In this document: positions 1-64,000 of the stretch, one piece after another
Layout of the letters: every line of letters begins with the position of its first letter
How positions within the stretch are numbered: position 1 is the first letter of the stretch
Source: a virus
Reading direction: 5' to 3' (one strand)
Length of the DNA stretch: 64,000 nucleotides
IMG/VR virus record: IMGVR_UViG_3300031576_000016
Span: 29,579-93,578 of that record
Translations under genes and position numbers: made by a program
Notes under the pieces: generated by a model
Databases searched by the model: none
The model's input: the letters and a program-made list of their open reading frames with translations, nothing else
What the model was told of the DNA's origin: nothing

Positions 1-1334
1 CAGCGCGGCGCACACCGGAAGACAAACCGGTCAACTACGAACACAACTGTTCCGACATCATCGGCCACATGATTGGCTGCTATGTCATTGGTGAAAATTC
101 TGAGTTGGTCACGGACGAGTCCGTGGTTGATGACCTGCCATCGAAGTTCCACATTGTCGTTGGCGCGGTCCTCTACAAGTATTGGGACAAGCCGGACCTT
201 CAAGAACGTATGGACAACGTCCTGCGCGAAATCGCTCAGGGCGGCTGGTTCGTGTCGATGGAAGCTCTATTCAAGGGCTTCGACTATGCGGTTGTTGCCA
301 ATGACGGCACAGCGCGCATCATCGCTCGCAATGAGGAGACAGCCTTCCTCACAAAACATCTGCGGGCATATGGCGGCACTGGTGCTTATGAGGACATGAA
401 GGTGGGGCGCTTGCTCCGCAACATCGTGTTTTCTGGCAAGGGATTGGTTCGCAAGCCTGCCAACCCAGACAGTGTCATCCTTACTCAGGCCAACGATTTT
501 CGAGGAACCTTGGGCAAACTGTCTGAATTTTTGCGCGCAAAGCTAGAATCGGGGTATTCAGAAGTAGCCTCACTGTCCTCGGATGTGACTCCAAAGGAGC
601 GAAGAGATAACATGGCAACCGAAAACGAAACACTGCAAAAGCAGCTTGCGGCTCTTCAAGCCGATAACGAAAAGCTTCAGAAGCAACTGGCTGATACCAA
701 CAGCAAGCAGTTGGAAGCTCAGGTCAAGGCTGCTGAAGACGCGAAGGCGAAGTCCGACGAAGCTCTCAAGACAGCGAATGAAAAGATTGTCGCTCTTGAG
801 AAGAATGCCGCGACCATCGCCGACGAAGTCAAGGCTCTCAAGGCAACCATCGAGAAGAGTGAAACGGCGCACAAGGCTGTGTCCGACGAACTCAACACCA
901 TCAAGGAAAAGGTCAAGACGGCTGCTCGCATTGCAGCGGTCAAGACTGCGCTGAAGGTCAATGAGAGTGACGCCGAAGCGGTCAAGGCCGCTGAAGAACT
1001 GGCGACCACGCTCACGAATCTCAGTGACGAGGGCTTCGCTGCCCACTTGAAGGCCATCTCGAAGTTCACGCCCGCGCAGCTGCCTCCGAAGGGCACGCCG
1101 GCCAAGGACCCGCCGAAGGCGACCAACAAGCCGGCTCCGATGAGCGGCAAGGGGTCTGAAACTGAAGACCCGGCTGAAGGCGCTGCCGACTCGAAGACTC
1201 TCGACGACGCGGAGCCAGACGCAGAGGCTGCTCTGGCAACTTCTGAAGCCGCCGGAGCCCAAGTCCAAGCGGTGCGTAAAAGCATCGCGAGCTACTTCGG
1301 CTGCGAACCGGACGAAGAGAACGCCGAAGAGTAA
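1..1334 (+). CDS. Prohead protease fused to a C-terminal scaffold (5' end outside the window)
   Basis: The frame is open from the window edge. Motifs KPVNYEH..IIGH, VSMEA and FSGKGLVRKPANP are typical of phage prohead serine proteases. A coiled-coil, acidic C-terminal half follows, and the gene lies upstream of the capsid genes. Confidence 0.8.
   Translation, partial: ARRTPEDKPVNYEHNCSDIIGHMIGCYVIGENSELVTDESVVDDLPSKFHIVVGAVLYKYWDKPDLQERMDNVLREIAQGGWFVSMEALFKGFDYAVVANDGTARIIARNEETAFLTKHLRAYGGTGAYEDMKVGRLLRNIVFSGKGLVRKPANPDSVILTQANDFRGTLGKLSEFLRAKLESGYSEVASLSSDVTPKERRDNMATENETLQKQLAALQADNEKLQKQLADTNSKQLEAQVKAAEDAKAKSDEALKTANEKIVALEKNAATIADEVKALKATIEKSETAHKAVSDELNTIKEKVKTAARIAAVKTALKVNESDAEAVKAAEELATTLTNLSDEGFAAHLKAISKFTPAQLPPKGTPAKDPPKATNKPAPMSGKGSETEDPAEGAADSKTLDDAEPDAEAALATSEAAGAQVQAVRKSIASYFGCEPDEENAEE
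612..1334 (+). CDS. Probable nested in-frame scaffolding protein (MATENETLQKQL...)
   Basis: In-frame ATG at 612 with a purine-rich leader, exactly at the switch to heptad coiled coil. A late-promoter-like GGGTA motif lies at 552. Confidence 0.55.
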   Translation: MATENETLQKQLAALQADNEKLQKQLADTNSKQLEAQVKAAEDAKAKSDEALKTANEKIVALEKNAATIADEVKALKATIEKSETAHKAVSDELNTIKEKVKTAARIAAVKTALKVNESDAEAVKAAEELATTLTNLSDEGFAAHLKAISKFTPAQLPPKGTPAKDPPKATNKPAPMSGKGSETEDPAEGAADSKTLDDAEPDAEAALATSEAAGAQVQAVRKSIASYFGCEPDEENAEE

Positions 1335-1370
1335 TCCCAAGACAGAAACCTACAAAGGAGACTTCGTCCC

Positions 1371-1838
1371 ATGCTGAAACCTGACCGAGTAATTCTCGAA
1401 ACTGACATCACTCTGACCTGTGAATCCGTCGCAGAGCGCGGCGTCGTCCTATGCCACAAGACCAGCGGTTCTGGTGCGGCGATGGGCGACCATGCAGGCC
1501 AGTCCGACTTGTATGCGAACCCTTCTGGAAAGAAGGTCGCGGGTCTGCTGATGTGCGACGTGGTCAACGTTGACCTCACGCGCTATCACCTGAACTTCCA
1601 CAAGGACGAAGTCCCTGTTGGAAACCGCGTGTGGTTGCTCCGCAAGGGCACTGTCGTGACCGACAAGGTCACCGGCTCGCCGACTGCTGGCGCGACTGCG
1701 TACTTGACTGCCAACGGCGTTCTGACTCCGACTGTGTCCGCGACTGGCGGCGTTGTTGCAACACCAAAGGTCGGCGAGTTTGCCGGCGGTCTGGATGAGA
1801 ACGGCTTCGTTCGAGTTCACATCAACCTACCGGCCTAA
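1371..1838 (+). CDS. Capsid decoration/cement protein
   Basis: 155 aa, Gly-rich beta protein (GTVVTDKV, PTAGATAYLTANG, GFVRVHINL) between scaffold and major capsid. AAGGAG RBS. Confidence 0.7.
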   Translation: MLKPDRVILETDITLTCESVAERGVVLCHKTSGSGAAMGDHAGQSDLYANPSGKKVAGLLMCDVVNVDLTRYHLNFHKDEVPVGNRVWLLRKGTVVTDKVTGSPTAGATAYLTANGVLTPTVSATGGVVATPKVGEFAGGLDENGFVRVHINLPA

Positions 1839-1862
1839 CCCACGGACAGAAACCATAGGAGT

Positions 1863-2897
1863 ATGACACAAATGGCAACCAAGCGCCTCAAAAAGCCGAC
1901 CCCTGAAATGAACGCACTTCTGGTGCGTGCAGGGTCCAATGACTACGAAGTCGCTCGCGCGGCTCAACGTGAGCTTGCGAAGGCACTCTCGCTTCCCCTG
2001 AAGCAAGGTGTCATGAAGGGCGACATCATCGCGGGCATCTTCGAGCCCATCCGATTTCAACCGGGTGCCGCAACGGAATTCCCTCTCGACTTCCTCAGCC
2101 CAGGAACTGAGAAGGACTTCGTGGCCTACACGATTCCGAGTGTTGGCCGCATTCCCGAACGTCACATCGAAGGCGATTACGTCATGGTTCCGACCTATGA
2201 CGTTGGCTCCTCGATTGACTGGCACCTGAAGTACGCGCGTGACGCACGCTGGGACATCATCGGCCGAGCCATGCTCGTCCTTGAGTCCGGCTTCGTCCGC
2301 AAGGCCAACAACGACGGCTGGCACACGCTGCTTGCAGCGGGCGTCGGTCGCAACTTGGTCTCCTACGACGACAAGTCCACTGCTGGCCTCTTCACGAAGC
2401 GCCTCGTCGCCATCATGAAGACCGTCATGCGGCGCAATGCGGGCGGCAACAGTACCTCCCTCAACCAGGGCAAGCTGACCGACCTGTACATCAGCCCGGA
2501 AGGTCTCGAAGACATCCGGTCCTGGGACTTGAGCCAGATTGACGAGTTCACTCGTCGCGAAATCTTCCTCGCTGGCGGAAGCGGTCCTGACGGCGTGGCC
2601 GCGCTGTCCAAGATTTTCGGCGTCGTGCTTCACGACATCGACGAGCTTGGCGTGGGCCAGGAATACCAGGGCTACTACGAAGACACCCTCGGCGGCACGT
2701 TCCCGGACGACAAAGTGGAACTCGTCGTTGGTCTCGACATGCAGAATCGCGACTCCTTCGTGATGCCGATTCGCGCTGAAGTCGAAATCTTCGAGGACCC
2801 GACCTTCCACCGTCAACGTCGGGCTGGCGTCTATGGCTTCGGCGAGCACGGCTTTGCCGTTCTCGACAGCCGACGCATCCTCCTGGGCGCATTCTAA
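1863..2897 (+). CDS. Major capsid protein (HK97-like fold expected)
   Basis: 344 aa with strongly biased codons. It follows protease/scaffold/decoration and precedes a strong terminator. The C-terminus GVYGFGEHGFAVLD is capsid-like. Confidence 0.85.
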   Translation: MTQMATKRLKKPTPEMNALLVRAGSNDYEVARAAQRELAKALSLPLKQGVMKGDIIAGIFEPIRFQPGAATEFPLDFLSPGTEKDFVAYTIPSVGRIPERHIEGDYVMVPTYDVGSSIDWHLKYARDARWDIIGRAMLVLESGFVRKANNDGWHTLLAAGVGRNLVSYDDKSTAGLFTKRLVAIMKTVMRRNAGGNSTSLNQGKLTDLYISPEGLEDIRSWDLSQIDEFTRREIFLAGGSGPDGVAALSKIFGVVLHDIDELGVGQEYQGYYEDTLGGTFPDDKVELVVGLDMQNRDSFVMPIRAEVEIFEDPTFHRQRRAGVYGFGEHGFAVLDSRRILLGAF

Positions 2898-2935
2898 GCG
2901 TTCCCATCTACCTCCTGTGATGGGTGCAGGGTTCG

Positions 2936-2969
2936 AGGGGCGGTCCTGATGGACCGCCCCTTTTCTTTT
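2936..2969 (+). terminator. Rho-independent terminator after the capsid gene
   Basis: AGGGGCGGTCC-TGAT-GGACCGCCCCT, a perfect 11-bp stem followed by a T-rich tract. Confidence 0.9.
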
Positions 2970-2970
2970 C

Positions 2971-2985
2971 GTGTATCTTCCTTGG
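2971..2985 (+). promoter_or_regulatory. Putative phage late promoter (GTGTA motif)
   Basis: GTGTATCTTCCTTGG immediately after the terminator. The same GTGTA core recurs at 5909, 7549, 9318 and 43511. Confidence 0.55.
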
Positions 2986-2998
2986 GAGGACACTCTGC

Positions 2999-3517
2999 AT
3001 GGCACTACCAACTGAACTCACCGACATACTTCGCGTCTTGGTCAATGACGCTGATTCGACTTCTTACACGGACGCAATTCTGGAAAAGACGCTCGCTGTA
3101 GCGGCTCGCCAGGTCACCGTCGAGATGGACTTCACTCAAGACTTCAAGATTACCATCGGCACGACGCCGGCTATCGCGCCGGACCCAACAGACGATGCTG
3201 GTGGAACACGCGACGACTCATTCATCAACCTCGCGACTCTCAAGGCGGCTTGCATCATGGACCAGGGGGCCGCGCTCCTGGCTGCGAAGCAAGCCATCGC
3301 GGTCGGCGACGGCTCATCGAAGATTGACTTGCGCGAACGCGCAGCGTGGTTGCTCAAGCTGCTGGAAAAAGGCTGGTGTGCAGCCTTCGAGAACGCCAAG
3401 CTCGAATATAAGTCCGGGCAGGTACAGGTTGCTGGAGCGGCCGTCATGACCCCGTTCCGCCTTTACGCGGCTGGCATGTTCGGCGGACGCGATGTCCGCA
3501 GCGTCATGAACTACTAA
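2999..3517 (+). CDS. Head-tail adaptor/connector-like protein
   Basis: ATG 2999 with GGAGGA RBS. LRVLVND..YTD..LE resembles gp6/gp15-type adaptors, and the position after the capsid gene fits. Confidence 0.65.
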   Translation: MALPTELTDILRVLVNDADSTSYTDAILEKTLAVAARQVTVEMDFTQDFKITIGTTPAIAPDPTDDAGGTRDDSFINLATLKAACIMDQGAALLAAKQAIAVGDGSSKIDLRERAAWLLKLLEKGWCAAFENAKLEYKSGQVQVAGAAVMTPFRLYAAGMFGGRDVRSVMNY

Positions 3518-3526
3518 GGAGAAACT

Positions 3527-3721
3527 ATGGCAGTCCTAATCCGCCTTCGCACTGATGAAGACGTGGTCAACGGTCTGGTGACCGTGCGGCCGCGCGACAA
3601 CGGAGCCCGCGACGAATATACGCCGGCTGGGGCTCAAAGCATTCCCTCGGGTGAAGACCCGGGGCACTGGTCCGTCCTGGACGGCCGCTACATCACTGAC
3701 CCAACAGGATGGAATGGCTAA
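3527..3721 (+). CDS. Small hypothetical protein (64 aa)
   Basis: AAGGAG RBS; its stop overlaps the next ATG. Confidence 0.65.
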   Translation: MAVLIRLRTDEDVVNGLVTVRPRDNGARDEYTPAGAQSIPSGEDPGHWSVLDGRYITDPTGWNG

Positions 3722-4245
3722 TGGGAAAAATCTTCACGCTCGATGCCGATGTCAAGAACATCATTCGCGATGCCATCGACGACCTCATTCTCGAACTCGG
3801 CAAGGATTGTCTTTTGGTCTATCCGCCGAAGATGACTTTGTGCGTCAACTGCGTGAGCGACCCCATCGGACACAAGCCATCCAATCGTTGGAAAAATGGT
3901 GGGCCCATGCGCTTTCCTCTGGGCTCGCTCTGTCCACTTTGCAATGGCGAAGGCAGACGGGCCGAAGAAGTGACCGAGACACTGCGCTTTCTCTGCGAAT
4001 GGGACCCAAAGAAGTTTCTCAAGCCGGTTCAAGGCGTGGACCTACGGGTGCCCTACGGCATGTGTCAGACCAAGGGCTACCTTACGGACTTGCCGAAGGT
4101 GCTTCGCTGCGACCACATGATTCTTCAGAACAACATCAGCGGCGTCCTGCGACTGAAGTACAAATTGGCTGGCGAGCCTGGCGACTACTCGAACATCATC
4201 CAGGGTCGCTATTTTGTGGCCACGTGGGAACGCACCAACCAATGA
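3721..4245 (+). CDS. Head closure/neck protein with CxxC motifs
   Basis: CVNC...CPLCNGEG insertion in a neck-module gene; coupled start at 3721. Confidence 0.6.
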   Translation: MGKIFTLDADVKNIIRDAIDDLILELGKDCLLVYPPKMTLCVNCVSDPIGHKPSNRWKNGGPMRFPLGSLCPLCNGEGRRAEEVTETLRFLCEWDPKKFLKPVQGVDLRVPYGMCQTKGYLTDLPKVLRCDHMILQNNISGVLRLKYKLAGEPGDYSNIIQGRYFVATWERTNQ

Positions 4246-4940
4246 TAGACATCACGCTGGACATCGACCCTGTTCTCGTTGAGCAGGAGATAGCACAGGC
4301 CCTGGTCAGGAAGTTCTCTGGCATTCTCAGTTCGATGATTGGGCCGGTTCGGGCTCGTGTGGCGGAAGCAATCGAGACGCTCATCAAGCAGTCGCCGGAG
4401 TATGTCTCTTTGACTGAGTCGCGCGGCCAACTGCGTGGTGAACTTGGTCTCATTGGCGGCGGTCCCAGGCCGACAATTGACCCAGAGTCGTTCATCAACC
4501 TGCTCATCAACACAATTCAAAACAATGTCGAAGTTGAACTGGAGCCATTTATCCGGACCGGTTCCACTTTCGTTGGTGGGCTCGTGGTCCGCGTGCTACG
4601 CTCGCAATTCGACGACCTGGTCGCGTTGAGCGGCGCTGTCTACGTCTCTCCCGAGCGCGGCTACAGCATCCCTTGGCTGAATTGGCTTTTGCTTGGAGGT
4701 CCCGGGGACCTCATCACAACCCATTGGTACATGCACACCGGAGAAACCGAACATAGGTCTCGTACCGGCATGGGCGTCATGGTTCCGGTAGGCGGCGGGC
4801 ATTCCGGCTGGGGACTTGGGCCCAACGGCGGCACCCCTGACAACAACTGGTTGACTCGCTCGCTCGCGCCGCTCGTCAATGGGCAGCCGAAAGGCGTCAT
4901 CCATGTGATTCTCGAAGAAGAGCTACTCAGGAGGACATAA
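4242..4940 (+). CDS. Neck/tail completion protein (HK97 gp10-like position)
   Basis: ATGA overlap at 4242, PWLNWLLLGG motif, synteny. Confidence 0.55.
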   Translation: MIDITLDIDPVLVEQEIAQALVRKFSGILSSMIGPVRARVAEAIETLIKQSPEYVSLTESRGQLRGELGLIGGGPRPTIDPESFINLLINTIQNNVEVELEPFIRTGSTFVGGLVVRVLRSQFDDLVALSGAVYVSPERGYSIPWLNWLLLGGPGDLITTHWYMHTGETEHRSRTGMGVMVPVGGGHSGWGLGPNGGTPDNNWLTRSLAPLVNGQPKGVIHVILEEELLRRT

Positions 4941-5905
4941 TGTCTGACTATACGAAACTGAAGGGCATCCAGCACATCGGCGATGTCCTTTTGAGCAAGA
5001 CCCTCGAAACCAACATCATCACCTATTTCAATTGGGGCCTCCTGGAAGTCGGCGGCTTTTTCAATGTGTCCATTCCGTCGCCCGGCGTCTATGGCGGCGA
5101 CCAGCACAAGCTTCGCCTGGTGAGTGAGGACCCATACTACAGCACTGGTCAGGTTTGGGAGGGGTTCCGAAGTGATTGGGTGTGGGAGACCGGCGTCGAA
5201 TACGACTACCAACCAATCCGCGTCAGCGGCGTGAATGTCGATGGCACGTTCTACCCGACAGCGACCACGACGGGCACCTATGCTCACAAAATCAACTACC
5301 CACTTGGGCGTGTGACATTTGACAATGCCATTCCGCCCACCAGTGTTGTGACATGCGAACATAGCTACCGCTATGTCCATTTCACCCACGGCGGTGTGCC
5401 TTGGTGGAGGCAGATACAGACCAACTCCATGCGTGGGGACGACGTTCATTTCCTTCAGCAGGGAAGCGGAGCATGGTCCATCCTAGCTCAAAATCGTATT
5501 CAGCTGCCGGCTGTCATTGTGGAAGCCACGCCACGGACATCGCGCCGGCCATATGAAATCGGCAGCACGCGAGCCTGGGTTCGTCAGGATGTGCTGTTCC
5601 ATGTCTTGGCTGACAATCCGGACGACGTGAAGTTTCTGCACGACGCCATCACCTACCAGTGGCAAAAGCAGTTCTTTCTATTCGACCTGAATCGCATGTT
5701 CCAAGACGAGAAATTCCCATTGGACGCAGGCGGGTCGCCAGTGACCGGCGCAATGATGTATCCGCAATTGGTCGCCCCTACAGGCGAAGGCGGCTACCGC
5801 TGGAACATTGTCAGCACGGCCAACATGCAGTCTACAGACGCGAGTATGCCCGGGTCCATATGGGCGACCACAATTCGTGGCACATTTGAACTGGATTTAC
5901 CGTAA
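4940..5905 (+). CDS. Tail terminator-like virion protein
   Basis: Directly before the tail tube. The C-terminal QLPAVIVE...DVLFHVLA pattern is terminator-like. Confidence 0.55.
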   Translation: MSDYTKLKGIQHIGDVLLSKTLETNIITYFNWGLLEVGGFFNVSIPSPGVYGGDQHKLRLVSEDPYYSTGQVWEGFRSDWVWETGVEYDYQPIRVSGVNVDGTFYPTATTTGTYAHKINYPLGRVTFDNAIPPTSVVTCEHSYRYVHFTHGGVPWWRQIQTNSMRGDDVHFLQQGSGAWSILAQNRIQLPAVIVEATPRTSRRPYEIGSTRAWVRQDVLFHVLADNPDDVKFLHDAITYQWQKQFFLFDLNRMFQDEKFPLDAGGSPVTGAMMYPQLVAPTGEGGYRWNIVSTANMQSTDASMPGSIWATTIRGTFELDLP

Positions 5906-5908
5906 GCG

Positions 5909-5923
5909 GTGTAAATCTTAGTG
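5909..5923 (+). promoter_or_regulatory. Putative late promoter for the tail tube gene
   Basis: GTGTAAATCTTAGTG, intergenic. Confidence 0.55.
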
Positions 5924-5969
5924 GGCAACGAACGGATAGTCTAACAACCCCACAGGGAGCACAACGAAC

Positions 5970-6995
5970 ATGGCAAATAAGCGCATCTTCTATGCCGTGC
6001 AGCAAGCCGCCTTTACCAAGTGCGGCATCGAGGCGTATTCTTCGCCCGACGACAAGGCTGTTCACGGCCTTCAGAGCCTCGGCATCAACACCAAGTTCAA
6101 CCTTGAACAGGTGTTCGAGATTGGTCAGATTTCCATCTACCAAAACATCGAGAACATTCCGGACGTGGAAATCACGATGGAAAAGGTTCTCGACGGCTAC
6201 CCGCTGATTTACCACCTTGCCACGCACGGTGCGACGGTCCCGAGTCTCTCGGGTCGCGCAAACGTCAAGGCAACGGTTGGTCTGTCGATTTTCAACGACA
6301 CGCAGGACTCCGCGTCCGGCACCACGATTGCTCAATGCCAGATGTCTGGTGTGTACGTGAGTTCGCTCGCCTACAACATCCAGGTCCAGGGCAACGCGAC
6401 TGAGCAAGTCACCATCGTGGGCAACAACAAGGTGTGGAACAACGCCTTCACCACGACTTCCTTCGACAACGATGACGCGCCGCTCGCGACCGAAGGCGTC
6501 AACCGTCGTCAGCACATCAAGTTCGGTGCGTCTGACCCGGCCGGCCCGGTCAACAGTCACTTGCCGCAGGACATCCCGGGCATCACAAGCTCCGGCACGA
6601 ACGAACTGACCAACGGCGAGTTCGGTGCTCACGTTCAGAGCATCAAGGTTTCCGCAAACCTTGGCCGCGAACAACTGTTCGAGCTTGGCCGCAAGGGTCC
6701 GTTCCACCGCTACGTCAACTTCCCGGTCGAAGTTCGTTGCGACATCGAAGTCCTCAGCACGGCCGGCGACCAGGTCAGCGCTCTCGAAGAAGCGAGCAAC
6801 CTGACTGACCGCAAGATTTTCATCTGGATGACCGAAGGCACGAAGCTCGACCTCGGCACCAAGTCCAAGTTGGCCTCGGTCAACTACGGTGGTGCGAATG
6901 CTGGTCAGAACGGCGGCAACGCCACTGTGACCTACAGCTATGTGACCTTCAACGACCTTACTGTCACGCATCCCGAAGACCCGAGCGCGTTGTAA
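5970..6995 (+). CDS. Major tail tube protein (two tandem tube domains)
   Basis: 341 aa with highly biased codons. Internal repeat: GLQSLGINTKFNLEQVFEIG vs HVQSIKVSANLGREQLFELG. Upstream of the TMP and followed by a terminator. Confidence 0.8.
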   Translation: MANKRIFYAVQQAAFTKCGIEAYSSPDDKAVHGLQSLGINTKFNLEQVFEIGQISIYQNIENIPDVEITMEKVLDGYPLIYHLATHGATVPSLSGRANVKATVGLSIFNDTQDSASGTTIAQCQMSGVYVSSLAYNIQVQGNATEQVTIVGNNKVWNNAFTTTSFDNDDAPLATEGVNRRQHIKFGASDPAGPVNSHLPQDIPGITSSGTNELTNGEFGAHVQSIKVSANLGREQLFELGRKGPFHRYVNFPVEVRCDIEVLSTAGDQVSALEEASNLTDRKIFIWMTEGTKLDLGTKSKLASVNYGGANAGQNGGNATVTYSYVTFNDLTVTHPEDPSAL

Positions 6996-7006
6996 CCAAA
7001 CGCTCC

Positions 7007-7477
7007 TCACGGAGCATCCAAGGCCGAGACATTTGTCTCGGCCTTTTCTTTTTGATGTGGGCAGTAGCCGTAGAAGCCGATGGAGCAGTTGCAGTTCATA
7101 CATAGAACGCGATACCCTGGCGGGAAGCCTTCGCGCTTGAGCCAGAGATAGAACTTTCTACCAGTCATGCCAGATTTGCGGTGTTGATTGCCGCCTCCGT
7201 CGATGTGGTCGAGAGTCAGAAACTCAAGACGCCATTCTCCGCAACACGCACACTTCATGGTTCCCTTGCTGTAGGCTGAAAGAATCTCATGTCGCCAGCG
7301 TTGGTAGTCTTTCTTTTGAGCTACTCGCTCTACAGCACGAACCTGCGGCTGCTTTCGCCTGGCTCTAGCATAGACATTGTGACATGCTTTGCATATCTCT
7401 TGTCGCCTAGCTTTCGACATCTCTGACATTGGTTTTGTGTGACCGCACTTTTTACACCTGACTTCTGTGGTCTTCAT
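7007..7477 (-). mobile_element. Free-standing HNH homing endonuclease
   Basis: CACCGE..LTLDHIDGGG...VLCMNCN HNH motif with an N-terminal CxxC..CxxC. Inserted antisense in the tail operon. Confidence 0.85.
7020..7053 (+). terminator. Rho-independent terminator after the tail tube gene
   Basis: AAGGCCGAGAC-ATTT-GTCTCGGCCTT 11-bp stem plus T tract; it lies inside the 3' end of the antisense HNH gene. Confidence 0.85.
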
Positions 7478-7548
7478 TGTAACCCTTCCTTGGATAACCG
7501 TGACTCATCCAAAGGATGATACATTCGCCACGTCGAAGCCGACCACTC

Positions 7549-7563
7549 GTGTAATATCAGGCG
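7549..7563 (+). promoter_or_regulatory. Putative late promoter
   Basis: GTGTAATATCAGGCG upstream of the 7670 gene. Confidence 0.5.
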
Positions 7564-7669
7564 GGAGAGTTTCACTCTAGGCGGTGAAACTCAGGATGGT
7601 GAAAGATGAAACTTGTTGTTCACTACGGAGTGAACCAGCCATCATTAGTAAACGGAAGGAACGCAAAGC

Positions 7670-7858
7670 GTGGAACCACTTCAGTACGAAGCAATCTGCA
7701 AATACGTCGGCAAGCTCTTTCTCGAAAGCAACTCACAACTCGAATCACAGTCGGCATTCTTCCACGCGAAGATGCAGGAACTCCGCGAGCAAGTCAAGAA
7801 GCTTGAGCAGGAGAGGGATGAGGCTCTGCGACTCATCGCCACGACGAAGCGGGAGTAA
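7670..7858 (+). CDS. Small coiled-coil hypothetical protein
   Basis: GTG start, AAGGAA leader, heptad pattern, ends 2 nt before the next gene. Confidence 0.55.
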   Translation: MEPLQYEAICKYVGKLFLESNSQLESQSAFFHAKMQELREQVKKLEQERDEALRLIATTKRE

Positions 7859-7860
7859 TA

Positions 7861-8943
7861 GTGCAGCCTCACGAACGCGAACTTATCGTTGCCCGCATCT
7901 GCTCGGGCACCGTTCGTTGCCCGGTCCATTTCGACGGCCGCAACACCACCATCATCATGCGTCAGCCGACGCGCGAGCAACTCTACATCGCCGCCGAACT
8001 GTTCACTGATGTGTTTCGGGAGTCCGAGCTTGAGGGCCTCTTCAGCGAAGATGAGCTTTATGCGTTCTTGATGGACAACGACCTCTGGACTCTGGAAAAA
8101 GATAAGCAATACGTCGGGCTCCCCAAGGACATTGAGGAGTTCAAGCTGAAGCTGTTCAAGCTCACGTTCAAGTCGAATGAGCGGCAAGTCGCACGCAAGG
8201 CCCTGGCCCTGGCCAAGAGCGTCTATGCCGGGCTCGCCGCCGAGCGAGCGATGTATGCACACCTTTCCTGCCAAGGCGCAGCCAATCTTGCACGGAACAG
8301 GTATTTGTTGGGCTGCTCGATGTATTATCCAAACGGAAGCCCCGTCTTCGTTGGCGAGACCTTCTGGGAGGAGCCAAGTGACCTCCTGGACCTGGTCATG
8401 CAGTCTCAGAGCCATCTGCGTCTTGGCGAGGAAGCCATTCGCGAGATAGCCCGGACCGACCCCTGGCGAAGTATTTGGATATGCAGGAAGGGAGAGGGGC
8501 ACGTCTTTGGCGTGTCGCCCGTCGATTACACGGAGGAACAACGGTCGCTTGTGGGTTGGTCGAATCTCTACGACAACATCTACGAGCATCCGGACTGCCC
8601 ATCTGATGACATCATCGAAGACGACGACATGCTGGATGGCTGGCTCATCGACCAGCGGAGACAGCGTGAAGCGCGCCAACTCAAGAAGTCCGCCGAAGAC
8701 ATCGTGTCCAACGAAAAGATTCGTGGCAGCAGCGAAATCTTCGTCCCGGCCGGCACAAGCAAGGATGCCGCGAAAATCAATGAGCTAAACGACGAGATGA
8801 CTCGGGGCTTGTTGAAGCAGCGGTTCGACTACCTCAAGAAACACGGCAAGGTTGCTGAACAGGATATGCCGGACACGAAACGTAGGCTGCAAATGGCGGC
8901 GGCTGACTTGGGCGCGAAAGCCATAACAGGAAAGACACAGTAA
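7861..8943 (+). CDS. Hypothetical protein, possible tail assembly factor
   Basis: 360-aa ORF between tube and TMP. Confidence 0.6.
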   Translation: MQPHERELIVARICSGTVRCPVHFDGRNTTIIMRQPTREQLYIAAELFTDVFRESELEGLFSEDELYAFLMDNDLWTLEKDKQYVGLPKDIEEFKLKLFKLTFKSNERQVARKALALAKSVYAGLAAERAMYAHLSCQGAANLARNRYLLGCSMYYPNGSPVFVGETFWEEPSDLLDLVMQSQSHLRLGEEAIREIARTDPWRSIWICRKGEGHVFGVSPVDYTEEQRSLVGWSNLYDNIYEHPDCPSDDIIEDDDMLDGWLIDQRRQREARQLKKSAEDIVSNEKIRGSSEIFVPAGTSKDAAKINELNDEMTRGLLKQRFDYLKKHGKVAEQDMPDTKRRLQMAAADLGAKAITGKTQ

Positions 8944-9323
8944 TGGACCAAATGGACCGGCTACGCAACGTGGCCAACACTCGTAAGGAAGTTGAAGAGC
9001 ACGCGACCCAGCGAAGCTTCCAGGAAGCCTCCAGGCGGCGTCTGCTCAAGATACTCGAAAAGAAGCTCCACACGGCGTTCATCGGAGCCCTGTCGCACGT
9101 TGAGACCCACTTCGGTAGGCTCTGGGGGCATGGCAAGGACGAGATGGATTGCACTGAACAAGAACTGGCCTGGCGTGAGATTTGGAATCTGTGTCGCACG
9201 GATATTCTCACCAACGGCAACAATCAGCTTCGCGCGGTGCAGGCTGAGATGCAGTTGTACAAGATTGAGTGGAATCGGTATTCCACTCAGCTAGTAGTGA
9301 AACGGAATGGCCAGGACGTGTAG
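8943..9323 (+). CDS. Hypothetical protein
   Basis: TAATG coupling; 126 aa. Confidence 0.65.
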   Translation: MDQMDRLRNVANTRKEVEEHATQRSFQEASRRRLLKILEKKLHTAFIGALSHVETHFGRLWGHGKDEMDCTEQELAWREIWNLCRTDILTNGNNQLRAVQAEMQLYKIEWNRYSTQLVVKRNGQDV

Positions 9324-9332
9324 TATCTGGCA
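9318..9332 (+). promoter_or_regulatory. Putative late promoter
   Basis: GTGTAGTATCTGGCA just upstream of the AGGAGG RBS of the 9348 gene. Confidence 0.5.
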
Positions 9333-9347
9333 CAAAGGAGGAGGCAC

Positions 9348-10238
9348 ATGGCCGACCAAAAGAAAATCGAGAACAAGAAAAACTTCAAGGTCACCGTCGA
9401 TGACAAGGAACTCAACCTTGCCGTGCGCCGGCCGGACAACAAAGCCCGCCAAGGCGGACAACAGGTCTACAATCGAGCGTTCCGCCAGGCAATCGAGTCC
9501 GGCGCAATCGTTCGAGCCCGCATCGAAGCGGTGATGCGCGACCAGAACCTATGGGACGACGCCCGCCAGAAGCGGTTCGAGGAACTCAACAAGCGATTGC
9601 TCGATTACGAACTGTCGCTGAAAAAGGGTGGTCGCAAGCTCAAGGACGCCCGCGAGATGGCCATCCAGATGCGCCGGGACCGCTGGGAACTCCGTAATCT
9701 GAACTACGACCGCAACCAACTCGACCTTCACACGGCCGAGGCTCAGGCCGAGAACGAGCGCTTCAACTACCTCGTCGCGACCTGCACGGTGTATGGTGAT
9801 ACGGGGAAGCCATACTTCAAGGACGTGGAAGATTATCTCACGAGGGATAACGACCCCGTCGCTCCTCAAGCGGCCACAACGCTTGGGAAGATGATTTATG
9901 GCCTGGACGACGACTTCGAGCACCAGTTGCCCGAAAACAAGTTTCTCAGGAAGTACAAGTTCGTCAACGACACACTGCATCTCGTTGACACGACCGGCCG
10001 TCTCATCGACGTGAATGGTCGCCTGGTGGACTCCGAAGGACGCCTCATCAACGAGAAGGGCGAACTGGTGGACACCGATGGCAACCTCCTCACCGAGGAT
10101 GGCGAGTACAAAGTCGATTTCGCGCCGTTCTTGGACGACGACGACGAACCGATTTCTGAGGACACCGACAAGAGCACCCAGGACAACGCTGCTCCTGTCG
10201 AAGACGAAGAACCCGAACCGCAAGAAGTCTCGGTCTAA
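9348..10238 (+). CDS. Probable tail assembly chaperone
   Basis: Strong RBS, last gene before the TMP. Contains 7-aa GRL[IV]D repeats and an acidic tail. Confidence 0.55.
   Translation: MADQKKIENKKNFKVTVDDKELNLAVRRPDNKARQGGQQVYNRAFRQAIESGAIVRARIEAVMRDQNLWDDARQKRFEELNKRLLDYELSLKKGGRKLKDAREMAIQMRRDRWELRNLNYDRNQLDLHTAEAQAENERFNYLVATCTVYGDTGKPYFKDVEDYLTRDNDPVAPQAATTLGKMIYGLDDDFEHQLPENKFLRKYKFVNDTLHLVDTTGRLIDVNGRLVDSEGRLINEKGELVDTDGNLLTEDGEYKVDFAPFLDDDDEPISEDTDKSTQDNAAPVEDEEPEPQEVSV
9982..10110 (+). repeat. About six 7-aa repeats (LVDTTGR, LIDVNGR, LVDSEGR, LINEKGE, LVDTDGN, LLTEDGE)
   Basis: Read directly from the translation. Confidence 0.8.
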
Positions 10239-10273
10239 TCTCCCCGCCGGATAGTCACGCTCACAAGCAATGG

Positions 10274-10320
10274 AAAGGGCAGCTTCGCCTCAGACAAGGT
10301 GCGCAGCTGCCCTTTTTTTT
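10274..10320 (+). terminator. Terminator-like hairpin before the TMP
   Basis: AAAGGGCAGCT...AGCTGCCCTTT stem with a long loop, followed by a T8 run. Confidence 0.6.
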
Positions 10321-10332
10321 ATTGGGTAACCA

Positions 10333-13300
10333 ATGGCTGATTTCAACATTGTTGCGAGACTTCAGATTCAGCTTCAAGCTGGGTCTGCGGCGGCTGCGGT
10401 GCAGCAGCTTCAACAGCAGCTGCGCAACGCGAACCTGTCGCTCGCCTTCGGCCTCCAGCCGCAAGCTCTTGGTGGTCTCAACAACCTCAACCAGGGGCTT
10501 CGCGCGACTCAGGCTGCGGCCTCAGCAACCTCCTCCTCTCTGCGCAGTACCACCCAGGTCATCAATGATGGCTCCACGGCCATCGAACGCTTTGGGGCTC
10601 AAGCCGGGCTCGCCGCTCGCCGCTTCATTGCCTTCACCGTAGGCGCGTCTACCATTGTGAAAGTCGCGCAAGCCTTTCGAGAAGGTATTGCGGCCGGTAT
10701 TGATTTCAACCGCACGATGGTGAAGATTGCCCAGGTTGGCGGCGACACCAAGGGGCAGTTGGCTGAGCTTGCGTCAGAAGTGACCAGGCTCTCGACTACC
10801 TGGGGCATCTCGTCCAAAGAGCTTGCTAACGCGGCACTCGTTTTCAAGCAGGCCGGCTTGTCGGCTCAAGAAGTCAAGGGCCATCTTGAGACCCTTGCCC
10901 TCACGGACCTCGCGCCAAACTTCGAGTCGATGGCTCAGACGGCCGAAGGTCAAATCGCCATCTGGCGTCAATTCGGCACCAACGTAGACCAAACGCGCGA
11001 AGCCCTTGGTGCAGCCAACGCGGTTGCCGGCGGCTTTGCCGTTGAGTCGCGCGACCTTATCGAAGCCGTCCGCAAATCCGGCGGTGCGTTCAAGGCAGCT
11101 GGCGGCAGCTTCAACGAGTTCATTTCTCTGTTCACAGCCGTGCGTAGCACGACACGAGAATCGGCCGCTGAAATCGCGACCGGTATGCGGACAATCTTCA
11201 CCCGCATTCAGCGTCCTCAGACTGTTGAGTCGCTCCGCGAACTCGGCGTGAATTTGCGGTACACAGCGGATGAAGCCAAGAATCTTGGTCGTGCCGACCT
11301 CGAAAATCAGTTCGTTGGTCCATATGAAGCCGTGAGCCGCTTGAACGAGGCACTGCGGGACATTCCGACCACGGACCCGCGCTTCTTGCAGGTCATCGAG
11401 CAGCTTGGCGGCTATCGTCAGGTCAGCCGTGTTCTGCCGATGATTCTCCAGTTCAGTGAGGCTCAGAAGGCCCTGAACGTCGCTCAAACCGGCAGCCTGT
11501 CCCTGACAGCGGCAGCCGAGAAGTCTCAGGAATCGCTTGGCCGTCGCTTGAGCCAGGTCAACGAAGAGTTCCTTGGCTTCATGCGAAGCATCGTGGAGAG
11601 CAAGGGTTTCCAGAGCTTTGTGCGGTTCTCCCTGGACCTTGCCAGCGCACTCATCAAGGTCCTGGATGTGGCTCGGCCACTTATCCCGGTCATCACCACG
11701 CTCGCCGCAGTCCGTATCGCACAGAATTTCGGCCAGACGGCCGGCGGCTTCCTCTCGCACTTCATCGGCACGGCCCCGGGCAGCTTCACTCCGAAAAAGG
11801 TTGAACCTGGCGTTCGCTTCGCCAAGGGCGGTTATGTTCCCGGCTCGGGAGCTACCGACTCGGTCGCGGCTCACGTCATGCCGGGCGAACACGTCACCAA
11901 GAAAGATTCGACGCAGTCGGTTGACCGCCGGTATCCTGGCTTCTTGACAGCCATGAACCAGGGGGGCGACATTGGCGTCGAGAACTATTTCCGACATCGT
12001 TTTGCCGATGGCGGCGAAGCCCGCCAAGGGTTCGGCTTTGGTGACACGGTCAAGTCACTTCTCGCGAATAGCGTTCTCGGCCTTGGACTGCTAACAGGCG
12101 TTGATTCCGGTGACGCCTACGAAGTCGCAAAACAGCGAAGTGGCGAACAAGTCGAGCACGTCCAGAAAAGCCTTCAGGAAGACGAGAAGAAGAAGCGCCA
12201 AATCAAGCAAGCTTTCGGCGGCGAGACGCCGCGTCAGCGCTTCGGCTTTGGTGACAGCGTCAAGAAGTGGCTCTCGACCGGAATCTTGGCAGCCGGCTCG
12301 CTCGTTGGTGGTCACGGCCTGGACGACCAGGTTTCTGTTGGCCAACAGGAAAAGCGCGACCGCATCGAGAATGTGAAGGAGTCGCTTGAAGAAGAGCTTC
12401 GTCGCAAGAACAAGAAGAAGCCTCAGAAGCTCGGCAAGGGCGGTACGCCCGACCTGGTTGCCGCCGATGGCTCGATGGTTCTGCCTCTCATCGAGAAGCA
12501 CTTCGACGATGTCAAGCAAGACGACCGTGGTCGCTATGTTACAAAACAAAACAATCGCGATGTGTTCTTCGAGTACATGCCAAAAATCAACGCCCTGAAG
12601 ATTGACTTCTTGCAGGACGGCATCGGCGACTTCAAGCACACGAACAAGTCTCTCCAGAAGGGCACACTGTCCTTCCTGCGCAATCTCCAGGGCGTTGCCA
12701 AATCTGCTGGCCAAAAGGTATTCGGCATTGTTGCGGCGGGCTCGGAACAAAAGCGCTCGAAGATTTACAAAGAGGGTCTTGAAAAGCTCGGCTTTGTCGC
12801 AGACGACACGTGGTCGGAATACTACAAGAAAGCCGCCTTCGGCGGCGAGATGCGGCTGGCCAAGGGCGGCGATGACATCTTCAGCAAGTTGCCGAAGTAT
12901 CCAAAAGAGGATGAGTCTGAGCTTCCGCCACAATACGGCAACCCAATCAATGAGTTCATACAGAAGAAAACTGGCCTAAGTAAGAAAGAGATAACTGCCG
13001 CTGCTCTTGCCGGGAGCGTTGCCGCTAATGGACTCCTAGCTGCCACTAGCATGTGGATTCCAGGTTCGCAGCCGGTTGCTACCGGCATTACTGCTCTTGG
13101 AATCGCTGGTGTCAAGAAGTTACTGAAAAAGCGCCGTGGCTTTGCTGGCGGTCTGGATGTCATGCCAGATGGTCAGCATGAGTCGCTTCGTAATCTGTAC
13201 GACCAGGTCAAGGAATACGCAGAGACGCGATTCAGTGCTCACGCTGGCAGCCCGGAAAGCGACCAGAAGAAGAGCAAGGCAACCATCGCTCACATTCGCC

Positions 13301-16300
13301 GCCTGGCGGCTGCTACACTCAGCAGGAAGGAAGTGTTGCAGCGTATCCCGGCCGGCTCCTCGATTGCTGGCATCGGTGCCTTCGGTGTGGCTATCAAGAC
13401 GCCCGATGGCGACGTGATTCGCGCTCAGGCCGACAAAGCACCGGACCTCGCAAACAAATACGCCGCTGAGATTGGACGCAAGCCGTTCAAGCCTTGGCAG
13501 TACGCAACCGCTCGCCCGCCTATTGATGAAGTGTTGCAGCCGACAGCCACGATGACTGTCAAGAAGGGTGAACGCTCAACGTTCATGGAGCGTCTGCCTT
13601 ATGTGACGCCGCTCACCGAGCTTCCTCACCATCAGCAGGAAGAAGCTCATGAGAAGGCCCAGGCAGAACTGTTGCCGTCGATGGCCAAAAAGGGCTGGAT
13701 GCTTACTGACAAGCACAAGGGCAACCTAGCGGTTGACAAGGCCGGCCGGTTCATCGCGCTTGACCCGGCGACTGCCAAAAAGATGAATGAGGACCAGCAG
13801 TCGCGGCTTCTCAGGATTCTCGCTTCAGACAAAGCGGTTGCTACTGGCCTGCCAGGGGCTCAGGTCGATGAGTCTACGATTCACGACCCGCGTCTGAGTG
13901 TTAGCCCGCCAAGTCCAACAGTGCAGACGCGCGGTCGTAAAAAGTTCGACATCGGCGGCGAAGCCGCTTTGCCGGAAGCAATGAAGTTGTTGCAACAACG
14001 CTTCCAGACTTTCGACGTGTCGCGTATTGCTGAGAACGTGACGTTTCACGACAAGATTCCATCGAAGACTTTCCCAGAGCGTGGCGCGATTGGTAAGTTT
14101 TATCCGGAGACGGATGAAATTGCCCTTTCTCGCCAGTTGAAGTCTCCGCGCCTTCTTGCAAAGACGCTGCTTCATGAATTCGTTCATAGGATTGATTACG
14201 ACGAGGGCACGCAAAAGCGGCATGGCTCTCGCGACAAAAAGTCTGTTCCCGGCAAGTTGGCTGCGCAGCTTCAGCCTGCATGGTCTGAAATGGCGATGCA
14301 GAGATATTTCAAGGGTAAGACCAAGGAACAGTTGACTCCGAAGGAACAAGAGTCGCTGGCATATCTGACGGCTCCACATGAAGTTCTTGCCTACATGGTC
14401 TCGGACGTGGCCACTCGGGACAAGGACCAGGTTCCTGAAGAACATGAAAAGGCTGTGCAGACACTGCTCAGGCGTCACCTACCGGCTCGGCAACCGCAGA
14501 AGTACGAACGTGGCGGATGGGTTGTCCCTGGCGAAGGCAACACTGACTCCTTTCCTGCTGACCTTGCTCAGGGTTCGTATGTCATCCGGAAGTCCTCGGT
14601 TCAAAAGCTCGGCGCGTCCAACATCCTGAAGATGGCAACCGGCGGCACTGTCCCGGCATTGCTCATGCCTGGCGAGGTTGTTATTCCGCCAGGTAAGGCT
14701 CGTCAAATCGGTCGTCACGCTCTGACCGAGATGAACCTTCACGGCCGTATGCCGTTCGCTCAGGGCGGCTTTGTGCGGATGGCAACTGGCGACCAGGTGC
14801 CGAAACAGGAGACTGTCAAGGTCGGCGCGCTACCTGAACGTTTTCAGGATGACGTTGAAAGGATGTTTCGTGGACTTGGTGCCAAGGTTCAGAAGCCACT
14901 GCATGAACTTGAAGTGGTCATTGAGCGGTTCGGCAAGAACATTGTCCGCGTTGTGAAGATTGTCGATGTGGCTGTCACTTCTACCGCGTTGCCAAAATCG
15001 GCAGCTTCTGCTGCTACGACTCCAGCAACCAAGCCACAAACAGTGCCTGCGCTGCAAATAGTCCGGGACCTGAAAGCTCACTTGATTGCTCAGGCTGAGG
15101 CGGGTGGTAAGTCTGGCAAGCTTTCTTCCGAGCAGGTTGAGAAGCGCAAGGCTCGCTATGACAAAATGCTCAGTGAGGAAAATCCAGAACGGTCGCTAGA
15201 AAAGTATGCCAAGTTTCAAACGAAGGCCCCGTCCTTCAGTGGTTACTTGGACAAGCGAGACCGCAAGCAAGCTGCCGAGGACCTGAAGAGCACCATCTAT
15301 ACGTCGTACCTGGAGACTGGCACGACTAGCAAATACAAGAGCGCCAAAACTCCCGAAGAACGTGGTCGCGTGTTAGCTACGGCTGTGCCAAAGTACATTC
15401 GTCAAAATCTTGCCGATTTTGAGGGTGGTACTGAGACTGGTCGCAGCTATGAGACTGCGAAGAAGACTCGTGGCCTAGAGAGTCAATATCAAAAGGCGCT
15501 GAGGACACAGTCGCCAGAAGAAGCTTTGAAGTCGGTTGTTTATCAGGCAACAGCAAAGCGCATCCAGTATGAAGAAAGCTCTCGTCAAAATAAGGGTAAA
15601 GCGCCACGAACCCAAAAAGAGCTTCAAGCTGCAATTGAGGAACGATACCAGACGCGCATGGGCAAGTATGATGCCCACGACTTTGAGGGGCCGGCTGCGG
15701 ATGTGGCTCGCGCAAAACTGTTCGGGCACAAAGACCATATCAAACGCGGTGCCGAGGAAGCTTCTGCACGTACCGGCAAAAGCGTTGACGAAACCAGGGT
15801 CGATAGTCTTGAAGCACTCCATAGTAGCCTTGGCGATAGTTCTCAGGCTGCGGCCATTTATCGTCAGCAACAAACCACCGGTCTCCAAAGCCAACTAAAG
15901 CGCGGTAAAATCAGCCAGGCTACTTTTGAAAAGCGAGTGGCCAAGCTCGATTCTCTAAGCGACGATAAGGCATCGAAACTATTACTGTATACCAGGGATG
16001 GTACGCTGCGCGAGAAGGTTGGCAAGCAGCTTGCTGCCGCCGGCATTACCGCCGGTAAGACTCCTCAAGAGACTCGGGAGAACATTGGTAAACGCCTCCA
16101 GGAAATGAAGGGAGAGTTGGAGGCTGCTAAGCCGACAACGGTTCCCGAAGTTGCCGGTCGCGGCCTCACGCCGGAAGAGAAGCGTAAGCGACTCGTTGAC
16201 CAAGAAGTTCGCGGTGCGACCCTAGAGTCCGACTTGACTCCAAGCAAAGCCGACTTGAAGGAGTTGCGCAAGGACCCGGCCTTTGTAAAACAAGAGAAGC

Positions 16301-19300
16301 AAGACGCTGCACCATCAGCCCCGGAGAAAGCCTGGACTCAGCCAGCAGCCGCCGCCCAGACTGTTGCCCTTCCTACTAAGGTGGACGCGGTCAAAAAGTC
16401 TGTGCCTCGACCGACCGATAGGCAGCAACTTGAACGTCGCCTGAACGAACTCGAAGGCGTGGATGTTCCTTCTGCGCACGAGATGAAGGAAATTGCCGAC
16501 ATCCATCGGCAGTTGAAGAATCAGAAGACACCGGTTCCGCCACAACAACAGACCGGACGTGGCCGCGTTCGCGATACGCTTGCTCCGAGTGACCTACGTG
16601 ACATCCAGGAACAGACAAAGGACCTGGTTGTGCCCGAGGCCGCGATTTCGTCTGCCTCCGATAAGCTCAAGGCAGGGCCTACCGCTCAGGTCGCACGACA
16701 AGAACGCGAAGCTCGCGATAAGAAGCCGTCGCCAATCATTTTGCCTGGTGACCAACCGGCTGGTCCGCCGCGTCCGCTCTTCATTCCTGGTCAGACACAG
16801 GCGCAGCCTGATGCAAAGGTTTTCACAAGCGAAGCTGACTTCCGCCGCAGTCAGCAACCTTCTGCCAAAATTGTTACTGGCGATGAGACTCCGGTTCCAT
16901 CGCTGGTTCAACCGACTCGGGAAGAAGTCAAAAAGTATGGTCGTTCTGCTGCTGGCCCGACTGCGGTTGCAGCAGCAGCTAAACAGCCTCGTGACATTCG
17001 TCGCATTATGGACAAGTTGGCCACTTCCGGTTTGGTTGAAGACTTGGAAGTGCCTGGTAAGGGTGCTGACCCACGAGCCAAGAAGGGGCTTCTTCGTTAT
17101 CTGAAGCAGTATGGCGAAGAGATTGAGAAGGCTGGCAAAGGCACTTTGTCGCGTCGTCTTCAGAAGCTTGCTCGCAAGGCACCAGATTGGCAACCAAGCT
17201 TGCGTGGTATTCTGCCAGCCCCAGAAGAGGACACTACCACGTTTTCGTTCGCTGAGGAAGCGGCTGCCGCCACAAAGTCCAAGCCTCGCCCAAGCAAGAA
17301 GACCAAGGAACTGGACTTGGCGGTTGGCTACAAAGAGCCAAAGGTTGAATTTACGTTCCCTGAAGAAAAAGCGCCGCTGCCGCTTGAAAGCGACGTGAAC
17401 CAAAAGTCGCGGCTGCGCCGTGAGCAGGAAGAGGAAGCCAAGAAGCGGCACAAGAACGCCGTGGATTTGGCATCGCAGCCAAGTCACAAATTGCAGGGGG
17501 ACGCGGCAACTGTCCCGGTCAGTCTGACAAAAGAAGAAATCATCAGTAAGACCGTTAGCGATTTTGCTCCTACGGGCGAACCGAAGGAGCCGGATGTGCC
17601 GGCAAGTCTATTTGATAAGGACAAGAAAAAGAAACAGACTTCTCGCCAAGAACATCTCAAAAAAGAGCGCCAGAGGTTCATCAAAGAAGAGGGCGTAACT
17701 GAAGAAGCGATTGCGTTTCGTGAGCGGATGCTTGACAGCACGAAGTCGCTGGATGAAGCTCGCAAGCTCATAGCCAGTCCCGAGTTTGATGGCCACGAGA
17801 AAATCAATCCTTATTTCGATGTCTACGCTCAAGAGCGTCATGGACAGAAGAAGAAAAGGAAGCCAAAGACTTGCGGCCTTGCTCCGGAACAAAGCTTCTT
17901 TGATAAGCCGACGCCGCAGCCGCGTCCGACCAGTTCGTTGCCGCCTCCTCCTTCGGGCAAGGTGCCTGAGACCTATAGTTTCGCTGGGGACCCGCCGGAG
18001 TCGAAACGGTATCACGTCGAAGGTGACCCTCTGCATCCAGCCCAACAACAGGGCGGTGAGCACCGCTCGCGCGACTTCTACCGCACGTTGTACAACAGCA
18101 CAACGGCTGGCGATACGCTTGGCTATACCAAGAAGACGCGCCGCGAACTCGCAAAAGCCAAGGATGCTCTTGACCAGGCTCGTCTCGATGCTGCCGCTGA
18201 CCCTACCGACGACAATCGGTTGCGTTTCAAAGAAGCTGGGCGGGCTTATGACAAGCTTGAGAAACAAAAGGTAGTCGTCGGCCGACGCGAAGCCGACCCG
18301 TACTACGCTCGTCGATTGCTCGACCAGGCGAAGTCGGAATTGTTGCCGCACGAATACAAGGCGTTCGAGGCAGAGACACGTCGCGTTCACCCGAACCTTG
18401 CTTCGCAGGGCGGCGACCCAACCATCTTGCGTCAGTACAAGGAAGGCAAGAGCGACGACGAAATTCGCGATAACCATTATGGACAAACTGGCAGACGAGT
18501 TGGTCTATTTGGTGGAGCCGCTATCGGTGGGGCTGTTGGCTCATTGTTTGGTCCACTCGGCACCGTTCTTGGCGGCACCATTGGCGCTGCTGTTGGTCAA
18601 AAAATCGCAAAAGCCCTGCCTGGGTCTGCGGCGTTTGAGGAATCATTAGCAGAGAAGGGGACGGGCAACGTCAGTGTCGGTCATATTGCTGAGTACAAAA
18701 CCGACAAGGAGACTGGCCAAAAGCGGCTTATTGGCGGTGACCTTCGCGAAAAAGGCCAAGCTGAACTAACCAAGTATCTGGCTGGTCGCGGTCCTGTCAG
18801 CGATGCAACAAAGCACGCCTTTGAAACTGAGGCCATCGGGCGGGCGGAAGCCCGCGTCAAACGCGAACTGATTTCCGCGCAGGAACGTTGGCTGAAAGCT
18901 GTTCATCCAAATATCTCTGCGACCGAAAAACACAAGTTGGCTCTTGAGCAAGTTGATGCTGCTCTTGCTGGGCAGGCAAAGGTTGTCAAGAGTTCAACAG
19001 GTCGCTATTTGGGCGTTGAAACAGAGCACACGAAGGCGAGCGACCTGGATAAGGCCACAGGCGCTGGTGGTGTTGGTTTCCAATTTCGCTCAGCTAAAGG
19101 TGCTATTGGCGACTGGATGGCCGATAAGTATCGTAGCTTGAAGGCTGGCTACGAAAAGTTCGAGTCGTCTAAAGCTGGTCAAGTGCTGAGTGGCGCGGGC
19201 AGCTTTTTGTCCAGTCAACCGGTTACGTTCTTGGCTCCGCTACTTGGAGGACAAATTGAACAATCGGCCGGCACCGCTGAAAATGCAGTCAAGGCTGGTG

Positions 19301-22300
19301 CTAGTGGTGAAGGCACATATACAACTCGTCGTGGAATTGGTGGCGCTGCAACGGGCGCGATTCTTGGCGCAACTGTCGGTTCTATTGCTGGTCCGATTGG
19401 TGCCGCAGTTGGTGGTGCAGCTGGCGCTCTGGTTGGATTCACAAGTGCTATCAAGGATGCTGCAAACGAAATTCGTGAAGTAAAAATTGGCAATGCGTTG
19501 ACCATTATTTCGGACCGTTTGACCACGATTGCCAATGTGCCAGTACGAACTTTGCCAGGTGGACAGGCTACTGCTGATGACCCATTGGTTCGTTCTTCGA
19601 TGGCTGACGTTCTGCGTGAACTCACTACTTCTCGCAATGAAACACTCGACAAAAACATTAGTGAATCTAGCGGCTTCTGGCGTAGTGCCGGAGCCGTGTT
19701 CGGCATCTCGAATCCGGTTGATGTTCAAGGTCTCGCCGCGCGTCAGGAATCTGCTGACCGCCAGCAGGTTTCTCAAATCCTGCCGCAGAGCACGCAAATC
19801 ATCAACCGTCAGGCCGAAGTGTTACTACGCAACAATCCGAACATTGGCGCTCGCGACGTTGCTCGACGCCTCAGCACTGAGGGTCTCACTGGCCAACTGA
19901 TTCCTCGCATTGCTCAGGCTCGCCGCGTACCACTAGAACAATACTTGGATGAGCTTGCTTTGCAGGTTGCCCAAGTCAATACTCGATTGCGTGCTGAGTT
20001 GGCGCAGCACCAGGCTCGCGAAGGCCAGGAGAAGGTTATTCATACCTTTGGCCGGCTCGTGCTGGCGGTCCAATCGGCCTCCGACAGCCTGGTCACTCTG
20101 CGGGCGCAGGCTCAGTCTATGTCGGATGTGTTCTATGGCAACGTCACGGCTACGCCGGTCACCGCTCATTCCGAAGCTCTAACTCAGCTGGGACGCCAGG
20201 ACCGTGGAGCCATTCGCCCGCTTGAAACCATCTCTCACGTCGTTGGCGATGAGCGCGGCAACCGTCTGCTTGAGCACGGCCGGGCAACTGACGATGTGGC
20301 TCGCGTTCTACCGGCTATCCTGGCTCGCGTTGGTTCGACCAACCCGCTTGAGCCGTCTGACTTCTCCCGCCAGGTGCGCGAACAACTTGTCAGCGCTTTC
20401 GGCGGTACGCCAACAGGCGGACAAAACGCCGCCATCAACACCGTTCTGTCTGAGATTCAACGTGTCGGGGCGACGGGCGGCACCGCGCAGATTTTGCGTG
20501 AGATGCAGATTGACGCGACCGAGTTCACGCAGAAGCTCATCAACCCGCTGGCTGACCCGTTGAAGAAATTTGGTCAACAAGTTGCCCAGGACCTGGAGAA
20601 GGCCGGCAAGGAGTTTACCGAGAACGTCAACGAGTTTGTTCGTCGCACTCGCGTGGCCGGCGAAAGCATGGACCGCCTGGCTGCACTCCGCGTCACCACG
20701 GCCCGGGTACGAGCCGAGGTTACGGCCCAGCAAAGCGGACGCCCGAATGATGTGCTCAGCCAACTCTCTCTGCAAACTCTTCAGAGCGGTTTGCAGTCTC
20801 GTCAAGAACGATTGACTGGCGTCGTCGGTCCGGCAGCGAGCAACCCAGACTTCATCGGTCGCCAGCTTCAGACTGTTCGCGCTCGTATCAACGAAGCGAC
20901 CCATCGCCAGCAGGAAACCTTTGAACTGACCGGCGGACGCGGGCCTGCTTATGAAGCAGCAGCGCTTCAGTTGGCTCGGTTGAAGGACCAAGCAGCCAAT
21001 TTGCAAAATGCTCTCAAGCACCTGGCTGACGTGTCCGAGAGGAACGCAGCTGCGCAGGAAAAGTTGGGGGCACTCAAACAAGAAGCTGATGCTCGCATTG
21101 GCCTCGGCGAACGCTACCTGCGTGCTGACGGCGAAGAGATGATGCGGCTCAATCGCGGCAGCCTCCTGGTCAACCAGGCATACAGCCGGCCGCAAGGTCA
21201 GCGCGGCCTGGACAACCTATCGGTTGAAGACCGTCGTCTCGCCCTGGATTGGGTCGGGGCTGCACGTGGCACACGTCTACAAGGCTTCCAAGGAAGCCCG
21301 CTGGCTGATGACGTTCATCGCACGCTCATTCAAGAGAGTGCTGGCGGTGCGTTCAACTTGACCGCTGGTCAACAGAACGAGATGCAAGAGTTGCAGCGTG
21401 TCCTATTGGCAAATGCAGCTACTGCGGAGCAGGCTCAGAACCAACTCATCACATTCCAGCGTGAGTCGGCTGGTGAGTTTTTCCAGAACCTAACTCAGCA
21501 ACACGAGCAGTTTTTCAGTCGTCTTGAACAGACGCTCGCACGCGACCGTCTCTTTGAACAACAAAATCGTTTGAATGAAGTGGCAACTCAGCAGGCTTCG
21601 CTTCAGGGTTTGAATACGAATCGCGAAACTCTGCAACGAGCCGGCGTCACCAACGATGACCAAGTTCGCAATTTGCGCAGCAATCGCGGCCTTGTTAGCG
21701 AATACATGGGTCGCGTAAGCGAAGTACAAGCTTTGCGCCAAAGGTCAAGTAATCCGAGTGGCGCTGCCGATATTTTCGAGCGCACTTATGGCGACCGTCT
21801 TGGTTCGCAATTCTCTGATGCTGGCGGATGGGGAATCAACATTGGGCAAATGGGCCTTAGTTCTGGTTCCATAGGTCGCCTAACCGAGAATGTGCGAAAC
21901 ACCACAGGGTTCACGCCTGAGCAAACTCAAAGGGTTATCTCTAGGTTCTTGCAGCGTTCTGAAAACATAACTGGCCAAACTGGTAGTGCCAACACCAGAA
22001 GTGCTGTTACTGCAAACATCGAGGAGGCTATTCGTCGCGAACAGGCTTTGCAGTCGCAGGAAGCGCAGCAACGCTTGGCACCACTAGAGAATAACCTTCG
22101 CGGACGCCAAATCAACGTTGGTGGTCTGTCGCAGGCTGCGGCAAGTGGCAACTCAAACGCTCTGCTCCAGGCTATCGACTCATTTGATGGCGTTTCCAAC
22201 TCCTTCACAACGCTGGATACGCGCATCCAGAATACCGCAGCGTCGTTCATCAATCTATCGAATAGTGTTCGCACGCTTCAGACGCGCGTTGACAATAACA

Positions 22301-25300
22301 ACCCTAACGCTGGCGGCAATCCTTTCCGTTTTGCAACCGGCGGCACGGTTCCAAATGAACCAAGTCGCGTCTATCGGTCCTATGGCACTGACTCTGTGCC
22401 AGCCATGCTCACCCCTGGCGAGTTCGTGGTTCGGGCCGAAGCTGCGAGTGCCAACCGTGGACTTCTCGAAGCCATCAACCGCTCGAAGGGCGGTAGCGTC
22501 CAATACCACCAACGTGGTGGAGTCGCTTATCTGGCTGATGGTGGTTACGCAGATGATGAGCCGTGGGAAGTCAACGCTTACAACTCGCTGTACCGTCGCC
22601 GAAGCATGATTGGAGCCGGCGTTCTGGCTACCGGTGCTGCTTATCGTTATCGTAGTCAACTTGGCTCTGCTTGGCGAAACACCCTTGGTCGCGTTCCGGG
22701 TTTGAGATGGACAGCCGGGGGAACTCCAGCAGCGGCAGCGGCTCCTACTACTACCGCTTCGCCGCCAACTCCGGTAGTGGAGCCTATGCCAGCATCCGTT
22801 CCGGCCACGCAGCCTCGTCAGGGGCTCCTTGGTCGCGTTCGCGGGTGGTTCGGCGGGACAGCCCCAGCACCTGTTCCTTCTCCTGCTAATACCGGAGCCG
22901 GCTATTTCACGGCACCGGCCGACAATGTCGCGGCTGAGCTTGTTCCATCGCCTGCCCCTGCCGCTCCAGTAGACCCGGCTACCGCTCATACTGAACGTCT
23001 TAGTCGTCTGACTCCAGAAGCTCGTGCTCGCTACCAACGCATTATGGCGACCGAGCCAATCTCGCGTGCTGACGCTTTGGCAAGAGCAGAAGCGTACAAC
23101 CAACGCATTTTGGGTGCTCAGACACGAGGCGCAGAACGTGCTGCTGCTTACGGCCAACAGCAATCGAACTACGGCGCTGCACAACCACGCAATGCTCCGA
23201 CGCAACCTGTGGCCAATGAGCCGCCAGGCTCAAATACGTGGTCGCGTCCAAATCGCGTTATTCCTCGTCCTTCCCCGACCGCCGCTACCACTTCGTCCCC
23301 AGCGGCAGCACCAGGCGCAACCCCAGCGCCTGTTGTTGAGGCTCCTGCTCCGGCTGCGGCTCCCCGCGCAACCGGAGCAGCCTCTACTCGCGTCACGCCA
23401 ACAACCGCAACCGAGCCAGACATCTATCGCTTGGCTCTCCAGGAGACGGCTGGCACACCACGTACTGGCCCAACCATTCGTCAGCTTCAAGCGACGAACG
23501 GAGCGGCTCAGGCTCCTCGTCCGCCTGTTCCGCAGGCAGCAGCGGCAACGCCAACACCAGTTGCACCCGTTCGCACACAGGTGACCGCTGGCCAAGGCAT
23601 GGTAATCACGCTTGGCGCGAGCTTGGCCTGGAACCACCTGGCTCAGCAAGCCGGCTTCAATCAGAATGTCACCGACGCCGGCAACCTTGGCATTCTTGGC
23701 GGCGGCGTGGCATTGTCTACTCCGACCGTTGCTGGTGCTGGTCTGTCAGCAACCGTGGCTGCACCTGCGGCCATCATCGCTGCACCAGTGGCTGGTGTCA
23801 TGGCCGGCAACATCATCGGTCGCAACGAAGACGCGACATCGCTGTTGACGACTGTCGTTCGTAATACGCCGACACCGCTGGCTGTCGCATACCGTGCGGC
23901 CGGCATCGACGAGGATGTGGCTCGCCGAGGCAGTCGCGAATATCAACGCATCTCTTCCAATGTTCACCAGGCACTGACAGTTCCTGGTGGTGATTGGGGA
24001 CAACGCACTGCTGACGCAACTGCAAGCTGGGGTGAAAATGTGCCGGTAGCCGGACACATTGCTTCAGGTGTTGCGACATTTGGTGCTAACACAGGACGTG
24101 TGGTCACCGATGTTGTCACTGGCGTTGGTGCTGAATTGGCAACGCCGGTTGTCAACACGCTGGATGCTGGTGGTTCCTACATTCGTGCCAGCCAACAAGC
24201 GGCCTACACTGATGCTCGCGCAGCGTTCCAGCCATACTTCAGCAAGTATCTGGATGCCATCGAAGCTCGCCAAGATGAGCAGTTGAATGCGGCTGGCGCT
24301 TTGATTCCTTCGCTGAAGAGCGAAGTTGACGCCGCCATCGCTCAGACAGAATACCGCTCAGCGGTGCCGGAAGCTTCTCGCTCGTCGTTCTCCGCGCGTC
24401 TTGGTCGCATCTCGATTGGTAAGCCAACAGAGACCAGCCCAAACATCCTGAGCTTCATCGAAGACACATATGGTCAGGGTCACCTATGGAAGACAAATAA
24501 TGGTGTTCACCTACAAGATGTGATGCGGCAGCATGGCAGTCGCGTCGGCATGGGCGATGATGAAGGCGTTCGTATCGACTTCCAGAACCGCGCGAGTGAG
24601 AATCCGCGAGTCGGACGCGAAGCGATTTTCGCCAAGCTCCGTCAGCGCATCACTCAGCCTCTGGATGGAGCCGAAGGCCCGCGTCCTCGATTCGCTGTCA
24701 TGGACCGTTTGCGTGACGCTTACACTCCGGGCGACAACAACATCCGCACAATGATTGACCGGCTCCGTGGCGAAAGTGCTACCGAGCAAACAGTCCAGAC
24801 GGACCGTCACACGACATTGCTGACACAGGCGACTCAGTTGGACAATGACGAGCAACGCGCGGCATTGTTTGAACAGCCGACTCGGTTGCAGCAGCTACGC
24901 GAAAGTCTCCGGGCTCGTCGCGAAGTAGTGGCGGCTTTGGCAAACATGCCCGCCGACTACCGCAACTTGATGACATGGTACACCACTGGTTCGCCGCCGT
25001 GGATGCAACGCATTCGTCAGTACCAGCAGGCAGCAGTTCTGGCTGGTCTCGACATCGAACGCGACCAAATGCTGACGCCTATCGGCTACGCAGCAGACCG
25101 GTTCTCGAACGAACAGCGCGAACTCATCACCAATGTTCGCCGTGGTCAGATTGCTGAAATTCGCCGTCGTCAGAATGTGGATGCTCGGCTCGCCAATGGC
25201 GACACGCTCACGGCCATCTTGAATGAGGTGCCGGCTGGGTGGAAGTCCATCTACGAACAGTCGATTCGCGAAACAGGCGGCAGCAATGCCGCAGAGACTG

Positions 25301-28300
25301 CTCACCTGACCGAGACAATGGGCGGCGTGGCCGGCGTCTATACTCGCGTTATTGGCGGCAACTTCGAGGGCAACAACTCGGCAGGCCAGCTTGCTTCGGC
25401 CGCGCGTTTGATTCCGGATGATTTCCTACGTGCTCAGCTTTTGCCTGGTGGTCTTGAAGCCGACAACGCATTGTTCTCCTACCGGTCGAGTGACCTTCAG
25501 GATGCGATTGGGGCCGTTCGTCAACGACAGCTTCGCTTGCTACAAGAGGCCGGCGAAATCAATGCGGTTGGCGATGTGCCTCGTCAGCTTCGCAACGAAG
25601 GTGTCATCCCAGGCTTCGCTCCGCTCTCGTCCATTGCTCGTCAGTATCTGACTCCGCAGGCCCTGCCGCTTGATGCGTTCTTGGCCCAGGCCGGCAATTC
25701 GGAAGTGTCGCGTCGGTTCCGTCTGCGTGACGCTAACAACATCAAGCGTGAGAATCGCTCGTTCATGGCGATGCGACTCGACACGGCAGAAATCGCTGCT
25801 GCTCTGAATCCGCAGGCCGCGCCAGCCCCAGCCCCGAATGCAAACGTTCAACTCGCACGCGGCGGCATGGTCTATCTCGCCCAGGGCGGTATGCCTTCGC
25901 CGCTGTTCCAGCCGAGGGGCACGGACACCATCCCGGCAATGTTGTCGAAGGGCGAATTCGTCGTCAACGCAGAAGCAACCAAGCAGCACCTGCCGCTTTT
26001 GGTGCAAATCAACGAGGGTCGTCGCCCATCCTACCGCGAAGACGGCGGGGCTGTTGGTGGAGCTATGTCGGCTGTCGCTGCGACTGCTTCTACGGCCCCA
26101 TCCTCCCCTTCTCTGCTCAGTTCCGGAAACGAAGGCGACACCTATAACTTGGCCTCGATGCCGAGCAATGAACGCTTCTTGCTGACACAGACATTGTCTA
26201 CTCTTGGCAAGCACCAGGTCGGCTCGATTCAAGACGCTGACGCTCGTCTGACGGGTCTCGAACAACGTTCGTCGAGCACCGCAGCCACTCAAGACAACCT
26301 GGCCGACGACCGCATCATTTTCGCGAAACTCGTGGCCGACAACATCGACGCCGGTCACCGCAATGCCGACGTGTTGGTCCGGTCGCAAACTAACCTTCAG
26401 AAACGGTTCTTCCTCCACTTGGGCGGCTCCCAGGACAAGTTCCTTGACAAGTTCGGCATGTCGCTCACTCTGGCTCCGAAGCTCGCGGCCAATGCCGCTC
26501 GCGCGGGTGACACGAACAATGTCTCGATGAAGCTCTTCCGCACCGGCGGCGTCGTTCAGTATTACGCAACCGGTGGTGAAACCAGCATGTTCCAGCCGCG
26601 CGGTTCGGACACAGTTCCGGCCATGTTGAGCCATGGCGAGTTCATCGTCAATGCGGCCTCGACTCGGCACAACCTGGGTCTGTTGCGAAAAATCAACAAC
26701 ACCAAGGGTCCGGTCTATTATGCACGCGGGGGCCTGGTGGGTCCGGCCTACTTCTCTGAGGGTGGTCAGGCAGAACAACCGCAACCGCCGCCGATGCCGG
26801 CCACGCCGTCCGAGCCGATTTACATCGACGAGGCAGGCCCGACTGTGGCTCAGCAGAATGCCGCAGCCGGCATTCAGGAATCTGGCGGCGAAGTTCCACA
26901 AGCCAGCAATGCTGCGGCTACGGCTCCAACTCCTGAGCTTCCGAGTCAGACGCCGTTTGGCGAAGACCCAGACCGCCCAGCAGCGGCCATGTTCCGGTTC
27001 GCGGCCGGAGGGTTCGTCCGTCCACGTTACTTGGCCCAGGGCGGACTTGTCAGCTACTTCGATGGCGGTGGACCTGTGCCGGCTCCGGCCCCAGCGGAAA
27101 GCCCTGAGCAACAACAGACCTTCCAACGATGGCGAGATTACCTGGCTGAGCCGGCGAATCAAACGCCGCCTCAAATCCAGATGTTGGAAGGGTGGTTCAA
27201 TCGCGGCTTCGGTGCCAATGGTTGGGACCGCGCGGCATTGCGTGCTCGCCTGGCCCGAGACGGCAATCGTCTATCTCCACGTTGGCGAGGTTTCTTCCAG
27301 GCATGGTCTGGATGGGTCGGTCGTCAAAACACCGAGCGCGATGCAGCCGCACAAGCTCGTCTGGAAACATTCCGTCGTACCTTGGTGCCGACTGTCGGCG
27401 GCGCGCCAGCCGCGCCTCTGCCGCCCGAACAGGCAGAAGCTCGTTACCAGGCCGAGTATCGTCGTCTCCGCGACATCTGGACTCGTGGCGGCAATCCACT
27501 TCAGGGCAATCTCGAAGGCGACGACGTTGAGGCGTCGGTCAATCAGGAAACAACTGCGGCCATCGCTGCCGGTCGTGCGAATTTCCAGTTCCTCAGTCCG
27601 GAACAGCGTGCTCGCTATCGCATCCTTCGTGAAATGCAAGGTGCCCAGGTTCGCCAGCGCACGGCTCGCGGACAGGCCCTGACGTTCACCGGCGGTCCAA
27701 CAGCTGACAACGCGCAAGGACGCGCTCTTGGCGAAGGCATTACAGGTCAGCAGGCATTCGCAGCGGCTCCTGGCGCTGTGGCCGAAGAGAACCTGTCTCC
27801 GACCGAGCAGGCTGTCCTTGAGGAAGAATATCGCTTCGCGGCTCAGGACCGTTTCAATCGTGAGACCCAAGGTCTGACGACTCTCGAACAGTTGACGCAA
27901 TACTGGCAGCCGCGCGAAGGACAGTCGAGCCCAGCATTCCGCCAGGCGTTCCGCGCGAACTCCAGTCGATACACGCCTCAGCAACGGGCAGAGATTCAGG
28001 CTCAATGGGACTTCTACGACGCCTACCTCGCACGCCGGCCGGCTCTCGAAGCGGCTCAACAGCAAGCGCGCGAACAGCAACGTCAGCAGGAAGCACAGCG
28101 TCAGCGTGAGGCTCAGGAACGCGAGACCGCCAACCAGCGCGTGCAAACGTTCCGCGACCAGCAGGCCGCGCTCGACCAGGAAATTCAGTTCCAGGCTGCC
28201 GTCAATCCGAATGGCGGCTCGGCGAACTTCCTACGTGAACGTCAAGCCGGCGAGCAGTTCAACCAGAACATGCAGCGTTTCAACGCTCGTTGGGGCGAAC

Positions 28301-29208
28301 TCGAAAATCGTGACCGCAACGGCCGCGAAGAACGCGAATGGAATCGGATGCAGGCCCAATGGCGTCAAGTCGAACGCCAGGGTGGTGAAGATGGGGCACG
28401 TCGCTTGTTCGTGGCCCAGAACGCGGCTCAGGCCCATCAGGGCGCGGCCATCCAGAACTTGCAGCGCCGGCAGTTCATTGCCAACGCTCAGCAGCCGTTC
28501 CAGGCATTCGGCTTCTCCCGGCCTGGCATCGAAGGTCAGCGTCAGGCGGATGTCGCCGTGCTCGCCCAGCGTCAAAACTGGAACCAGCAGGTGCTCCTCC
28601 AGGACTTCAACGCTCGCCGGTTGCTTGGACAGCAGCCCGGCTTCCCGGTGCCGGCACGTGCCTTCGCTGAGGGCGGCGTCGTTCCTGGCAGCGGCGTCCA
28701 CGACACTGTGCCTTCCCTGCTCACTCCAGGTGAGTACGTCCTGAATCGCCACGCTGTCCAGCGGATTGGTGTTGGCAACCTCCACAGCATGAACCATTTC
28801 GCAAATGGCGGCTTGGTGGGCGGCGTGAACTACCTGGCCGGCGGCGGACAGGCCACAGGGTCTGGTGTGGGCATCAATCCGGAAGTCGCTCAGGCGTTCA
28901 GTCGCTTCGGTGACACCGTGGTTCAGATGGGCGGCGGCTTCAACGTCTTCAACGCAAGTGTGCAGCAGTTGACCAGTGCGTTTAGTATCTTCGGGGAACG
29001 TTCGTCCAAACTCACCGACGCCCTGAACAACTTCCCGGGCACGCTCAATATCCAAGGACATCAAACGGTGGAACTCATTCTCAACGGAGCCGAAGTTCTC
29101 GCAAGTATGCAAGGGGACTTGCAGGCTCTGGTCCAGGACGCAGTCAAGACGGTCGTTCGCGAACGCCTTGGCGGTATCCTCTCTGATGCCGGCGTGCAAC
29201 TGGAGTAA
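10333..29208 (+). CDS. Giant tail tape measure protein (6291 aa) with embedded cargo domains
   Basis: TP901-type TMP core at about 10650-11550 (DFNRTMVKIAQV...LANAALVFKQAG...AVESRDLIEAVRKSG...IATGMRTIFTRI), glycine zippers, repeated GG..TD[ST]VPAML.PGEF modules, and position between chaperone and tail-tip genes. Confidence 0.9.
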   Translation: MADFNIVARLQIQLQAGSAAAAVQQLQQQLRNANLSLAFGLQPQALGGLNNLNQGLRATQAAASATSSSLRSTTQVINDGSTAIERFGAQAGLAARRFIAFTVGASTIVKVAQAFREGIAAGIDFNRTMVKIAQVGGDTKGQLAELASEVTRLSTTWGISSKELANAALVFKQAGLSAQEVKGHLETLALTDLAPNFESMAQTAEGQIAIWRQFGTNVDQTREALGAANAVAGGFAVESRDLIEAVRKSGGAFKAAGGSFNEFISLFTAVRSTTRESAAEIATGMRTIFTRIQRPQTVESLRELGVNLRYTADEAKNLGRADLENQFVGPYEAVSRLNEALRDIPTTDPRFLQVIEQLGGYRQVSRVLPMILQFSEAQKALNVAQTGSLSLTAAAEKSQESLGRRLSQVNEEFLGFMRSIVESKGFQSFVRFSLDLASALIKVLDVARPLIPVITTLAAVRIAQNFGQTAGGFLSHFIGTAPGSFTPKKVEPGVRFAKGGYVPGSGATDSVAAHVMPGEHVTKKDSTQSVDRRYPGFLTAMNQGGDIGVENYFRHRFADGGEARQGFGFGDTVKSLLANSVLGLGLLTGVDSGDAYEVAKQRSGEQVEHVQKSLQEDEKKKRQIKQAFGGETPRQRFGFGDSVKKWLSTGILAAGSLVGGHGLDDQVSVGQQEKRDRIENVKESLEEELRRKNKKKPQKLGKGGTPDLVAADGSMVLPLIEKHFDDVKQDDRGRYVTKQNNRDVFFEYMPKINALKIDFLQDGIGDFKHTNKSLQKGTLSFLRNLQGVAKSAGQKVFGIVAAGSEQKRSKIYKEGLEKLGFVADDTWSEYYKKAAFGGEMRLAKGGDDIFSKLPKYPKEDESELPPQYGNPINEFIQKKTGLSKKEITAAALAGSVAANGLLAATSMWIPGSQPVATGITALGIAGVKKLLKKRRGFAGGLDVMPDGQHESLRNLYDQVKEYAETRFSAHAGSPESDQKKSKATIAHIRRLAAATLSRKEVLQRIPAGSSIAGIGAFGVAIKTPDGDVIRAQADKAPDLANKYAAEIGRKPFKPWQYATARPPIDEVLQPTATMTVKKGERSTFMERLPYVTPLTELPHHQQEEAHEKAQAELLPSMAKKGWMLTDKHKGNLAVDKAGRFIALDPATAKKMNEDQQSRLLRILASDKAVATGLPGAQVDESTIHDPRLSVSPPSPTVQTRGRKKFDIGGEAALPEAMKLLQQRFQTFDVSRIAENVTFHDKIPSKTFPERGAIGKFYPETDEIALSRQLKSPRLLAKTLLHEFVHRIDYDEGTQKRHGSRDKKSVPGKLAAQLQPAWSEMAMQRYFKGKTKEQLTPKEQESLAYLTAPHEVLAYMVSDVATRDKDQVPEEHEKAVQTLLRRHLPARQPQKYERGGWVVPGEGNTDSFPADLAQGSYVIRKSSVQKLGASNILKMATGGTVPALLMPGEVVIPPGKARQIGRHALTEMNLHGRMPFAQGGFVRMATGDQVPKQETVKVGALPERFQDDVERMFRGLGAKVQKPLHELEVVIERFGKNIVRVVKIVDVAVTSTALPKSAASAATTPATKPQTVPALQIVRDLKAHLIAQAEAGGKSGKLSSEQVEKRKARYDKMLSEENPERSLEKYAKFQTKAPSFSGYLDKRDRKQAAEDLKSTIYTSYLETGTTSKYKSAKTPEERGRVLATAVPKYIRQNLADFEGGTETGRSYETAKKTRGLESQYQKALRTQSPEEALKSVVYQATAKRIQYEESSRQNKGKAPRTQKELQAAIEERYQTRMGKYDAHDFEGPAADVARAKLFGHKDHIKRGAEEASARTGKSVDETRVDSLEALHSSLGDSSQAAAIYRQQQTTGLQSQLKRGKISQATFEKRVAKLDSLSDDKASKLLLYTRDGTLREKVGKQLAAAGITAGKTPQETRENIGKRLQEMKGELEAAKPTTVPEVAGRGLTPEEKRKRLVDQEVRGATLESDLTPSKADLKELRKDPAFVKQEKQDAAPSAPEKAWTQPAAAAQTVALPTKVDAVKKSVPRPTDRQQLERRLNELEGVDVPSAHEMKEIADIHRQLKNQKTPVPPQQQTGRGRVRDTLAPSDLRDIQEQTKDLVVPEAAISSASDKLKAGPTAQVARQEREARDKKPSPIILPGDQPAGPPRPLFIPGQTQAQPDAKVFTSEADFRRSQQPSAKIVTGDETPVPSLVQPTREEVKKYGRSAAGPTAVAAAAKQPRDIRRIMDKLATSGLVEDLEVPGKGADPRAKKGLLRYLKQYGEEIEKAGKGTLSRRLQKLARKAPDWQPSLRGILPAPEEDTTTFSFAEEAAAATKSKPRPSKKTKELDLAVGYKEPKVEFTFPEEKAPLPLESDVNQKSRLRREQEEEAKKRHKNAVDLASQPSHKLQGDAATVPVSLTKEEIISKTVSDFAPTGEPKEPDVPASLFDKDKKKKQTSRQEHLKKERQRFIKEEGVTEEAIAFRERMLDSTKSLDEARKLIASPEFDGHEKINPYFDVYAQERHGQKKKRKPKTCGLAPEQSFFDKPTPQPRPTSSLPPPPSGKVPETYSFAGDPPESKRYHVEGDPLHPAQQQGGEHRSRDFYRTLYNSTTAGDTLGYTKKTRRELAKAKDALDQARLDAAADPTDDNRLRFKEAGRAYDKLEKQKVVVGRREADPYYARRLLDQAKSELLPHEYKAFEAETRRVHPNLASQGGDPTILRQYKEGKSDDEIRDNHYGQTGRRVGLFGGAAIGGAVGSLFGPLGTVLGGTIGAAVGQKIAKALPGSAAFEESLAEKGTGNVSVGHIAEYKTDKETGQKRLIGGDLREKGQAELTKYLAGRGPVSDATKHAFETEAIGRAEARVKRELISAQERWLKAVHPNISATEKHKLALEQVDAALAGQAKVVKSSTGRYLGVETEHTKASDLDKATGAGGVGFQFRSAKGAIGDWMADKYRSLKAGYEKFESSKAGQVLSGAGSFLSSQPVTFLAPLLGGQIEQSAGTAENAVKAGASGEGTYTTRRGIGGAATGAILGATVGSIAGPIGAAVGGAAGALVGFTSAIKDAANEIREVKIGNALTIISDRLTTIANVPVRTLPGGQATADDPLVRSSMADVLRELTTSRNETLDKNISESSGFWRSAGAVFGISNPVDVQGLAARQESADRQQVSQILPQSTQIINRQAEVLLRNNPNIGARDVARRLSTEGLTGQLIPRIAQARRVPLEQYLDELALQVAQVNTRLRAELAQHQAREGQEKVIHTFGRLVLAVQSASDSLVTLRAQAQSMSDVFYGNVTATPVTAHSEALTQLGRQDRGAIRPLETISHVVGDERGNRLLEHGRATDDVARVLPAILARVGSTNPLEPSDFSRQVREQLVSAFGGTPTGGQNAAINTVLSEIQRVGATGGTAQILREMQIDATEFTQKLINPLADPLKKFGQQVAQDLEKAGKEFTENVNEFVRRTRVAGESMDRLAALRVTTARVRAEVTAQQSGRPNDVLSQLSLQTLQSGLQSRQERLTGVVGPAASNPDFIGRQLQTVRARINEATHRQQETFELTGGRGPAYEAAALQLARLKDQAANLQNALKHLADVSERNAAAQEKLGALKQEADARIGLGERYLRADGEEMMRLNRGSLLVNQAYSRPQGQRGLDNLSVEDRRLALDWVGAARGTRLQGFQGSPLADDVHRTLIQESAGGAFNLTAGQQNEMQELQRVLLANAATAEQAQNQLITFQRESAGEFFQNLTQQHEQFFSRLEQTLARDRLFEQQNRLNEVATQQASLQGLNTNRETLQRAGVTNDDQVRNLRSNRGLVSEYMGRVSEVQALRQRSSNPSGAADIFERTYGDRLGSQFSDAGGWGINIGQMGLSSGSIGRLTENVRNTTGFTPEQTQRVISRFLQRSENITGQTGSANTRSAVTANIEEAIRREQALQSQEAQQRLAPLENNLRGRQINVGGLSQAAASGNSNALLQAIDSFDGVSNSFTTLDTRIQNTAASFINLSNSVRTLQTRVDNNNPNAGGNPFRFATGGTVPNEPSRVYRSYGTDSVPAMLTPGEFVVRAEAASANRGLLEAINRSKGGSVQYHQRGGVAYLADGGYADDEPWEVNAYNSLYRRRSMIGAGVLATGAAYRYRSQLGSAWRNTLGRVPGLRWTAGGTPAAAAAPTTTASPPTPVVEPMPASVPATQPRQGLLGRVRGWFGGTAPAPVPSPANTGAGYFTAPADNVAAELVPSPAPAAPVDPATAHTERLSRLTPEARARYQRIMATEPISRADALARAEAYNQRILGAQTRGAERAAAYGQQQSNYGAAQPRNAPTQPVANEPPGSNTWSRPNRVIPRPSPTAATTSSPAAAPGATPAPVVEAPAPAAAPRATGAASTRVTPTTATEPDIYRLALQETAGTPRTGPTIRQLQATNGAAQAPRPPVPQAAAATPTPVAPVRTQVTAGQGMVITLGASLAWNHLAQQAGFNQNVTDAGNLGILGGGVALSTPTVAGAGLSATVAAPAAIIAAPVAGVMAGNIIGRNEDATSLLTTVVRNTPTPLAVAYRAAGIDEDVARRGSREYQRISSNVHQALTVPGGDWGQRTADATASWGENVPVAGHIASGVATFGANTGRVVTDVVTGVGAELATPVVNTLDAGGSYIRASQQAAYTDARAAFQPYFSKYLDAIEARQDEQLNAAGALIPSLKSEVDAAIAQTEYRSAVPEASRSSFSARLGRISIGKPTETSPNILSFIEDTYGQGHLWKTNNGVHLQDVMRQHGSRVGMGDDEGVRIDFQNRASENPRVGREAIFAKLRQRITQPLDGAEGPRPRFAVMDRLRDAYTPGDNNIRTMIDRLRGESATEQTVQTDRHTTLLTQATQLDNDEQRAALFEQPTRLQQLRESLRARREVVAALANMPADYRNLMTWYTTGSPPWMQRIRQYQQAAVLAGLDIERDQMLTPIGYAADRFSNEQRELITNVRRGQIAEIRRRQNVDARLANGDTLTAILNEVPAGWKSIYEQSIRETGGSNAAETAHLTETMGGVAGVYTRVIGGNFEGNNSAGQLASAARLIPDDFLRAQLLPGGLEADNALFSYRSSDLQDAIGAVRQRQLRLLQEAGEINAVGDVPRQLRNEGVIPGFAPLSSIARQYLTPQALPLDAFLAQAGNSEVSRRFRLRDANNIKRENRSFMAMRLDTAEIAAALNPQAAPAPAPNANVQLARGGMVYLAQGGMPSPLFQPRGTDTIPAMLSKGEFVVNAEATKQHLPLLVQINEGRRPSYREDGGAVGGAMSAVAATASTAPSSPSLLSSGNEGDTYNLASMPSNERFLLTQTLSTLGKHQVGSIQDADARLTGLEQRSSSTAATQDNLADDRIIFAKLVADNIDAGHRNADVLVRSQTNLQKRFFLHLGGSQDKFLDKFGMSLTLAPKLAANAARAGDTNNVSMKLFRTGGVVQYYATGGETSMFQPRGSDTVPAMLSHGEFIVNAASTRHNLGLLRKINNTKGPVYYARGGLVGPAYFSEGGQAEQPQPPPMPATPSEPIYIDEAGPTVAQQNAAAGIQESGGEVPQASNAAATAPTPELPSQTPFGEDPDRPAAAMFRFAAGGFVRPRYLAQGGLVSYFDGGGPVPAPAPAESPEQQQTFQRWRDYLAEPANQTPPQIQMLEGWFNRGFGANGWDRAALRARLARDGNRLSPRWRGFFQAWSGWVGRQNTERDAAAQARLETFRRTLVPTVGGAPAAPLPPEQAEARYQAEYRRLRDIWTRGGNPLQGNLEGDDVEASVNQETTAAIAAGRANFQFLSPEQRARYRILREMQGAQVRQRTARGQALTFTGGPTADNAQGRALGEGITGQQAFAAAPGAVAEENLSPTEQAVLEEEYRFAAQDRFNRETQGLTTLEQLTQYWQPREGQSSPAFRQAFRANSSRYTPQQRAEIQAQWDFYDAYLARRPALEAAQQQAREQQRQQEAQRQREAQERETANQRVQTFRDQQAALDQEIQFQAAVNPNGGSANFLRERQAGEQFNQNMQRFNARWGELENRDRNGREEREWNRMQAQWRQVERQGGEDGARRLFVAQNAAQAHQGAAIQNLQRRQFIANAQQPFQAFGFSRPGIEGQRQADVAVLAQRQNWNQQVLLQDFNARRLLGQQPGFPVPARAFAEGGVVPGSGVHDTVPSLLTPGEYVLNRHAVQRIGVGNLHSMNHFANGGLVGGVNYLAGGGQATGSGVGINPEVAQAFSRFGDTVVQMGGGFNVFNASVQQLTSAFSIFGERSSKLTDALNNFPGTLNIQGHQTVELILNGAEVLASMQGDLQALVQDAVKTVVRERLGGILSDAGVQLE
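13153..13944 (+). other. Protein-kinase-like domain inside the TMP
   Basis: GIGAFGVA Gly-rich loop, MERLP hinge, TDKHKGN catalytic loop (DxHxGN), IALDP metal-binding Asp. Confidence 0.7.
13960..14502 (+). other. Zincin-like metallopeptidase domain inside the TMP
   Basis: GKFYP..DEIAL...TLLHEFVHRID (HExxH) with downstream YL..PHEVLA as third-ligand helix. Confidence 0.75.
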
Positions 29209-29211
29209 CCG

Positions 29212-30681
29212 ATGCCATTCGTTTTTTGGGCTGATATTGGATTGCCGCCGAGCGGCGGGCGAAGCCCGTATCGGGTCATCCCATCGCCGTTCGTGCAAAT
29301 CTCGAAAGGCTTCAATGTCACCGACGACGGTCGCATTGTCGGCACGACATTCCAAATCACCGTCAAGGGAAAGCTCACGGCTGACAAAGGGTCGCCCAAC
29401 TCGACCGGTCAATTTTGGGACACGACGGGCTATCCGCCTGATGAGAGCATTGCCAGCGACTCCCGGCTCGCGTCCATCTTCCGAAAGCAAGAGGCACTGC
29501 GGACGTTGTTCTCCGCGCAGAACCAGGGCGGCAAGTTGGAGTTCACTCCCTGGGATGGCACCGGTTCGATGCACTGCAATCCGCGCATCACGCGGCCGGT
29601 GGAGTTTGCTGAAGGCAACTGGTTCAATACCTGTGATTACACAGTTCAACTTGAAGCTGATTTGCTGTATCTCAACGGCTCGGTTCCAGGAAGCGGCGAG
29701 GACTATGGTGATGCCGCCAGCTACAAGGTCTCGAAGGCGACTGAGGAGTGGAACATCGAGGCTGGCGATGAACGAGCCCGGACCTGGCGAATGACACATA
29801 GCGTGTCCGCGCAGGGCAAGCTTTTTTACAGCCCATCCGGAACGCTCGACAAAACGCCGTGGGAAAATGCCCGCGACTATGTCATTGGCAAGATTGGCCT
29901 GGGAGCAAACCTGGCTCGGGCGACCGCAACCGGCGTCCTCAATGCTGGCGGGCTCAAGGCTTACAACCACATGCGCAGCCAGCACGTCAACGAGCTTGGC
30001 GGCGGCTTCTCGGTGACCGAGACCTGGTTGTGTTATGACCCAGGCAGCGGCATCCCGGCGATGGAGGACTTCACGGTCAACATCCGCACGGCGGACAATG
30101 GCATTACCCATGTGTCGTGTGAGGGAAGCGTGGTTGGCTTCGAGGAGCGCAGCACGGATTGGTTCACGCTGAATACGGCTCGCTACACGAATGCGACCGG
30201 GCAGTGGGCGGCAGTCAAGCCGATAGTGTTCAGTCGTTGTCAGACGATTTCTGGCCTCACGCTGAACCCGCTTCCGTTGTCGCTGACAGAGGCTCATAAC
30301 CAATACAACGGCACGGTCAACTACACGCAGGAATATGACAACCGCGCTGTGCCGACAATTGTAGGTGCCATCAGCGAAGTTGTCACACTACAGGACCATC
30401 ACGCCGCCGACGTGTTCGCTTCGATTCCAGTGTTGGGTCGAGCCCTGGGTCCAGTCTTGCAAAACATCGGCACCAAGACCGCGCGGAAGCGCGTTGTGCA
30501 GCTTGAGATTGTTATGCCGGCAGCGCGGATTGGATATTCGCCGAGCGTGCCGAATACCAACGCATTGGTGTTGTCGCTGATGCCCGTTGGCTACTCGGTC
30601 ATCTTCATGGACAGCGACGACGAAACATGGGTCGCTCGCACTGGACGGTACACGAGGAGCACCAGCTTCACCTGGGAATAA
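29212..30681 (+). CDS. Distal tail/baseplate-type protein
   Basis: First gene after the TMP; beta-rich with repeated tube-like domains. Confidence 0.6.
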   Translation: MPFVFWADIGLPPSGGRSPYRVIPSPFVQISKGFNVTDDGRIVGTTFQITVKGKLTADKGSPNSTGQFWDTTGYPPDESIASDSRLASIFRKQEALRTLFSAQNQGGKLEFTPWDGTGSMHCNPRITRPVEFAEGNWFNTCDYTVQLEADLLYLNGSVPGSGEDYGDAASYKVSKATEEWNIEAGDERARTWRMTHSVSAQGKLFYSPSGTLDKTPWENARDYVIGKIGLGANLARATATGVLNAGGLKAYNHMRSQHVNELGGGFSVTETWLCYDPGSGIPAMEDFTVNIRTADNGITHVSCEGSVVGFEERSTDWFTLNTARYTNATGQWAAVKPIVFSRCQTISGLTLNPLPLSLTEAHNQYNGTVNYTQEYDNRAVPTIVGAISEVVTLQDHHAADVFASIPVLGRALGPVLQNIGTKTARKRVVQLEIVMPAARIGYSPSVPNTNALVLSLMPVGYSVIFMDSDDETWVARTGRYTRSTSFTWE

Positions 30682-30684
30682 CGG

Positions 30685-33600
30685 ATGCCTTTTACTCGTA
30701 CAACATTTCTTGGGGCCAGCATTCGTGGATTCAATACCGCGATTGGTTGGAACGGCCAACAAAGCACACTGACGGTGCAGTTGGTTGTTGACCCGCTGAA
30801 CGGCGACGTGTTCAATCCGCCGCCGGTGGGTACGCCCATTTATTTCCAGGTTGGTTACTTCTACTTTTTCGGTCTCCTACAAAAATGGGAGAAGAAGAAC
30901 GACAAAGACGGACTCCCTACATATGAAGCCGTCTGTGTGGACCCGAAGGAAATTCTCGATGGTGCCCAGGTCATCCTCGGCGGCTACAGCGGCACGACTA
31001 CTGGCATCCCAAATCTCTACAACGCTTTTGGGTTTTGGGAATCGACCGGCTTCGGCAACTCGTATACGAACGAAAGTGGTATGCCGTGGTTCCGAGCTAT
31101 GTCGGCTCTCACCACGATGGCCAACACTTTTGGCGGCACGCCGTTTGGCGGGCCACTCAATTTTCGCGGCTACACCTACAGTCTCGACCTGAGCCGACTG
31201 CCAGTTCCGCCGAGCTACTATCGCGTCGGCAATGTGTCAGCCAGCGTGCTCGAACTCATCCAGCAGATATGTGAGGACGCTCAGTGCGACTTCACAGTGG
31301 AGTTGTTCGGCTACCAGATTCGTATTCGTACTGTCAGCCGTTTCGCCCAGCCGCCGCTCGGCACCATCAACGCCATCACGAGCACCAATTGGGGCGGTAC
31401 GGTCGTTCGTTCCAACAGTGGCCTCGAATGCCGCAACGAACTGACAACGGCCTTCCTGGTCGGCGGCGATGTCAACACCCTGTATGAGACACAGGGCATT
31501 GTGCAATTCTGGGGCTATGACCTTGCCGGTTCCCCGCTCACTGGCACGGATACCTATTTCTGGTATCCGCGCATGGTTCTCAATCCGCCGGCTCCGGCCT
31601 ATGCGGTTGATGCCAAGAAGCGTTTCCCTGTGCCGGTCATCTCTGCCACTCGTCCAGCAGATTGGGACGCCTACCGTTGGCCTGACCCTGCTCCAACAGG
31701 GCCTGGTACTCAGAACGGCTACATCTGGGCTCGCAAGTCGCTGCGGATTACCGCAGCCACGAACGCTACCCCCATTGTTGTGACAACGGCAGAGCCGCAC
31801 TTATTCACAACCGGAACAAAGGTCACAGTTGCTGGTTGCCTTGGCAACACAGCCGCTAATGGTGCCGCCTGGGTCATCACCTATCGCACAGCGACTTCTT
31901 TTTCTCTGGACACATCGGCTGGCAACGGCAACTACACAGGCAGTGGAACTGTCATTTGGGACACGGTCGGTGCTGGCATTCCGGCCGGCGTTGTCAACAT
32001 TGGTCGCTTCACCTGGAGCAATCAACGTCAAGGCGGCGAGCTTCTCCAGGGCGAGAGCATGACTCTGAACGCGACCGCCGTCGCGGGCATTCTTGGCAGC
32101 ACGACCTACGACTGTAGCACGTTCGAGATGCGGTGTGCTCAGGCGAACATGGAGTCCTGGTCGAGCTACATGCACGCAGTCCGACCGGATATGGCTCAAC
32201 GGATTGGCCTGACGAGCCGCGTGCGAAACATGCACCCGGTTGAAGGCGTGGTGCTGCCGCGCGATGCTTTCAACGATGATGCAGCGGCTGTTCAACGTCG
32301 GCAACTGATGGCTGTGCAGGGTGACCTCGCACAAAAAGAAGTGGCGATGTGGCAATTCGTCAAGAGCCGCGCTGACGAGTTCATGGGCAAGAAGTTCCTG
32401 GTTGGCTTGCCATTCATTTTGCAGGCTCAGGACCCGGAGACGCTGCATCTGAAGTCGAGCTACAAGGTCACCGATGCCGGCTATCTGCCTGAAGGTGCCA
32501 CACCGCTCGGACTCACGTCGCTCAACGAAGACACGTTCAAGACGCAAGATGGGCGGTTCAAAGCGTTCGTCAAGTTCGACAACCTGGTTGGTGCTGACTT
32601 CGAGAAGATTTCCGCCCAGGGCACGGTGGTCGAGAACAACGTCCTCTTCATGGATGTGCAGGTCCAGCCGAATATCGTGTTCGCGCCGGCCCCGTCTGCC
32701 GTTGTGACATTGAGCGGCCCATTGCTCGACAAGGTCGATAGCGGCGTCACTGGCGACATGAGCATCATAGCGGCGATTCTTCAGATGAATCCGCCGCAAG
32801 CTCAGCAGGTATTGCAAGCCGGTCAGCAGGGAACGGTGGGTGTGCGGTGCTCGCCGCGAACACGCAACCCCGCTGCCATTGCTGTTCCTCTGCAAAGCAA
32901 CATCATGACCTATGGGCCGTGGTGGGCCGTAGGCGCGCCTGGCAAGGTGAAGTTCGAGCACGACCAGGGTCTGACGCCGTGGAACTACGGCAGCTACACG
33001 AACATGGCCAATGCCGGCCTCGCGCGTGTCGGCACCATCATCAGCACCATGCAGGTCTCGGAAGCTGGCACGATTGAACTCGCCGGCGCTCCAATGCGGC
33101 CAATGGGCGGCATGTTCAGCCTGGGCGACGTGCTCAGTGCCAACGGGCCGAACATGACGAACATGGACGTGAACTACAACACCAATGGTGTCACGACCTC
33201 GTTCCACTTCAAGACATACACTCCGCGTTTCGGCGTGTTCACCAAGGGCTACACAGAGCGGCTGAAGAAGCTCGGTCAGACGGCCCAGGAACTGCGTCGG
33301 GCAATGCGACTGTCGTTCAAGGAACAACAGGAAGTCCAGACTGCCCAGGGCGAGGCTGCTCGAACAAACAGGCGCTTCTTGGAAGGCGCGCCGCCGGCCG
33401 TTCTTCGCGAGTCGCCGAGTGAGCTATTCGTGGCTCGTCTATTTCACGACCCCAATGGCGGGGCAACCCGCGTGGGCGTAGCCGTCACAACGACCAAGGA
33501 AGGCTTGGAGTTCGTCAACGCTGCCACAGATGGCATCCGTGATGCGAAGGCTGATGAAGCATACCAGTCCACGGCTGCAATGGACCTGGCCGGCTTGTTC

Positions 33601-36222
33601 CGGCCGTTTTCGACGCGGCACAACGCGAAGTTCATGTCGCATTACCAGGACCCTACCCTTCACTGCTCAGTTGACCGTTACTCATTGGACCCCTGGAAGG
33701 ACTACAATGATATCGAAGCATTCCTATGGGGTGAGGAATATGAGGGGCTTCACGCATATCGACGTGGTGTTCGTAGAGATGCTCGTGCTGTCGGGCTCCG
33801 TGCGCCATTGGTCATGAGCGGCTGGGGTTACGATACCGATGGTAGGCCAACTCCACGTCTCGAAGGCGTTATTGTTGGCATTAGTGGTGGCTGTCCATAT
33901 GTCGTTTATAGTCCAGGGCACGGTCTCGCTAGTGGCTATAAGCTTTTCATTTCCGAATCGAGCAACACCACAATCAACGACCGCGAGTGGCCGGTCACAG
34001 TTATTGATGCTGACTACTTTGAGCTTACTGGCTCTTGTGTCAGTCCGGATGATAGCAGTAGTAGTTATAGCGGGTCGGAATCGTGGTCTTCTAATAGCTC
34101 ATCGAGTTCTGTTTCAGCTTCTTCTGATTCGTCGCTGAGTTCTTCTTCGACTTACTCTTCGAGTTCTACTTCAAGTTCGAGTAGCTCTGCTTCGAGTGAC
34201 AGTGACTCTTCCGCTTCGAGTATGTCCGATGCGTCCTCGGGCTCTACTGGTAGCAGCGAGTCGTCCTCCAGTGTACTCAATACGTCCGAGTCCAGCTATA
34301 CACAGAGCAGTAGTTCGTCCTGGAGCACTTCGAGCGATTCGTCGTCTACGTCGCTTTCGTCTTCGTCCGACTCCAGCTTCAGTTCGGTGAGCAATGCGTC
34401 TTCTGATAGCACCGAGTCACAAAGCTCTCTGTCTGAGTCGTCGTTGTCAAAAGAGACAACGTCACTTGGTATCTGGGTTGCTCTCGATTGGGAACCGGGC
34501 ACGCTATATCATTCGGAAAAGTGGAAGACAGGACCATACGATGCGATGTGGGACGCAAGGCGTGGCGTGTGGACTTCGCACGATATCGTGAAGGGCGTAG
34601 CCTCAAGCGCAATCCCTGGCGATATGGGAGGCGCAGCCAATGTCGTTGTGTGGCATAATCACGATGAAGCCACGTCATGGACTATGCAGTGTTGGAACTG
34701 GATGGAAGAAGATATTCCATCGGGCGCAAGGGTCTACTGCATGTACAATGTGGTGGATAATAGGTGGTATGCGTTCAGTAGCTCGGTCCCGGAGGAAGAT
34801 ACTTCGTCTAGTAGCTCACAGAGCAGCCAATCCAACTCGTCAGAGTCTTCCAGCACTCTATCGTCCATATCAAGTTCGACTGAGTCTTCCGCATCATCAC
34901 CAAGTGGATGTGGAGACTGCTACGCATTGCCTGACTGCTGGGCAGTTACTTTTGATGGCCTGGTCAATAGAAATTGTCAAGGGGATTCGTCCAGTAGTAA
35001 TGTGTACTTTGAGCCGGGCTCGGAAGTGCCAAATGGCTGCGGTCAATTCAATGATACGTTCGTCATGGAACGAACCGCTTTCTGCCAATGGGACTCAAAT
35101 CCAATTTGGACTGGATGCGGTGCTGACCCGCGACAAGTTCGACTTGAGTATGGCGTAGACCCAGATGGCATTTCTCCGGATATTGGTTGGTATCTTTGGA
35201 TTCCGGGCTCCAGTGTTCTAAGTGAAGTCGTCTACTTCATGGAAGAGGACCTATGGGATTGCACCGGCGTGAATATGATGGTGCAACTCAGAACTGCACC
35301 ACCGTTAGATGTTGATTGTAAGCCTTGGCCGCTTACTGTCATAGTTTCAGCTGTTTCCTGCTTTGACCTTGACTCTAGCAGTTCGTCGTCATACTCTTCT
35401 AGTTCGTCTTCATCAAGCTACACACAAACGAGTTCGTCTTCGCCTTCGAGTTCTAGTTCCGATTCGACATCTGCCTCATCTACGTCTATGTCGAGTTCGA
35501 CGCAAAGCTCTGGGTCTGAAAGCTCTGTATCAGAATCGTCGTCTAACTCAACATCTTCGGCATCGTCTGTTAGCTCGATGTCTGAAAGCTCAGCGTCGGA
35601 ATCAACAGCATCATCTGATTCGACTTCGTCGGGCTCGTCAAGTTCTTCGTCGAGTTCGCAAAGTTCGCAATCAGAATCCTCGGCGTCTGAGTCCTCAAAT
35701 TCAGAATCTACTGCGTCGTCTCATAGCACTGATTCTTCGTCCACGGCCTCTTCTACGAGTTCAGCATCGACGGTTGTCTCAAATTCGTCCTGGAGTAGCA
35801 CATCGTCAAGTCTAGCAAATTCTGAATCTAGTCAATCCGTTTCCGGTGAAGGATGTATCCTCTACGGACCGCCGGCTACGGTATCGAATGGTTGGCTAAG
35901 ACTTCAAAAATATGGCGTAAGCGTGGTTGATGGAGAACTTGTTTGTGTCAATTCGGGCTTTGACGAAATTTATGTGTGTTGCAATAATGGTGAAGACAAC
36001 AGTAGTTCGAGTTCGCATAGCATCTCTTCGCCGAGCAGCTTGACAAGCGGTAGTTCGCAGAGTCGTTCTGGCGGACATGATTTTGATAATCCTCATAGCA
36101 TCCGTGGCAACATACAACTTGCTTTTGTGCCTTCTGAAGCCAACGAAGCCAAAAAAGTTTTCATTGGCATTGTGCCGATGGCAAACGTAGAATTTGATGA
36201 CGATGAGTCGTCAGGAGTATAA
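30685..36222 (+). CDS. Tail tip/hub protein with beta-barrel, Cys-rich and poly-Ser regions (1845 aa)
   Basis: Hub-like N-terminus (SVLELIQQICEDAQCDF). Two ITAATNATPIVVT..H-type barrels (about 31747-31953 and 33871-34035), four Ser tracts, and a Cys-rich domain at about 34906-35362. Confidence 0.7.
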   Translation: MPFTRTTFLGASIRGFNTAIGWNGQQSTLTVQLVVDPLNGDVFNPPPVGTPIYFQVGYFYFFGLLQKWEKKNDKDGLPTYEAVCVDPKEILDGAQVILGGYSGTTTGIPNLYNAFGFWESTGFGNSYTNESGMPWFRAMSALTTMANTFGGTPFGGPLNFRGYTYSLDLSRLPVPPSYYRVGNVSASVLELIQQICEDAQCDFTVELFGYQIRIRTVSRFAQPPLGTINAITSTNWGGTVVRSNSGLECRNELTTAFLVGGDVNTLYETQGIVQFWGYDLAGSPLTGTDTYFWYPRMVLNPPAPAYAVDAKKRFPVPVISATRPADWDAYRWPDPAPTGPGTQNGYIWARKSLRITAATNATPIVVTTAEPHLFTTGTKVTVAGCLGNTAANGAAWVITYRTATSFSLDTSAGNGNYTGSGTVIWDTVGAGIPAGVVNIGRFTWSNQRQGGELLQGESMTLNATAVAGILGSTTYDCSTFEMRCAQANMESWSSYMHAVRPDMAQRIGLTSRVRNMHPVEGVVLPRDAFNDDAAAVQRRQLMAVQGDLAQKEVAMWQFVKSRADEFMGKKFLVGLPFILQAQDPETLHLKSSYKVTDAGYLPEGATPLGLTSLNEDTFKTQDGRFKAFVKFDNLVGADFEKISAQGTVVENNVLFMDVQVQPNIVFAPAPSAVVTLSGPLLDKVDSGVTGDMSIIAAILQMNPPQAQQVLQAGQQGTVGVRCSPRTRNPAAIAVPLQSNIMTYGPWWAVGAPGKVKFEHDQGLTPWNYGSYTNMANAGLARVGTIISTMQVSEAGTIELAGAPMRPMGGMFSLGDVLSANGPNMTNMDVNYNTNGVTTSFHFKTYTPRFGVFTKGYTERLKKLGQTAQELRRAMRLSFKEQQEVQTAQGEAARTNRRFLEGAPPAVLRESPSELFVARLFHDPNGGATRVGVAVTTTKEGLEFVNAATDGIRDAKADEAYQSTAAMDLAGLFRPFSTRHNAKFMSHYQDPTLHCSVDRYSLDPWKDYNDIEAFLWGEEYEGLHAYRRGVRRDARAVGLRAPLVMSGWGYDTDGRPTPRLEGVIVGISGGCPYVVYSPGHGLASGYKLFISESSNTTINDREWPVTVIDADYFELTGSCVSPDDSSSSYSGSESWSSNSSSSSVSASSDSSLSSSSTYSSSSTSSSSSSASSDSDSSASSMSDASSGSTGSSESSSSVLNTSESSYTQSSSSSWSTSSDSSSTSLSSSSDSSFSSVSNASSDSTESQSSLSESSLSKETTSLGIWVALDWEPGTLYHSEKWKTGPYDAMWDARRGVWTSHDIVKGVASSAIPGDMGGAANVVVWHNHDEATSWTMQCWNWMEEDIPSGARVYCMYNVVDNRWYAFSSSVPEEDTSSSSSQSSQSNSSESSSTLSSISSSTESSASSPSGCGDCYALPDCWAVTFDGLVNRNCQGDSSSSNVYFEPGSEVPNGCGQFNDTFVMERTAFCQWDSNPIWTGCGADPRQVRLEYGVDPDGISPDIGWYLWIPGSSVLSEVVYFMEEDLWDCTGVNMMVQLRTAPPLDVDCKPWPLTVIVSAVSCFDLDSSSSSSYSSSSSSSSYTQTSSSSPSSSSSDSTSASSTSMSSSTQSSGSESSVSESSSNSTSSASSVSSMSESSASESTASSDSTSSGSSSSSSSSQSSQSESSASESSNSESTASSHSTDSSSTASSTSSASTVVSNSSWSSTSSSLANSESSQSVSGEGCILYGPPATVSNGWLRLQKYGVSVVDGELVCVNSGFDEIYVCCNNGEDNSSSSSHSISSPSSLTSGSSQSRSGGHDFDNPHSIRGNIQLAFVPSEANEAKKVFIGIVPMANVEFDDDESSGV
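34048..34464 (+). repeat. Poly-serine low-complexity tract
   Basis: About 140 aa, mostly Ser, encoded by mixed TCN/AGY codons. Confidence 0.9.
35371..35844 (+). repeat. Poly-serine low-complexity tract
   Basis: About 158 aa, mostly Ser with some Thr/Glu/Ala. Shorter tracts at about 34801-34905 and 36001-36069. Confidence 0.9.
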
Positions 36223-36225
36223 ATT

Positions 36226-36858
36226 ATGTCAGTGCCAATCATTGTCACATATCAGGGCGAGCAACTAGCTCTCCGAAAAATGTTTCAGTTGAATGACGGC
36301 GGCGTTGGTTACGGCGCTGCGTTCTTCCTGATTCGACTGTTCACCAACAACATCGTCCCAACAAAAGACCATATTTGGAGTGATTTTACAGAAGCCGCTT
36401 ATTCTGGCTACGCAATCGAAACATTTGCTCCTGGCAACTTTACGATTCCAGCCACGGTTGACGGCTTGACATTTACTGTAGCTGACAAAGCGATGTTTCA
36501 GCACAATGGCGGTGCCACAGCAGAAGTTGTCTACGGATGGCTCATGGAGTACGCTTGTCCTGGCTACCCAAGCGGAAGTATTGCAACGCCTACTTTTCGG
36601 CACTTGGTTTGTGCCCAACGTTTTGCTGAGCCAAAAACAATGGCTGCCGTCAGCGATATTATCATCGTTGATTTGAAGTATTACGCTTGCATTGCTTGTC
36701 CAGAAGACCCGGAGAGTTACGGCAACCTATCTTCTCTGTCTCGGTCTTCAAGTTCAAGTTCTTCTTCGTCTAGCTCTTCTAGCACTTCGAGTTCTTCTAG
36801 CTCGACTGCTTCTAGTGATTCTTCATCCGCATCGTCGGAATCATCATCGGTTTTGTAA
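36226..36858 (+). CDS. Virion structural protein with C-terminal poly-Ser tail
   Basis: IRLFTNNIVP....FTEAAYSGYA motif seen in tail-associated proteins; the last 40 or so residues are almost all Ser. Confidence 0.65.
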   Translation: MSVPIIVTYQGEQLALRKMFQLNDGGVGYGAAFFLIRLFTNNIVPTKDHIWSDFTEAAYSGYAIETFAPGNFTIPATVDGLTFTVADKAMFQHNGGATAEVVYGWLMEYACPGYPSGSIATPTFRHLVCAQRFAEPKTMAAVSDIIIVDLKYYACIACPEDPESYGNLSSLSRSSSSSSSSSSSSSTSSSSSSTASSDSSSASSESSSVL

Positions 36859-37533
36859 ATGGCACACATCATCATTCCGGCTCGTCTTCATTCTGTTCGC
36901 TTCCCTCGCAAGTTGCTCGCGCACTTTCGCGGCAAACCAGTTCTCCAGCATACTTGGGAGGCCGCTAAAGCGACCGGCTTAGATGTTGCAATAGCTACGG
37001 CTGATACGGAAATAGCCGAAGCTGCGCTTCGGTGGGGAGCCGAGGTCTACATGACTGGCAGATATAAAGATGGCACCAGCCGCGTAGCGGCTCTTGCCGC
37101 AACTCTCAATTTGGAGTGCGTTATCAATTTGCAAGGAGACGAGCCAACCGTCAAACCGGAAGATTTGCTAAGACTCGCCGAGTTCATGCGGACTCATCAC
37201 GAGTATTATATGGTGACTCTGGCTGCACCATTCGGATTTGGCCAAAATTACGACGACCGCAACCTAGTCAAGGTGACATCAGCCGGTTACCGAGCCCTTT
37301 ACTTCAGCCGGGCTCCAATCGAAGGTGCCATGAAACACGTCGGTGTGTATGGGTTTCATTGCCCCATCCCGCCACGAGATGAGCAATCACCACTGACGAT
37401 TGCCGAAGGTCTCGAACAAATGTTTTGGCTTGAAAGCGGCGTGCGTATCGGTGTCTTGAAAGTGGACGAGCCAACTTACGCGGTGGACGTTCCCGAGGAT
37501 TTGAAATGGTTAGAGACCCACGCGAATGCGTGA
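36859..37533 (+). CDS. kdsB: CMP-Kdo synthetase-like cytidylyltransferase
   Basis: IIIPARLHSVRFPRKLL, GTSRV, INLQGDEP, ALYFSRAPI, HVGVYGF, EGLEQ, VDVPEDL. Confidence 0.9.
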   Translation: MAHIIIPARLHSVRFPRKLLAHFRGKPVLQHTWEAAKATGLDVAIATADTEIAEAALRWGAEVYMTGRYKDGTSRVAALAATLNLECVINLQGDEPTVKPEDLLRLAEFMRTHHEYYMVTLAAPFGFGQNYDDRNLVKVTSAGYRALYFSRAPIEGAMKHVGVYGFHCPIPPRDEQSPLTIAEGLEQMFWLESGVRIGVLKVDEPTYAVDVPEDLKWLETHANA

Positions 37534-38534
37534 ACCTTGGGCCAATCATAGGCACCAGGATATTTTCCGGCGGCGGGGCTGAAGCAGTTCATGCTTGCAA
37601 AGACCAGTCCATCAAAGAGACAACCTGGCCTCAGTGCGAGAAGTGTCCACTCTTCTGCACATCGGCTGCCACAACGCCAAACAACAAGCCAAAAAAGACC
37701 AAGGTTGCACCGGAGCCGCCTACAGGCTTGATTGTGAATCAGGCCAAGCAGGTCATGCCGCTTGCGAATACTTGGTCCAATGGCCATATCTTCCTGACTC
37801 TGTCCGGGCCAAGCCTGAAGCTTGTGCCACCGGAGGCCATGACAGAGCGCGGCATCGTTTCGTTCGGCGTCAACAACTCGGCAACTGTCATTCGTCCTAC
37901 ATTCTGGACCTATGGCGACAAGGGCGACAAATTCCACAACGTTATCTGGGAAGACCCGGGCATCATCAAATTTATGCCGGTACGCGGCTGGCATAAAAAG
38001 CATCCGCATATGGTTCGTAACAAGAACTCGGACGGAAGCTTCGCGACAACAGATAAGCAGGGAAGGTTCATGCCAGGCGTGCTGGGCTATGAACGCAACG
38101 CCGTCTTCAACCCTGCCGTGTGGCTTCATGAACCAACCTGCAATTGGGGCAACTCCAAGAAGGCTGCTGAAGAGAATAAGCTGCCCCACATTCTAAACAT
38201 CATGTTCGTCGTATTCCGCCTGAGCTATTACCTTGGTTTCCGACACATATATCTCTTGGGCTGCGACTTCAATATGGTCGTGGACCAGCCTTATGCGTTC
38301 GACGAGAACAAGAATCCGGGGGCCTGCACCAGCAATAACGGCACGTACCTCAAGCTCAACTATATGTTTTCCCTGCTGAAACCACATTTCGATGAGGTCG
38401 GCCTTCAAGTGTTCAATTGCACGCCAGGGTCCGGTTTCCGAACTTTTTCACAACTGCCATTCAAGGAGGCAATGGACAATGCCAAACGAAACGTCCCCGC
38501 AACCATCGACACCAAGGGCTGGTATGATTCGTGA
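37506..38534 (+). CDS. Maf/DUF115-like (sialyltransferase-like fold) transferase with a Cys-rich N-terminus
   Basis: SGPSL, FGVNN, LGFRHIYLLGCDF and VFNCTPGS motifs. Confidence 0.65.
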   Translation: MVRDPRECVNLGPIIGTRIFSGGGAEAVHACKDQSIKETTWPQCEKCPLFCTSAATTPNNKPKKTKVAPEPPTGLIVNQAKQVMPLANTWSNGHIFLTLSGPSLKLVPPEAMTERGIVSFGVNNSATVIRPTFWTYGDKGDKFHNVIWEDPGIIKFMPVRGWHKKHPHMVRNKNSDGSFATTDKQGRFMPGVLGYERNAVFNPAVWLHEPTCNWGNSKKAAEENKLPHILNIMFVVFRLSYYLGFRHIYLLGCDFNMVVDQPYAFDENKNPGACTSNNGTYLKLNYMFSLLKPHFDEVGLQVFNCTPGSGFRTFSQLPFKEAMDNAKRNVPATIDTKGWYDS

Positions 38535-38739
38535 CCATGTTGCGAAGGTAACCAGTGCCAACAACTATATGGTTGTGACTTACGTGTTGGTAGACGGTGT
38601 CCTCAAGATGAACCGTTTCACCAGCAACTTTCCCAAGGGCGATTTCAATCGCTCGTTGACCCTGCTCCAGAACAACCTGACAGAGGAACTGGAGAAGGAC
38701 CAGATGAAGGTAAAAAATGATGAGCCGAAGCCTGGATAA
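38524..38739 (+). CDS. Hypothetical protein
   Basis: Overlapping, coupled ORF starting at ATG 38524. Confidence 0.55.
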   Translation: MIRDHVAKVTSANNYMVVTYVLVDGVLKMNRFTSNFPKGDFNRSLTLLQNNLTEELEKDQMKVKNDEPKPG

Positions 38740-39061
38740 GGTTTGGGGCGTGGACCACACGCTCTACAGTTCCGGCGTTGCCGAACTTCATGTCCTTGAG
38801 ATGAAGAAGGGCGGCTACACATCCAATCATCTTCATCGTGTCCGCGCCAGTTACCTTCGAGTTATCGAGGGGGTGCTGAAGGTCAAGATTCACTATGACC
38901 ACCTGGTCATTACCAGGGCTCTGGAAATCGGGCAAGACATCACTATTCCGCTGGGGTATATCCACCAGCTTGAAGCGGTTACCGACTGCAAGGTGTTGGA
39001 GCTATACGAACCGAATCAGGATGGTGACATTGAGCGGTTCGACGAAGGGGGCGTGAAGTGA
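38717..39061 (+). CDS. Cupin-domain sugar isomerase/epimerase
   Basis: KVWG, SNHLH, IPLGYIHQL, DIERF. Confidence 0.75.
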   Translation: MMSRSLDKVWGVDHTLYSSGVAELHVLEMKKGGYTSNHLHRVRASYLRVIEGVLKVKIHYDHLVITRALEIGQDITIPLGYIHQLEAVTDCKVLELYEPNQDGDIERFDEGGVK

Positions 39062-39744
39062 TTGACTTCACAACCTTTCTTGCCGTCGATAGGCACCACC
39101 TAAAGGAGCTTCGTCATGTGTGGCCTGGGTGGATGCGGTATCGGCCTGAGCTACTGCAACGGCCGCTCATCATTGCTCGCGATGCTCCCATAGCTCCAGC
39201 GGAGCTTGACTTCCTCGAACATCCGAACATGAGGAGCTATGCCTGGAACTATGATGGTGACCAGCGCCGCAAGATGCTGGCAAGCTTTGTGCTGCTGGCT
39301 CCGCGCGTGGTGCAGACACCGTGGTTCCTGAAGCTTGATACGGATGTGATTGCCACACAAGCAAACGCTTCGTGGTGCAGTGAGGATTTGATAGCGGGCT
39401 CGCCAGCGTTTGTGTCGAATCCGTGGGGTTACACAAAGCCGGCCACAGCTATCAATACTTTGGACGATTGGGGAGATACGGTTCCGGAGCTTGCCAAGTT
39501 TGGACGATTGAAACTACCGTTCGACCCAACTGCCACACTTGTCAAGACTCCGGGACGGATTATCTCCTGGTGCTTCTTCGGACGCACCGATTGGTGTTCG
39601 TGGGCAGCCGGCCTATGCAACTGCAACCTTCCTGTTCCGAGCCATGACACATACCTCTGGTATGTCGCTCGACGCAGCGATGCCAAGTTCACAACCGTCA
39701 AAATGACAACCTTCGGATGGTCGCATCAGCGACTGAAAGTCTAG
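39058..39744 (+). CDS. Putative GT-A glycosyltransferase
   Basis: TPWFLKLDTD (DxD) in a GT cluster. Confidence 0.55.
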   Translation: MIDFTTFLAVDRHHLKELRHVWPGWMRYRPELLQRPLIIARDAPIAPAELDFLEHPNMRSYAWNYDGDQRRKMLASFVLLAPRVVQTPWFLKLDTDVIATQANASWCSEDLIAGSPAFVSNPWGYTKPATAINTLDDWGDTVPELAKFGRLKLPFDPTATLVKTPGRIISWCFFGRTDWCSWAAGLCNCNLPVPSHDTYLWYVARRSDAKFTTVKMTTFGWSHQRLKV

Positions 39745-39745
39745 C

Positions 39746-40459
39746 ATGTTCTCGGAAGTCGTATGTCTATTGGTTGACAAACGGTGGGGACGCAGGAAAA
39801 TTATTCAAAACCAGGTTCGTTACTACCTTGGCATAAAGCCTCGCTTCTTTGTGGTTGGAAACGGCGAGATACTAAGTCAAGAGACATATGACCGCATAGA
39901 TACGCCTATCCCGGCGACAATCGCGCAAAGTGGCGAAAAGTGGCTACGTTTGCCGCATTCCTACAATGCGTTCTTATGTTTTCAGGAGATTGTCCGAGCA
40001 GCCAAGCAGCTTGGCCAAGAGAGTATTTTGTTACTCGAAGACGATGCCATTTTTGTCGATGATTTCAGCCAATCCTTTGAAAGGGCGAAGTCGGATATTG
40101 AGAAATTGGAAATCCCCTGGGATATTTTCTACCTCGGCGGCAGCCACAGGGCTGCCCGCACACTGCCTCTAACAGAGAACCTGTTCCGCGTCAATGGCAC
40201 AGCCTGCTTTCATGGTGTCGCACTGAGGAATACTGTCTACGACTCTATTTTGAATTTGCCGATGTGCGGACCTATCGACTTTGTTACGGCTCAATGCTTA
40301 CACTCCAAATGCGTAACCGTTGCCGCCTGGCCGAACCTGATTATCCAAACACGCGGCTGGAGTTTCTGTGAGGAACGTCGGGTGTGCCGACATGGGAGAT
40401 GGTTCACTAAAGGTCGGGTAGTTTATACTCTGGAGGAGCTAGGTGTCACAACATCATAG
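39746..40459 (+). CDS. GT25-like glycosyltransferase
   Basis: VVCL..DKR, ILLLEDDA, WDIFYLGG, PID. Confidence 0.75.
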   Translation: MFSEVVCLLVDKRWGRRKIIQNQVRYYLGIKPRFFVVGNGEILSQETYDRIDTPIPATIAQSGEKWLRLPHSYNAFLCFQEIVRAAKQLGQESILLLEDDAIFVDDFSQSFERAKSDIEKLEIPWDIFYLGGSHRAARTLPLTENLFRVNGTACFHGVALRNTVYDSILNLPMCGPIDFVTAQCLHSKCVTVAAWPNLIIQTRGWSFCEERRVCRHGRWFTKGRVVYTLEELGVTTS

Positions 40460-41018
40460 AATCTTGGCTCGGGTCCTCAAACAGATTTGCCGCCGTCAGC
40501 AGCAGGTGCTGGGTGCAGAGATAGGCGTCTACAAAGGCGACCTGTCCCTTTCTCTGCTCACCGCTTTCCCCAACCTGCATCTTCACCTGGTTGACATATG
40601 GAAGGCAGTGCCGGCCGATTCCGCATACGCTCTGAGCGGCGATGGCGCGGCCAAGCAGAGTGAAGACGAGCACCTGGCCAACAAGCTGGAGACGCTCCAG
40701 AAGATTGAGCCGTTCAAGGACCGTGCTACTGTCTGGCACTGCACATCCGCAGAAGCCGCCCACGGCCTCATCACTCAGGGCTCGAAGGGCAAACTCGACT
40801 TCGTATTCATCGACGGCGACCACACCAAGGCAGCCGTCGCGCATGACATCCTGAAGTGGTGGGCTGCCGTCCGCAAGGGCGGGCTTATCACAGGCCACGA
40901 CTACGGGCACCGTCGCCACACTGGTGTCAAAGAGGCAGTGGATGAGTTTGTCAACAAGCACAAGCTCAAGTTCCACGTTGGCCGGGCAAGCGTGTGGGTC
41001 ATTCAAAAGCCGACCTGA
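40443..41018 (+). CDS. Class I SAM methyltransferase (Methyltransf_24-like)
   Basis: GAEIGVYKG, LVDIW, DFVFIDGDH, GGLITGHDY. Confidence 0.85.
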   Translation: MSQHHRILARVLKQICRRQQQVLGAEIGVYKGDLSLSLLTAFPNLHLHLVDIWKAVPADSAYALSGDGAAKQSEDEHLANKLETLQKIEPFKDRATVWHCTSAEAAHGLITQGSKGKLDFVFIDGDHTKAAVAHDILKWWAAVRKGGLITGHDYGHRRHTGVKEAVDEFVNKHKLKFHVGRASVWVIQKPT

Positions 41019-41058
41019 CAAAAGACAAACAATTCCCTTCGGTCGGAAGGGGGGTGCG

Positions 41059-41871
41059 GTGGGAAAAAGTAAAGGCATTCTTTATTTCATTGTGGCGAGC
41101 AAGCGAGCAGTCGTCGCGGCCGTGAGCCTATGTGCGCTTCGCAAAGTCTATGACGGCCCGGTTCACATCGCCACTTCAACGTTCAGCGACTGGCACAAGA
41201 TAGCTCATCAAATCGTTGCGGACAAGCGCTTGAATCTGACGTGCAGCGATGTGCCGATTGTGCAGGTGAGGCGGCACGCGGTTCACACCAGTAAGACGTG
41301 GCTCCATCGGTATACGCCGTTTGACAGCACACTCTTCCTTGACGCGGACACCATCCCCGTTGGCGACTTCGATGAGGTCTGGCCTGTTGGCGACGAGATG
41401 GTTCTGACGCAGTTCTCGAACTGGTACAGTTGCGGTCAGCGCATCAAGAACCGCATTCATTGGTGGGACGGCGTGAGGCCGGACCTGGTGAAGCCGGCCA
41501 TCGACGGAGCCTATGCTGCGGTGAACACCGGTGTCCTGGGTTTCACGCGGAACACAGTGATGTTGGAACCGTGGCACCAACTGACAGTCGAAGGGGCCAA
41601 GACATTCATCCCAGATGAGATTGCTGCGCAACTCATCTACTTCAAATACGAGCATCGGTTGCTCGATGACCGCTTCAACTGCTCGCCGCAGTTCGGAGCG
41701 AACAAGAACGATGCCCGCATCTGGCACTGTCACGGTGGCAAGCATCTTCATCCGACCACGGCACCGCTGTGGACGCATACCCTCCAGGAATGCTGGCGGA
41801 AAAACATTGGCCACATCCAGTCGTGGATGACCCAACAAGAGCGCGAAAGGTACGCGAAATGTATATCGTAG
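41059..41871 (+). CDS. GT8/GT-A-like glycosyltransferase
   Basis: KTW...TPFDSTLFLDADT, VNTGV, DE, IWHCHG. Confidence 0.7.
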   Translation: MGKSKGILYFIVASKRAVVAAVSLCALRKVYDGPVHIATSTFSDWHKIAHQIVADKRLNLTCSDVPIVQVRRHAVHTSKTWLHRYTPFDSTLFLDADTIPVGDFDEVWPVGDEMVLTQFSNWYSCGQRIKNRIHWWDGVRPDLVKPAIDGAYAAVNTGVLGFTRNTVMLEPWHQLTVEGAKTFIPDEIAAQLIYFKYEHRLLDDRFNCSPQFGANKNDARIWHCHGGKHLHPTTAPLWTHTLQECWRKNIGHIQSWMTQQERERYAKCIS

Positions 41872-42785
41872 ACGTGATTGACCCCGCCGAGTATTCGACG
41901 GTGACCGTCCACTTCTCCCTTCAAGACCTCTGCAAGAAGATGGATTGGGAGTATGTGCCTGTTGAGCTATGGACCGCTCACAAGAACAACCCGCCTCAGC
42001 CACAGAGACAACACGACAAGGGCATCATCGTGTTCGCGGCCGCGCGGCTGAAGATTGACCGCGTGAAGACTTCGGACTTGAAGGCTGCCTACCCGACAGC
42101 GAAGCTCGTGTGCCTGGGCTCGGATACCATCTGGTACTTGAAAGGCCGGTCAACAACCGGCATGGTAGACCGCATCAAGAACACGGAGTTCATGACTCCG
42201 TATGATTGCGATTTGTTCCTGGACCTGATTGATGAGGTCGTTGACGCCTACAACTCCAAGGGCATCAACAGCGACACCTGGATGTGGTCGGTCTCCGAGC
42301 GTCTCTTGAACGACTTCCTGAGCCGGCCGCGCGGGGAGCCCACCAAGGACTTCATCGGATTGTGGCACCTGAACAACATGACCAGGCACAACATCTGGCA
42401 CACCATCGACCGCGCCGGCAAGACCTCTATCCGCAGCGGCCAGGTCAACTACAATCTGGACGAACTCTTCTCTGCTTATGCCTCGTGTCGGTTCACCATC
42501 GGGACCACGTCACCTTCCTGGACGACTCCCTACCGGACGATGAAGGGCTTCCGGGACTGGATTGGCCCGCCCTGCGGTAGCGTGCTCATCTACGACAACC
42601 ATCCGGACATCCTTCGGAAGTACACGTGCTGCCCGACTTACGATTACAACCGCCCCGACGAAATCATCACGCTCGCGAAGACCATCGACCGCGAAGCGGT
42701 CCTGCGCGAACAGGTGCAGTGGGCAAAGGACTACTGCATCGACAAACAGTTCCTTCGTCTCTTTCGGAAGCACAAGCTCGTATGA
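41859..42785 (+). CDS. GT-B (CgeB-like) glycosyltransferase
   Basis: C-terminal YASCRFTIG...MKGFRD.....GSVL pattern; GT cluster context. Confidence 0.5.
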   Translation: MYIVDVIDPAEYSTVTVHFSLQDLCKKMDWEYVPVELWTAHKNNPPQPQRQHDKGIIVFAAARLKIDRVKTSDLKAAYPTAKLVCLGSDTIWYLKGRSTTGMVDRIKNTEFMTPYDCDLFLDLIDEVVDAYNSKGINSDTWMWSVSERLLNDFLSRPRGEPTKDFIGLWHLNNMTRHNIWHTIDRAGKTSIRSGQVNYNLDELFSAYASCRFTIGTTSPSWTTPYRTMKGFRDWIGPPCGSVLIYDNHPDILRKYTCCPTYDYNRPDEIITLAKTIDREAVLREQVQWAKDYCIDKQFLRLFRKHKLV

Positions 42786-43504
42786 ACGTCGAGTTCGTCA
42801 CCCATTGTTGGCGCTACAGCCGGTTGCTCTGCTACCAGTTGTCGTCGTTCCATCTCTTCGCACCGCCTTCGGTAACCGTCACCATCTGCTACGCAGAAGA
42901 CGATGCGCCCACGGCCGACATGGTCCGCTATTTCGTTTGGGGTCTCAAGGGCGAGGCGTCCAACGGGCCAGTATGGAATCCGATGCCGATGAGCAGGGAA
43001 GAGGTCTGTCGCCGTGCCATCGGCCGCAACCGCGCGGCTCTGGCGTCGAAAGCGGACTGGCTCTGGTTCGCTGACTGCGACTATTGGTTCGGCGCGAGGC
43101 TGTTCCTGGCCCTCTCGACCCTGGCTGGCATTGCCCCCGAGCACAACCTGGTCTATCCTGGCGAGATTGTCCAGTGTTCCCAGGCTGAGGGGGACCGCCT
43201 GATTGACCTGGTGACCGGCCCGGACGTGAAGACGCTCTGCCCGACCTGCGATTCATTCCCCACGCACGCCTTCTGGAAGGCCATAGGAGGCGTCCAAATC
43301 GTCCGAGGGGAGTGGGCACGCCTCAACGGGTACTGCAAGGCTCACAAGCGGCACCAGAGGCCCACAGGGGCCTGGGCACGGAACGTGGAAGATGTGACGT
43401 TTAGGCAAGACATGGGGACTGCCGGGCACCGCATCAAACTCCCGGACGTGGTGAGGATTCGACATGGCCGGCGCGGGGGCTATGGCGGGGACGTGCTCAA
43501 CTGA
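42782..43504 (+). CDS. GT2-like glycosyltransferase
   Basis: RAIGRNRAA, WLWFADCD, GGVQI, EDV.F. Confidence 0.65.
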   Translation: MNVEFVTHCWRYSRLLCYQLSSFHLFAPPSVTVTICYAEDDAPTADMVRYFVWGLKGEASNGPVWNPMPMSREEVCRRAIGRNRAALASKADWLWFADCDYWFGARLFLALSTLAGIAPEHNLVYPGEIVQCSQAEGDRLIDLVTGPDVKTLCPTCDSFPTHAFWKAIGGVQIVRGEWARLNGYCKAHKRHQRPTGAWARNVEDVTFRQDMGTAGHRIKLPDVVRIRHGRRGGYGGDVLN

Positions 43505-43510
43505 CGGTCG

Positions 43511-43525
43511 GTGTATATCCTGGTG
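43511..43525 (+). promoter_or_regulatory. Putative late promoter
   Basis: GTGTATATCCTGGTG upstream of an AAGGAG RBS. Confidence 0.55.
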
Positions 43526-43539
43526 AAAGGAGACCGACC

Positions 43540-43746
43540 ATGCCAGACATCGTTTACATTCAGGGGCAGAAGGTGAAGAACGCCACAACGGACTTCGACA
43601 ACTTCGAGACCCCGGCCCCGGCAATCAAATTGCCAGGGAACATGGTCGTGGGTGGTGAGTTGGATTTGTCCATCGGCACCGCACCCGCGACAATGAGTCA
43701 GCGCGGCGACTCCATCGTGTGGATGGGCGACCGCAAGATGTCCTAA
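43540..43746 (+). CDS. Small hypothetical late protein (68 aa)
   Basis: Has its own promoter motif, RBS and terminator. Confidence 0.7.
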   Translation: MPDIVYIQGQKVKNATTDFDNFETPAPAIKLPGNMVVGGELDLSIGTAPATMSQRGDSIVWMGDRKMS

Positions 43747-43787
43747 AACGAAAGAGGCCGGCATTGCCGGCCTCCATCGTTTCATTT
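43745..43787. terminator. Probable bidirectional terminator at the strand convergence
   Basis: GAGGCCGGC-ATT-GCCGGCCTC (43754-43774) with A-rich left and T-rich right flanks. Confidence 0.7.
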
Positions 43788-44149
43788 CACTTCTCGGTTG
43801 GTTCGGGCTCACCCCGATACTTCGTCCAACCCTTGCCCTTGCTGTCGTAGGTTCCTTCTTTGCGACTCGGCTTGCCCTGAGCGGTGAGCTTGCGAATCGG
43901 GAACAAGTGCCCCTTCTTCGCCTTGCTCTGGCCCAGGCTCAGTCGAGCGCTACAGTCCAGGCACTGGTACTCGTAGTAGTCGTCGCCGTTGACCGTGCGG
44001 ACCGCGAACCGAAGGTTCGTCTTCTTGCACGCGCCGCACTCACGCTCACCAAACACTTCCTGAGTGTCAGCAAGCAGCTTGAAGAGTTCGGCCGGCGTTC
44101 CAGCTTCAAGCTCGAAGCTGACCAGCGGCGTTGCGAATGTTGCCTTCAT
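43787..44149 (-). CDS. Zinc-ribbon hypothetical protein
   Basis: CGAC...CLDC; adjacent to the putative SSAP. Confidence 0.6.
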   Translation of the reverse strand: MKATFATPLVSFELEAGTPAELFKLLADTQEVFGERECGACKKTNLRFAVRTVNGDDYYEYQCLDCSARLSLGQSKAKKGHLFPIRKLTAQGKPSRKEGTYDSKGKGWTKYRGEPEPTEK

Positions 44150-44213
44150 TGAACAAAAGCCCTCAAAAGTTTTCGCCAAAGTTTCTCAAGAAATCAGCGC
44201 GTGGCGAGCCCGC

Positions 44214-45038
44214 TTACTTCTTCCAATTCGGGTCATAACCCTTTACGTCATCAGGGATTTTCGTCGGGTCGTTCTGCAAAGAACTCAGGTGTTGAATCAT
44301 CTTCGCAGCAGTGCCGTGCGGAACGTCGTCGATGGACTTGTACTTGCGGCTGCCGGCGTTGATGTAGCCAAGGACGCTGATGTCGCACCGTTTGCACAGA
44401 GCCACGATGAACTGGACCTGGCTGGGAGCGATGACGCCGTTGACGCCGCTTTCTTCGAGCGGAACCTTGGTCTTCTCTTCGGCGGCGATGACGCGCTGAA
44501 GCTGAAGGGCCTTCCGGAGGCAGCGGGCTTCGGCGCGAGTGGCAGCTGTCGAACACGGATAGCGAGCGAACTCAAGCTCGGTGTTGCCGTAGAACACGTC
44601 GGCCACGTCGGAGAACTTCACCTTGATGGCTCCCTGACCTTCAGCCAGGTCCTCGGGACGGCACCACAGGAACTTCAGCTTGTACACGACGGTCGCGACG
44701 GAGAGCTTGCCGCCGGAGACTTCATCGACCAAGACGTGGGGCGCGGTGATGACCTGGCAGGTGCTCTCGATGATGGGGCCGAGCAGAAGGCGAGCCACGC
44801 GCCGGAGACCGGCGACGAACGGGTTGCCTTCGTTGTCCACTTCGTCCGGCTGGAACTTGGAAAGCACATAGTCGGACCAAGCCGGGTCGGTCATGGTCGG
44901 AGCTTCTTGAACCGGTGCCTTCTCCTCTTCCTGCTCATCGGGCTCCAGGTCAGCCACGGTTTCGAGTAGAGCGGAGTCGTCTTGCGGCTCACAGTTCTCC
45001 AATAGGGAATCCGGTTTCGTCGTTTTTCGTTCTGGCAT
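44214..45038 (-). CDS. Putative ssDNA-annealing protein (Rad52/Sak-like)
   Basis: A.TRAEARCLRKAL motif plus a small C-terminal helical domain. Confidence 0.45.
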   Translation of the reverse strand: MPERKTTKPDSLLENCEPQDDSALLETVADLEPDEQEEEKAPVQEAPTMTDPAWSDYVLSKFQPDEVDNEGNPFVAGLRRVARLLLGPIIESTCQVITAPHVLVDEVSGGKLSVATVVYKLKFLWCRPEDLAEGQGAIKVKFSDVADVFYGNTELEFARYPCSTAATRAEARCLRKALQLQRVIAAEEKTKVPLEESGVNGVIAPSQVQFIVALCKRCDISVLGYINAGSRKYKSIDDVPHGTAAKMIQHLSSLQNDPTKIPDDVKGYDPNWKK

Positions 45039-45312
45039 ACTCTTGCACTCCTTTGCGAATACGTTCGCGGACTTCAACTTCTCGGGGTCGCCCCTTTGTG
45101 GGATGAGGGTGTCGCCCCTTTTTCAACGCTTGCTTCTGTGCTTCGCTGCGGGTTCGTCGTTCCAGACCATGATGCACCAAAGCGCGGCGGACCATGTTCG
45201 GATACGTGCCCTTCTCTTGGGCCAGTTCATAGGTACTTCGATTGCCCAGGACGTATTCCTGCGTAAGATACGCGGCACCGGCTGGGCCCATCAACCAGTC
45301 TTTTACTGACAT
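44989..45312 (-). CDS. HTH + NUMOD3-like DNA-binding protein
   Basis: STYELAQEKGTYPNMVRRAL helix-turn-helix; HPTKGRPREVEVRERI. Confidence 0.55.
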   Translation of the reverse strand: MSVKDWLMGPAGAAYLTQEYVLGNRSTYELAQEKGTYPNMVRRALVHHGLERRTRSEAQKQALKKGRHPHPTKGRPREVEVRERIRKGVQEYARTKNDETGFPIGEL

Positions 45313-45779
45313 AGTCCGACGATTGCCTCGATGTTGAAATCGTCAACAACGTAGGACACGTTGCGATTCCAGCAGTCCTCGATGGCCCGCTGATGCTCTT
45401 TGCTTCGTGCGATGAGTGCGATGTTGGGATTTGCGTAGATAGACTTGAGAGTGGAATAATGCTTGTCCTGTATTCGCAACCACTCCAGGTCCCACACATA
45501 GAAGAGCTTTCTCTTGGGGCCTGGAAACTTCAACACTTTGTCGGCGGTGAGCAACGTCGTAGCAATAATAGTACCGTCGTACCCATATGCTTCGACCAGT
45601 TGCATCGACGCGAAATTCATGGTAGGCACGCAGGGGCGGAACAAGTTCTCGTAGAACGCAATGAAATCTACATCGTGCCGCTGACCCATCAACTGGTTCA
45701 CGCGGGCAATCATAAAGTAGTTCAGTTGTGTTGGTCCGAGATTAGTGACCGCCACTGCGAGCTTTGTACGCTGTGACAT
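45303..45779 (-). CDS. Glycosyltransferase-like N-terminal Rossmann domain protein
   Basis: IIATT...KLFYVWDLEW...IARS pattern of GT-B N-domains. Confidence 0.45.
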   Translation of the reverse strand: MSQRTKLAVAVTNLGPTQLNYFMIARVNQLMGQRHDVDFIAFYENLFRPCVPTMNFASMQLVEAYGYDGTIIATTLLTADKVLKFPGPKRKLFYVWDLEWLRIQDKHYSTLKSIYANPNIALIARSKEHQRAIEDCWNRNVSYVVDDFNIEAIVGLCQ

Positions 45780-45991
45780 TAGATGCCGGCTCCTTCTTCA
45801 AAAAAATCGTTCAGTTCCATAACCACAACTCGTTTGGTATTCCACAACGGTCTCTGCGTTTGCTTGTGACACGTGAGTGTCGCGTTACCATTCGGCTGGT
45901 GCGTCAGAAAACGCCCGCCGGGGCCGACGTTGATTGGAGATACACCACGTTTGATGTTGACCTCGAAATAACAATCGTCATGCACAATCAC
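45779..45991 (-). CDS. Hypothetical protein
   Basis: Coupled on both sides. Confidence 0.55.
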   Translation of the reverse strand: MIVHDDCYFEVNIKRGVSPINVGPGGRFLTHQPNGNATLTCHKQTQRPLWNTKRVVVMELNDFFEEGAGI

Positions 45992-46968
45992 TTGATAAAC
46001 CTCCGGCGGTAGTCGTGAACGGCTTGCCTGATGCCGTGGGACAGTGGCGTCAGAGCGAGTTCACCAAGCGACAGTTTCATGCGGTTGAGCACGAGCCGCT
46101 TGCGTAGTTGGCCGTCTTGCTTCTCTGTGTCCCAGCTAATCTTACCCTCGAAGCCGGCAGTGGAGGCAACCAATGTTGCCAGGTCCTTGATGGATAGTTC
46201 TTGGCCGGTGCCGAGATTGACGGGATAGTCCGACTCGTCGAAGTCCTCCATCGTCTTGACGAGCAATTGTGCTGCGTCTTCCACGTAAAGGAACTCGCGC
46301 ATGGGCCGGCCCGAGCCCCAGAGTGTCACTTCGGTACGATGCTCGGCCACTGCATCGCAGAACTTTTTGATGAGCCCGCCCATGACCTTGGTTCGTTCCG
46401 GGTCGTAGCTGTCGCCGGGTCCATACAAGGTAGTAGGACACGCGCACACGGCATTCAACTGGTACTGCTCGCGATAATAGCGAGAGGCGAGTTGGATGTT
46501 ACGTTTGGCGTAGCCATGACACGCCACGGAGCGATGCGGCTCGCCATCGAAAAAGTATAGTTCGTCAAGCAGTCCTTCTTCGCGGCCGTCTTTGGTCAAG
46601 AATATCTGGTCGTCCGGATAAGCGCAGGAGGCGACGACGGAGACAACCTTCTTGACTTTCGCTTTGGCCGCAATGTCCAGCAGGTAGCAGCCCATGACTG
46701 TGTTGCGCATGAAGATGTCTGCGGGGAACTTCCGGTTGAACTCGATGCCGCCGTTGTAGCCGGCCAGATGGAAGACATAGTCTGGCTGCGTCTTTTGGAA
46801 GCCTCGCACCAGGTCATACGGGTCCATCAAGTTGTGGCCATGTGGCCAGCACATCACTGTGGTGTCGTCCTTGTAGAACTTCTTGCGAAGCCGCTCGATG
46901 AGATGGCGTCCGAGGAAGCCAAAGCCGCCCGTCACAACAATCCTACTGCCGTTGAGGTCGATACTCAC
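45988..46968 (-). CDS. fcl: GDP-L-fucose synthase-like epimerase/reductase
   Basis: TGGFGFLG, HLAGYNGGI, SCAYP, YAKR, LYGPGD, WGSGRPMREFLYVED, DGQLRK. GTG start with AGGAG RBS. Confidence 0.85.
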   Translation of the reverse strand: MSIDLNGSRIVVTGGFGFLGRHLIERLRKKFYKDDTTVMCWPHGHNLMDPYDLVRGFQKTQPDYVFHLAGYNGGIEFNRKFPADIFMRNTVMGCYLLDIAAKAKVKKVVSVVASCAYPDDQIFLTKDGREEGLLDELYFFDGEPHRSVACHGYAKRNIQLASRYYREQYQLNAVCACPTTLYGPGDSYDPERTKVMGGLIKKFCDAVAEHRTEVTLWGSGRPMREFLYVEDAAQLLVKTMEDFDESDYPVNLGTGQELSIKDLATLVASTAGFEGKISWDTEKQDGQLRKRLVLNRMKLSLGELALTPLSHGIRQAVHDYRRRFIK

Positions 46969-47956
46969 GAATGTTCTCCTTGTCAGCGAATATGACGCAG
47001 GAGCCGTCATAGTCGAACTTGAATGGTATGTGAATGAAAGTGGGCAATGCTGCGATGATGGCCGCGTGTTTCTCTGGAGGGGCAATGAGCATCAGGCAAC
47101 CGCCGCCGCCGGCACCCATCAGCTTACCGCCCCACGCGCCGCTCAGACGAGCCTTCACATAGGCTTCGTTGATTGTCGCATTCGAGATGTGCGGCGAGAA
47201 GCTGCTTTTGATTCGCCAGCTTTGGTCAATCAGGCTTCCGAGTTGTTCATAGTCGCCTTTGCGAAGAGCTTCGACGCCACGCTCGGCAAGTCGAATCATC
47301 GCCCACTGCTCTTCCTTTTTGTCTGCAAGCTGAGGCGCGTAGGTTTTGGCAACCTCAGAAGCTGTTCGGCTGATGCCGGTGAAGAACAACATCATGTGCT
47401 GCTCCAGGAGCACATCGTCGAAGTCCCAATTCGAGGAGACGCGAATCTCTCCGTTTGGTTTGAAGGTGACGATTTGCGCGCCCCCTCCATGAGCAGCGAA
47501 GGTTTGGTCCTGGCATCCGACTGTCTCCCCCATCCTCTTCTGCTCAATGTGGATGGCGTCATCGCGGAGTTCTTCCTTGAGCTTCAGCTTGCCATGCAAA
47601 GCACTCAGCGAGTGAATGAGTCCAACCACGAACGAAGACGACGAGCCCGTCCCTGAACGCCCCGGGAGGTCAGAGAAGTGAAAGATTTCGTAGCCGTGGT
47701 CCTCCAACTCCAGGTGTTGGATTGTAGCCTTGATAGCGCGGTGCTCAATTTCCAAATTGCTATTGACCGTTTCAATGGCCGAGTAAACCACGCGCGTTTT
47801 GTATTCGTGGAACGGTGGTAGAAAGCGCGCAGAGATGTAACTGTATTTGTTGATGGCTACGCCGACAACGATGCCGCCATGTTTCCGGAACCAGCCTGGG
47901 TAATCCGTGCCGCCTCCAAGTAGACTAATCCTGACTGGTGTTCGCGTGATAATCAC
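46943..47956 (-). CDS. hddA: GHMP kinase, D-glycero-D-manno-heptose-7-phosphate kinase-like
   Basis: TRTPVRISLLGGGTDYP, DLPGRSGTGSSS, GCQDQ, GGKLMGAGGGG. Confidence 0.85.
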   Translation of the reverse strand: MIITRTPVRISLLGGGTDYPGWFRKHGGIVVGVAINKYSYISARFLPPFHEYKTRVVYSAIETVNSNLEIEHRAIKATIQHLELEDHGYEIFHFSDLPGRSGTGSSSSFVVGLIHSLSALHGKLKLKEELRDDAIHIEQKRMGETVGCQDQTFAAHGGGAQIVTFKPNGEIRVSSNWDFDDVLLEQHMMLFFTGISRTASEVAKTYAPQLADKKEEQWAMIRLAERGVEALRKGDYEQLGSLIDQSWRIKSSFSPHISNATINEAYVKARLSGAWGGKLMGAGGGGCLMLIAPPEKHAAIIAALPTFIHIPFKFDYDGSCVIFADKENIREYRPQRQ

Positions 47957-48243
47957 TTCGGTTGTCTCCACAGATTGCAATGATGGCACTGCTTGGTGCT
48001 GTGTGTTATGTGGTCGCCCTGGTCAACATCATCAGGTAGTTTGCCGGTGCCTTTGCAGTGTGTGCAAAAAGGCCGCAAATCAAATGGTTTGCCAATCACA
48101 ACCAACTGCACAATCCGCGTCTGGCACTTGAGGCAGATGTCAATCACACCGTTGCAATTGCGAGTGCTGAAGTGGCCCATCCCCTTGTCGGTGTTGAAGG
48201 ACTGGCCGCAACAATCGCATGAGTAGGTCGCGGTCGTTGCCAT
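47953..48243 (-). CDS. Small Cys-rich zinc-finger protein
   Basis: CDCC, CLKC, CTHCKGTG, CHHC. Confidence 0.6.
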   Translation of the reverse strand: MATTATYSCDCCGQSFNTDKGMGHFSTRNCNGVIDICLKCQTRIVQLVVIGKPFDLRPFCTHCKGTGKLPDDVDQGDHITHSTKQCHHCNLWRQPK

Positions 48244-49214
48244 TATGCGTTCCTCATTTTGGCCATCGCTTCGCGAGGCAGGAGGCGAAATAGCTCCACC
48301 ACTTCGTTGATGCCCTGTTCCAGAGGATGCTCTAACTGAAAGCCGGTGCTGAGAATCTTGGCGTTGGAGACCAGGTAGTTACGCTGGTCCGGGTCGCGAC
48401 CTTCGCCGATTTTCACGGCAGAGTGAGATAGTCCAAGAATGTCGCAAATCTTGTGGGCCAGTTGCAGCTTGGAAATGTTGGCCTTCGGATGGCCCAGGTT
48501 GTAGACGCCATCAGCCAGCACGTGGCCACTGAGAGCAAAGGCGAATGCTCGACACACATCTCGCACATGGACGTAGTTTCGCATGAAGTGCGGCTCGAAG
48601 ATTTCCAGGTACGGCACCGGCTCATAGGCTCGCTGGAAACGAAGGCGGCAGAGTGCGTGCGTGAAATCGTTCACCAATAAGTCGAACCGCATACGTGCGC
48701 TGGCTCCGAAGACTGTGGCCAGGCGAAACACAACTGTGTTGGCCCGGCTTCGCACAACAGATTCCGCTTCGCACTTCGTAATGCCGTACATGGAGATGGG
48801 CTTGAGGGTGTCGGTCTCTTTGCATTCGCCGGTCGCGTCGGTGACCCCGTAACCAGAGTTCGTGTTCGGGTAGACGATGCGCTGATTGGGACTGGCGTTC
48901 TCGACGATGGTCGTGATGGCGTGATGATTGACAGCAGCGGCCGTGGCAGTCATCTTGTCGCACGCCGGAGCCCCGACGATTGCCGCCAGAGGAACAATGG
49001 CGTCAACCTTCTTCAGCAGCTTCTTCATCTGGTCCTTTTGCGTCACATCCTGGTTGACGAACTCGAATAGCGGGTCGCCCACATAGGACGCAAGAGAGTG
49101 GCCGTTCTCATACATGAGATTGTCCACGGCCAGAACGCTGTGGCCGCGAGCTATCAGGTAGCCACAGAGCTTGGAACCAATATATCCCGCCGCGCCTGTG
49201 ATGAGAACTTTCAT
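48243..49214 (-). CDS. NAD-dependent sugar epimerase/dehydratase (SDR)
   Basis: ITGAAGYIGS, LAAIVGAPAC, YGITK, RLATVFG, RFDLLVN. Confidence 0.85.
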   Translation of the reverse strand: MKVLITGAAGYIGSKLCGYLIARGHSVLAVDNLMYENGHSLASYVGDPLFEFVNQDVTQKDQMKKLLKKVDAIVPLAAIVGAPACDKMTATAAAVNHHAITTIVENASPNQRIVYPNTNSGYGVTDATGECKETDTLKPISMYGITKCEAESVVRSRANTVVFRLATVFGASARMRFDLLVNDFTHALCRLRFQRAYEPVPYLEIFEPHFMRNYVHVRDVCRAFAFALSGHVLADGVYNLGHPKANISKLQLAHKICDILGLSHSAVKIGEGRDPDQRNYLVSNAKILSTGFQLEHPLEQGINEVVELFRLLPREAMAKMRNA

Positions 49215-50161
49215 GCCAACTCCTTTGCCGCTCTGACAATGGCCGTGCTGGATAGGCCACACTCCGGCGTGAAGCCCAAGCTTTGGGCCTTGTCCAGCGT
49301 AACCTGAACGTGCTTGTCGTCGCCCTTCCAGACGGCGTCGTCGCCGAGCCACTTGATTGGCTTCTCGATACCGATGGCGTGCATCACCAGGTCAGCGATG
49401 ATGGACACGCTGATGGAGCCGATGGCACTGACGTTGACGATACCGCGCAGGTGAGGCGGACCAAGCGTTGCCTCCACCATGAACCGGGCCGTGTCACCGA
49501 CGTAGGTGTACGGTTTGACCGAGCCGGGCTCGTCGCCAAGGAGTTCGAGGACTGGATTGTCGCTCTTGAGTTTCTCGATGATGGCCTTTACGACGCCGTG
49601 AGTGGCCCCGGGGCCGACGTTGGCAACCAGGCGGAAGATGAGCGGGGTGATGTGGCCAAGCTTCTCATAGGCCAGCACCAGAGCCTCTCCTGCCAATTTG
49701 GTCGCCCCGTATATCGACGACGGATTCGTTGGACCGTTCTCGGTCCCTGGCGTATGTAGGCATGAGCCGTAGACCGTTGCGCTCGAAGCGAAACAGAACC
49801 TGGTGCCAGGCTTGGCGTAGGCCAACAGGTGCTGCGTGCCCATGATGTTGGCACGGACTACTTCGCACGGCTTGTCGATACTGTCTTTCACGACTGCATT
49901 CGCGGCCAGATGGAAAATGAAATCCGGCTTGTAGAAGTACAGCGTCTCCGCGACTTGTCGTTGGTCTGTGATGTCTACCGCATCTTCGACCATAACGTAT
50001 CGCTTAGTGGCGGGGTCGCGAAAATACACATGCGTTTCGGGGTCGTTCTTTTTGCGTGCGATGCTGACGATGGATGTGATTTCGTTGTACTTCATCAACT
50101 CGCGTACAACGTGGCGTCCAATGAATCCGGTGCCGCCAGTGACTAAGGCTCGCATAGACAT
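49211..50161 (-). CDS. NAD-dependent sugar epimerase (UDP-glucose 4-epimerase-like)
   Basis: VTGGTGFIG, FASSATVYG, YGATK. Confidence 0.85.
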   Translation of the reverse strand: MSMRALVTGGTGFIGRHVVRELMKYNEITSIVSIARKKNDPETHVYFRDPATKRYVMVEDAVDITDQRQVAETLYFYKPDFIFHLAANAVVKDSIDKPCEVVRANIMGTQHLLAYAKPGTRFCFASSATVYGSCLHTPGTENGPTNPSSIYGATKLAGEALVLAYEKLGHITPLIFRLVANVGPGATHGVVKAIIEKLKSDNPVLELLGDEPGSVKPYTYVGDTARFMVEATLGPPHLRGIVNVSAIGSISVSIIADLVMHAIGIEKPIKWLGDDAVWKGDDKHVQVTLDKAQSLGFTPECGLSSTAIVRAAKELA

Positions 50162-50610
50162 AGACTCCTCAATAGTTCCACGGTGGTCACGTAATACATA
50201 GCGCCGGGTGCTTTGGCATTCCTCAGCCCGGGCCGCTGCGTGAGTAGTTTGGCGTGCAGGGCCTCAAAGGTTGCTCGTTTTTTGTCCGAGAGAAAAAAGG
50301 CTACCGCCAAGGCAGATGTAGGTCCGCGATGTTTACCCATCCGGCAGTGAGTGAGAATCGGCATCCGCTTCATCCAGCGTGCCGATTCTGCCAACTGAGC
50401 CAGCGTCATTAGATAGACGCTGTCAACGTAGTCGGCATCTTTTTTGGCCAGGCGAAGGTACATCGTGTCATACGGAATGTGCGTCAAGCGGCGACAGTAG
50501 TTGCGCGGTACGTTGTGGGCCACGTTGATGATGCAGCCTACTTGTCCGATTGTTTCAAAGGGCGCGTCCGCGTTCCCGTACCAGACTTCTTCGGTGAGCT
50601 TTTGGAACAA
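50143..50610 (-). CDS. Dual-specificity/PTP-like phosphatase
   Basis: HCRMGKHRGPT matches the HCxxGxxR motif; IINVA upstream. Confidence 0.75.
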   Translation of the reverse strand: MFQKLTEEVWYGNADAPFETIGQVGCIINVAHNVPRNYCRRLTHIPYDTMYLRLAKKDADYVDSVYLMTLAQLAESARWMKRMPILTHCRMGKHRGPTSALAVAFFLSDKKRATFEALHAKLLTQRPGLRNAKAPGAMYYVTTVELLRSLCLCEP

Positions 50611-51014
50611 TTGATAAACCTCGTGAAACCGATACGGATAGCTTCTTTGCCATCCTCAGTGCGTGTCCAGTGATGGTGGTTCTTGGCATCGTAAACGGAG
50701 CCCATCCAGCCATCTACTTCATATGGCTTCAAGGCTTCTACAATTTGCGCTTCATCCTTATTGCACCAGGGCATCGGTATGTCGATGGTTTTATGCTCGC
50801 ACTTTTTGCCAACGACCTTGGTTCGTAAAATGAAGTCGCACTTGACAAAGCCACGACCCATGAGTGCGTCAGCGAAGTCGGTGACGCTCATGTTGATTTC
50901 GATTGGCTGGCTGCCACTCAGGTCATCGCACACTTCGATGGTGACATAGTCATCCTGGTTGCTGCAATGAATCCTACCAATGTGGCAAGTACCCTTCAGT
51001 GTGATTCAGTTCAT
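50538..51014 (-). pseudogene. Hypothetical phage gene with an in-frame TGA at codon 3
   Basis: AGGAGG-ATG AAC TGA, after which the frame stays open into the 50538..50933 ORF. Confidence 0.5.
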
Positions 51015-51047
51015 ACTGTCCTCCTAAGTCAGGGCTCTTTCCCGCTC

Positions 51048-51716
51048 CTAAGAGCCCTGGCTTTTCTTATCCTTGTAGTGGTCGTAACTGACATTGGTGC
51101 CTTCGCAGTAGCTGAAGCCGGCCATAGGCCAGATGATGTTCGGCCAGCAGGCGTAGGTGTTGACGTGCGCCTGCAAGCGTTTGGCGACCATGTCATCAAT
51201 TGGCCCGTACATTGGCAAATCCAAGATGCGTTGAAAGATTGTGTGTCGCAGTGCGACAGCATGGAAACACAGGCTACCGCCTGTGAGCCGGAGCAAGTTG
51301 TCTGAGAACGGGATGGGGCGAGCAAAGGCGTGGTTGGCCCCAAGATAGAACAAGTCCCAATCAGCAGGAAGTTGTGCCTGGGCCAGTGGAAAGATGGGGT
51401 CGAACTCGGGACAGAACGTGGCGTCGTCTTCCAGCAGCAGTAGGCTCTCGCACTTGTCGTGCTGGGCCTGGGTGATAATCTTGCGGAAGCACAGGAAGGC
51501 GTTGTAGGAATTCGGCCGCTTGACCCATGCCGGATACCCGAAGCGCATGGCCGGGGGCTCGATGTCCAGGTGGTCGTAGTTCTCCGGCGGCAACGTCTTG
51601 CCATCGCCAGCCAAGAAGAACTCAACCTTCAGGTTGCGCTTGGCAGCCTCAGCCGCGAGCGGCTCGCGATGGGCCCAACGTTTGTCGATGTTCAGACAGA
51701 CGACTTTGTCAAACAT
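51048..51716 (-). CDS. GT25-like glycosyltransferase (paralog of 39746..40459)
   Basis: VVCLNIDKR, SYNAFLCF, LLLLEDDA, WDLFYLG. Confidence 0.75.
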   Translation of the reverse strand: MFDKVVCLNIDKRWAHREPLAAEAAKRNLKVEFFLAGDGKTLPPENYDHLDIEPPAMRFGYPAWVKRPNSYNAFLCFRKIITQAQHDKCESLLLLEDDATFCPEFDPIFPLAQAQLPADWDLFYLGANHAFARPIPFSDNLLRLTGGSLCFHAVALRHTIFQRILDLPMYGPIDDMVAKRLQAHVNTYACWPNIIWPMAGFSYCEGTNVSYDHYKDKKSQGS

Positions 51717-52299
51717 TGCTGATGACCTCCTTGACCGTCTCGACTGTGCTCATTTGACGCTTGGCGAACTTGCCCTGATGAATGCCTATGGCACCCTCAA
51801 CAAAACGAAGGTAGTAGTCATCATCATCGCTGCGCCGGCTTGTAAGTAGCGCGTCTTCCATCTGCATGAAGCGAGACTGAAGCGGCCATTTCTCACACAT
51901 GGCAACCAAGCCGCCAGAGAGGTTCGAGCCGAATGGCCCGAGCCAGTCAACCTGCTCGTCCGGCAACTCGTATACCGACGCGGCCCTGAGCCCAGGTTCC
52001 TTTGTCTCGACCAGCACCTTGTAGGTGTCGCCCCAGGCAATGACACTCGGATGCTGAGCAATGATGACATCGCCGGTGATGTGGTCGAGCACCTTGCCTT
52101 CGCCTTCGCCGAGCTTCAGTAGCTTCCAGGCAAAGCGCGAAGAATACATCTGCATTTCCGCAAGGATGTCGTCAGTCGAGCCCTCGTCGATAACGACGAC
52201 CTCGAACGGTTCAGTCGGCGGTCTGGTCGCCAAGGCCCATAGGGTCCGACGAAGCAGCTGGGCCTGGTTGAGAATTTGGAATGCGATGGTAGTTTTCAT
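51709..52299 (-). CDS. GT2-like protein, possibly degenerate
   Basis: FEVVVIDEGSTD present, but no clear DxD. Confidence 0.5.
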   Translation of the reverse strand: MKTTIAFQILNQAQLLRRTLWALATRPPTEPFEVVVIDEGSTDDILAEMQMYSSRFAWKLLKLGEGEGKVLDHITGDVIIAQHPSVIAWGDTYKVLVETKEPGLRAASVYELPDEQVDWLGPFGSNLSGGLVAMCEKWPLQSRFMQMEDALLTSRRSDDDDYYLRFVEGAIGIHQGKFAKRQMSTVETVKEVISNV

Positions 52300-53198
52300 A
52301 GCTTGCGCTGTTTGACCTTGAGGGCTTCATCAGTCAGCCCCAGACACTCGAAGACCTGGGCCACACGCTCATAGCAGGTGTGATGTGCCATCACGTCCGC
52401 TTTGCCCTTCTCAATGAACGGTAGGCGTTCATCAGGCTTGTTCAAATAGTGGTCAATCAGTTTTTGAAATTGCTGTTTGGTAGTGGCGATGGGAAGTTGG
52501 CCTTTGGAAAAGACCTTGCGAAGCCCATCAACGTCGTCGCTCACACAGAAGCCGCCCGATGCCAGGACCTGAAACGGACGTTCAAAGGAGCCGGCGTTTG
52601 GGGAGATGGTTGCCGAGGCGTAGAGGTTGGCCACGTCGCTGGCATTGATGAGTCCGAGATACTGGTGGACAGGCCAGCCGGTGCCGCCAAAGACCTTCAC
52701 CTTGTACTTGGAGTTGGGGTCGCAGAGCCGCAGGATGTGCTCGTTGCAGTCACCCACGAAGGCGATGTCGCAGGCCAAGGACGGGTCGGCGGTGCCGGCC
52801 CGGTAGTCGAAGGTGTCCGCGCTGGGCAGGATGGGGGCGTAGAACAGACCGAGAGTCTGCCATTGTTCAAGTGGAGCTTCGGTGTTGGCAAACACGAAGT
52901 CGGGCCGGCCGGTCTCTTCCTTCAGTCGCCGCACCAACATCCTCTCCTGCTGAGTGGCTTGTTTCCACGGCGATGCCGAGAGTGCCGTTTTGACATTCGG
53001 CCGAGTCGCCAGGCACTTGATGATGGCCGGACATATTCCGGAAGTGACGCCGATGAAAATGTCCGGTTCAAATTCGTTGAACGCATCGAACGGCGACTTC
53101 GTCTGAGGCTGCCAGAATACGAAGTTGTGACCGACTGCGGTCAGCACTCGTCCCCAGCCGAAGGGAATGTCCTGGTGATACATGCTCATGATTTTCAT
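52296..53198 (-). CDS. CgeB-like GT-B glycosyltransferase
   Basis: DIAFVG, YASATISPN, ERPFQVLASGGF, HTCYERV. Confidence 0.75.
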   Translation of the reverse strand: MKIMSMYHQDIPFGWGRVLTAVGHNFVFWQPQTKSPFDAFNEFEPDIFIGVTSGICPAIIKCLATRPNVKTALSASPWKQATQQERMLVRRLKEETGRPDFVFANTEAPLEQWQTLGLFYAPILPSADTFDYRAGTADPSLACDIAFVGDCNEHILRLCDPNSKYKVKVFGGTGWPVHQYLGLINASDVANLYASATISPNAGSFERPFQVLASGGFCVSDDVDGLRKVFSKGQLPIATTKQQFQKLIDHYLNKPDERLPFIEKGKADVMAHHTCYERVAQVFECLGLTDEALKVKQRKL

Positions 53199-53869
53199 TG
53201 GATGGCCCTCGCCTTAGCAATGTCGCGCGACGAATCCACTTCCACCAGGTCAATCTTGTTGTTGGTCACCGCCGCGAGTGTGCCGCCGCGCTCCAACATT
53301 TCATTCAAGACTTCGTAGGCGAAGTGTTTCCTTCGGTGCGCGTCGGACATCAGTTCCTTGAATAGGTCTTGCTCGGGCTGGAGCAACGTCGCCACATGCG
53401 ACCACTTGGTTGGCAAGCCGTAAGAGAACACGGTCGCCTGGTCCTGAACCACGGTCACGCCGACTTCGCTTTCGCGGCCCTTTTTTTGGTCGATGACGAT
53501 ACTCGACCTGGTGAGGTCGATGCTCTTCAGAAGCTCTTTGTTGAAGACCAGGTCGCCATAGAGAACGACATGAGGCAGCCAGGGCGGACACGACATGAGC
53601 CCCAGGAGGATAGAGTGGGCCACGTTGGTTTCGGAGTAGCTCTCGTTGGTGACGATGTGAATGTCAGGCGGCAAGACACGACGTATCTTGTCGCTGCCGA
53701 ATCCGAGCACGACGACAATCCACGGATTGTCAAACTGCTCGCGCAGCAAACGAATCTGCCGACAGATGAGCGGCTCATCATTGGCACAGCGAATGGTCGC
53801 CTTTGGTCCACACGACTTCATCCTGCGGCCGAGGCCGGCCGCAGGTATAACGATGGCTGGTGTTGTCAT
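53195..53869 (-). CDS. Sugar/phosphocholine nucleotidyltransferase (LicC-like)
   Basis: IPAAGLGRRMKSCGPK, NESYSETN, YGDLVF, EVDS..D. Confidence 0.8.
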   Translation of the reverse strand: MTTPAIVIPAAGLGRRMKSCGPKATIRCANDEPLICRQIRLLREQFDNPWIVVVLGFGSDKIRRVLPPDIHIVTNESYSETNVAHSILLGLMSCPPWLPHVVLYGDLVFNKELLKSIDLTRSSIVIDQKKGRESEVGVTVVQDQATVFSYGLPTKWSHVATLLQPEQDLFKELMSDAHRRKHFAYEVLNEMLERGGTLAAVTNNKIDLVEVDSSRDIAKARAIQ

Positions 53870-54186
53870 AGGATAGCAGCGATTGTCATGAGAACGATTT
53901 GATTGCTTCGGACGCCCTTGAGCAACTTGATGTAGCGTTGGCTGGAGCCGTCGCTGAAGAATGCCTTGGTAGTGTCCAGGGCCTCCTCGATGGCTCCCAG
54001 CGTACTGATGACGACGTTGGGGTCGATGCTGAGAATCTCAGCGACCAGCGGGGCGATGAACGGTGTCCGCGCCTGCTTGACGACGGTGTCGAGCCGGGTG
54101 ATGATGGACGGAGCGCAGATGCGTTCGCCCGATTCAATCAAGGCGATAGCCTTGTCCAGAATTCGTTCCAGGTCAGCTTTGGTCAT
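53866..54186 (-). CDS. Hypothetical protein
   Basis: ATG 54186 with GAGG RBS; coupled to the downstream gene. Confidence 0.5.
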   Translation of the reverse strand: MTKADLERILDKAIALIESGERICAPSIITRLDTVVKQARTPFIAPLVAEILSIDPNVVISTLGAIEEALDTTKAFFSDGSSQRYIKLLKGVRSNQIVLMTIAAIL

Positions 54187-54991
54187 GTCGTCCTCGTAGT
54201 GCCCGGGCCTTGGCCTTCGCCATGACCCGCGACCAGTTCTTTTGCCAGACTTCCGACGCGACGGTTGCCGTGGAGCTATGGGAGCCGACGCGGACCGTAA
54301 CAAGTGACTCGGGGATGTGAACGATGGCGAACTCTTCCGAGATGCGCATCCATAAGTCGTAGTCTTCGCACGTCCGCATTTCCTCGTCGAACCAGCCGCA
54401 CTTCTTGATGGCAGCTTTGGTCACCAGGCTGTCACAATTCGGCAAGCATTCTTGCATGAGCCGGATGCGGCTGAATGGTTCCTTGTACTGACGCAGGCGA
54501 ATACCTTCGCCATTGAGCGTGTCGTAGTCGGTGTAAACCGCTCCGATGAAATCCGGGACCTCCTGCCACTTGGCAACCGACTTCTCGATTTTGCCAGGCA
54601 AGTAGGTGTCGTCGGAATCAAGAAAGCAAAAGGCGTCCGTGCCTTCCCACGCCACGCGGATGCCCCAATTGCGCGCGAAGCTTGGACCACTGGCTTTGCT
54701 GAAGCGACATAGCATCACTTCTGTTTCCATGCGCGGCTGAGCTTTGCCGACACAGACGATAGGCTCGCCTTGTTGCTGTGGTCCACGAGGACGATAGAGT
54801 CGCTTGTAGACCTTGTTGGCCGAGTCGTCGGTGGAGCCATCGTCAACAACGATGATGCGCTTGTTCGGGTAGCTCTGCCACAAGACAGAGTCCAGCGCGT
54901 CGTTCACCCACTTCTCGTGGTTGTGACATGGAATGACCACGGTAACAAGCGGCATGTTACTGTGCGTTTCTTGCGTTACAGGTTCTGACAT
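54173..54991 (-). CDS. GT2 glycosyltransferase
   Basis: VVIPCHN, VVDDGSTD, ARNWG, FLDSDD, EDYDLW. Confidence 0.9.
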   Translation of the reverse strand: MSEPVTQETHSNMPLVTVVIPCHNHEKWVNDALDSVLWQSYPNKRIIVVDDGSTDDSANKVYKRLYRPRGPQQQGEPIVCVGKAQPRMETEVMLCRFSKASGPSFARNWGIRVAWEGTDAFCFLDSDDTYLPGKIEKSVAKWQEVPDFIGAVYTDYDTLNGEGIRLRQYKEPFSRIRLMQECLPNCDSLVTKAAIKKCGWFDEEMRTCEDYDLWMRISEEFAIVHIPESLVTVRVGSHSSTATVASEVWQKNWSRVMAKAKARALRGRHDQS

Positions 54992-55836
54992 ATGTCCGTG
55001 ACACTCCGAATCATGTACTGACGGTCTTCGAGCTTGGCGTAGTGCTGAAGCTTTTCGACCACGGTGTTGAGCAGCACGTTCTTGCCGTCCAGTTCGTAGA
55101 CGCTGGGGACGTTGCCGTTGATTTGCGGATGCTTGTGCATGTCAGTCTGAACGGTGAGGCCGTTGCCGGCAGGCGTTGGCAGGAGAAGGGAGAAGCGTTC
55201 CATCTTGTCGTTCAGGGCCACGTCCAGGTCCTTCACGAATGTCTGCGGCAGCTTCGTGCCTGGGCGAATCACCGTGTAGTAGGAGCCGACGACCGAAGGG
55301 ATAGCCAGGTCAATCGCGCGTTCCGGAGACACGAACTTCTGCTCCTTGGTCCGCTCGAAAATTTGGTTGATGCGCCAGGTCATTGTGTTGCCGAGTTGCT
55401 TGAAGAGCCTGGAGTGAAGCTCGGCCGGCTTGACGGCTGTCTGGTTGTTGATGAACACGACCTGGTGAGGTACGAGTGTTTGCGACAGCAACGCCTCAAT
55501 GGTTGGTTCGAGGATTTGCGGGTCGGTGCCGTCTTCCATGACAACCAGGACGCTCAGGCGAAGCTGAAGCATCTTGCGCATGGTTGTCGCCCAATCTTCG
55601 GGCTTGAAAGCCTTGGCGAAGTCGCCGGTCTCGGGCTGATAGGCGTTGCAGTACCGCCCATTGATGAGGAAGAACTGCCGCTCGTCATCCTCAGCCTCAA
55701 GCGTATTGCCGAGCGTGGTGAATGCCTCGACGCGGCCAAGCTTGCAACCCATCTGTGTCTTTTCTTCATACTTCGCGAAGATGCAGTCTTTGCATGAGGT
55801 ATGAATCTTTTGTAGTTCTTGCGGTTCGTCTGCCAC
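54976..55836 (-). CDS. Hypothetical protein (Cys-rich N-terminus, GT2-like remnant)
   Basis: CKDCIF..C; ALLSQTLVPHQVVFINN. Confidence 0.5.
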   Translation of the reverse strand: MADEPQELQKIHTSCKDCIFAKYEEKTQMGCKLGRVEAFTTLGNTLEAEDDERQFFLINGRYCNAYQPETGDFAKAFKPEDWATTMRKMLQLRLSVLVVMEDGTDPQILEPTIEALLSQTLVPHQVVFINNQTAVKPAELHSRLFKQLGNTMTWRINQIFERTKEQKFVSPERAIDLAIPSVVGSYYTVIRPGTKLPQTFVKDLDVALNDKMERFSLLLPTPAGNGLTVQTDMHKHPQINGNVPSVYELDGKNVLLNTVVEKLQHYAKLEDRQYMIRSVTDICQNL

Positions 55837-55838
55837 GC

Positions 55839-56318
55839 CTAGCTCCTTTGTGCCGTAACGACGGCAAAGTTGTTTTGGATGCGCTTCTGAATGACCCTGA
55901 ACCCGCGCGTGGTGAAGACGCCAACCAACAGCGGGAGAGTAAACGATGACCGGCGAAGTTGCCAGCCTTCAGTCTGCTCGCCGTGGAGCAAGACATTGTA
56001 GTCTTCGATGCGGATGAGGTTCTGTAGGAACTGACGGGCCGCTTCGCCAACGTCAGGACACGCGACCGTGAGAATCCCCTTGTGAGCCAACTTGCCAAGC
56101 CAGTTGCCTAGCACTTCATCAACCTGTTGCGGTGGGAAGTAGCCGAGGATGTCGTGGGCCACAATCTCTTCGGCCTCGCCGTTCTCCACGAGCTTGTCCA
56201 GATTGTTCACATCGCCGACGACTCGACCATGCGTGTCCGGAGTGGGAGCAAAGGGGTCGATGTTGAGGTAGCCGCTTCGCACAGCGCCAGGGTTATCAAA
56301 CAGTAGGTTGACTCGCAT
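55839..56318 (-). CDS. Methyltransferase-like protein
   Basis: GYLNID, GDV, EEIVAHDILGY, KGILTVACPD. Confidence 0.55.
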   Translation of the reverse strand: MRVNLLFDNPGAVRSGYLNIDPFAPTPDTHGRVVGDVNNLDKLVENGEAEEIVAHDILGYFPPQQVDEVLGNWLGKLAHKGILTVACPDVGEAARQFLQNLIRIEDYNVLLHGEQTEGWQLRRSSFTLPLLVGVFTTRGFRVIQKRIQNNFAVVTAQRS

Positions 56319-56538
56319 TGCGTTCACGCTCCATTTGGCCGCAGGTGCATCCTTTAGCCATGAGTGCCTGCGTACTACACACGCAGATAGGTTCGATTTC
56401 GCATCTGACTTCTACAGGGAAATTGACGTACCGATGATACGGACCTCTCCTTGGCAACTCAAAGAGTTCTTTTCTGCCAAGGTCTGCGGACACCTTGATA
56501 TTCTGTAACATGCTCGCGTATTCGTTGGTGTCGGTCAT
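56296..56538 (-). CDS. Small protein containing a copy of a tail-tube segment
   Basis: 30/38 aa identical to the tail tube segment encoded at 6636-6749. GAGGAG RBS and ATGA coupling with the upstream GT4. Confidence 0.75.
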   Translation of the reverse strand: MTDTNEYASMLQNIKVSADLGRKELFELPRRGPYHRYVNFPVEVRCEIEPICVCSTQALMAKGCTCGQMERERNASQPTV

Positions 56539-57554
56539 GCGTATTCTCCTCGGTACGGTATCCTGGCCGCATTGTGAAACAGCGTGTGCCAGTTGCTTGT
56601 AAACGATGGCATGGAAAATCTGGTCAGGATAGTGCGACGTGCCGCCGCTCCCAACTCGGCCACGAGCGAGCTATCGGCCAGCAACCGTTCCAGGTACTTG
56701 CGAAGGACGAGCGGGTCATTCGAGATTAGGCCGTTCTTGCCGTGCTCGATGACTTCGGGAATCATGCAGTTGGCCGTGGAGACACAGGCACAGCCGCAAC
56801 TCATTGCTTCAAGCAGCGCGGTGGGCACAGGCGAAATGAGGCTGGTGTTGAGGAAGATGCGAGCTTCGCGATAGGCCGCGACCAGGTCGGCTGTTGACTT
56901 GGCCGGCTTGGACAGCCCGGGGGTGTCGCCGACGACATGAACTGGTAGACCGCCGGCCGTCTTCCTCCAAAGCTCGAAGCCACAGCACCAGTCGCGGTTC
57001 ACCCAATCGTTGACCACGGAGAGGATGTGCCGCTTCTTCTCTACCTCAGCAGGAGAGAAGAGGTCGGTGTCGATGCCATGATGAATGATTTCTGCTTGCT
57101 GTTCGTCCCAGCCCCATTCTTTCCTGCTGAAGTCGCTGATGAAGACGTTGACGTGCCCCTTCATTTCGCGCAGCAGTTGACGCCGGCCCTTACCCCACGA
57201 TGGATACGGCAAGGTGTGTTCGAGACTCACGAGTGGAAGTTGAAAGCGATGGGAGAAGCGAATCGCTTTCTGGAACTGGCCGAATTTGTTCTGACTCAAC
57301 ACCAGGTCGAAGTCAAGCTCGGGCGGAATCTGGTGGTCGCCCAGGTCGGCATTGAGTAACACGTAGTTCGTGGGGAGCGGCGCGTAGGTGCGATTCCAGT
57401 CCTTGATGCCTGGTGCGCGAACGGCCCAGAACCGGTGACCCGTAAGGCAAAGGCCGGTTTCGTACCGCTCGTGGGTTGGGAACGTCAGGATATTGAGAGG
57501 CTTACCGTCTTCGCGGTGAGCGGCTCTCAGGATGCTTCCGACAACAGAGGGCAT
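56535..57554 (-). CDS. GT4 glycosyltransferase
   Basis: IHHGIDTDLF, ALLEAMSCG, EVIEHGKNG. Confidence 0.85.
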   Translation of the reverse strand: MPSVVGSILRAAHREDGKPLNILTFPTHERYETGLCLTGHRFWAVRAPGIKDWNRTYAPLPTNYVLLNADLGDHQIPPELDFDLVLSQNKFGQFQKAIRFSHRFQLPLVSLEHTLPYPSWGKGRRQLLREMKGHVNVFISDFSRKEWGWDEQQAEIIHHGIDTDLFSPAEVEKKRHILSVVNDWVNRDWCCGFELWRKTAGGLPVHVVGDTPGLSKPAKSTADLVAAYREARIFLNTSLISPVPTALLEAMSCGCACVSTANCMIPEVIEHGKNGLISNDPLVLRKYLERLLADSSLVAELGAAARRTILTRFSMPSFTSNWHTLFHNAARIPYRGEYA

Positions 57555-57822
57555 TGACCTTGCTCCATAGATAGCGGAACCAGCGAACGAAGAACCACGG
57601 CTGCTTGGGCTGACGAAGAGTCGGGGCGACTGGCAATTTTTCCAGCGTGGCCAGTTCCGCAAGCATTATCGCGTCTTCTGCCGTCATGGGAATCTCAACG
57701 ACGGTCATCTTCTTCGCTGGCCCACGACGTTCAGTTATGTACTCGTGAATGTCCTAATAAAGGATGTCTCGTTCATATGGGGAAATGTCGAACAGTTCAC
57801 AGTAGGTTCGGGCTGCTGCCAT
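57502..57822 (-). pseudogene. Small hypothetical gene with an in-frame TAG at codon 23 (or a shorter gene from 57708)
   Basis: ATG 57822 lies 2 nt after the upstream stop. The frame continues past TAG (57754-57756) into ORF 57502..57708. Confidence 0.35.
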
Positions 57823-57824
57823 TG

Positions 57825-58355
57825 TTACACCGCAATGTCTTGTGTTGCGCGACTGGCCAGGTAGTCCTTCAATCTCTTGATGATGGAATCCCAATCACGC
57901 TTGAGGAGTTCGAGTTGAGCCGCCATTCGATAGATGGGGCCTTCCAGGTAGGGCCGGCCAGTTTCGTGAGCGCGGCTCACACACACTGAGACGGGAGTGT
58001 CGAACCACACCGGAGTGGCGTTGATGTCGAGACGAAGGTAGCGAAGCAGGGTTTGTTCGGTAGTCGATGTCTCATCTATAATAACGTCGAACCCACGGTT
58101 TAGCAAAGCCCGAGTTGCGACATCCATCGCGGCGAATACCGAGCCCTCGGCTTCCACTTGGAACTCGCGGCCGTAGAGAGCACGCCGGAAGTCGTCACCG
58201 CAGACAATGACACGCGGGCGGTCCTGATGGCGGAACTCGAAGAACTGTCCCTCGTAGACTTTCGGTACGCGGTCGCCACGAACCCAATCGTCGCACCAAA
58301 CAGATTTGCCGCTGCGCGGGAGCCCGATGGTGAACAACAACCTTCCTCTGCTCAC
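57825..58355 (-). CDS. P-loop kinase (AAA_33/PNK-like)
   Basis: GLPRSGKS, DDFRRAL, VIIDET. Confidence 0.75.
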   Translation of the reverse strand: MSRGRLLFTIGLPRSGKSVWCDDWVRGDRVPKVYEGQFFEFRHQDRPRVIVCGDDFRRALYGREFQVEAEGSVFAAMDVATRALLNRGFDVIIDETSTTEQTLLRYLRLDINATPVWFDTPVSVCVSRAHETGRPYLEGPIYRMAAQLELLKRDWDSIIKRLKDYLASRATQDIAV

Positions 58356-58633
58356 CGTTTGCCGCAAGGGGATTTCTTGTCCGTTGGCGTACAGCTTGGC
58401 TCCATATCCGGTAGGCATGTGACTTCAACCTCGGCTTGAGTTTCAATCCAGACGCGGGCTCCACAACTGAGCGGCTTGTCCGGACTGTAGATGATACGGC
58501 TGGGGCCGTGAATAACAGCGTCGTGGGCGTAGGTCACACCTTTGCTGGTGCGAATGCTGATGACTGGTTCATTGCGGCTGTGCCGCTTGTTGGAACGGAT
58601 TCGGTGCTGGTTGACGTGAATGCGTTTGAGCAT
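58352..58633 (-). CDS. Conserved phage hypothetical protein
   Basis: IHVNQH..R.N...YSPDKPLSCGARVWIET. Confidence 0.65.
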   Translation of the reverse strand: MLKRIHVNQHRIRSNKRHSRNEPVISIRTSKGVTYAHDAVIHGPSRIIYSPDKPLSCGARVWIETQAEVEVTCLPDMEPSCTPTDKKSPCGKR

Positions 58634-59297
58634 AGTTCTTGATGGCCTCCACTGCCGCTTTGGGCGACAGGTACTTTTCCACTCCGCTGCCACGAATCCC
58701 TGGGGCGAAGTTCAAGTCCACCGCATAGGCTGTGGCCTTGCCAAGAACGAAATCGACAGCGAACAAGGGGCGGTCCATGCCGAAGTGTGGCCCAATGTCT
58801 AACTCGACCTGGAACACTTCGCAGTCGCCTTCGCCACAGTTCGAGCGCCAGTCGTCTTTCGCCCGATACTCAATCCAGAAGCGGTGCATCCCGACCTGAA
58901 GCATTCGCCAGCTTACGCCTGTCCAACTCGGAGCGCCGAAGCGACCGACGTATGCTGAGCAGAAGAGGGTGTTACACTGGCGGTCCAACTCTTCCAGCCT
59001 GCTGATGCAGCCATCCCATTTGAACCGAGATGTCTGCGTCAGCCTCTTGCCATCGCCGCCATGAGCGTTCAAATCGTGGTACACAACCAGCCAGCGGACC
59101 CAATGCTGTTCGGCTTCCCACCATATTTCCATCACGTCCTTGACCAGGCCATGTGGCGGGGTCGAGAGACCCATTCCTTCGAGCAAAGCAAACTGCTCGA
59201 TACGATTGGGTCCCTCGGTTCCCATTCGCCTGAACTCCGGGCCGTTCAGGTCGAAGTGGTGGTCATAGTAGTCAGAGAAGTTGCTGACCAGTTTCAT
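58569..59297 (-). CDS. ATP-grasp-like protein
   Basis: WRSN...FAVDFV....AVDLNFAPG. Confidence 0.5.
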   Translation of the reverse strand: MKLVSNFSDYYDHHFDLNGPEFRRMGTEGPNRIEQFALLEGMGLSTPPHGLVKDVMEIWWEAEQHWVRWLVVYHDLNAHGGDGKRLTQTSRFKWDGCISRLEELDRQCNTLFCSAYVGRFGAPSWTGVSWRMLQVGMHRFWIEYRAKDDWRSNCGEGDCEVFQVELDIGPHFGMDRPLFAVDFVLGKATAYAVDLNFAPGIRGSGVEKYLSPKAAVEAIKNYAQTHSRQPAPNPFQQAAQPQ

Positions 59298-60001
59298 TTC
59301 TTTTGGAGCCGTGGTGTTGGCCCCTCCCATCGTTTGTCCATCTGCCTGACGATGTCTGGCCGCTGACAATCGTCGTGAGTCAATCTCACGTAGCTAACCG
59401 CTGGCAGGCGAATCGGATAGCAGTAGCGCCGAATCATTTCGACGAGCGGATTCAGACCATCGTCGTACAAGTCGGTCTGCGTGAAGTCGCCGCTGATAAT
59501 GAGTCGCGTGCCAACGTCGAGCCGGGTGCAAAGCATACGCAACTGCCCACGGTCGGCATTCTGCGCTTCGTCGCAGATGATGATGGCTCGCTTGATGGAT
59601 TGACCACGCATCAGTTCGAGAGACTGAAGCTCAACAATGTTTTCTCGCATGAGCTTCAGCAACTCGTTGGCGCTGAAGCATTCGTTGAGCACATCAAGTA
59701 GAGGACGCATCCACGGCTGGACTTTCGCGTCTTTGTCGCCAGGCAGGAAACCCATGCGACCGCCGCACTCAACCATTGGTCGCGTGAGAATCAGTCTCTC
59801 GATGCGGCCCTCTTTGAGCATCTGAGCAGCGAGAGCACATGGGATATATGTTTTGCCAGTGCCGGCCGGTCCCGTACAAATGGTGACCGTGGATGTTTCG
59901 ATGGCCTTGAAATACCGTGCCTGATTGTCGGTTCGCGGCTTCAGTTTGCTGCGAGCCAGTTCGAGCGCGGACTTGTCTTGTTCATCTTGCCAGTTCTCCA
60001 T
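59294..60001 (-). CDS. phoH: PhoH family ATPase
   Basis: GPAGTGKT, TRP, GFLPG, MRG, DEAQN, GDFTQTD. Confidence 0.9.
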   Translation of the reverse strand: MENWQDEQDKSALELARSKLKPRTDNQARYFKAIETSTVTICTGPAGTGKTYIPCALAAQMLKEGRIERLILTRPMVECGGRMGFLPGDKDAKVQPWMRPLLDVLNECFSANELLKLMRENIVELQSLELMRGQSIKRAIIICDEAQNADRGQLRMLCTRLDVGTRLIISGDFTQTDLYDDGLNPLVEMIRRYCYPIRLPAVSYVRLTHDDCQRPDIVRQMDKRWEGPTPRLQKK

Positions 60002-61121
60002 CGAGTAGTCTCCGCATTGTGTGGCCTACGTTGTGATAGGTAAAGTCATGCGCCCTCTCCACACCGTTCACGCCCTTGCTGATACGAAGCTCTTTGTTTG
60101 AATAAGCCTCTCGCATCGCTCGGCGTAGACAAGGAACGTCGATAGACCACCACTGTTCGTTCCCTGTGAAAAGGTCACTGAACGTGTCAGTCGCGCCACA
60201 AACCGGCTCTTGTCGGGCAGGCACCAACCAGCCCTGGCAATCACTCAGATAGTCCAGGAAGCCTGTGCAGGCCGTCACGATTGGCGTGCGGCCCATAGCC
60301 ATTGCGTCGAACGCCGGGAGACACCAGGCTTCGCCGTAAGAGGGCATGACAAAACAGTCACAAGCGGAATGCAGACGGAGGATGCCGTGGTCGGTCAGGC
60401 GGTCGAGAACAAGGACTTCTTCCTTGTAGAATTCGGGTCTGCCGCCATGCAGCTTCAACCCTTCCTTCATCTCGGTCGCCAAGATTCGCACACGCGCTTC
60501 CACGTCGTCTTTCGAGACGCCGGACTGGTTCGTCTTGATGACGAGTTGCACCGGCTCGGATGGGTCAAACTCCAGATGGAATGCTTGGATGAGCGCCGAT
60601 AGGTTTTTACGACGCACCAATTCGCCGACGAAGTAGAAGAGGAAGTCGCCGGTTTCGCGATATGGCTTCAAAATATCCAGGGGCTCGTATGACTGCATGA
60701 ACCGCTCAATGTTTGTGGCGTGAGGAACCACGCTCACAGGGATAGTTACACCGCTCGTCCTCGCGGCATCCACCATTTGACGGTTGATGACCAGGGCCTT
60801 GTCCATGCAGTTCAGTCGGCTGGCCCAGGCGCTGTCCTTGAAGTTGCTCGTTTCGCTCGCATACAAGGCGACGTTGGATGCGAAGTGTCCATCAAAATCC
60901 ATCTGATGGGGGAGGACGTGCTGGACGACCACGTCACAGCCGCGAGCTTCGCGAGCTTCTAGTTCGAGGATGCGGGCCGGCGGCTCGTGCTGAGTGGCAT
61001 TGAGCTTCAGCGGGCGTGCTACCACTTCGACGCCTGCCGCATCGAGGGACAGCATGTAGTCGATGGCAGCCTGGCCCCAGCCTGTGCCGTCACGATAGAC
61101 GCCGATGTAGAGAAGTTTCAT
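59982..61121 (-). CDS. GT4 glycosyltransferase
   Basis: RKNL, DCFVMPSYGEAWCLPAFDAMAMG. Confidence 0.85.
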   Translation of the reverse strand: MKLLYIGVYRDGTGWGQAAIDYMLSLDAAGVEVVARPLKLNATQHEPPARILELEAREARGCDVVVQHVLPHQMDFDGHFASNVALYASETSNFKDSAWASRLNCMDKALVINRQMVDAARTSGVTIPVSVVPHATNIERFMQSYEPLDILKPYRETGDFLFYFVGELVRRKNLSALIQAFHLEFDPSEPVQLVIKTNQSGVSKDDVEARVRILATEMKEGLKLHGGRPEFYKEEVLVLDRLTDHGILRLHSACDCFVMPSYGEAWCLPAFDAMAMGRTPIVTACTGFLDYLSDCQGWLVPARQEPVCGATDTFSDLFTGNEQWWSIDVPCLRRAMREAYSNKELRISKGVNGVERAHDFTYHNVGHTMRRLLDGELAR

Positions 61122-61130
61122 AGGTGTTCC

Positions 61131-61790
61131 TTACAGTCCAAGCAGTGTTTTGAACGTGCCCGGAATCGCCGGCTGCACTCGACCAATGAGCACGTCGTCA
61201 ATGTAGTCAGGTTTGATACTGTAGAGCAACTGATTTTGCATGTGCCACTCGAAGTTGTGGCTCGCTACTGTCATTGACCAGCGTAGACTGGTAGTGCAAT
61301 AACTGTAGCCGGCTCGCGTTTGGGTGTGGCGTTGAAAGTCGGCACTTGTCATCCCAAAAATATGGATGACCTCTCTCATAATGGTCCAGTAAATCAGCGC
61401 GTCCCAATGTTGCGGCGGGCGGATGCTTTGCGCCGTGGCATCCCATGTTTGCCCACAACCTTCGTGCGCAACAATAGGGGTACACATTTTGTCAAGCTTG
61501 CAAATCGTGTTTTTCAACTGGTCTAGTGTGCAGCCTATCTTGTTGTACGGCTTTTTCCTGTCAGACTTCTTGTCATTTTCTTCTCGCCAGTCAGCCTCGC
61601 CTAGTGCCAAGGCCGTCTTGTGTTCATTGCGCGGCAACGCGGCAGTTCTCACAAAGATGTCGTAGTTTTTGTCTGTTGAAATTTCTGAGATGCTAGGCAG
61701 CCAACAGCATGTTGTAAATGTTCGACACCAGTTGCCACGTAACGCACGCATGTGACGATACTTATCGTCGTACAGGAGTTCCTGAATCAT
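61131..61790 (-). CDS. Hypothetical protein
   Basis: 219-aa ORF with ATGA coupling; no motif recognised. Confidence 0.55.
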   Translation of the reverse strand: MIQELLYDDKYRHMRALRGNWCRTFTTCCWLPSISEISTDKNYDIFVRTAALPRNEHKTALALGEADWREENDKKSDRKKPYNKIGCTLDQLKNTICKLDKMCTPIVAHEGCGQTWDATAQSIRPPQHWDALIYWTIMREVIHIFGMTSADFQRHTQTRAGYSYCTTSLRWSMTVASHNFEWHMQNQLLYSIKPDYIDDVLIGRVQPAIPGTFKTLLGL

Positions 61791-63445
61791 TTCATGGCCT
61801 TACCGCGTATTGTCTCCCAGACATTGCGTTGTTCACACAACTGCAACATAATCTGGTAGGCAGTCTCTCGGCCAAACGGCTGAAACTTTGTCTCAGCCCC
61901 AAGCGTACTCGCTTCGTTGAAGTATTCACCACCCATTCCGTTCCCCAGGCTCGCCTCCCAATTGAGGTCGCGAATCATTCGCATCGCCATGTAGGAGTTG
62001 ACCATGTCTGGTCGGCCGGCCACGTAGACCATGCCCCAACGAATGAACTCTTCGTTGGACATTGTGGCAGCGGGAAACGGCGCGGGCTGGTGCAAGTTAG
62101 CAGGAAGAGACCACACATCCCCTCTCTGCTCAGTGTTCACTGAGTCAAAGTGTTGCTCCCATATCTTGCAGGTTCGTTCCCAGGTGTAGTGCTGCTCCAC
62201 CGCGCGACGGGCCTTCCAGCCTAGCTGTGCTCGCATCGGCGCGGGCATGGAGAGTAGTTCGATGAGCTTGCGGACGAAGTCCGCGTTGTCCGGCAGAGCC
62301 CGCTTGCATCCAGTCTCGGCTTCGCGATAGTAGCGTTGCACTGCGACCGGGACGCCGTGAAGCTTGCGGACCACGTCCGACATGGCCGAGTAGTCCGTGG
62401 CAATGACCGGCAGGCCGCAGGCCGCAGCCTCCACCATCGGCATTCCAAAGCCTTCGCTATTCGCGTACTGCACGTAGACATCGAAGATGTTGTAGACTTC
62501 GGCCAGGATGTGCCGGCTGATGCCAAGGTGCGTGTGCGGGAACAAGGCCGATGGTTCACCACAGTGGCGGCAGAACGCTTTCGCGTCTTGGAAGAACGCC
62601 GGGAACACTGCTCCGCAGTTCATGCACATATACGTGAACAACACCTTGTTGCTGATGCCGAACTCTTTGAGCAAGCGCGGGATGTCCCAACCAACATCCG
62701 GCCAGGACGTGTGCAGGTACAGGTACGCCTTCTGAGCGATGTCCGCCGGAGCTTCTTGAAGGAACTGCGCGAACGCTTCCATCAGGTCCGGGTACAGCTT
62801 TCGCTTTTGATTCCGCATGACCGTACCGATGACCAGGGCGTCGGCGTCGAGCCCCTTGGAGATTCGGTATTGTGACTTGTCAGGACGCATCATGTAAGAC
62901 TGCAAGTCTGCTCCGGGCGGCGTTGAGCCCAGCACGTTGACGAGTCCACCGCTCTGCTTACGAAGTAAGTCCACAGCCCAATCAGAGTACGTGAAGACCG
63001 CGTTGGCGCTGGTGTAGGTCGCCAGCCATTGCTCATCCTGGGGTTCCGCATCGACCGTGGGCATGATGGCCCAATGGAAGTAGGGACGGAACGGTGAGCG
63101 CTCCGCGAACTCCATCATCCACCAGTCGCGGATGTCGAAAACGATGTCGGGCTTGAAGTCTATGCAGGTCTCCTCGAACTTCCATTCGCCAAACTTGTTG
63201 GTCGATGTGGCGAAGTAGCGGTCGCGGTCACCGGGCTTGTGGCGGTTGTAGAAGACCGGGTAGAACTTCCACGGCACGTCCATCCAACGTAGGTCGTTGG
63301 GGTCGTTGGTATCGCCAAACGCAGCAAGCTCAGCTACTTCATACTTGCCCGTTCCGTGTAGGTACTTGAGCAACTCCAGACCATAGGTGGAGAACCCGGT
63401 CGAGAGGTAGCTGGCTTCGCCACACATTAGGATTCGCTTGCGCAT
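61787..63445 (-). CDS. GT4 glycosyltransferase with a zinc-ribbon insertion
   Basis: RNQKRK, CMNC..CRHC, EGFGMPMVEAAACG. Confidence 0.85.
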   Translation of the reverse strand: MRKRILMCGEASYLSTGFSTYGLELLKYLHGTGKYEVAELAAFGDTNDPNDLRWMDVPWKFYPVFYNRHKPGDRDRYFATSTNKFGEWKFEETCIDFKPDIVFDIRDWWMMEFAERSPFRPYFHWAIMPTVDAEPQDEQWLATYTSANAVFTYSDWAVDLLRKQSGGLVNVLGSTPPGADLQSYMMRPDKSQYRISKGLDADALVIGTVMRNQKRKLYPDLMEAFAQFLQEAPADIAQKAYLYLHTSWPDVGWDIPRLLKEFGISNKVLFTYMCMNCGAVFPAFFQDAKAFCRHCGEPSALFPHTHLGISRHILAEVYNIFDVYVQYANSEGFGMPMVEAAACGLPVIATDYSAMSDVVRKLHGVPVAVQRYYREAETGCKRALPDNADFVRKLIELLSMPAPMRAQLGWKARRAVEQHYTWERTCKIWEQHFDSVNTEQRGDVWSLPANLHQPAPFPAATMSNEEFIRWGMVYVAGRPDMVNSYMAMRMIRDLNWEASLGNGMGGEYFNEASTLGAETKFQPFGRETAYQIMLQLCEQRNVWETIRGKAMK

Positions 63446-63684
63446 TGTCTTGCCTTCTGTGCCTGTTCTAGTATTCGCGGTAGCCGATTTCTCAACTCAG
63501 CAAACAAACTTGTGATGCCAGCTTTGTGAGACTTAGCAAGCTCCCCACCTAAGTGTTCGGAGAACACGTCGATGAACACCTTGTCCCCATACGAGGTCAG
63601 ATATTCCAGAGCAGCAAGCTCGGCCTCATCCAGTTCAAACGCGGCCCGGATTACGAGTTGCGGTTTGGCAATGAGCTTAGCCAT
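63427..63684 (-). CDS. Hypothetical protein
   Basis: GGAGG RBS; 85 aa. Confidence 0.6.
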   Translation of the reverse strand: MAKLIAKPQLVIRAAFELDEAELAALEYLTSYGDKVFIDVFSEHLGGELAKSHKAGITSLFAELRNRLPRILEQAQKARQCASES

Positions 63685-64000
63685 TGACTGCCTCCGGTGT
63701 CCTCATCCGATTTCTTGGACCACGTATGTTTCTAGCATCGAGGTAGTCGTCGTATGCTTTTGCCGCCTCTTCTTCTGTCACGAACCTGCCTATGTAATGC
63801 AATTTGCCGTCTATGCGGACGCTTGCTTCGTATGCCTTGCCCCTTTTTTTGCGATACTCCGCACGAGGTAACACCGCCATTCTTGGTGTTGCCACGCGCC
63901 CTGTTGTTGCAATCGCGGTGACTAAAGGCGAGGTTATTGAGGTCCCAAAAAAGCTCAGATGCGTTCGGCGCATTCTCCCAATTTACAATGTGGTCATTGC
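63677..64000 (-). pseudogene. HNH-AP2 homing endonuclease split by a frameshift (5' end outside the window)
   Basis: One frame reads DHIVNW...FWDLNNLAFSHRDCN (HNH). Another reads YEASVRIDGKLHYIGRFVTEEEAAKAYD (AP2). The junction is at an A7G4 run. Confidence 0.65.

What the first reader, a model, noticed from the sequence alone, without database searches (positions are those of the whole stretch)
11815..28848. Tape measure protein organised as a di-glycine-punctuated polyprotein carrying cargo domains
Seen: more than 20 copies of a [FYLM]-x-x-G-G-type motif, usually with a basic or aromatic residue just before it. Examples are FAKGG 11818, FADGG 12001, AFGG 12211, LGKGG 12430, AFGG/LAKGG 12835-12870, FAGG 13141, FDIGG 13945, YERGG 14503, MATGG 14632, FAQGG 14755, FATGG 22330, LADGG 22531, LARGG/LAQGG 25852-25890, FRTGG/YATGG 26536-26577, YARGG 26719, FAAGG/LAQGG 26998-27045, FAEGG 28663 and FANGG 28798. 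In 12000-14500 they fall at the borders of discrete units: membrane peptides, a globular domain, a kinase and a metallopeptidase. Known: TMPs are processed and ejected into the host; adenovirus protease and ASFV pS273R cut viral precursors after Gly-Gly. Inference: the TMP doubles as a modular delivery cassette whose units are released by cleavage at GG.
Basis: partly seen in the sequence, partly recalled or inferred. Interest (0 to 1): 0.88.

Follow-up and report, generated by a model that had tools for sequence, protein, structure and literature searches.

The report
Giant tape measure with glycine joints
One 6,291-residue phage tail "ruler" protein is punctuated by a short, conserved glycine-glycine joint, the same element that phage lambda carries once beside the place where its own ruler is cut. 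Related phages swap enzyme-like inserts exactly at these joints, but nothing yet shows that this protein is cut there.

Summary
ORF 10333-29208 encodes a 6,291-aa tape measure protein (TMP), 20% of a 93.6-kb phage record. [FYLM]AxGG occurs 16 times against 0.9 expected.

Most motifs are the two ends of a 70-100-aa module, present in six full copies plus one GG-only array. Its last copy matches lambda gpH 733-799, next to lambda's unmapped cleavage region. A profile of the module finds 20,479 protein clusters. The top 150 are TMPs of 1.4-7.9 kaa with 3-10 modules.

Among relatives, homology breaks within a few residues of the GG. Cargo units are exchanged or reordered there: a kinase-like unit, an HExxH zincin and membrane peptides. 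HExxH occurs in 52 of 150 giants against about 1 expected.

So the "GG-punctuated cassette carrier" reading holds. Cleavage is inferred only. T5 pb2 is cut two residues before a look-alike AEGG, but that homology failed HMM and HHalign tests. No GG-specific protease family was found. GG motifs also occur in about 9-residue arrays, which suggests a structural repeat. I put internal cleavage at about 35%.

This scan reached the same conclusion on at least eight other genomes. I rate it a new variant of a known kind.

The parts
10333..29208 (+). Tape measure protein ORF, 6,291 aa (P0001)
   Evidence: Single open frame. Pfam PhageMin_Tail E 8e-24, TIGR01760 E 2.6e-22, nine TMP PHROGs.
10660..11559 (+). 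N-terminal TMP domain (aa 110-409)
   Evidence: TIGR01760 match to aa 110-409, PhageMin_Tail to aa 150-360. 45-47% identical to relatives over aa 4-525.
11797..12033 (+). Joint module 1 (aa 489-567): RFAKGG...PGEHV...RFADGG
   Evidence: Module HMM hit. Homology to relatives ends just after its core.
12013..12444 (+). Two tandem ~70-aa hydrophobic-peptide units (aa 561-630 and 631-704). Each runs GG to GG and ends in a basic run plus AFGG / LGKGG.
   Evidence: Pairwise alignment of the two units; sequence.
12445..12846 (+). Cargo unit of unknown fold (aa 705-838), bounded by LGKGG and AFGG
   Evidence: No Pfam match and no hit among 150 giant TMPs.
12871..13152 (+). Cargo unit with a hydrophobic segment (aa 847-940; hydrophobic aa 887-905). 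Ends KKRRGFAGG.
   Evidence: Hydropathy scan; sequence.
13153..13959 (+). Protein-kinase-like cargo (aa 941-1209). Ends RKKFDIGG.
   Evidence: Pfam ABC1 23.2 bits against a cut-off of 22.9, E 4.2e-5, over the catalytic-loop region. Atlas neighbours are SteC-family kinase (0.95) and Kinase-PolyVal (0.94). A homologous piece occurs in P0049.
13960..14517 (+). HExxH zincin-like cargo (aa 1210-1395; HEFVH at aa 1281). Ends QKYERGG.
   Evidence: Weak SprT-like match over the HExxH region, E 0.013, below cut-off. HExxH is present in 52 of 150 giant TMPs against 0.9 expected.
14482..14787 (+). Joint module 2, a double copy (aa 1384-1485)
   Evidence: Module HMM hit. 52% identical to relatives, where homology resumes exactly at (K)LALGG.
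14788..18489 (+). K/E-rich variable segment (aa 1486-2719), specific to this phage
   Evidence: No hit in relatives or giants. Lys 9-11%.
18490..22308 (+). Conserved core segment with two glycine-zipper hydrophobic stretches (aa 2720-3992)
   Evidence: 24-36% identical over ~1,200 aa to relatives and to giants of 3.4 kaa. Gly-zipper Pfam hints. Hydrophobic stretches at aa 2728-2747 and 3008-3040.
22309..22563 (+). Joint module 3 (aa 3993-4077)
   Evidence: HMM 108.7 bits. Folded with a 91-sequence alignment.
22564..25830 (+). Variable segment (aa 4078-5166): a Pro/Ala-rich part plus a hydrophobic stretch at aa 4464-4497
   Evidence: No hits in giants; composition and hydropathy.
25831..26067 (+). 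Joint module 4 (aa 5167-5245)
   Evidence: HMM 100.7 bits.
26515..26784 (+). Joint module 5 (aa 5395-5484)
   Evidence: HMM 122.4 bits. Folded with a 22-sequence alignment.
26989..27078 (+). GG-only array without the module core (aa 5553-5582): RFAAGGFVRPRYLAQGGLVSYFDGGG
   Evidence: Sequence; only a marginal HMM match.
27079..28641 (+). Q/R-rich, lysine-free variable segment (aa 5583-6103)
   Evidence: Composition; no hits in giants.
28642..28866 (+). Joint module 7 (aa 6104-6178), the copy that matches lambda gpH 733-799
   Evidence: phmmer against PDB chain 8iyk_H, E 0.0022. tblastn finds it in TMPs of 169 phage records.
28867..29205 (+). C-terminal end piece (aa 6179-6291), the probable hub-binding end
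   Evidence: 44% identical to P0049 and 29-37% to other giants. Hub binding is by analogy: lambda gpH 818-849 binds gpI and Douge TMP 1658-1699 binds the hub.

Best explanation
What it is. The gene encodes a giant tape measure protein of a cassette-built family found in uncultured phages.

The motifs. The di-glycine motifs are the edges ([KR]-[FYL]-A-x-G-G-h-V) of a conserved joint module. Its core reads G-(T)D-T-V-P-A-M-L-T-P-G-E-F-V-V, followed by a short helix ending LL..IN, then one to three further Y-h-A-x-G-G strokes. Ordinary TMPs such as lambda gpH carry this module once, about 100-140 residues before the C-terminus. This protein carries six full copies, one GG-only array, and bare joints between small cargo units.

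Shown here:
- The joints are islands of conservation.
- Homology between relatives stops and starts at them.
- Cargo units (kinase-like, zincin, hydrophobic peptides, unknown folds) are exchanged, duplicated and reordered from GG to GG.

Inferred mechanism:
- The protein lies in the tail lumen as an oligomer, with cassettes strung between joints that take up structure only in the oligomer or in the tube.
- On infection the whole string is expelled ahead of the DNA, so the N-proximal cargo reaches the cell next to the DNA end.
- The last joint is the likely site of a lambda/T5-type maturation cut that frees the hub-bound end piece (about 50%).
- Internal and bare joints may also be cut, during tail maturation or after ejection by the embedded zincin or a host enzyme (about 35%).
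For: - TMP identity.
- Module definition and copies.
- Lambda match: E 0.0022 to gpH 733-799; domain i-Evalue 1e-6 on a one-sequence database (-Z 1) with the 717-module HMM.
- Lambda context: gpH loses a ~14-kDa C-terminal piece 'from the glycine-rich region'. The exact site and the enzyme are unknown (PMC12617516). A cut at residues 710-737 would give 14.6-12.2 kDa.
- Family size: 20,479 clusters at E<=1e-3. The top 150 are 1.4-7.9 kaa with 3-10 modules. The first module sits near aa 517 and the last ends about 136 aa before the C-terminus.
- Breakpoints at joints in four relatives: identity drops from over 90% to about 20% at RF..GG and returns at LALGG.
- Breakpoints across 50 queries against 150 giants: 19% of HSP ends lie within 5 aa of a motif against 5% for random positions.
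- Two zincin cassette families always end [KR][FY]AxGG, with different neighbours after the GG.
- Unit order is permuted between this protein (kinase then zincin) and P0049 (zincin then kinase).
- The motif is enriched 3.1-fold outside modules across the family.
- Codon variation shows selection on the peptide.
- HExxH occurs in 52 of 150 giants against 0.9 expected.
- AF2 monomer models leave the GG flanks without confident structure (pLDDT 49 and 61; only the core helix is confident).
Against: - No proteomic or structural datum shows any cut in this family.
- The module is unresolved in every solved TMP (lambda 8iyk, Douge 8zdo), so its oligomeric fold is a guess.
- GG motifs recur every ~9 residues and two to four times per module. 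That fits a structural beta-turn repeat better than a set of cleavage sites.
- 65% of the giants lack HExxH.
- No protease family was recognised in the record, although it is estimated only 61% complete.
- In this protein alone, motif enrichment outside the modules is modest.
- Delivery of cargo into the cell rests on analogy only (T5 pb2C; P23-45 gp96).
Confidence: 0.6

Rival explanations
1. True polyprotein. Every joint, including the bare [FL]xxGG junctions of the cargo region, is a processing site. The TMP is cut in the finished tail or after ejection into a train of separate products: membrane peptides, kinase, zincin and ~1,000-aa ruler pieces.
For: - One specific peptide is conserved at all cassette junctions, under peptide-level selection.
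- Basic runs precede the bare joints and an acidic residue follows them: KKKRQIKQAFGG|E, NKKKPQKLGKGG|T, RGRKKFDIGG|E.
- The two ~70-aa hydrophobic peptides are duplicated exactly from GG to GG.
- Zincin motifs are enriched about 58-fold. This mirrors polyvalent proteins, where zincins are proposed to autoprocess (PMC5512222).
- T5 pb2 is cut after R1127, giving FVPR|AEGG, two residues before a GG (PMC10038345).
- Lambda is cut near its only module.
- TMP cleavage has been suggested to be general, from six-fold bodies and three-fold C-termini (PMC11972413).
Against: - No cut has been shown.
- T5 homology to the module failed: hmmsearch -3.5 bits, hhalign probability 0.15%.
- Tandem GG strokes 8-11 residues apart would yield pointless nonapeptides.
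- Most giants have no zincin.
- No protease gene was recognised.
Confidence: 0.3
2. Purely structural repeat. The module is an oligomerisation knot or plug, or a docking site for the tail tube or the tail assembly chaperone. It keeps a very long multichain ruler in register. Cassette exchange at joints only reflects where insertions are tolerated. No cleavage occurs at internal joints.
For: - A nearly invariant 17-residue core is far more than a protease site needs.
- GG strokes have ~9-residue periodicity.
- The monomer does not fold in AF2, as expected for an element that folds only in an oligomer.
- An AlphaFold3 trimer of lambda's C-terminal segment (residues 692 to the end) is reported to plug the channel (PMC12617516).
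- Gaps between modules cluster at 850-1,250 aa, about one ordinary TMP length.
Against: - It does not explain bare joints that lack the core, sitting between small cargo units and preceded by basic runs.
- It does not explain the zincin enrichment.
- Lambda is in fact cut next to its module.
Confidence: 0.3
3. Adenovirus/ASFV-style maturation. A phage-encoded clan-CE or other GG-specific protease cuts immediately after Gly-Gly.
For: The motif has a hydrophobic residue a few positions before GG, loosely like (M/L/I)xGG-X. This comparison is from my own knowledge. Conserved cassettes end at GG.
Against: - No Peptidase_C48, C39, Prok-JAB or NlpC/P60 match anywhere in the record.
- The TMP has one Cys.
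- The one mapped cut (T5) is before AxGG, not after GG.
Confidence: 0.04
4. Compositional accident. A Gly/Ala-rich low-complexity protein produces GG motifs by chance.
For: Gly is 8.8% and Ala 12.7% of residues.
Against: No shuffle out of 2,000 reaches the observed counts. The motif is conserved in position across relatives and 150 giants.
Confidence: 0.01

Closest known systems
Phage lambda gpH and its maturation to gpH* plus gpHC
   Same: It has the same module: gpH 731-791, FATGG...HRGEFVFTKEATSRIGVGNL...YATGG. The placement is also the same, about 100 aa before a hub-binding C-terminus. The chain is cut close to the module in a glycine-rich stretch.
   Different: Lambda has one module, 853 aa and no cargo. 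Its exact cut site and enzyme are unknown, so it cannot show that the motif itself is the site.
Phage T5 pb2, cut to pb2* plus pb2C (site after R1127)
   Same: A TMP is cut to release a C-terminal enzyme-bearing fragment. The site FVPR|AEGGMMYPG resembles the joint's first stroke ([KFLR]-A-x-G-G-h-h-Y), and PRAxGG is conserved in distant T5-like phages.
   Different: Homology to the module is not supported statistically. The cut lies before AxGG, not after GG. There is a single site.
Thermus phage P23-45 gp96 / P74-26 gp95 (5,002-5,006-aa TMPs; gp96 carries a virion RNA polymerase)
   Same: A giant TMP with an N-proximal enzyme cargo plus metallopeptidase and membrane domains. It is a published precedent for a tail-delivered enzyme (PMC10770324).
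   Different: The P74-26 TMP has no joint module at all. No cassette system has been described for it.
Polyvalent proteins of phages and conjugative elements (Iyer et al. 2017, PMC5512222)
   Same: Very large injected multidomain proteins with shuffled effector domains, with zincin metallopeptidases as the commonest hub (about 36% there, 35% here). A kinase of the PolyVal type is a lead.
   Different: That paper does not mention tape measures ('tape' occurs 0 times). It describes no conserved junction peptide. Its processing is also only predicted.
TMPs with embedded lytic motifs (mycobacteriophage TM4 Mt3; T5 pb2 muralytic motif)
   Same: Enzyme function built into a TMP.
   Different: These are single small motifs that act on the cell wall. 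They are not a series of exchangeable cassettes fenced by a common joint.
MARTX toxins (from my own knowledge)
   Same: A giant carrier with glycine-rich repeats and interchangeable effector cassettes that are released by autoprocessing between the cassettes.
   Different: They are secreted bacterial toxins whose cysteine protease domain cuts after Leu. There is no sequence relation, and no such domain here.

Membership tests
Phage tail tape measure protein | TMP signature domain in the N-terminal part | tested here: met
   PF10145 E 8e-24. TIGR01760 79.3 bits against a cut-off of 28.8. Nine TMP PHROGs.
Phage tail tape measure protein | Gene lies between tail tube/chaperone genes and distal tail/hub genes | tested here: inconclusive
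   It sits in a co-directional late block, followed by ORFs of 489 and 1,845 aa, but no neighbour has a Pfam or PHROG match.
Phage tail tape measure protein | Length of the protein sets the tail length | not testable with these tools
   The phage is uncultured and no micrograph exists. By P74-26 scaling (about 5,000 aa for nearly 1 um, PMC10034513) the tail would exceed 1 um, if the whole chain measures.
Lambda gpH-type C-terminal module | Sequence match to gpH 731-791 | tested here: met
   phmmer E 0.0022 against all PDB sequences. Profile hits.
Lambda gpH-type C-terminal module | Position about 100-140 aa before the C-terminus | tested here: met
   Module 7 ends 113 aa before the C-terminus. 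The median across 150 giants is 136 aa.
Lambda gpH-type C-terminal module | Chain cleaved next to the module during tail maturation | not testable with these tools
   Needs virion proteomics. Even in lambda the site is unmapped.
Viral polyprotein cut after Gly-Gly (adenain / ASFV pS273R type) | Cognate clan-CE or other GG-specific protease is encoded | tested here: not met
   No PF02902, PF03412, PF14464 or PF00877 match in the 93.6-kb record. No peptidase appears among the 25 listed Pfam families of 88 ORFs. The record is estimated 61% complete, so absence is not proof.
Viral polyprotein cut after Gly-Gly (adenain / ASFV pS273R type) | Scissile bond immediately after GG | not testable with these tools
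   The only mapped analogue (T5) is cut before AEGG.
Polyvalent proteins (Iyer 2017) | Zincin metallopeptidase hub domain among shuffled effector domains | tested here: met
   HEFVH at aa 1281, with a weak SprT-like match. HExxH occurs in 52 of 150 giants against 0.9 expected, in recurrent families.
Polyvalent proteins (Iyer 2017) | Named PolyVal/LPD domains present above threshold | tested here: inconclusive
   Only language-model neighbours were found: Kinase-PolyVal 0.94 and LPD23 0.90. No Pfam hit to these families.
T5 pb2-type cleavage site | Homology of the region around the cut (PRAEGG...GEHGTEVV) to the joint module | tested here: not met
   hmmsearch -3.5 bits. hhalign probability 0.15%. 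Only a motif-level resemblance remains.

The most novel reading that the evidence does not exclude
The joint module is the long-sought determinant of tape-measure maturation. Under this reading it is a processing element that is triggered by assembly or by ejection, possibly self-catalysed. It would be shared by about 20,000 TMP families, including lambda. Giant TMPs would then be true polyproteins. Their cuts would release a programmed train of membrane peptides and enzymes (here a kinase and a zincin) into the host ahead of the DNA, making long-tailed phages protein-injection machines.
Probability: 0.2. Interest if true: 0.88.

Novelty: new variant of a known kind. Interest (0 to 1): 0.62.

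Why it matters
Where and how lambda's tape measure is cut has been open since 1974, and recent structures suggest that TMP cleavage is general. This work points to one concrete, conserved, uncharacterised element beside that cut. The element is absent from Pfam and unresolved in every solved tail. It also shows that nature has multiplied the element into fences for exchangeable cargo. That gives direct tests: mutate FATGG/YATGG in lambda, and map termini in two-module phages such as mycobacteriophage Douge. If cargo delivery holds, siphophage tails carry ready-made effectors into the host, and the joints mark natural insertion points for engineering cargo into phage tails. At 6,291 aa this TMP also exceeds that of P74-26, the phage with the longest known tail.

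Tried and rejected
- T5 link. A 717-module HMM scores T5 pb2 1126-1149 at -3.5 bits. hhalign of five T5-like C-termini against 300 modules gives probability 0.15%. I keep it only as a motif resemblance.
- P74-26. Its 5,006-aa TMP has no module.
- AF2 of the module as a monomer gave no fold. pLDDT was 49 with 22 sequences and 61 with 91 sequences. I did not run fold searches on such models.
- Isolated-phage relatives. tblastn of the N-terminus finds only SPbeta-like TMPs at 23-28% identity. The core aa 2950-4080 finds nothing.
- A word-index search of the cargo region among proteins of similar length returned only the query itself.
- Neighbouring genes have no PHROG hit; Pfam gives only sub-threshold matches.
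- Segments between modules within one protein are not duplicates of each other.
- No hydrophobic segment regularly precedes internal modules.
- Protease hunt. Pfam over 88 ORFs, and four GG-related protease families over the whole record, were negative.
- Pfam on 14 giants recognises only PhageMin_Tail and one EF-hand. Neither the module nor most cargo is in Pfam.
- The search for related loci with alignment A1 failed because it had no stretch conserved enough. I redid it with a single module.
Full report
**Observation**

The window holds one open frame, 10333-29208 (+), of 6,291 codons. The record is a single 93,578-bp viral contig, estimated 61% complete, so this gene is 20% of it.

Counts against 2,000 residue shuffles, none of which reaches the observed value:
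- [FYLM]AxGG: 16 against 0.93.
- [FYLMW]xxGG: 30 against 7.6.
- GG: 82 against 49.

Codons at the motifs differ from copy to copy, so it is the peptide that is conserved, not a DNA repeat.

**Identity**

The N-terminal part is a tape measure domain: PF10145 E 8e-24, TIGR01760 E 2.6e-22, and nine TMP PHROGs. Neighbouring genes have no PHROG hit and only sub-threshold Pfam matches.

**What the motifs are**

Aligning the regions around the motifs shows a module of 70-100 residues. It reads [KR]-F-A-x-G-G-x-V, a variable loop, G-x-D-[ST]-V-P-A-M-L-T-P-G-E-F-V-V, a short helix ending L-L-x-x-I-N, then one to three strokes of Y-h-A-x-G-G.
- Full copies lie at aa 489-567, 1384-1485 (double), 3993-4077, 5167-5245, 5395-5484 and 6104-6178.
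- A GG-only array lies at aa 5553-5582.
- Bare joints without the core separate the small units of aa 560-1395.

The last copy matches lambda gpH 733-799, with E 0.0022 against all PDB sequences. Other TMP PHROGs carry the element near their C-termini. tblastn finds it in TMPs of 169 isolated-phage records. These include Gordonia, E. coli and Corynebacterium phages, and a protein in the gp29 position of cyanomyophages. No Pfam family covers it. It is unresolved in both solved TMPs that contain it, lambda 8iyk and Douge 8zdo.

**Family**

A profile of the module, run against 1.84 billion representative proteins, finds 20,479 clusters at E<=1e-3 and 863 at E<=1e-30. The best 150 are all proteins of 1.4-7.9 kaa with 3-10 modules.
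- The first module sits near aa 517.
- The last ends about 136 aa before the C-terminus.
- Gaps between modules cluster at 150-350 aa and at 850-1,250 aa.

Seven IMG/VR contigs carry closer relatives. I recovered four full TMPs of 4,984-5,097 aa with the same module layout.

Yes.
- Three relatives are over 90% identical up to ...PGELVIPR-x-R-F-x-x-G-G. They then fall to about 20% through a ~190-aa insert that differs between L009 and L010/L012. Identity returns to over 90% exactly at (K)L-A-L-G-G.
- This phage has about 870 aa of different cargo in the same slot.
- With 50 giants as queries against all 150, 19% of BLAST HSP ends fall within 5 residues of a motif against 5% for random positions. 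For 10 residues the figures are 29% against 10%. HSP starts are only weakly enriched.
- Two recurrent zincin cassette families always end ...[KR]-[FY]-A-x-G-G. What follows the GG differs from protein to protein.
- The nearest giant, P0049 (6,288 aa), has zincin then kinase, whereas this protein has kinase then zincin. Each unit is bounded by GG.
- The two ~70-aa hydrophobic-peptide units of this protein form a tandem duplication running from GG to GG.

Across the family the motif is also enriched 3.1-fold outside the modules. In this protein alone that enrichment is modest.

**Cargo**

- aa 941-1209 reaches the Pfam ABC1 kinase threshold over the catalytic-loop region (23.2 against 22.9 bits). 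Its language-model neighbours are SteC-type and PolyVal-type kinases.
- aa 1210-1395 has HEFVH and a weak SprT-like match.
- HExxH occurs in 52 of 150 giants against 0.9 expected. That share is close to the 36% reported for polyvalent proteins (PMC5512222).
- Giant TMPs with an enzyme on board have one published precedent, P23-45 gp96 (PMC10770324). The related P74-26 TMP has no joint module.

**Is it cut?**

This is inference only.

Points in favour:
- Lambda gpH loses a ~14-kDa C-terminal piece 'from the glycine-rich region'. The site and the enzyme are unknown (PMC12617516). A cut between residues 710 and 737, just before or at FATGG, would give 14.6-12.2 kDa.
- T5 pb2 is cut after R1127 (PMC10038345), which I place at FVPR|AEGGMMYPG. 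PRAxGG is conserved in distant T5-like phages and fits the joint's first stroke.
- TMP cleavage has been proposed to be general (PMC11972413).

Points against:
- The T5 region is not detectably homologous to the module: -3.5 bits and hhalign probability 0.15%.
- The T5 cut lies before AxGG, not after GG.
- GG strokes recur about every 9 residues, and several times per module. This looks like a structural beta-turn repeat.
- The module core is far more conserved than a protease site needs to be.
- Two thirds of the giants have no zincin.
- No C48, C39, JAB or NlpC/P60 protease family, nor any other peptidase among the listed families, is recognisable in the record.
- AF2 monomer models leave the GG flanks unstructured (pLDDT 49 and 61). 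This fits either an exposed linear motif or an element that folds only in the oligomer.

**Verdict**

The cleavage mechanism is unproven, and the adenovirus/ASFV analogy has no support.
- Terminal, lambda-like cut at the last joint: about 50%.
- Cuts at internal joints: about 35%.

Earlier follow-ups in this scan reached the same reading on at least eight other genomes. Searches of the paper library found no description of the joint or of TMP polyproteins.

Noticed in passing
window 21079-29007 (aa 3583-6225): The C-terminal 2,700 residues are almost free of lysine. K-free runs reach 767, 585 and 469 aa, with Arg at 9-13%. By contrast aa 400-2800 have 8.5-11.5% Lys. The sister protein P0049 shows no comparable desert; its longest run is 214 aa.
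   Followed up: partly
window 10333-29208: [quoted passage not shown] Metagenomic relatives reach 7,872 aa. If the whole chain measures, tails would exceed 1 um.
   Followed up: no
L009:13480-14070:- and L010:13673-14248:- (cargo between modules 1 and 2 of relatives): The two different ~190-aa inserts each contain a D...E-x-K pattern (GMDFIG..KLIETKV; PIDLIG.IPYEVK), reminiscent of PD-(D/E)xK nucleases. Pfam finds nothing.
   Followed up: partly
P0049 aa ~1150-1250: The sister giant carries a further GG-bounded unit with the motif HVEEIQSDWHQ after its kinase. I did not identify it.
   Followed up: no
whole record G000 (window 36000-44000 and upstream): The phage encodes many sugar-nucleotide and glycosyltransferase genes: GDP-mannose dehydratase/epimerase family in 4 ORFs, GT1 and GT2 families, and cytidylyltransferases. 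It also encodes PhoH.
   Followed up: no
L101:3044-5023:+ (Synechococcus phage SynMITS9220M01): A 659-aa 'hypothetical protein' in the gp29 position, just after the baseplate hub genes, matches the last module plus the end piece (29% identity over 84% of the 192-aa query). The joint therefore also occurs in T4-like myophage tape measures.
   Followed up: partly
P0001 in the protein collection: The collection lists this exact protein on a contig of 194,118 bases, while the record held here is 93,578 bases and is estimated 61% complete. A longer assembly of the phage may exist.
   Followed up: no
giant TMP family: Gaps between modules have a sharp second peak at 850-1,250 aa, about the length of an ordinary TMP. 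The segments in these gaps are not homologous to each other within a protein. The giants look like chains of TMP-sized bodies, each ending in a joint.
   Followed up: partly

What the first reader, a model, noticed from the sequence alone, without database searches (positions are those of the whole stretch)
21079..29007. Extreme lysine deserts in the C-terminal part of the TMP
Seen: no Lys in 21079-22485 (469 aa), 22489-24243 (585 aa) or 26707-29007 (767 aa), while Arg is abundant. The 12000-19200 part of the same ORF is very Lys-rich, and neighbouring genes use Lys normally, so GC content alone does not explain it. The decline starts after the second glycine zipper (about 19333-19440). Known: lysine deserts protect proteins from Lys-linked tagging (ubiquitin, Pup), and bacterial Bil systems conjugate a ubiquitin-like protein to phage tail proteins. 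Inference: this part evades host Lys-directed modification or proteolysis, or faces a different compartment after ejection.
Basis: partly seen in the sequence, partly recalled or inferred. Interest (0 to 1): 0.72.

Follow-up and report, generated by a model that had tools for sequence, protein, structure and literature searches.

The report
Lysine-purged rear half of giant tape measure
The rear half of this uncultured cave phage's 6,291-residue tail "ruler" protein has lost nearly all lysine and uses arginine instead, starting at a conserved membrane-type segment; selection appears to maintain this, which suggests that lysine is a liability in the part of the protein that enters the host envelope first.

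Summary
The 6,291-aa tape measure protein (TMP, 10333-29208) has lysine-free runs of 469, 585 and 767 aa containing 168 Arg. Residues 561-3000 are 9.9% Lys and the rest of the proteome is 4.4%.

GC content does not explain it. GC3 in the deserts (0.54/0.48/0.64) is close to the Lys-rich part (0.57). AAA/AAG occur off-frame, and 451 of 1,821 desert codons are one step from Lys. Local base composition predicts about 37 Lys against 0 observed.

Lys drops tenfold at the family-conserved glycine zipper (aa 3001-3046). The Lys that remain sit in small conserved islands. The closest relative (57% identity) keeps the same islands and a desert.

In a large family of giant TMPs, 9 of 205 have Lys-free runs of at least 400 aa. 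Ten of 103 show the same drop after the zipper, each beside Lys-normal sisters, with K-to-R changes at conserved basic positions.

Best reading (0.4): selection against lysine side chains in the module that leaves the tail first and works in the host envelope. The hazard itself is unknown. Pup/Bil evasion is not supported but not excluded, because the host is unknown.

This scan has noted lysine-free ejected or exported phage proteins on other DNA.

The parts
10333..29208 (+). Tape measure protein gene, 6,291 aa, a single open frame
   Evidence: ORF list. PF10145 PhageMin_Tail with E 2e-23, and PHROG TMP families. The protein is present as P0001 in the protein collection.
10780..11412 (+). PhageMin_Tail domain (aa 150-360) inside the conserved N-terminal 560 aa. 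This region is 3.2% Lys.
   Evidence: The region is 35-55% identical across the family.
12013..19332 (+). Lys-rich, Lys/Glu-rich, fast-evolving middle part (aa 561-3000): 9.9% Lys, 1.5% Asn, net charge +77
18502..18603 (+). First glycine-zipper-like hydrophobic segment (aa 2724-2757). Lys is still normal after it.
   Evidence: Sequence read; Lys profile.
19333..19470 (+). Second, family-conserved glycine zipper (aa 3001-3046). This is the boundary where Lys falls tenfold.
   Evidence: Weak Pfam Gly-zipper_YMGG hit at aa 3000-3035 (E 0.0014, below the cut-off). Invariant G3012, G3016, P3021, G3023, G3027 and G3035 in 18 relatives. Upstream/downstream Lys comparison.
19480..22557 (+). Conserved core after the zipper (aa 3050-4075), homologous in 48 relatives. 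It contains desert 1 and is 1.3% Lys here against 4-9% in most relatives.
21079..22485 (+). Lysine desert 1 (aa 3583-4051; 469 aa, 48 Arg)
22384..22488 (+). Copy of the repeated family motif GTD(S/T)VPAMLxPGEFVV... It ends in the single Lys (aa 4052) that separates deserts 1 and 2.
   Evidence: Sequence; cross-matches; invariant columns.
22489..24243 (+). Lysine desert 2 (aa 4053-4637; 585 aa, 44 Arg). It holds a Pro/Ala/Thr-rich linker and a Gly/Ala-rich hydrophobic segment (about aa 4440-4500). No relative could be aligned to it.
25744..26706 (+). Lys-bearing island (aa 5138-5458, 14 Lys) flanked by two motif copies (aa 5196-5230 and 5423-5457). Eight of its Lys are conserved in the closest relative, P0020.
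26707..29007 (+). Lysine desert 3 (aa 5459-6225; 767 aa, 76 Arg). About 130 aa are predicted disordered and Pro-rich, followed by long Gln/Arg/Glu-rich helices and the last motif copy (aa 6113-6147).
28930..29205 (+). Conserved C-terminal domain (aa 6200-6291). It keeps two Lys (6226, 6272), and Lys 6272 lies in a column where 7 of 17 relatives also have Lys.

Best explanation
The stretch is the rear module of a giant modular tape measure protein. It runs from the conserved glycine-zipper membrane segment (aa 3001-3046) to the C-terminus. In this phage lineage, selection has removed lysine from this module wherever the residue is not structurally fixed. Arginine replaces it, and fewer acidic residues keep the charge balanced.

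Shown here:
- The purge acts at the protein level and is specific to lysine.
- Base composition does not cause it.
- It starts sharply at the zipper.
- It is kept in the closest relative, including in sequence too diverged to align.
- The same pattern, with the same boundary, occurs in several related TMP lineages that have Lys-normal sisters.

Inferred:
- In long-tailed phages the TMP C-terminus sits at the tail tip and leaves first. The post-zipper module is therefore the part that is pushed into the host envelope (periplasm, cell wall and membrane).
- The zipper then inserts in the membrane, and the Lys-rich middle part stays in the tube or follows towards the cytoplasm.
- In that exposed module the lysine epsilon-amino group is a liability, because it is the handle for some host lysine-directed covalent chemistry. 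Arginine keeps the charge without the nucleophile.
- Candidate chemistries are capture on peptidoglycan by cross-linking transpeptidases, a conjugation or tagging system, and a lysine-specific protease.

Which hazard acts, and in which compartment, is not established.
For: 1. Protein-level purge, not DNA-level or GC-driven.
- GC3 in the deserts is 0.54/0.48/0.64 against 0.57 in the Lys-rich part.
- 451 of 1,821 desert codons are one mutational step from Lys.
- AAA/AAG are common in the other two frames.
- About 37 Lys are expected from the deserts' own base frequencies.
- A regression of K/(K+R) on GC3 over 224 long ORFs from related loci predicts 0.48. The observed value is 0.10 for the module (z -4.1) and 0 for the deserts (z about -5).
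- Relatives with 69-76% GC still have 1.0-1.4% Lys, and their longest Lys-free runs are 330 aa or less.

2. Specific to lysine. It is the only residue with an anomalous absence run.

3. Maintained over time.
- P0020 (51-55% identical over the two aligned blocks; 57% by the library search) shares 8 Lys in the island.
- P0020 has a 352-aa Lys-free run opposite desert 3. This includes a part too diverged to align.
- The Lys retained after the zipper lie in more Lys-conserved columns than those before it (0.29 against 0.12).

4. Boundary and recurrence.
- Seven of 80 family members have a downstream/upstream Lys ratio of 0.27 or less, and the bulk lie at 0.5-1.3.
- The enlarged set gives 10 of 103 with a ratio of 0.42 or less.
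- Trees of the N-terminal domain and of the post-zipper core agree with each other. Both place desert TMPs next to Lys-normal sisters: P0001 with P0039, and P0079 with P0078/P0121.
- At 17 post-zipper columns where relatives usually have Lys, P0092 has Arg in 10 and P0090 has Arg in 8.
- Relative to other family members, the desert group shows Lys -4.3, Arg +2.5, Glu -1.5 and Asp -1.1 percentage points. This is charge-conserving replacement.

5. Absolute exclusion (0 of 1,821 residues) across three kinds of sequence: disordered Pro/Ala/Thr-rich linker, long helices, and conserved core. This fits a chemical liability of the side chain better than a structural preference.
Against: - The host, the compartment and the hazard are all unknown.
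- The topology (C-terminus out first, zipper in the membrane) comes from general knowledge of siphophage TMPs. It is not shown for this protein.
- The other tail and virion genes of this phage are not Lys-depleted. A hazard in the envelope would therefore have to spare them or not reach them.
- Only about 5-10% of the family shows the trait, so most relatives manage with normal Lys.
- The trees cannot exclude a single origin followed by reversions. The starred branches force only one change.
- Only one close relative exists. A direct comparison of Lys turnover between island and desert in that pair (12 Lys-involving columns against 4) rests on small counts, and I did not test it statistically.
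Confidence: 0.4

Rival explanations
1. Evasion of a cytoplasmic lysine-directed tagging system (Pup or UBact with a proteasome, or a Bil-type ubiquitin-like conjugation defence). The rear module would be the part exposed to the host cytoplasm during assembly or after ejection.
For: Lysine deserts are a documented way to escape Lys-linked tagging. They are reported as enriched in Mycobacterium phage proteomes (PMC10665810; review PMC13696103). Bil conjugates a ubiquitin-like protein to a phage tail protein (bioRxiv 10.1101/2023.09.04.556158). Absolute exclusion of the acceptor residue fits a conjugation hazard.
Against: The published Bil target is the central tail fibre, not the TMP. The same polypeptide carries about 240 Lys upstream of the zipper, and the other virion proteins, including the putative tube, are Lys-normal. 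The TMPs of mycobacteriophages TM4 and L5 have 5-6% Lys and K/(K+R) 0.62-0.70; the review PMC13696103 describes Mycobacterium as having the pupylation and proteasome machinery. The published phage enrichment is not corrected for GC. The host here is unknown, so presence of such a system could not be checked.
Confidence: 0.12
2. A purely biophysical preference for arginine over lysine in this module, with no host hazard. Possible reasons are stronger guanidinium contacts for self-association of the helical bundle, for membrane or phosphate interaction, or for sliding in the tail-tube lumen.
For: Arg rises as Lys falls (+2.5 points against family controls). The module is largely long helices and disordered linkers. 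Arg- and Lys-rich sequences behave differently in assemblies, as discussed in PMC13696103. The boundary at a membrane-type segment suggests a different physical role for the two sides.
Against: A structural preference gives a bias, not zero residues in 1,821 across three unlike sequence types. Ninety per cent or more of homologous modules work with 5-9% Lys in the same conserved core. The deserts are electrically neutral (Arg about equal to Asp+Glu), so they do not resemble arginine-rich membrane-crossing peptides.
Confidence: 0.2
3. A neutral compositional legacy. The rear module was acquired from a very GC-rich phage, or it grew by expansion of Lys-free low-complexity sequence, and Lys has not yet drifted back.
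For: Deserts 2 and 3 lie in lineage-specific insertions that are partly low-complexity (Pro/Ala/Thr-rich, Gln/Arg-rich). The clade holding the deserts is Arg-richer overall, which suggests GC-richer genomes.
Against: GC3 of the deserts equals the rest of the gene. There are no tandem repeats at DNA level. Desert 1 lies in the conserved core, where relatives have Lys and this protein has Arg (166 aligned homologue-Lys to query-Arg pairs). The N-terminal and core trees agree, so no module swap is seen. Even 70-76% GC relatives have Lys-free runs of 330 aa or less. A quarter of desert codons are one step from Lys, yet none is present, and the unalignable part is Lys-free in both this protein and P0020.
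Confidence: 0.07
4. Alkaline adaptation. The module functions outside the cytoplasmic membrane of a host living at high pH, where lysine loses its charge and arginine does not. This is known for secreted proteins of alkaliphiles.
For: The Lys-down, Arg-up, acidic-down shift resembles the alkaline-adaptation signature of secreted enzymes (my own recollection, plus scan note e1-3518261). The source is a cave metagenome, and such habitats can be carbonate-buffered.
Against: Virion proteins facing the same water are Lys-normal (K/(K+R) 0.37-0.74 in the structural module). The rise in Asn and Gln after the zipper is a family-wide feature, not specific to desert TMPs. The pH of the sample is unknown.
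Confidence: 0.08

Closest known systems
Lysine deserts as defined for ubiquitin and Pup systems, and their reported enrichment in Mycobacterium phage proteomes (Szulc et al. 2023, PMC10665810; review PMC13696103)
   Same: Long continuous Lys-free regions with Arg retained. The remaining Lys are clustered elsewhere in the same protein (a desert plus a Lys cluster). It is a phage protein.
   Different: Here the runs are 469-767 aa, against the 150-aa criterion. They are confined to one module of one virion protein in a mid-GC phage whose other proteins are Lys-normal. They are bounded by a membrane-type segment. No tagging system is known for the unknown host.
Domain-specific Arg/Lys bias of translocated toxin domains (London & Luongo 1989, cited in PMC13696103; the A chains of AB toxins)
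   Same: Within one protein, the part that crosses into or through the target cell's membrane system is Lys-poor and Arg-rich, while another part is Lys-normal.
   Different: For toxins the accepted reason is escape from ubiquitin-dependent degradation in eukaryotic cells. Here the target is a bacterium and no equivalent pathway has been identified.
Tape measure proteins of the TP901/PhageMin_Tail type (PF10145), including giant modular TMPs with glycine zippers (TMP glycine zippers are noted in PMC10240207)
   Same: The N-terminal PF10145 domain, a glycine-zipper hydrophobic segment, long helices, repeated C-terminal motifs, and the position ahead of the distal tail genes.
   Different: It is among the longest members (6,291 aa). 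It has a tenfold Lys contrast across the zipper, which 90% or more of the family lacks.

Membership tests
Tail tape measure protein (PF10145 / TP901 family) | PhageMin_Tail domain above the Pfam gathering score | tested here: met
   83.7 bits against a cut-off of 33.2, aa 150-360. PHROG TMP families with E down to 9e-22.
Tail tape measure protein (PF10145 / TP901 family) | Longest gene of the structural module, followed by distal tail genes, and largely helical | tested here: met
   It is the longest ORF of the 93.6-kb contig, co-oriented with the terminase upstream and large tail genes downstream. Long helices are predicted in aa 5590-6100, at low confidence.
Lysine desert (sequence definition of Szulc 2023 / Kampmeyer 2023) | Continuous Lys-free region of at least 150 aa | tested here: met
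   Seven such runs lie in the TMP (166 to 767 aa).
Lysine desert (sequence definition of Szulc 2023 / Kampmeyer 2023) | Relative criterion: the desert covers at least 50% of the protein | tested here: not met
   The longest run is 12% of the protein, and the three main runs together are 29%.
Tagging-evasion desert (Pup/UBact/ubiquitin-like) | The host has a lysine-directed conjugation system | not testable with these tools
   The host is unknown. The source is a cave metagenome. Relatives in genome collections sit on contigs of bins assigned to unrelated phyla.
Tagging-evasion desert (Pup/UBact/ubiquitin-like) | TMPs of phages of hosts with such systems are Lys-depleted | tested here: not met
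   TM4 gp17 has 6.3% Lys and L5 gp26 has 5.1% Lys, with K/(K+R) 0.62 and 0.70 at GC3 0.84-0.89. The sample is only two phages.
Tagging-evasion desert (Pup/UBact/ubiquitin-like) | Restoring Lys causes conjugation or degradation | not testable with these tools
   This needs an experiment.
Alkaline adaptation of extracytoplasmic proteins | All proteins exposed outside the cytoplasm, virion surface included, share the Lys-to-Arg shift | tested here: not met
   Structural-module genes have K/(K+R) 0.37-0.74, no lower than the early genes.
GC-driven lysine depletion | Lys loss tracks third-position GC and affects neighbouring sequence alike | tested here: not met

The most novel reading that the evidence does not exclude
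Bacterial envelopes contain a widespread and so far unrecognised lysine-directed hazard for invading phage proteins. Candidates are covalent capture of lysine side chains on peptidoglycan by cross-linking transpeptidases, or an envelope-acting tagging or proteolytic defence. Some phages escape it by purging lysine from exactly the polypeptide that is ejected into the envelope. On this reading the glycine-zipper boundary in this TMP is a natural topology map of which part of a tape measure faces which compartment.
Probability: 0.2. Interest if true: 0.85.

Novelty: new variant of a known kind. Interest (0 to 1): 0.56.

Why it matters
Almost nothing is known about what happens to a tape measure protein after it leaves the tail. 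A sharp intramolecular switch in lysine use at a conserved membrane segment, maintained by selection, gives a sequence-only marker of two differently exposed parts of the protein. The switch recurs in several lineages.

If the cause is a host activity aimed at lysine, it would be a new kind of interaction between bacterial envelopes and incoming phage proteins. It would also explain the other lysine-free ejected or exported phage proteins noted in this scan. The idea can be tested with Arg-to-Lys block swaps once a culturable phage with such a TMP is found.

The result also shows that the published link between phage lysine deserts and pupylation should not be assumed for tape measures. The two mycobacteriophage TMPs examined here are Lys-rich.

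Tried and rejected
- DNA and protein searches of the annotated phage collection found no usable relative. Megablast gave nothing, and tblastn gave only short motif hits or the SPbeta N-terminal domain.
- A viral-contig scan with desert 3 alone found nothing.
- PHROG and Pfam scans of the neighbouring genes and of the other Lys-poor genes of the phage were almost all blank. No lysis or exported proteins could be identified for a test of whether periplasm-facing proteins are Lys-poor.
- The weak E1_FCCH hit in the 1,845-aa tail protein is below the cut-off, and I disregard it.
- The ESM Atlas search on aa 4500-5170 gave no usable hit.
- Host prediction failed. There are no tRNAs. The genome-contig hits lie on metagenome bins assigned to many unrelated phyla. 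The sequencing-run search found only the probable source sample, a cave metagenome.
- The metagenome and IMG/VR scans returned only AT-rich relatives, many from marine surveys (TARA contig names). Their longest Lys-free run was 369 aa.
- The self-BLAST for internal repeats returned only the self-hit.
- The guessed coordinate ranges for the phiC31 and YuA TMPs missed the genes, so these gave no control.
- The strong Lys-Asn anticorrelation (r -0.72) suggested avoidance of Lys-Asn cross-links. However, the rise in Asn and Gln after the zipper is family-wide and not specific to desert TMPs, so I dropped the idea.
- DNA-level avoidance of AAA/AAG is rejected.
Full report
**What is there.** The window is the right-hand 64 kb of a single 93,578-bp phage contig. 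The protein collection records the same TMP on a 194-kb contig, so the genome held may be incomplete. ORF 10333-29208 encodes 6,291 aa. It carries the PhageMin_Tail domain (PF10145, E 2e-23) and matches PHROG tape measure families. A T4-type terminase lies upstream. Large tail genes and a sugar-nucleotide/glycosyltransferase block lie downstream. The only sequencing run holding the DNA is a cave metagenome, probably the source sample.

**Check of the observation.** All three Lys-free runs are exact as reported: aa 3583-4051, 4053-4637 and 5459-6225. They contain 48, 44 and 76 Arg and about as many acidic residues. Composition by part is as follows:

| Part | Lys | Arg |
|---|---|---|
| N-terminal 560 aa | 3.2% | not compared |
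| aa 561-3000 | 9.9% | 6.7% |
| aa 3047-6291 | 1.0% | 9.1% |
| Rest of the proteome | 4.4% | 7.0% |

Lysine is the only amino acid with an anomalous absence run, at 6.3 times expectation. All the others are at 2.0 or less.

**Not base composition.**
- GC3 is 0.54/0.48/0.64 in the deserts and 0.57 in the Lys-rich part. The higher overall GC of the deserts comes from codon positions 1 and 2, that is, from amino-acid content.
- AAA and AAG are frequent in the two other reading frames of the same DNA.
- 451 of the 1,821 desert codons are a single change from a Lys codon.
- The deserts' own position-specific base frequencies, which are already biased by the missing Lys codons, predict about 37 Lys. 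The chance of seeing none is 9.5e-7, 1.7e-4 and 3.6e-7 for the three runs.
- Across 224 long ORFs from related loci spanning GC3 0.12-0.97, K/(K+R) falls with GC3 and is predicted at 0.48 for this gene. The rear module has 0.10 (z -4.1).
- Relatives from 69-76% GC contigs still have 1.0-1.4% Lys, and their Lys-free runs are 330 aa or less.

**Architecture.** Searches of the 5.8-billion and 1.8-billion protein libraries show a very large family of giant TMPs of about 2,300-7,900 aa. There were 4,773 hits at E of 1e-3 or better. Family members share:
- the N-terminal 520-560 aa, at 35-55% identity;
- a repeated motif of about 50 aa, (F/Y)AxGG...D(T/S)VPAxLxPGE(F/Y)V;
- a glycine zipper with invariant glycines;
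- a core of about 1,000 aa after the zipper;
- a C-terminal domain of about 200 aa.

In this protein the region between the N-domain and the zipper is about twice as long as in the sister protein P0039 (about 2,400 aa against about 1,200). The region between the core and the last motif is about eight times as long (about 2,040 aa against about 250). Desert 1 lies in the conserved core. Deserts 2 and 3 lie in the expanded region, which has no alignable relative except P0020.

A single-sequence AlphaFold model of aa 5459-6291 has low confidence (pLDDT 45). It predicts about 130 disordered residues followed by long helices, as expected for a tape measure.

**Where the Lys remain.** The 33 Lys after the zipper are clumped in conserved islands at aa 3401-3582, 4638-4768 and 5138-5458, and in the C-terminal domain. 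With that Lys frequency placed at random, a third-longest gap of at least 469 aa never occurred in 20,000 trials. These Lys occupy columns where relatives also tend to have Lys (mean 0.29, against 0.12 for Lys before the zipper).

The closest relative, P0020, is a 1,016-aa fragment that is 51-57% identical. It shares 8 Lys of the 5138-5458 island. It then has 352 Lys-free residues opposite desert 3, including a stretch too diverged to align. Lysine therefore turns over normally in the island and stays absent next door, under the same mutational regime.

**How common, and where it starts.** Among 205 family TMPs of at least 1,800 aa, the median longest Lys-free run is about 126 aa. Nine have runs of at least 400 aa: P0092 (1,359), P0149 (1,286), P0079 (796), this one (767), P0163, P0184, P0182, P0036 and P0090. 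About 130 further relatives from IMG/VR and JGI metagenomes are all AT-rich and have none above 369 aa.

I mapped the zipper in each protein and compared Lys on either side of it. Seven of 80 have a downstream/upstream ratio of 0.27 or less, two lie near 0.4, and the rest lie at 0.5-1.3. The enlarged set gives 10 of 103 at 0.42 or less.

Trees of the N-terminal domain and of the post-zipper core give the same pairings, so module swapping is not evident. Most desert TMPs fall in one clade of 21-26 rows, but each sits next to Lys-normal sisters (P0001 with P0039; P0079 with P0078/P0121). The backbone is too poorly resolved to count origins. The starred branches force only one change, so a single origin followed by reversions cannot be excluded.

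At 17 post-zipper columns where relatives usually have Lys, P0092 has Arg in 10 and P0090 has Arg in 8. Compared with the rest of the family, desert TMPs lose 4.3 points of Lys after the zipper, gain 2.5 of Arg and lose 2.6 of Asp+Glu. The rise in Asn and Gln after the zipper is family-wide.

**Interpretation.** The data show a lysine-specific, selection-maintained purge of one topologically defined module. The rest is inference.

In long-tailed phages the TMP C-terminus lies at the tail tip and exits first. TMPs are thought to form or seed the channel through the envelope (general knowledge; TMP glycine zippers and channel formation are discussed in PMC10240207). I therefore read the post-zipper module as the part that enters the host envelope, and the zipper as the membrane-inserting element.

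Lysine is absent from disordered linker, helix and conserved core alike, while Arg is kept. This argues for a liability of the epsilon-amino group rather than a folding preference. I commit to a host lysine-directed covalent hazard acting on the exposed module, with confidence 0.4, and I cannot say which hazard it is.

- The published Bil target is the central tail fibre.
- The candidate fibre gene here (30685-36222) is only mildly Lys-poor, and its C-terminal half is poor in Arg as well.
- The same TMP has about 240 Lys before the zipper.
- The TMPs of mycobacteriophages TM4 and L5 are Lys-rich; the review PMC13696103 describes Mycobacterium as having pupylation and proteasome machinery.
- The literature enrichment of deserts in Mycobacterium phages is acknowledged to be confounded by GC.

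The idea is not excluded, because the host is unknown.

**Other rivals.** Alkaline adaptation is made unlikely by the Lys-normal virion genes. A neutral legacy is made unlikely by GC3, by the K-to-R changes in the conserved core, and by the conserved desert in P0020.

**Relation to earlier notes of this scan.** Other readers of the same ORF proposed a motif-delimited polyprotein with kinase-like and zincin-like cargo in the Lys-rich middle. I did not test this. Follow-up notes on other genomes report lysine-free tape measures and ejection proteins in contractile-tailed phages, a lysine-free exported lysozyme, and a soda-lake bacterium with Lys-purged exported proteins. These are unchecked AI notes. 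They agree with the envelope-exposure reading and supplied the alkaline rival, but they are not independent evidence.

**Limits.** The host is unknown. Only one close relative exists. The structure model has low confidence. The control set of known TMPs is three genes.

Noticed in passing
window 10333-29208 (motif copies near aa 500-520, 1400-1455, 4018-4052, 5196-5230, 5423-5457, 6113-6147): A motif of about 50 aa, (F/Y)AxGG...D(T/S)VPAxLxPGE(F/Y)V, is repeated six or more times in this TMP. It is the most conserved element of a family with more than 4,700 library hits, and it also occurs in Nostoc and Comamonadaceae prophage TMPs. Its function is unknown. Here the copies bracket the Lys-bearing islands.
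   Followed up: partly
window 10333-29208: The TMP has 6,291 aa. At the usual 0.15 nm per residue this predicts a tail of about 0.9 micrometre if the whole chain measures length. It has a single Cys in the whole protein.
   Followed up: no
P0019, P0084, P0006 and other AT-rich family members: There are mirror-image arginine-free runs of up to 342 aa in Lys-rich relatives. This is about three times expectation and much milder than the lysine deserts.
   Followed up: partly
P0184 (3,432-aa family TMP): This relative has a 472-aa Lys-free run and carries a precomputed ADP-ribosyltransferase exotoxin domain (PF03496) inside the tape measure.
   Followed up: no
window 30685-36222 (+), aa 1087-1741: The 1,845-aa tail protein after the TMP has almost no basic residues in its C-terminal half (2 Lys and 9 Arg in 655 aa). 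It has five Lys-free runs of 169-242 aa.
   Followed up: no
whole contig (G000, 93,578 bp): The protein collection lists this TMP on a contig of 194,118 bp, and the held contig reaches its end. The phage genome may be about twice the size held.
   Followed up: no
L216 (JGI/ENA metagenome contig MDSZ01050014.1): An AT-rich (44% GC) relative has a 369-aa Lys-free run in a TMP with 5.4% Lys overall. This may be a partial desert outside the GC-richer clade.
   Followed up: no
window 12013-19332 against 19471-29205: Within this TMP, Lys and Asn are strongly anticorrelated in 150-aa windows (r -0.72). Asn is 1.5% in the Lys-rich part and 5.4% after the zipper. The Asn/Gln rise after the zipper is family-wide, so it is probably a module property and not linked to the Lys purge.
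   Followed up: yes

Follow-up and report, generated by a model that had tools for sequence, protein, structure and literature searches.

Serine tracts in the distal tail genes of an uncultured phage and an adjoining KdsB/Maf-like gene cassette: a probable module for glycosylation of its own tail

Two consecutive tail genes of an uncultured phage contain long serine tracts and lead directly into a series of genes for sugar-related enzymes, which raises the question of whether these enzymes modify the tail itself, as the original prediction had proposed, or some other acceptor. The window is the whole stretch of DNA analysed, 64,000 nucleotides long, and belongs to a source record of 93.6 kb (61% complete); the host of the phage is probably a member of the Planctomycetota. 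To judge by its genes, the phage probably coats its tail with sugar, because relatives of its candidate transferase adjoin serine-rich proteins in many other phages.

Serine tracts were searched for in all six frames, by using a threshold of at least 15 Ser per 30 aa. The five predicted tracts were all found again in place, in + frames (scan intervals 34018-34464, 34762-34926, 35326-35850, 35980-36090 and 36688-36855), and no other comparable tract was found in the rest of the 93.6-kb record. They are carried by two neighbouring ORFs, P0001 and P0002, with the following features.

30685..36222, strand +: P0001, candidate tail-tip or central-fibre protein (role from position), 1845 aa
33856..34485, strand +: insertion in the P0001 core, aa 1058-1267, a small domain of about 65 aa plus tract 1 (MAFFT)
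34048-34464, strand +: Ser tract 1, 139 aa, 61% Ser (composition)
34801..34905, strand +: Ser tract 2, linker past the end of the core, 35 aa, 66% Ser
35371..35844, strand +: Ser tract 3, linking small Cys-rich domains in the C-terminal extension, 158 aa, 63% Ser
36001..36069, strand +: Ser tract 4, 23 aa, 65% Ser
36226..36858, strand +: P0002, 210 aa, fibre-like N-domain (aa 1-165) and C-terminal poly-Ser tail
36730-36849, strand +: Ser tract 5, C-terminal in P0002, 80% Ser

Summed over the five tracts, 254 of the 395 residues are serine (61-80% in each tract). All six types of Ser codon are used, and tandem DNA repeats inside the tracts are only short and weak, so that serine is selected at the protein level.

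P0001 directly follows a tape-measure ORF of 6291 aa and a 489-aa gene. Of 80 related viral loci, 79-80 keep the 489-aa gene and the P0001 core in synteny, and 68 homologs of P0001 were found. No named Pfam or PHROG family matches the protein, and its role in the tail is therefore deduced from its position. Its conserved core consists of aa 1-1057 and 1268-1370, the remainder being lineage-specific. When P0001 was aligned with 7 homologs by MAFFT, aa 1058-1267 turned out to be unique to it, the core picking up again at aa 1268; tract 1 is not a protein "tail" but is inserted, together with the small domain, within the conserved core. For P0002, sequence searches gave no homolog. Its N-domain resembles PF23140 (Gp80, podophage GP4 fibre; ESM Atlas feature score 0.96, TM 0.70/0.86), a likeness to be taken as a lead only.

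The tail genes run into the cassette without any intergenic gap, as had been claimed (junctions 36222/36226 and 36858/36859), and no convincing terminator was found between them. The first two cassette genes, for the KdsB-type protein and the transferase, overlap by 28 nt. The GC content of the 34-40 kb stretch is 0.49-0.52 versus 0.55-0.61, which fits an acquired module. The series ends before a strong hairpin, which may act as a terminator.

36859..37533, strand +: KdsB-type cytidylyltransferase (CMP-Kdo synthetase-like), 224 aa (Pfam, NCBIfam, PDB)
37506..38534, strand +: Maf-like (MptE/GT42-fold) CMP-ulosonate transferase candidate, 342 aa (fold, profile)
38717..39061, strand +: small cupin, 114 aa (weak Pfam matches: Cupin_2 E 1e-3, MannoseP_isomer E 5e-4)
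39058..39744, strand +: p228, with a D-x-D-like motif (alignment, neighbourhood)
39746..40459, strand +: GT25-like protein, 237 aa (Pfam Glyco_transf_25 E 0.0045, under the cut-off)
40443..41018, strand +: class I SAM methyltransferase (Methyltransf_24; TylF/O-MT-like), 191 aa (Pfam E 3.3e-18)
40924..41871, strand +: p315, GT8-like glycosyltransferase (family profile)
41769..42785, strand +: p338, likely start ATG 41862
42626..43504, strand +: p292, GT2-like glycosyltransferase, last gene of the + operon, likely start ATG 42779
43753..43775, strand -: GC-rich hairpin between the convergent + and - operons, 10-bp stem with 8 GC pairs

The identification of the first gene as kdsB stands, since Pfam, NCBIfam and PDB matches agree with the alignment to 1GQ9. 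The protein matches CTP_transf_3 of Pfam (E 3.5e-30) and the KdsB models of NCBIfam (E 5e-50 to 7e-30, versus 4e-10 for PseF). Its top 13 PDB matches are all CMP-Kdo synthetases of the KdsB/KpsU type (E 3e-25, versus 4e-8 for NeuA), and 1GQ9 can be aligned over the full length with motifs in common. By sequence it is a divergent KdsB member: it scores below every NCBIfam KdsB cut-off (104 bits for TIGR00466, where the cut-off is 155). No kdsA was found in the 93.6-kb record.

The second protein is composed of a Cys-rich N-terminal region of about 70 aa, followed by a catalytic-type domain (aa ~85-341), and belongs to a family of 1088 representatives. An AF2 model, built on a 52-sequence alignment, reached a pLDDT of 92.7. 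In comparisons by VIA-align the best solved match was Maf 5MU5 (Z 13.3, rmsd 3.7, 198 aa), followed by MptE and Cst-II (Z 10.4 each) and many sialyltransferases (Z 8-9.5); Foldseek returned Cst-II and Maf with probability 1.0. The part of Maf covered by the alignment is the central domain only (5MU5 residues 254-517), and the three-domain Maf architecture (~630 aa) is absent from the 342-aa protein, which has no flagellin gene adjoining. The family profile, compared with the PDB, matched only Cst-II/GT42 (E 0.006-0.013). The designation "Maf/DUF115-like" thus holds at the level of the fold, but not by the Pfam model PF01973: this is matched by 19 of the 52 aligned family members (best E 2e-5), and not by the phage protein itself, either at E<=0.01 or, in a translated search, at E<=1.

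For the genes that follow, the assignments vary in firmness. The methyltransferase was confirmed, its Methyltransf_24 match being firm, and its homologs occur in the cassettes of seven other loci (L082, L083, L087, L094, L163, L166, L242). The cupin has a Pfam match, as expected, but a weak one; its homologs adjoin the transferase in L082, L083, L087, L195, L211 and L220, and it is thus a conserved partner. The estimate of about five glycosyltransferases is approximately right, with strong backing for the Maf-like enzyme and backing through family members for the GT8- and GT2-like proteins; the GT25 match is weak, and p228 and p338 (307/338 aa) were not assigned to a family. The profile of p315, made from 11 homologs, matches glycogenin (E 4e-6) and also Skp1 alpha-galactosyltransferase; 4 of the 11 family members match PF01501, and the D-x-D motif is invariant. 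The start of p315 is uncertain, the first start codon past the methyltransferase stop lying at ~41059. Glycos_transf_2 is matched by 6 of 9 members of the p292 family (best E 7e-6), with an invariant D-x-D motif in alignment A5. The p228 profile found no match in the PDB; in alignment A3 D94 is invariant and D96 nearly so, and p228 is the commonest partner of the transferase, beside which its homologs are found in 5 viral and 10 bacterial loci. No family match was obtained for p338, nor any homolog in related viral or transferase-bearing loci.

Co-occurrence of tracts and cassette had been set beforehand as the test on which the prediction could fail, and proved positive in most of the phage and prophage transferase loci examined. 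The survey included 160 loci with the Maf-like transferase, a tract being defined as a Ser tract of at least 50 aa. Such tracts were present in 61 of 80 viral transferase loci, versus 2 of 80 loci picked by tail-protein homology, and, of the 71 bacterial (prophage) loci that could be assessed, in 56. Most tract-positive loci form one large lineage; after dereplication, 6 of 9 transferase clusters (50% identity) and 16 of 30 (80% identity) have tracts. The position is also specific: 156 tracts lie 0-2 kb directly downstream of the transferase, on the same strand, versus 19 in ~1850 kb of other flank, a density about 58-fold that of the flank. Outside the tracts, the Ser-rich partners from six groups share no homology, and they represent at least five unrelated protein scaffolds. 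A fuller module, with kdsB directly upstream of the transferase and with cupin, p228, methyltransferase, GT8-like and GT2-like genes, recurs with poly-Ser proteins in four other phages (L082, L083, L084, L094) and in one Planctomycetaceae genome, an apparent tract-negative that became positive on widening the flank. Tract-negative transferase loci include L161, L185 and L206, and an 81%-complete provirus carries the transferase and p228 without a Ser tract. No homolog of a cassette protein turned up among the 80 viral loci with related tail-tip genes. The co-occurrence, the unrelated scaffolds, the recurring gene set and the phages with homologous tails that lack both features support a functional link between cassette and tracts.

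The alternative that survives best, itself rather unlikely, is that an auxiliary metabolic cassette alters the LPS or capsule of the host (Kdo-containing glycans), for example blocking superinfection, the tracts being flexible unmodified linkers. KdsB, GT8 and GT25 are families well known from LPS and capsule synthesis, GT25- and GT8-like families being typical of LPS cores; among solved proteins, KpsU of capsule synthesis is closest to the KdsB-type protein, and Kdo itself occurs in both LPS and capsules. Clusters of WaaZ-type Kdo transferases are among the structural neighbours of the Maf-like transferase, and, because its fold is common to glycan-directed enzymes (Cst-II; the WaaZ-type clusters), it could act on a glycan or on LPS instead. 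In cyanophages, kdsA and kdsB have been interpreted as cell-wall modification genes (PMC12801897). Five relatives, with no such transferase in their records, have poly-Ser or poly-Thr tail linkers. A remodelled envelope, however, leaves unexplained both the roughly 58-fold enrichment of Ser-rich ORFs, on unrelated scaffolds, by the transferase, and the joint rarity of cassette and long tracts in the 80 related loci, where the absence of cassette homologs gives no indication of a conserved metabolic role.

It is quite improbable that the Maf-like protein is instead an assembly or chaperone factor, or performs some other chemistry (pyrophosphokinase-like, as MptE), needed by Ser-rich fibres. Its fold is shared with the HPPK MptE, with thiamine pyrophosphokinase and with SteA; the position aligned with the catalytic His188 of Cst-II is not His in the profile alignment; and the counterparts of the catalytic Maf residues E324 and D415, for which D138 and D254 are candidates, could not be placed on the phage enzyme. 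CMP-sugar transferases are nevertheless its best matches by both fold and sequence profile, D138, D254, Y263 and N304 are invariant across the family, which argues for catalysis, and a CMP-sugar synthetase gene directly adjoins in six genomes. That Kdo or other sugars are placed on modified cytosines of the phage DNA is scarcely credible: phage glycosyltransferase clusters are able to attach Kdo and heptose to 5hmC, in some cases together with cytidylyltransferases (bioRxiv 10.1101/2023.12.21.572611), but the Kdo/heptose DNA glycosyltransferases described belong to the T4 beta-GT (GT-B) type and differ from this fold, no Tet/JBP dioxygenase or C5-cytosine methyltransferase was found in the 61%-complete record (no match to PF00145 or PF12851, the PF12851 control also matching nowhere), and this reading leaves the linkage with Ser tracts unaccounted for.

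We consider it moderately likely that the tail operon carries at its 3' end a module for self-glycosylation of the distal virion tail, and from the data above we infer an acceptor, a donor sugar (Kdo), an order of steps and a benefit. Late in infection, in the cytoplasm, the KdsB-type enzyme would raise the CMP-Kdo pool from host Kdo. The Maf-like transferase would put the ulosonic acid onto poly-Ser hydroxyls of P0001 and P0002 or, alternatively, onto a primer sugar already on the tracts; the glycan would be built up or lengthened by p228 and the GT8-, GT2- and GT25-like enzymes, with modification by the SAM methyltransferase. The linkers which space the small Cys-rich distal domains would thereby be sleeved in an extended glycan, hydrophilic and probably acidic, and the possible benefits are shielding from proteases, stiffer linkers or mimicry of surfaces. 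Kdo is suggested as donor by the kdsB genes directly adjoining the transferase in the six cases; the hosts of kdsB-less prophages also carry NeuB-type pathways. Maf enzymes are promiscuous and can form Ser/Thr-O-Kdo when CMP-Kdo is the donor at hand (bioRxiv 10.1101/2020.06.03.131540; PMC11339370).

Among known systems, the KdsB/KpsU CMP-Kdo synthetases share full-length alignment and family motifs with the first cassette protein, which is phage-encoded, shorter (224 aa) and under the NCBIfam equivalog cut-offs. Cst-I/II (GT42) and the Kdo III transferase WaaZ have the fold and a Y-L-x-G-x-D-F motif region in common with the second, but use LOS/LPS acceptors and are unlinked to Ser-rich proteins, and the profile alignment of the family shows no conservation of Cst-II's catalytic His. 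Maf enzymes perform cytoplasmic O-glycosylation of Ser/Thr with CMP-activated ulosonic acids, and the structural match is closest to the flagellin nonulosonic-acid transferases of this type (M. magneticum 5MU5; C. botulinum, G. kaustophilus), at Z 13.3 over 198 residues. Roughly half as large, the phage enzyme retains the central domain and has a Cys-rich N-terminus, without the N- and C-terminal Maf domains; it is paired with KdsB, whereas Maf is paired with a Pse, Leg or Neu pathway, and its presumed acceptor is the disordered poly-Ser of tail proteins rather than a folded flagellin.

The interpretation of a tail glycan is backed in part, by the linkage of cassette and tracts, by enzyme families and by folds. 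The analogy with the serine-rich repeat glycoproteins of streptococci holds in outline only. The Gram-positive proteins of this kind (Fap1, GspB, SraP) also have very long Ser-rich tracts beside their own cytoplasmic glycosyltransferase genes; the phage lacks an adjoining GtfA/B pair, an accessory Sec system and a cell-wall anchor, and differs in enzyme fold and likely sugar. No match to GtfA/GtfB or SecA2/SecY2 was found among the nine genes downstream of the tracts, GT4-type genes being located only in an opposite-strand island. Mycobacteriophages O-glycosylate their own virion proteins (Freeman et al. 2023, Cell Host Microbe; as described in PMC12619734), by means of phage glycosyltransferase genes near structural genes, and the same arrangement, with Ser-rich segments in the structural genes, is seen here at the gene level. 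According to that description, it is capsid and tail-tube subunits that carry the glycans, at their C-termini, in phages of actinobacterial hosts, whereas the present phage, probably of a Planctomycetota host, offers tail-tip/fibre candidates, with tracts of up to 158 aa, and a Maf-like enzyme together with KdsB.

The 93.6-kb virus record, of which the window is the final 64 kb, was estimated to be 61% complete. It was scanned in six frames for windows of at least 15 Ser per 30 residues, and five Ser tracts were found, every one inside P0001, the tail-tip candidate, or P0002, the fibre-like protein encoded next to it; the five tracts in two consecutive genes of the original prediction were thereby reproduced, position by position. 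The same scan found no comparable tract in the remainder of the record; a further, marginal "tract" of 34 aa, located before the window starts, appears to fall in a non-coding frame. The tracts contain 254 Ser out of 395 residues (61-80% per tract), and Lys and Arg are almost absent. All six Ser codons are used (TCG 65, TCT 62, AGT 40, AGC 33, TCA 32, TCC 22), and tandem repeats within the tract DNA are short and weak; a slippage artefact is thus ruled out as their origin, and Ser is maintained at the protein level. The GC content of window positions 34000-40000, where tracts and first cassette genes lie, is 0.49-0.52, versus 0.55-0.61 elsewhere, which fits both an acquired module and AT-richer Ser codons.

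Genes of the tail region and of the downstream cassette (window positions).
10333-29208, + strand: 6291-aa ORF, followed by a 489-aa gene
30685-36222, + strand: P0001, 1845 aa, after the 489-aa gene
36226-36858, + strand: P0002, 210 aa, after P0001
36859-37533, + strand: KdsB-type cytidylyltransferase (Pfam CTP_transf_3, E 3.5e-30)
37506-38534, + strand: Maf-like transferase, 342 aa
after the transferase, + strand: small cupin (weak match)
after the cupin, + strand: p228, unassigned, the most frequent partner of the transferase in other loci
within the cassette, + strand: GT25-like protein (E 0.0045)
within the cassette, + strand: Methyltransf_24 enzyme (E 3e-18)
within the cassette, + strand: p315, GT8-like (an 11-homolog profile matches glycogenin-type GT8, E 4e-6)
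between p315 and p292, + strand: p338, no family match
end of the cassette, + strand: p292, GT2-like (6 of 9 family members match Pfam GT2)

The P0001 core has 68 homologs and is syntenic, together with the 489-aa gene, across 80 related viral loci, retrieved by an alignment-based search; a single-protein locus search had returned none. Neither P0001 nor P0002 is matched in PHROGs or NCBIfam, and the tail gene gave no blastn match in the phage collection; since no named family matches, the "tail tip" label of P0001 is taken from its position. Alignment with 7 homologs identifies residues 1058-1267 as an insertion within the conserved core, in which a ~65-aa domain is followed by tract 1 (139 aa); the core continues at 1268-1370, and residues 1371-1845 are a lineage-specific extension, where tracts 2-4 join small Cys-rich domains. 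Two P0001-specific insertions, aa 333-452 (31681-32040) and aa 1058-1121 (33856-34047), look like copies of one small beta-barrel domain; the former weakly matches Pfam E1_FCCH (E 0.001), also annotated in some distant homologs. In P0002, a domain of ~165 aa precedes a poly-Ser tail. Its N-terminal domain, with no homolog by word-based search, was placed by an ESM Atlas lead with PF23140, fibre Gp80 of podophage GP4 (feature score 0.96, TM 0.70/0.86).

The end of P0002 directly meets kdsB (36858/36859), a join that had been described as gapless. The kdsB assignment was borne out by Pfam, by the NCBIfam KdsB models (E 5e-50, below their cut-offs; PseF, 4e-10) and by PDB, where the best 13 matches are all CMP-Kdo synthetases and the alignment with KpsU (1GQ9) runs end to end. 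The expected methyltransferase was recovered as the Methyltransf_24 enzyme. Of the cupin and about five glycosyltransferases (GTs) originally proposed, GT8-like p315 and GT2-like p292 hold at the family level, whereas the cupin and GT25-like matches are weak. The p228 family profile found no relative in PDB. The sole sizeable gap of the cassette (38535-38716, 182 nt) separates transferase and cupin, and is overlapped by an alternative 115-aa ORF (38392-38739). Beyond the operon end a strong hairpin (43753-43775) is found, with a convergent operon opposite. A second sugar island lies on the - strand (43787-63445), containing three SDR epimerase/dehydratases, a GHMP kinase, an NTP_transf_3 enzyme, and two GT2, three GT4-type and one Glyco_trans_1_2 genes, with PhoH and AAA_33 kinase genes interleaved.

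As a single query, the transferase gave faint hints only, to phrog_4603 "sialyltransferase" (E 1e-4) and PDB 9C08 (E 0.44). By exhaustive search it belongs to a large family (1088 representatives at E<=1e-3, 425 at E<=1e-30) without a Pfam model of its own. The AlphaFold2 model reached a pLDDT of 92.7 with a 52-sequence alignment, as compared to 31 from the single sequence. Foldseek ranked Cst-II and Maf glycosyltransferase at the top, each with probability 1.0, and VIA-align placed Maf 5MU5 first (Z 13.3, 198 aa, rmsd 3.7), followed by the HPPK MptE and Cst-II (both 10.4), then by about 20 bacterial and mammalian sialyltransferase entries (Z 7-9.5). In PDB the family profile matched GT42 sialyltransferases only (E 0.006), the match spanning the regions of the G-P-S and Y-L-x-G-x-D-F motifs; Atlas structural neighbours, a lead only, include MptE-like/WaaZ_KDO_III (PF27901) clusters. 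From fold and profile matches, the protein is therefore read as a candidate CMP-ulosonate transferase, predicted to work like enzymes of the Maf/GT42 fold. The proposed Maf/DUF115-like assignment stands at the fold level, but PF01973, matched by 19 of 52 family members, does not match the window's protein. Its aa 1-70 (37506-37715) are confidently modelled as a beta-hairpin region, with four Cys in zinc-ribbon-like spacing, found in some family members only; this add-on could serve to bind the acceptor or a metal.

Co-occurrence of Ser tracts and cassette, proposed as a check, was evaluated in loci selected either by the tail-tip gene or by the transferase. Tracts of at least 50 aa were found in 2/80 of the former and in 61/80 viral loci of the latter type, as well as in 56 of the 71 assessable bacterial transferase loci (80 in all, almost all from Planctomycetota MAGs: Phycisphaerae, Planctomycetaceae, Pirellulaceae). 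Within 10 kb, the 80 phages sharing the tail-tip gene have no homolog of kdsB, transferase, cupin, p228, p315, p292 or P0002, and the 40 closest P0001 homologs show no 30-aa window with more than 10 Ser. On the transferase strand, 156 tracts fall within the 2 kb that directly follow the gene (261 kb surveyed), compared to 19 in about 1850 kb for the rest of the flank, corresponding to densities of about 6 and 0.1 per 10 kb.

Most transferase loci belong to one large lineage, whose partner, closing the tail module, is a Ser/Gly-rich, Hint-domain protein of about 500 aa. This lineage comprises high-GC Planctomycetota prophages, mostly Phycisphaerae; the partner gene directly follows the transferase (L092:10726-12240, L158:8753-10267 and about 100 similar loci) and is the final gene ahead of host restriction-modification genes. 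Its intein-like Hint domain, with Cys first, H-N last and then Asp, lies between two Ser/Gly-rich tracts. After dereplication by single linkage on the transferase domain, with identity thresholds of 50%, 60% and 80%, the positive clusters numbered 6 of 9, 8 of 14 and 16 of 30, respectively.

Four siphovirus-like contigs (L082, L083, L084, L094) repeat the window arrangement, with kdsB immediately upstream of the transferase, then cupin, p228, methyltransferase, GT8-like and GT2-like genes, and with poly-Ser proteins in which Ser makes up as much as 47% of 869 aa; their tail genes are not related to the window's. Outside the tracts, no similarity connects the Ser-rich proteins encoded in the window, in L094, L084, L083/L087 and L082, and in loci of the L092 type; next to the transferase, poly-Ser has therefore arisen on five or more unrelated scaffolds. 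Locus L168, negative at first, became positive on a wider flank (265-aa tract and kdsB homolog, within about 15 kb, same orientation), and the complete 55-kb genome of L131 contains poly-Ser ORFs away from the locus. In a ~20-kb Planctomycetaceae cluster (L242:4382-5176 and 9972-10667, both on the - strand; G004:C15) the transferase is accompanied by p228, by genes of the GT8-like and GT2-like types, by a second copy of kdsB and by a methyltransferase; the Ser-rich protein encoded there is 649 aa long, and its tract spans 265 aa. Provirus G011 (81% complete) has transferase and p228 and no Ser tract, and L161, L185 and L206 show none within the DNA available. Poly-Ser or poly-Thr linkers are also present in distal tail genes of five relatives of the window phage (L072, L057, L061, L027, L069), whose records contain no detectable member of the transferase family (positive control run). 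Some lie in genes just after the tail-tip gene (L057:13840-14043 and 15160-15267; L061:14441-14566; L072:15793-16038). The association is one-directional: Ser/Thr linkers do not need the transferase, while the transferase nearly always occurs with linkers.

This linkage is left unexplained if the cassette remodels host LPS or capsule, a rival held to be unlikely: the enzyme families do fit, and cyanophage kdsA/B were once read so (PMC12801897). DNA hypermodification with Kdo does occur in phages (10.1101/2023.12.21.572611), but the enzymes described for it belong to the T4 beta-GT type, and neither a C5-methyltransferase nor a TET gene is present in the 61% complete record. It is unlikely that the Maf-like protein has a non-catalytic or non-GT role, given its invariant acidic and polar residues and its CMP-sugar synthetase neighbour.

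As for glycosylation of the tracts, its chemistry and benefit are what we infer. Kdo is an acidic eight-carbon sugar. In the window and four other phages kdsB abuts the transferase, and in one bacterial genome it is a member of the cluster that holds the transferase. The 93.6-kb record contains neither KdsA nor NeuB, so that Kdo would have to come from the host; in the simplest reading, the phage KdsB would activate host Kdo, and the transferase would then use CMP-Kdo. Should the tracts be glycosylated at all, Kdo is probably the donor, by a modest preference. For prophages devoid of kdsB the donor is not narrowable to Kdo, because kdsB and NeuB-type genes are both present in all five host genomes tested. 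Maf enzymes make Ser/Thr-O-Kdo with CMP-Kdo as donor at hand (Khairnar et al., 10.1101/2020.06.03.131540; PMC11339370). A dedicated natural Ser-O-Kdo (or Kdo-capped) system, in which a KdsB-fed, compact Maf-like enzyme decorates hundreds of serines in disordered tail-protein tracts, is proposed tentatively, as a possibility we lean against.

If true, the family (~1000 representatives, mostly in Planctomycetota phages and prophages) would represent unrecognised poly-serine O-glycosyltransferases co-travelling with their substrates, and long "low-complexity" Ser/Thr stretches in the receptor-binding proteins of phages would be annotated differently. E. coli makes CMP-Kdo itself, and the transferase and Ser-tract protein pair might serve as a tool for the dense glycoengineering of proteins. 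Full-text searches turned up no account of Maf-like enzymes or KdsB alongside poly-Ser proteins of phages. For mycobacteriophages, virion self-glycosylation is documented (Freeman et al. 2023, according to PMC12619734). Among known systems, the serine-rich repeat glycoproteins with their accessory Sec system were rejected as a family assignment, and so was canonical Maf, the phage enzyme being half the size and having no flagellin partner. To our knowledge, the experimental record of phages glycosylating their own virions is limited to a few mycobacteriophages, and this large uncharacterised family would add a second, widespread route, acting on poly-Ser tail and fibre tracts of Planctomycetota phages. 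The Ser-O-Kdo linkage, for which promiscuous Maf enzymes acting in E. coli are the sole known source, would here find its first natural setting.
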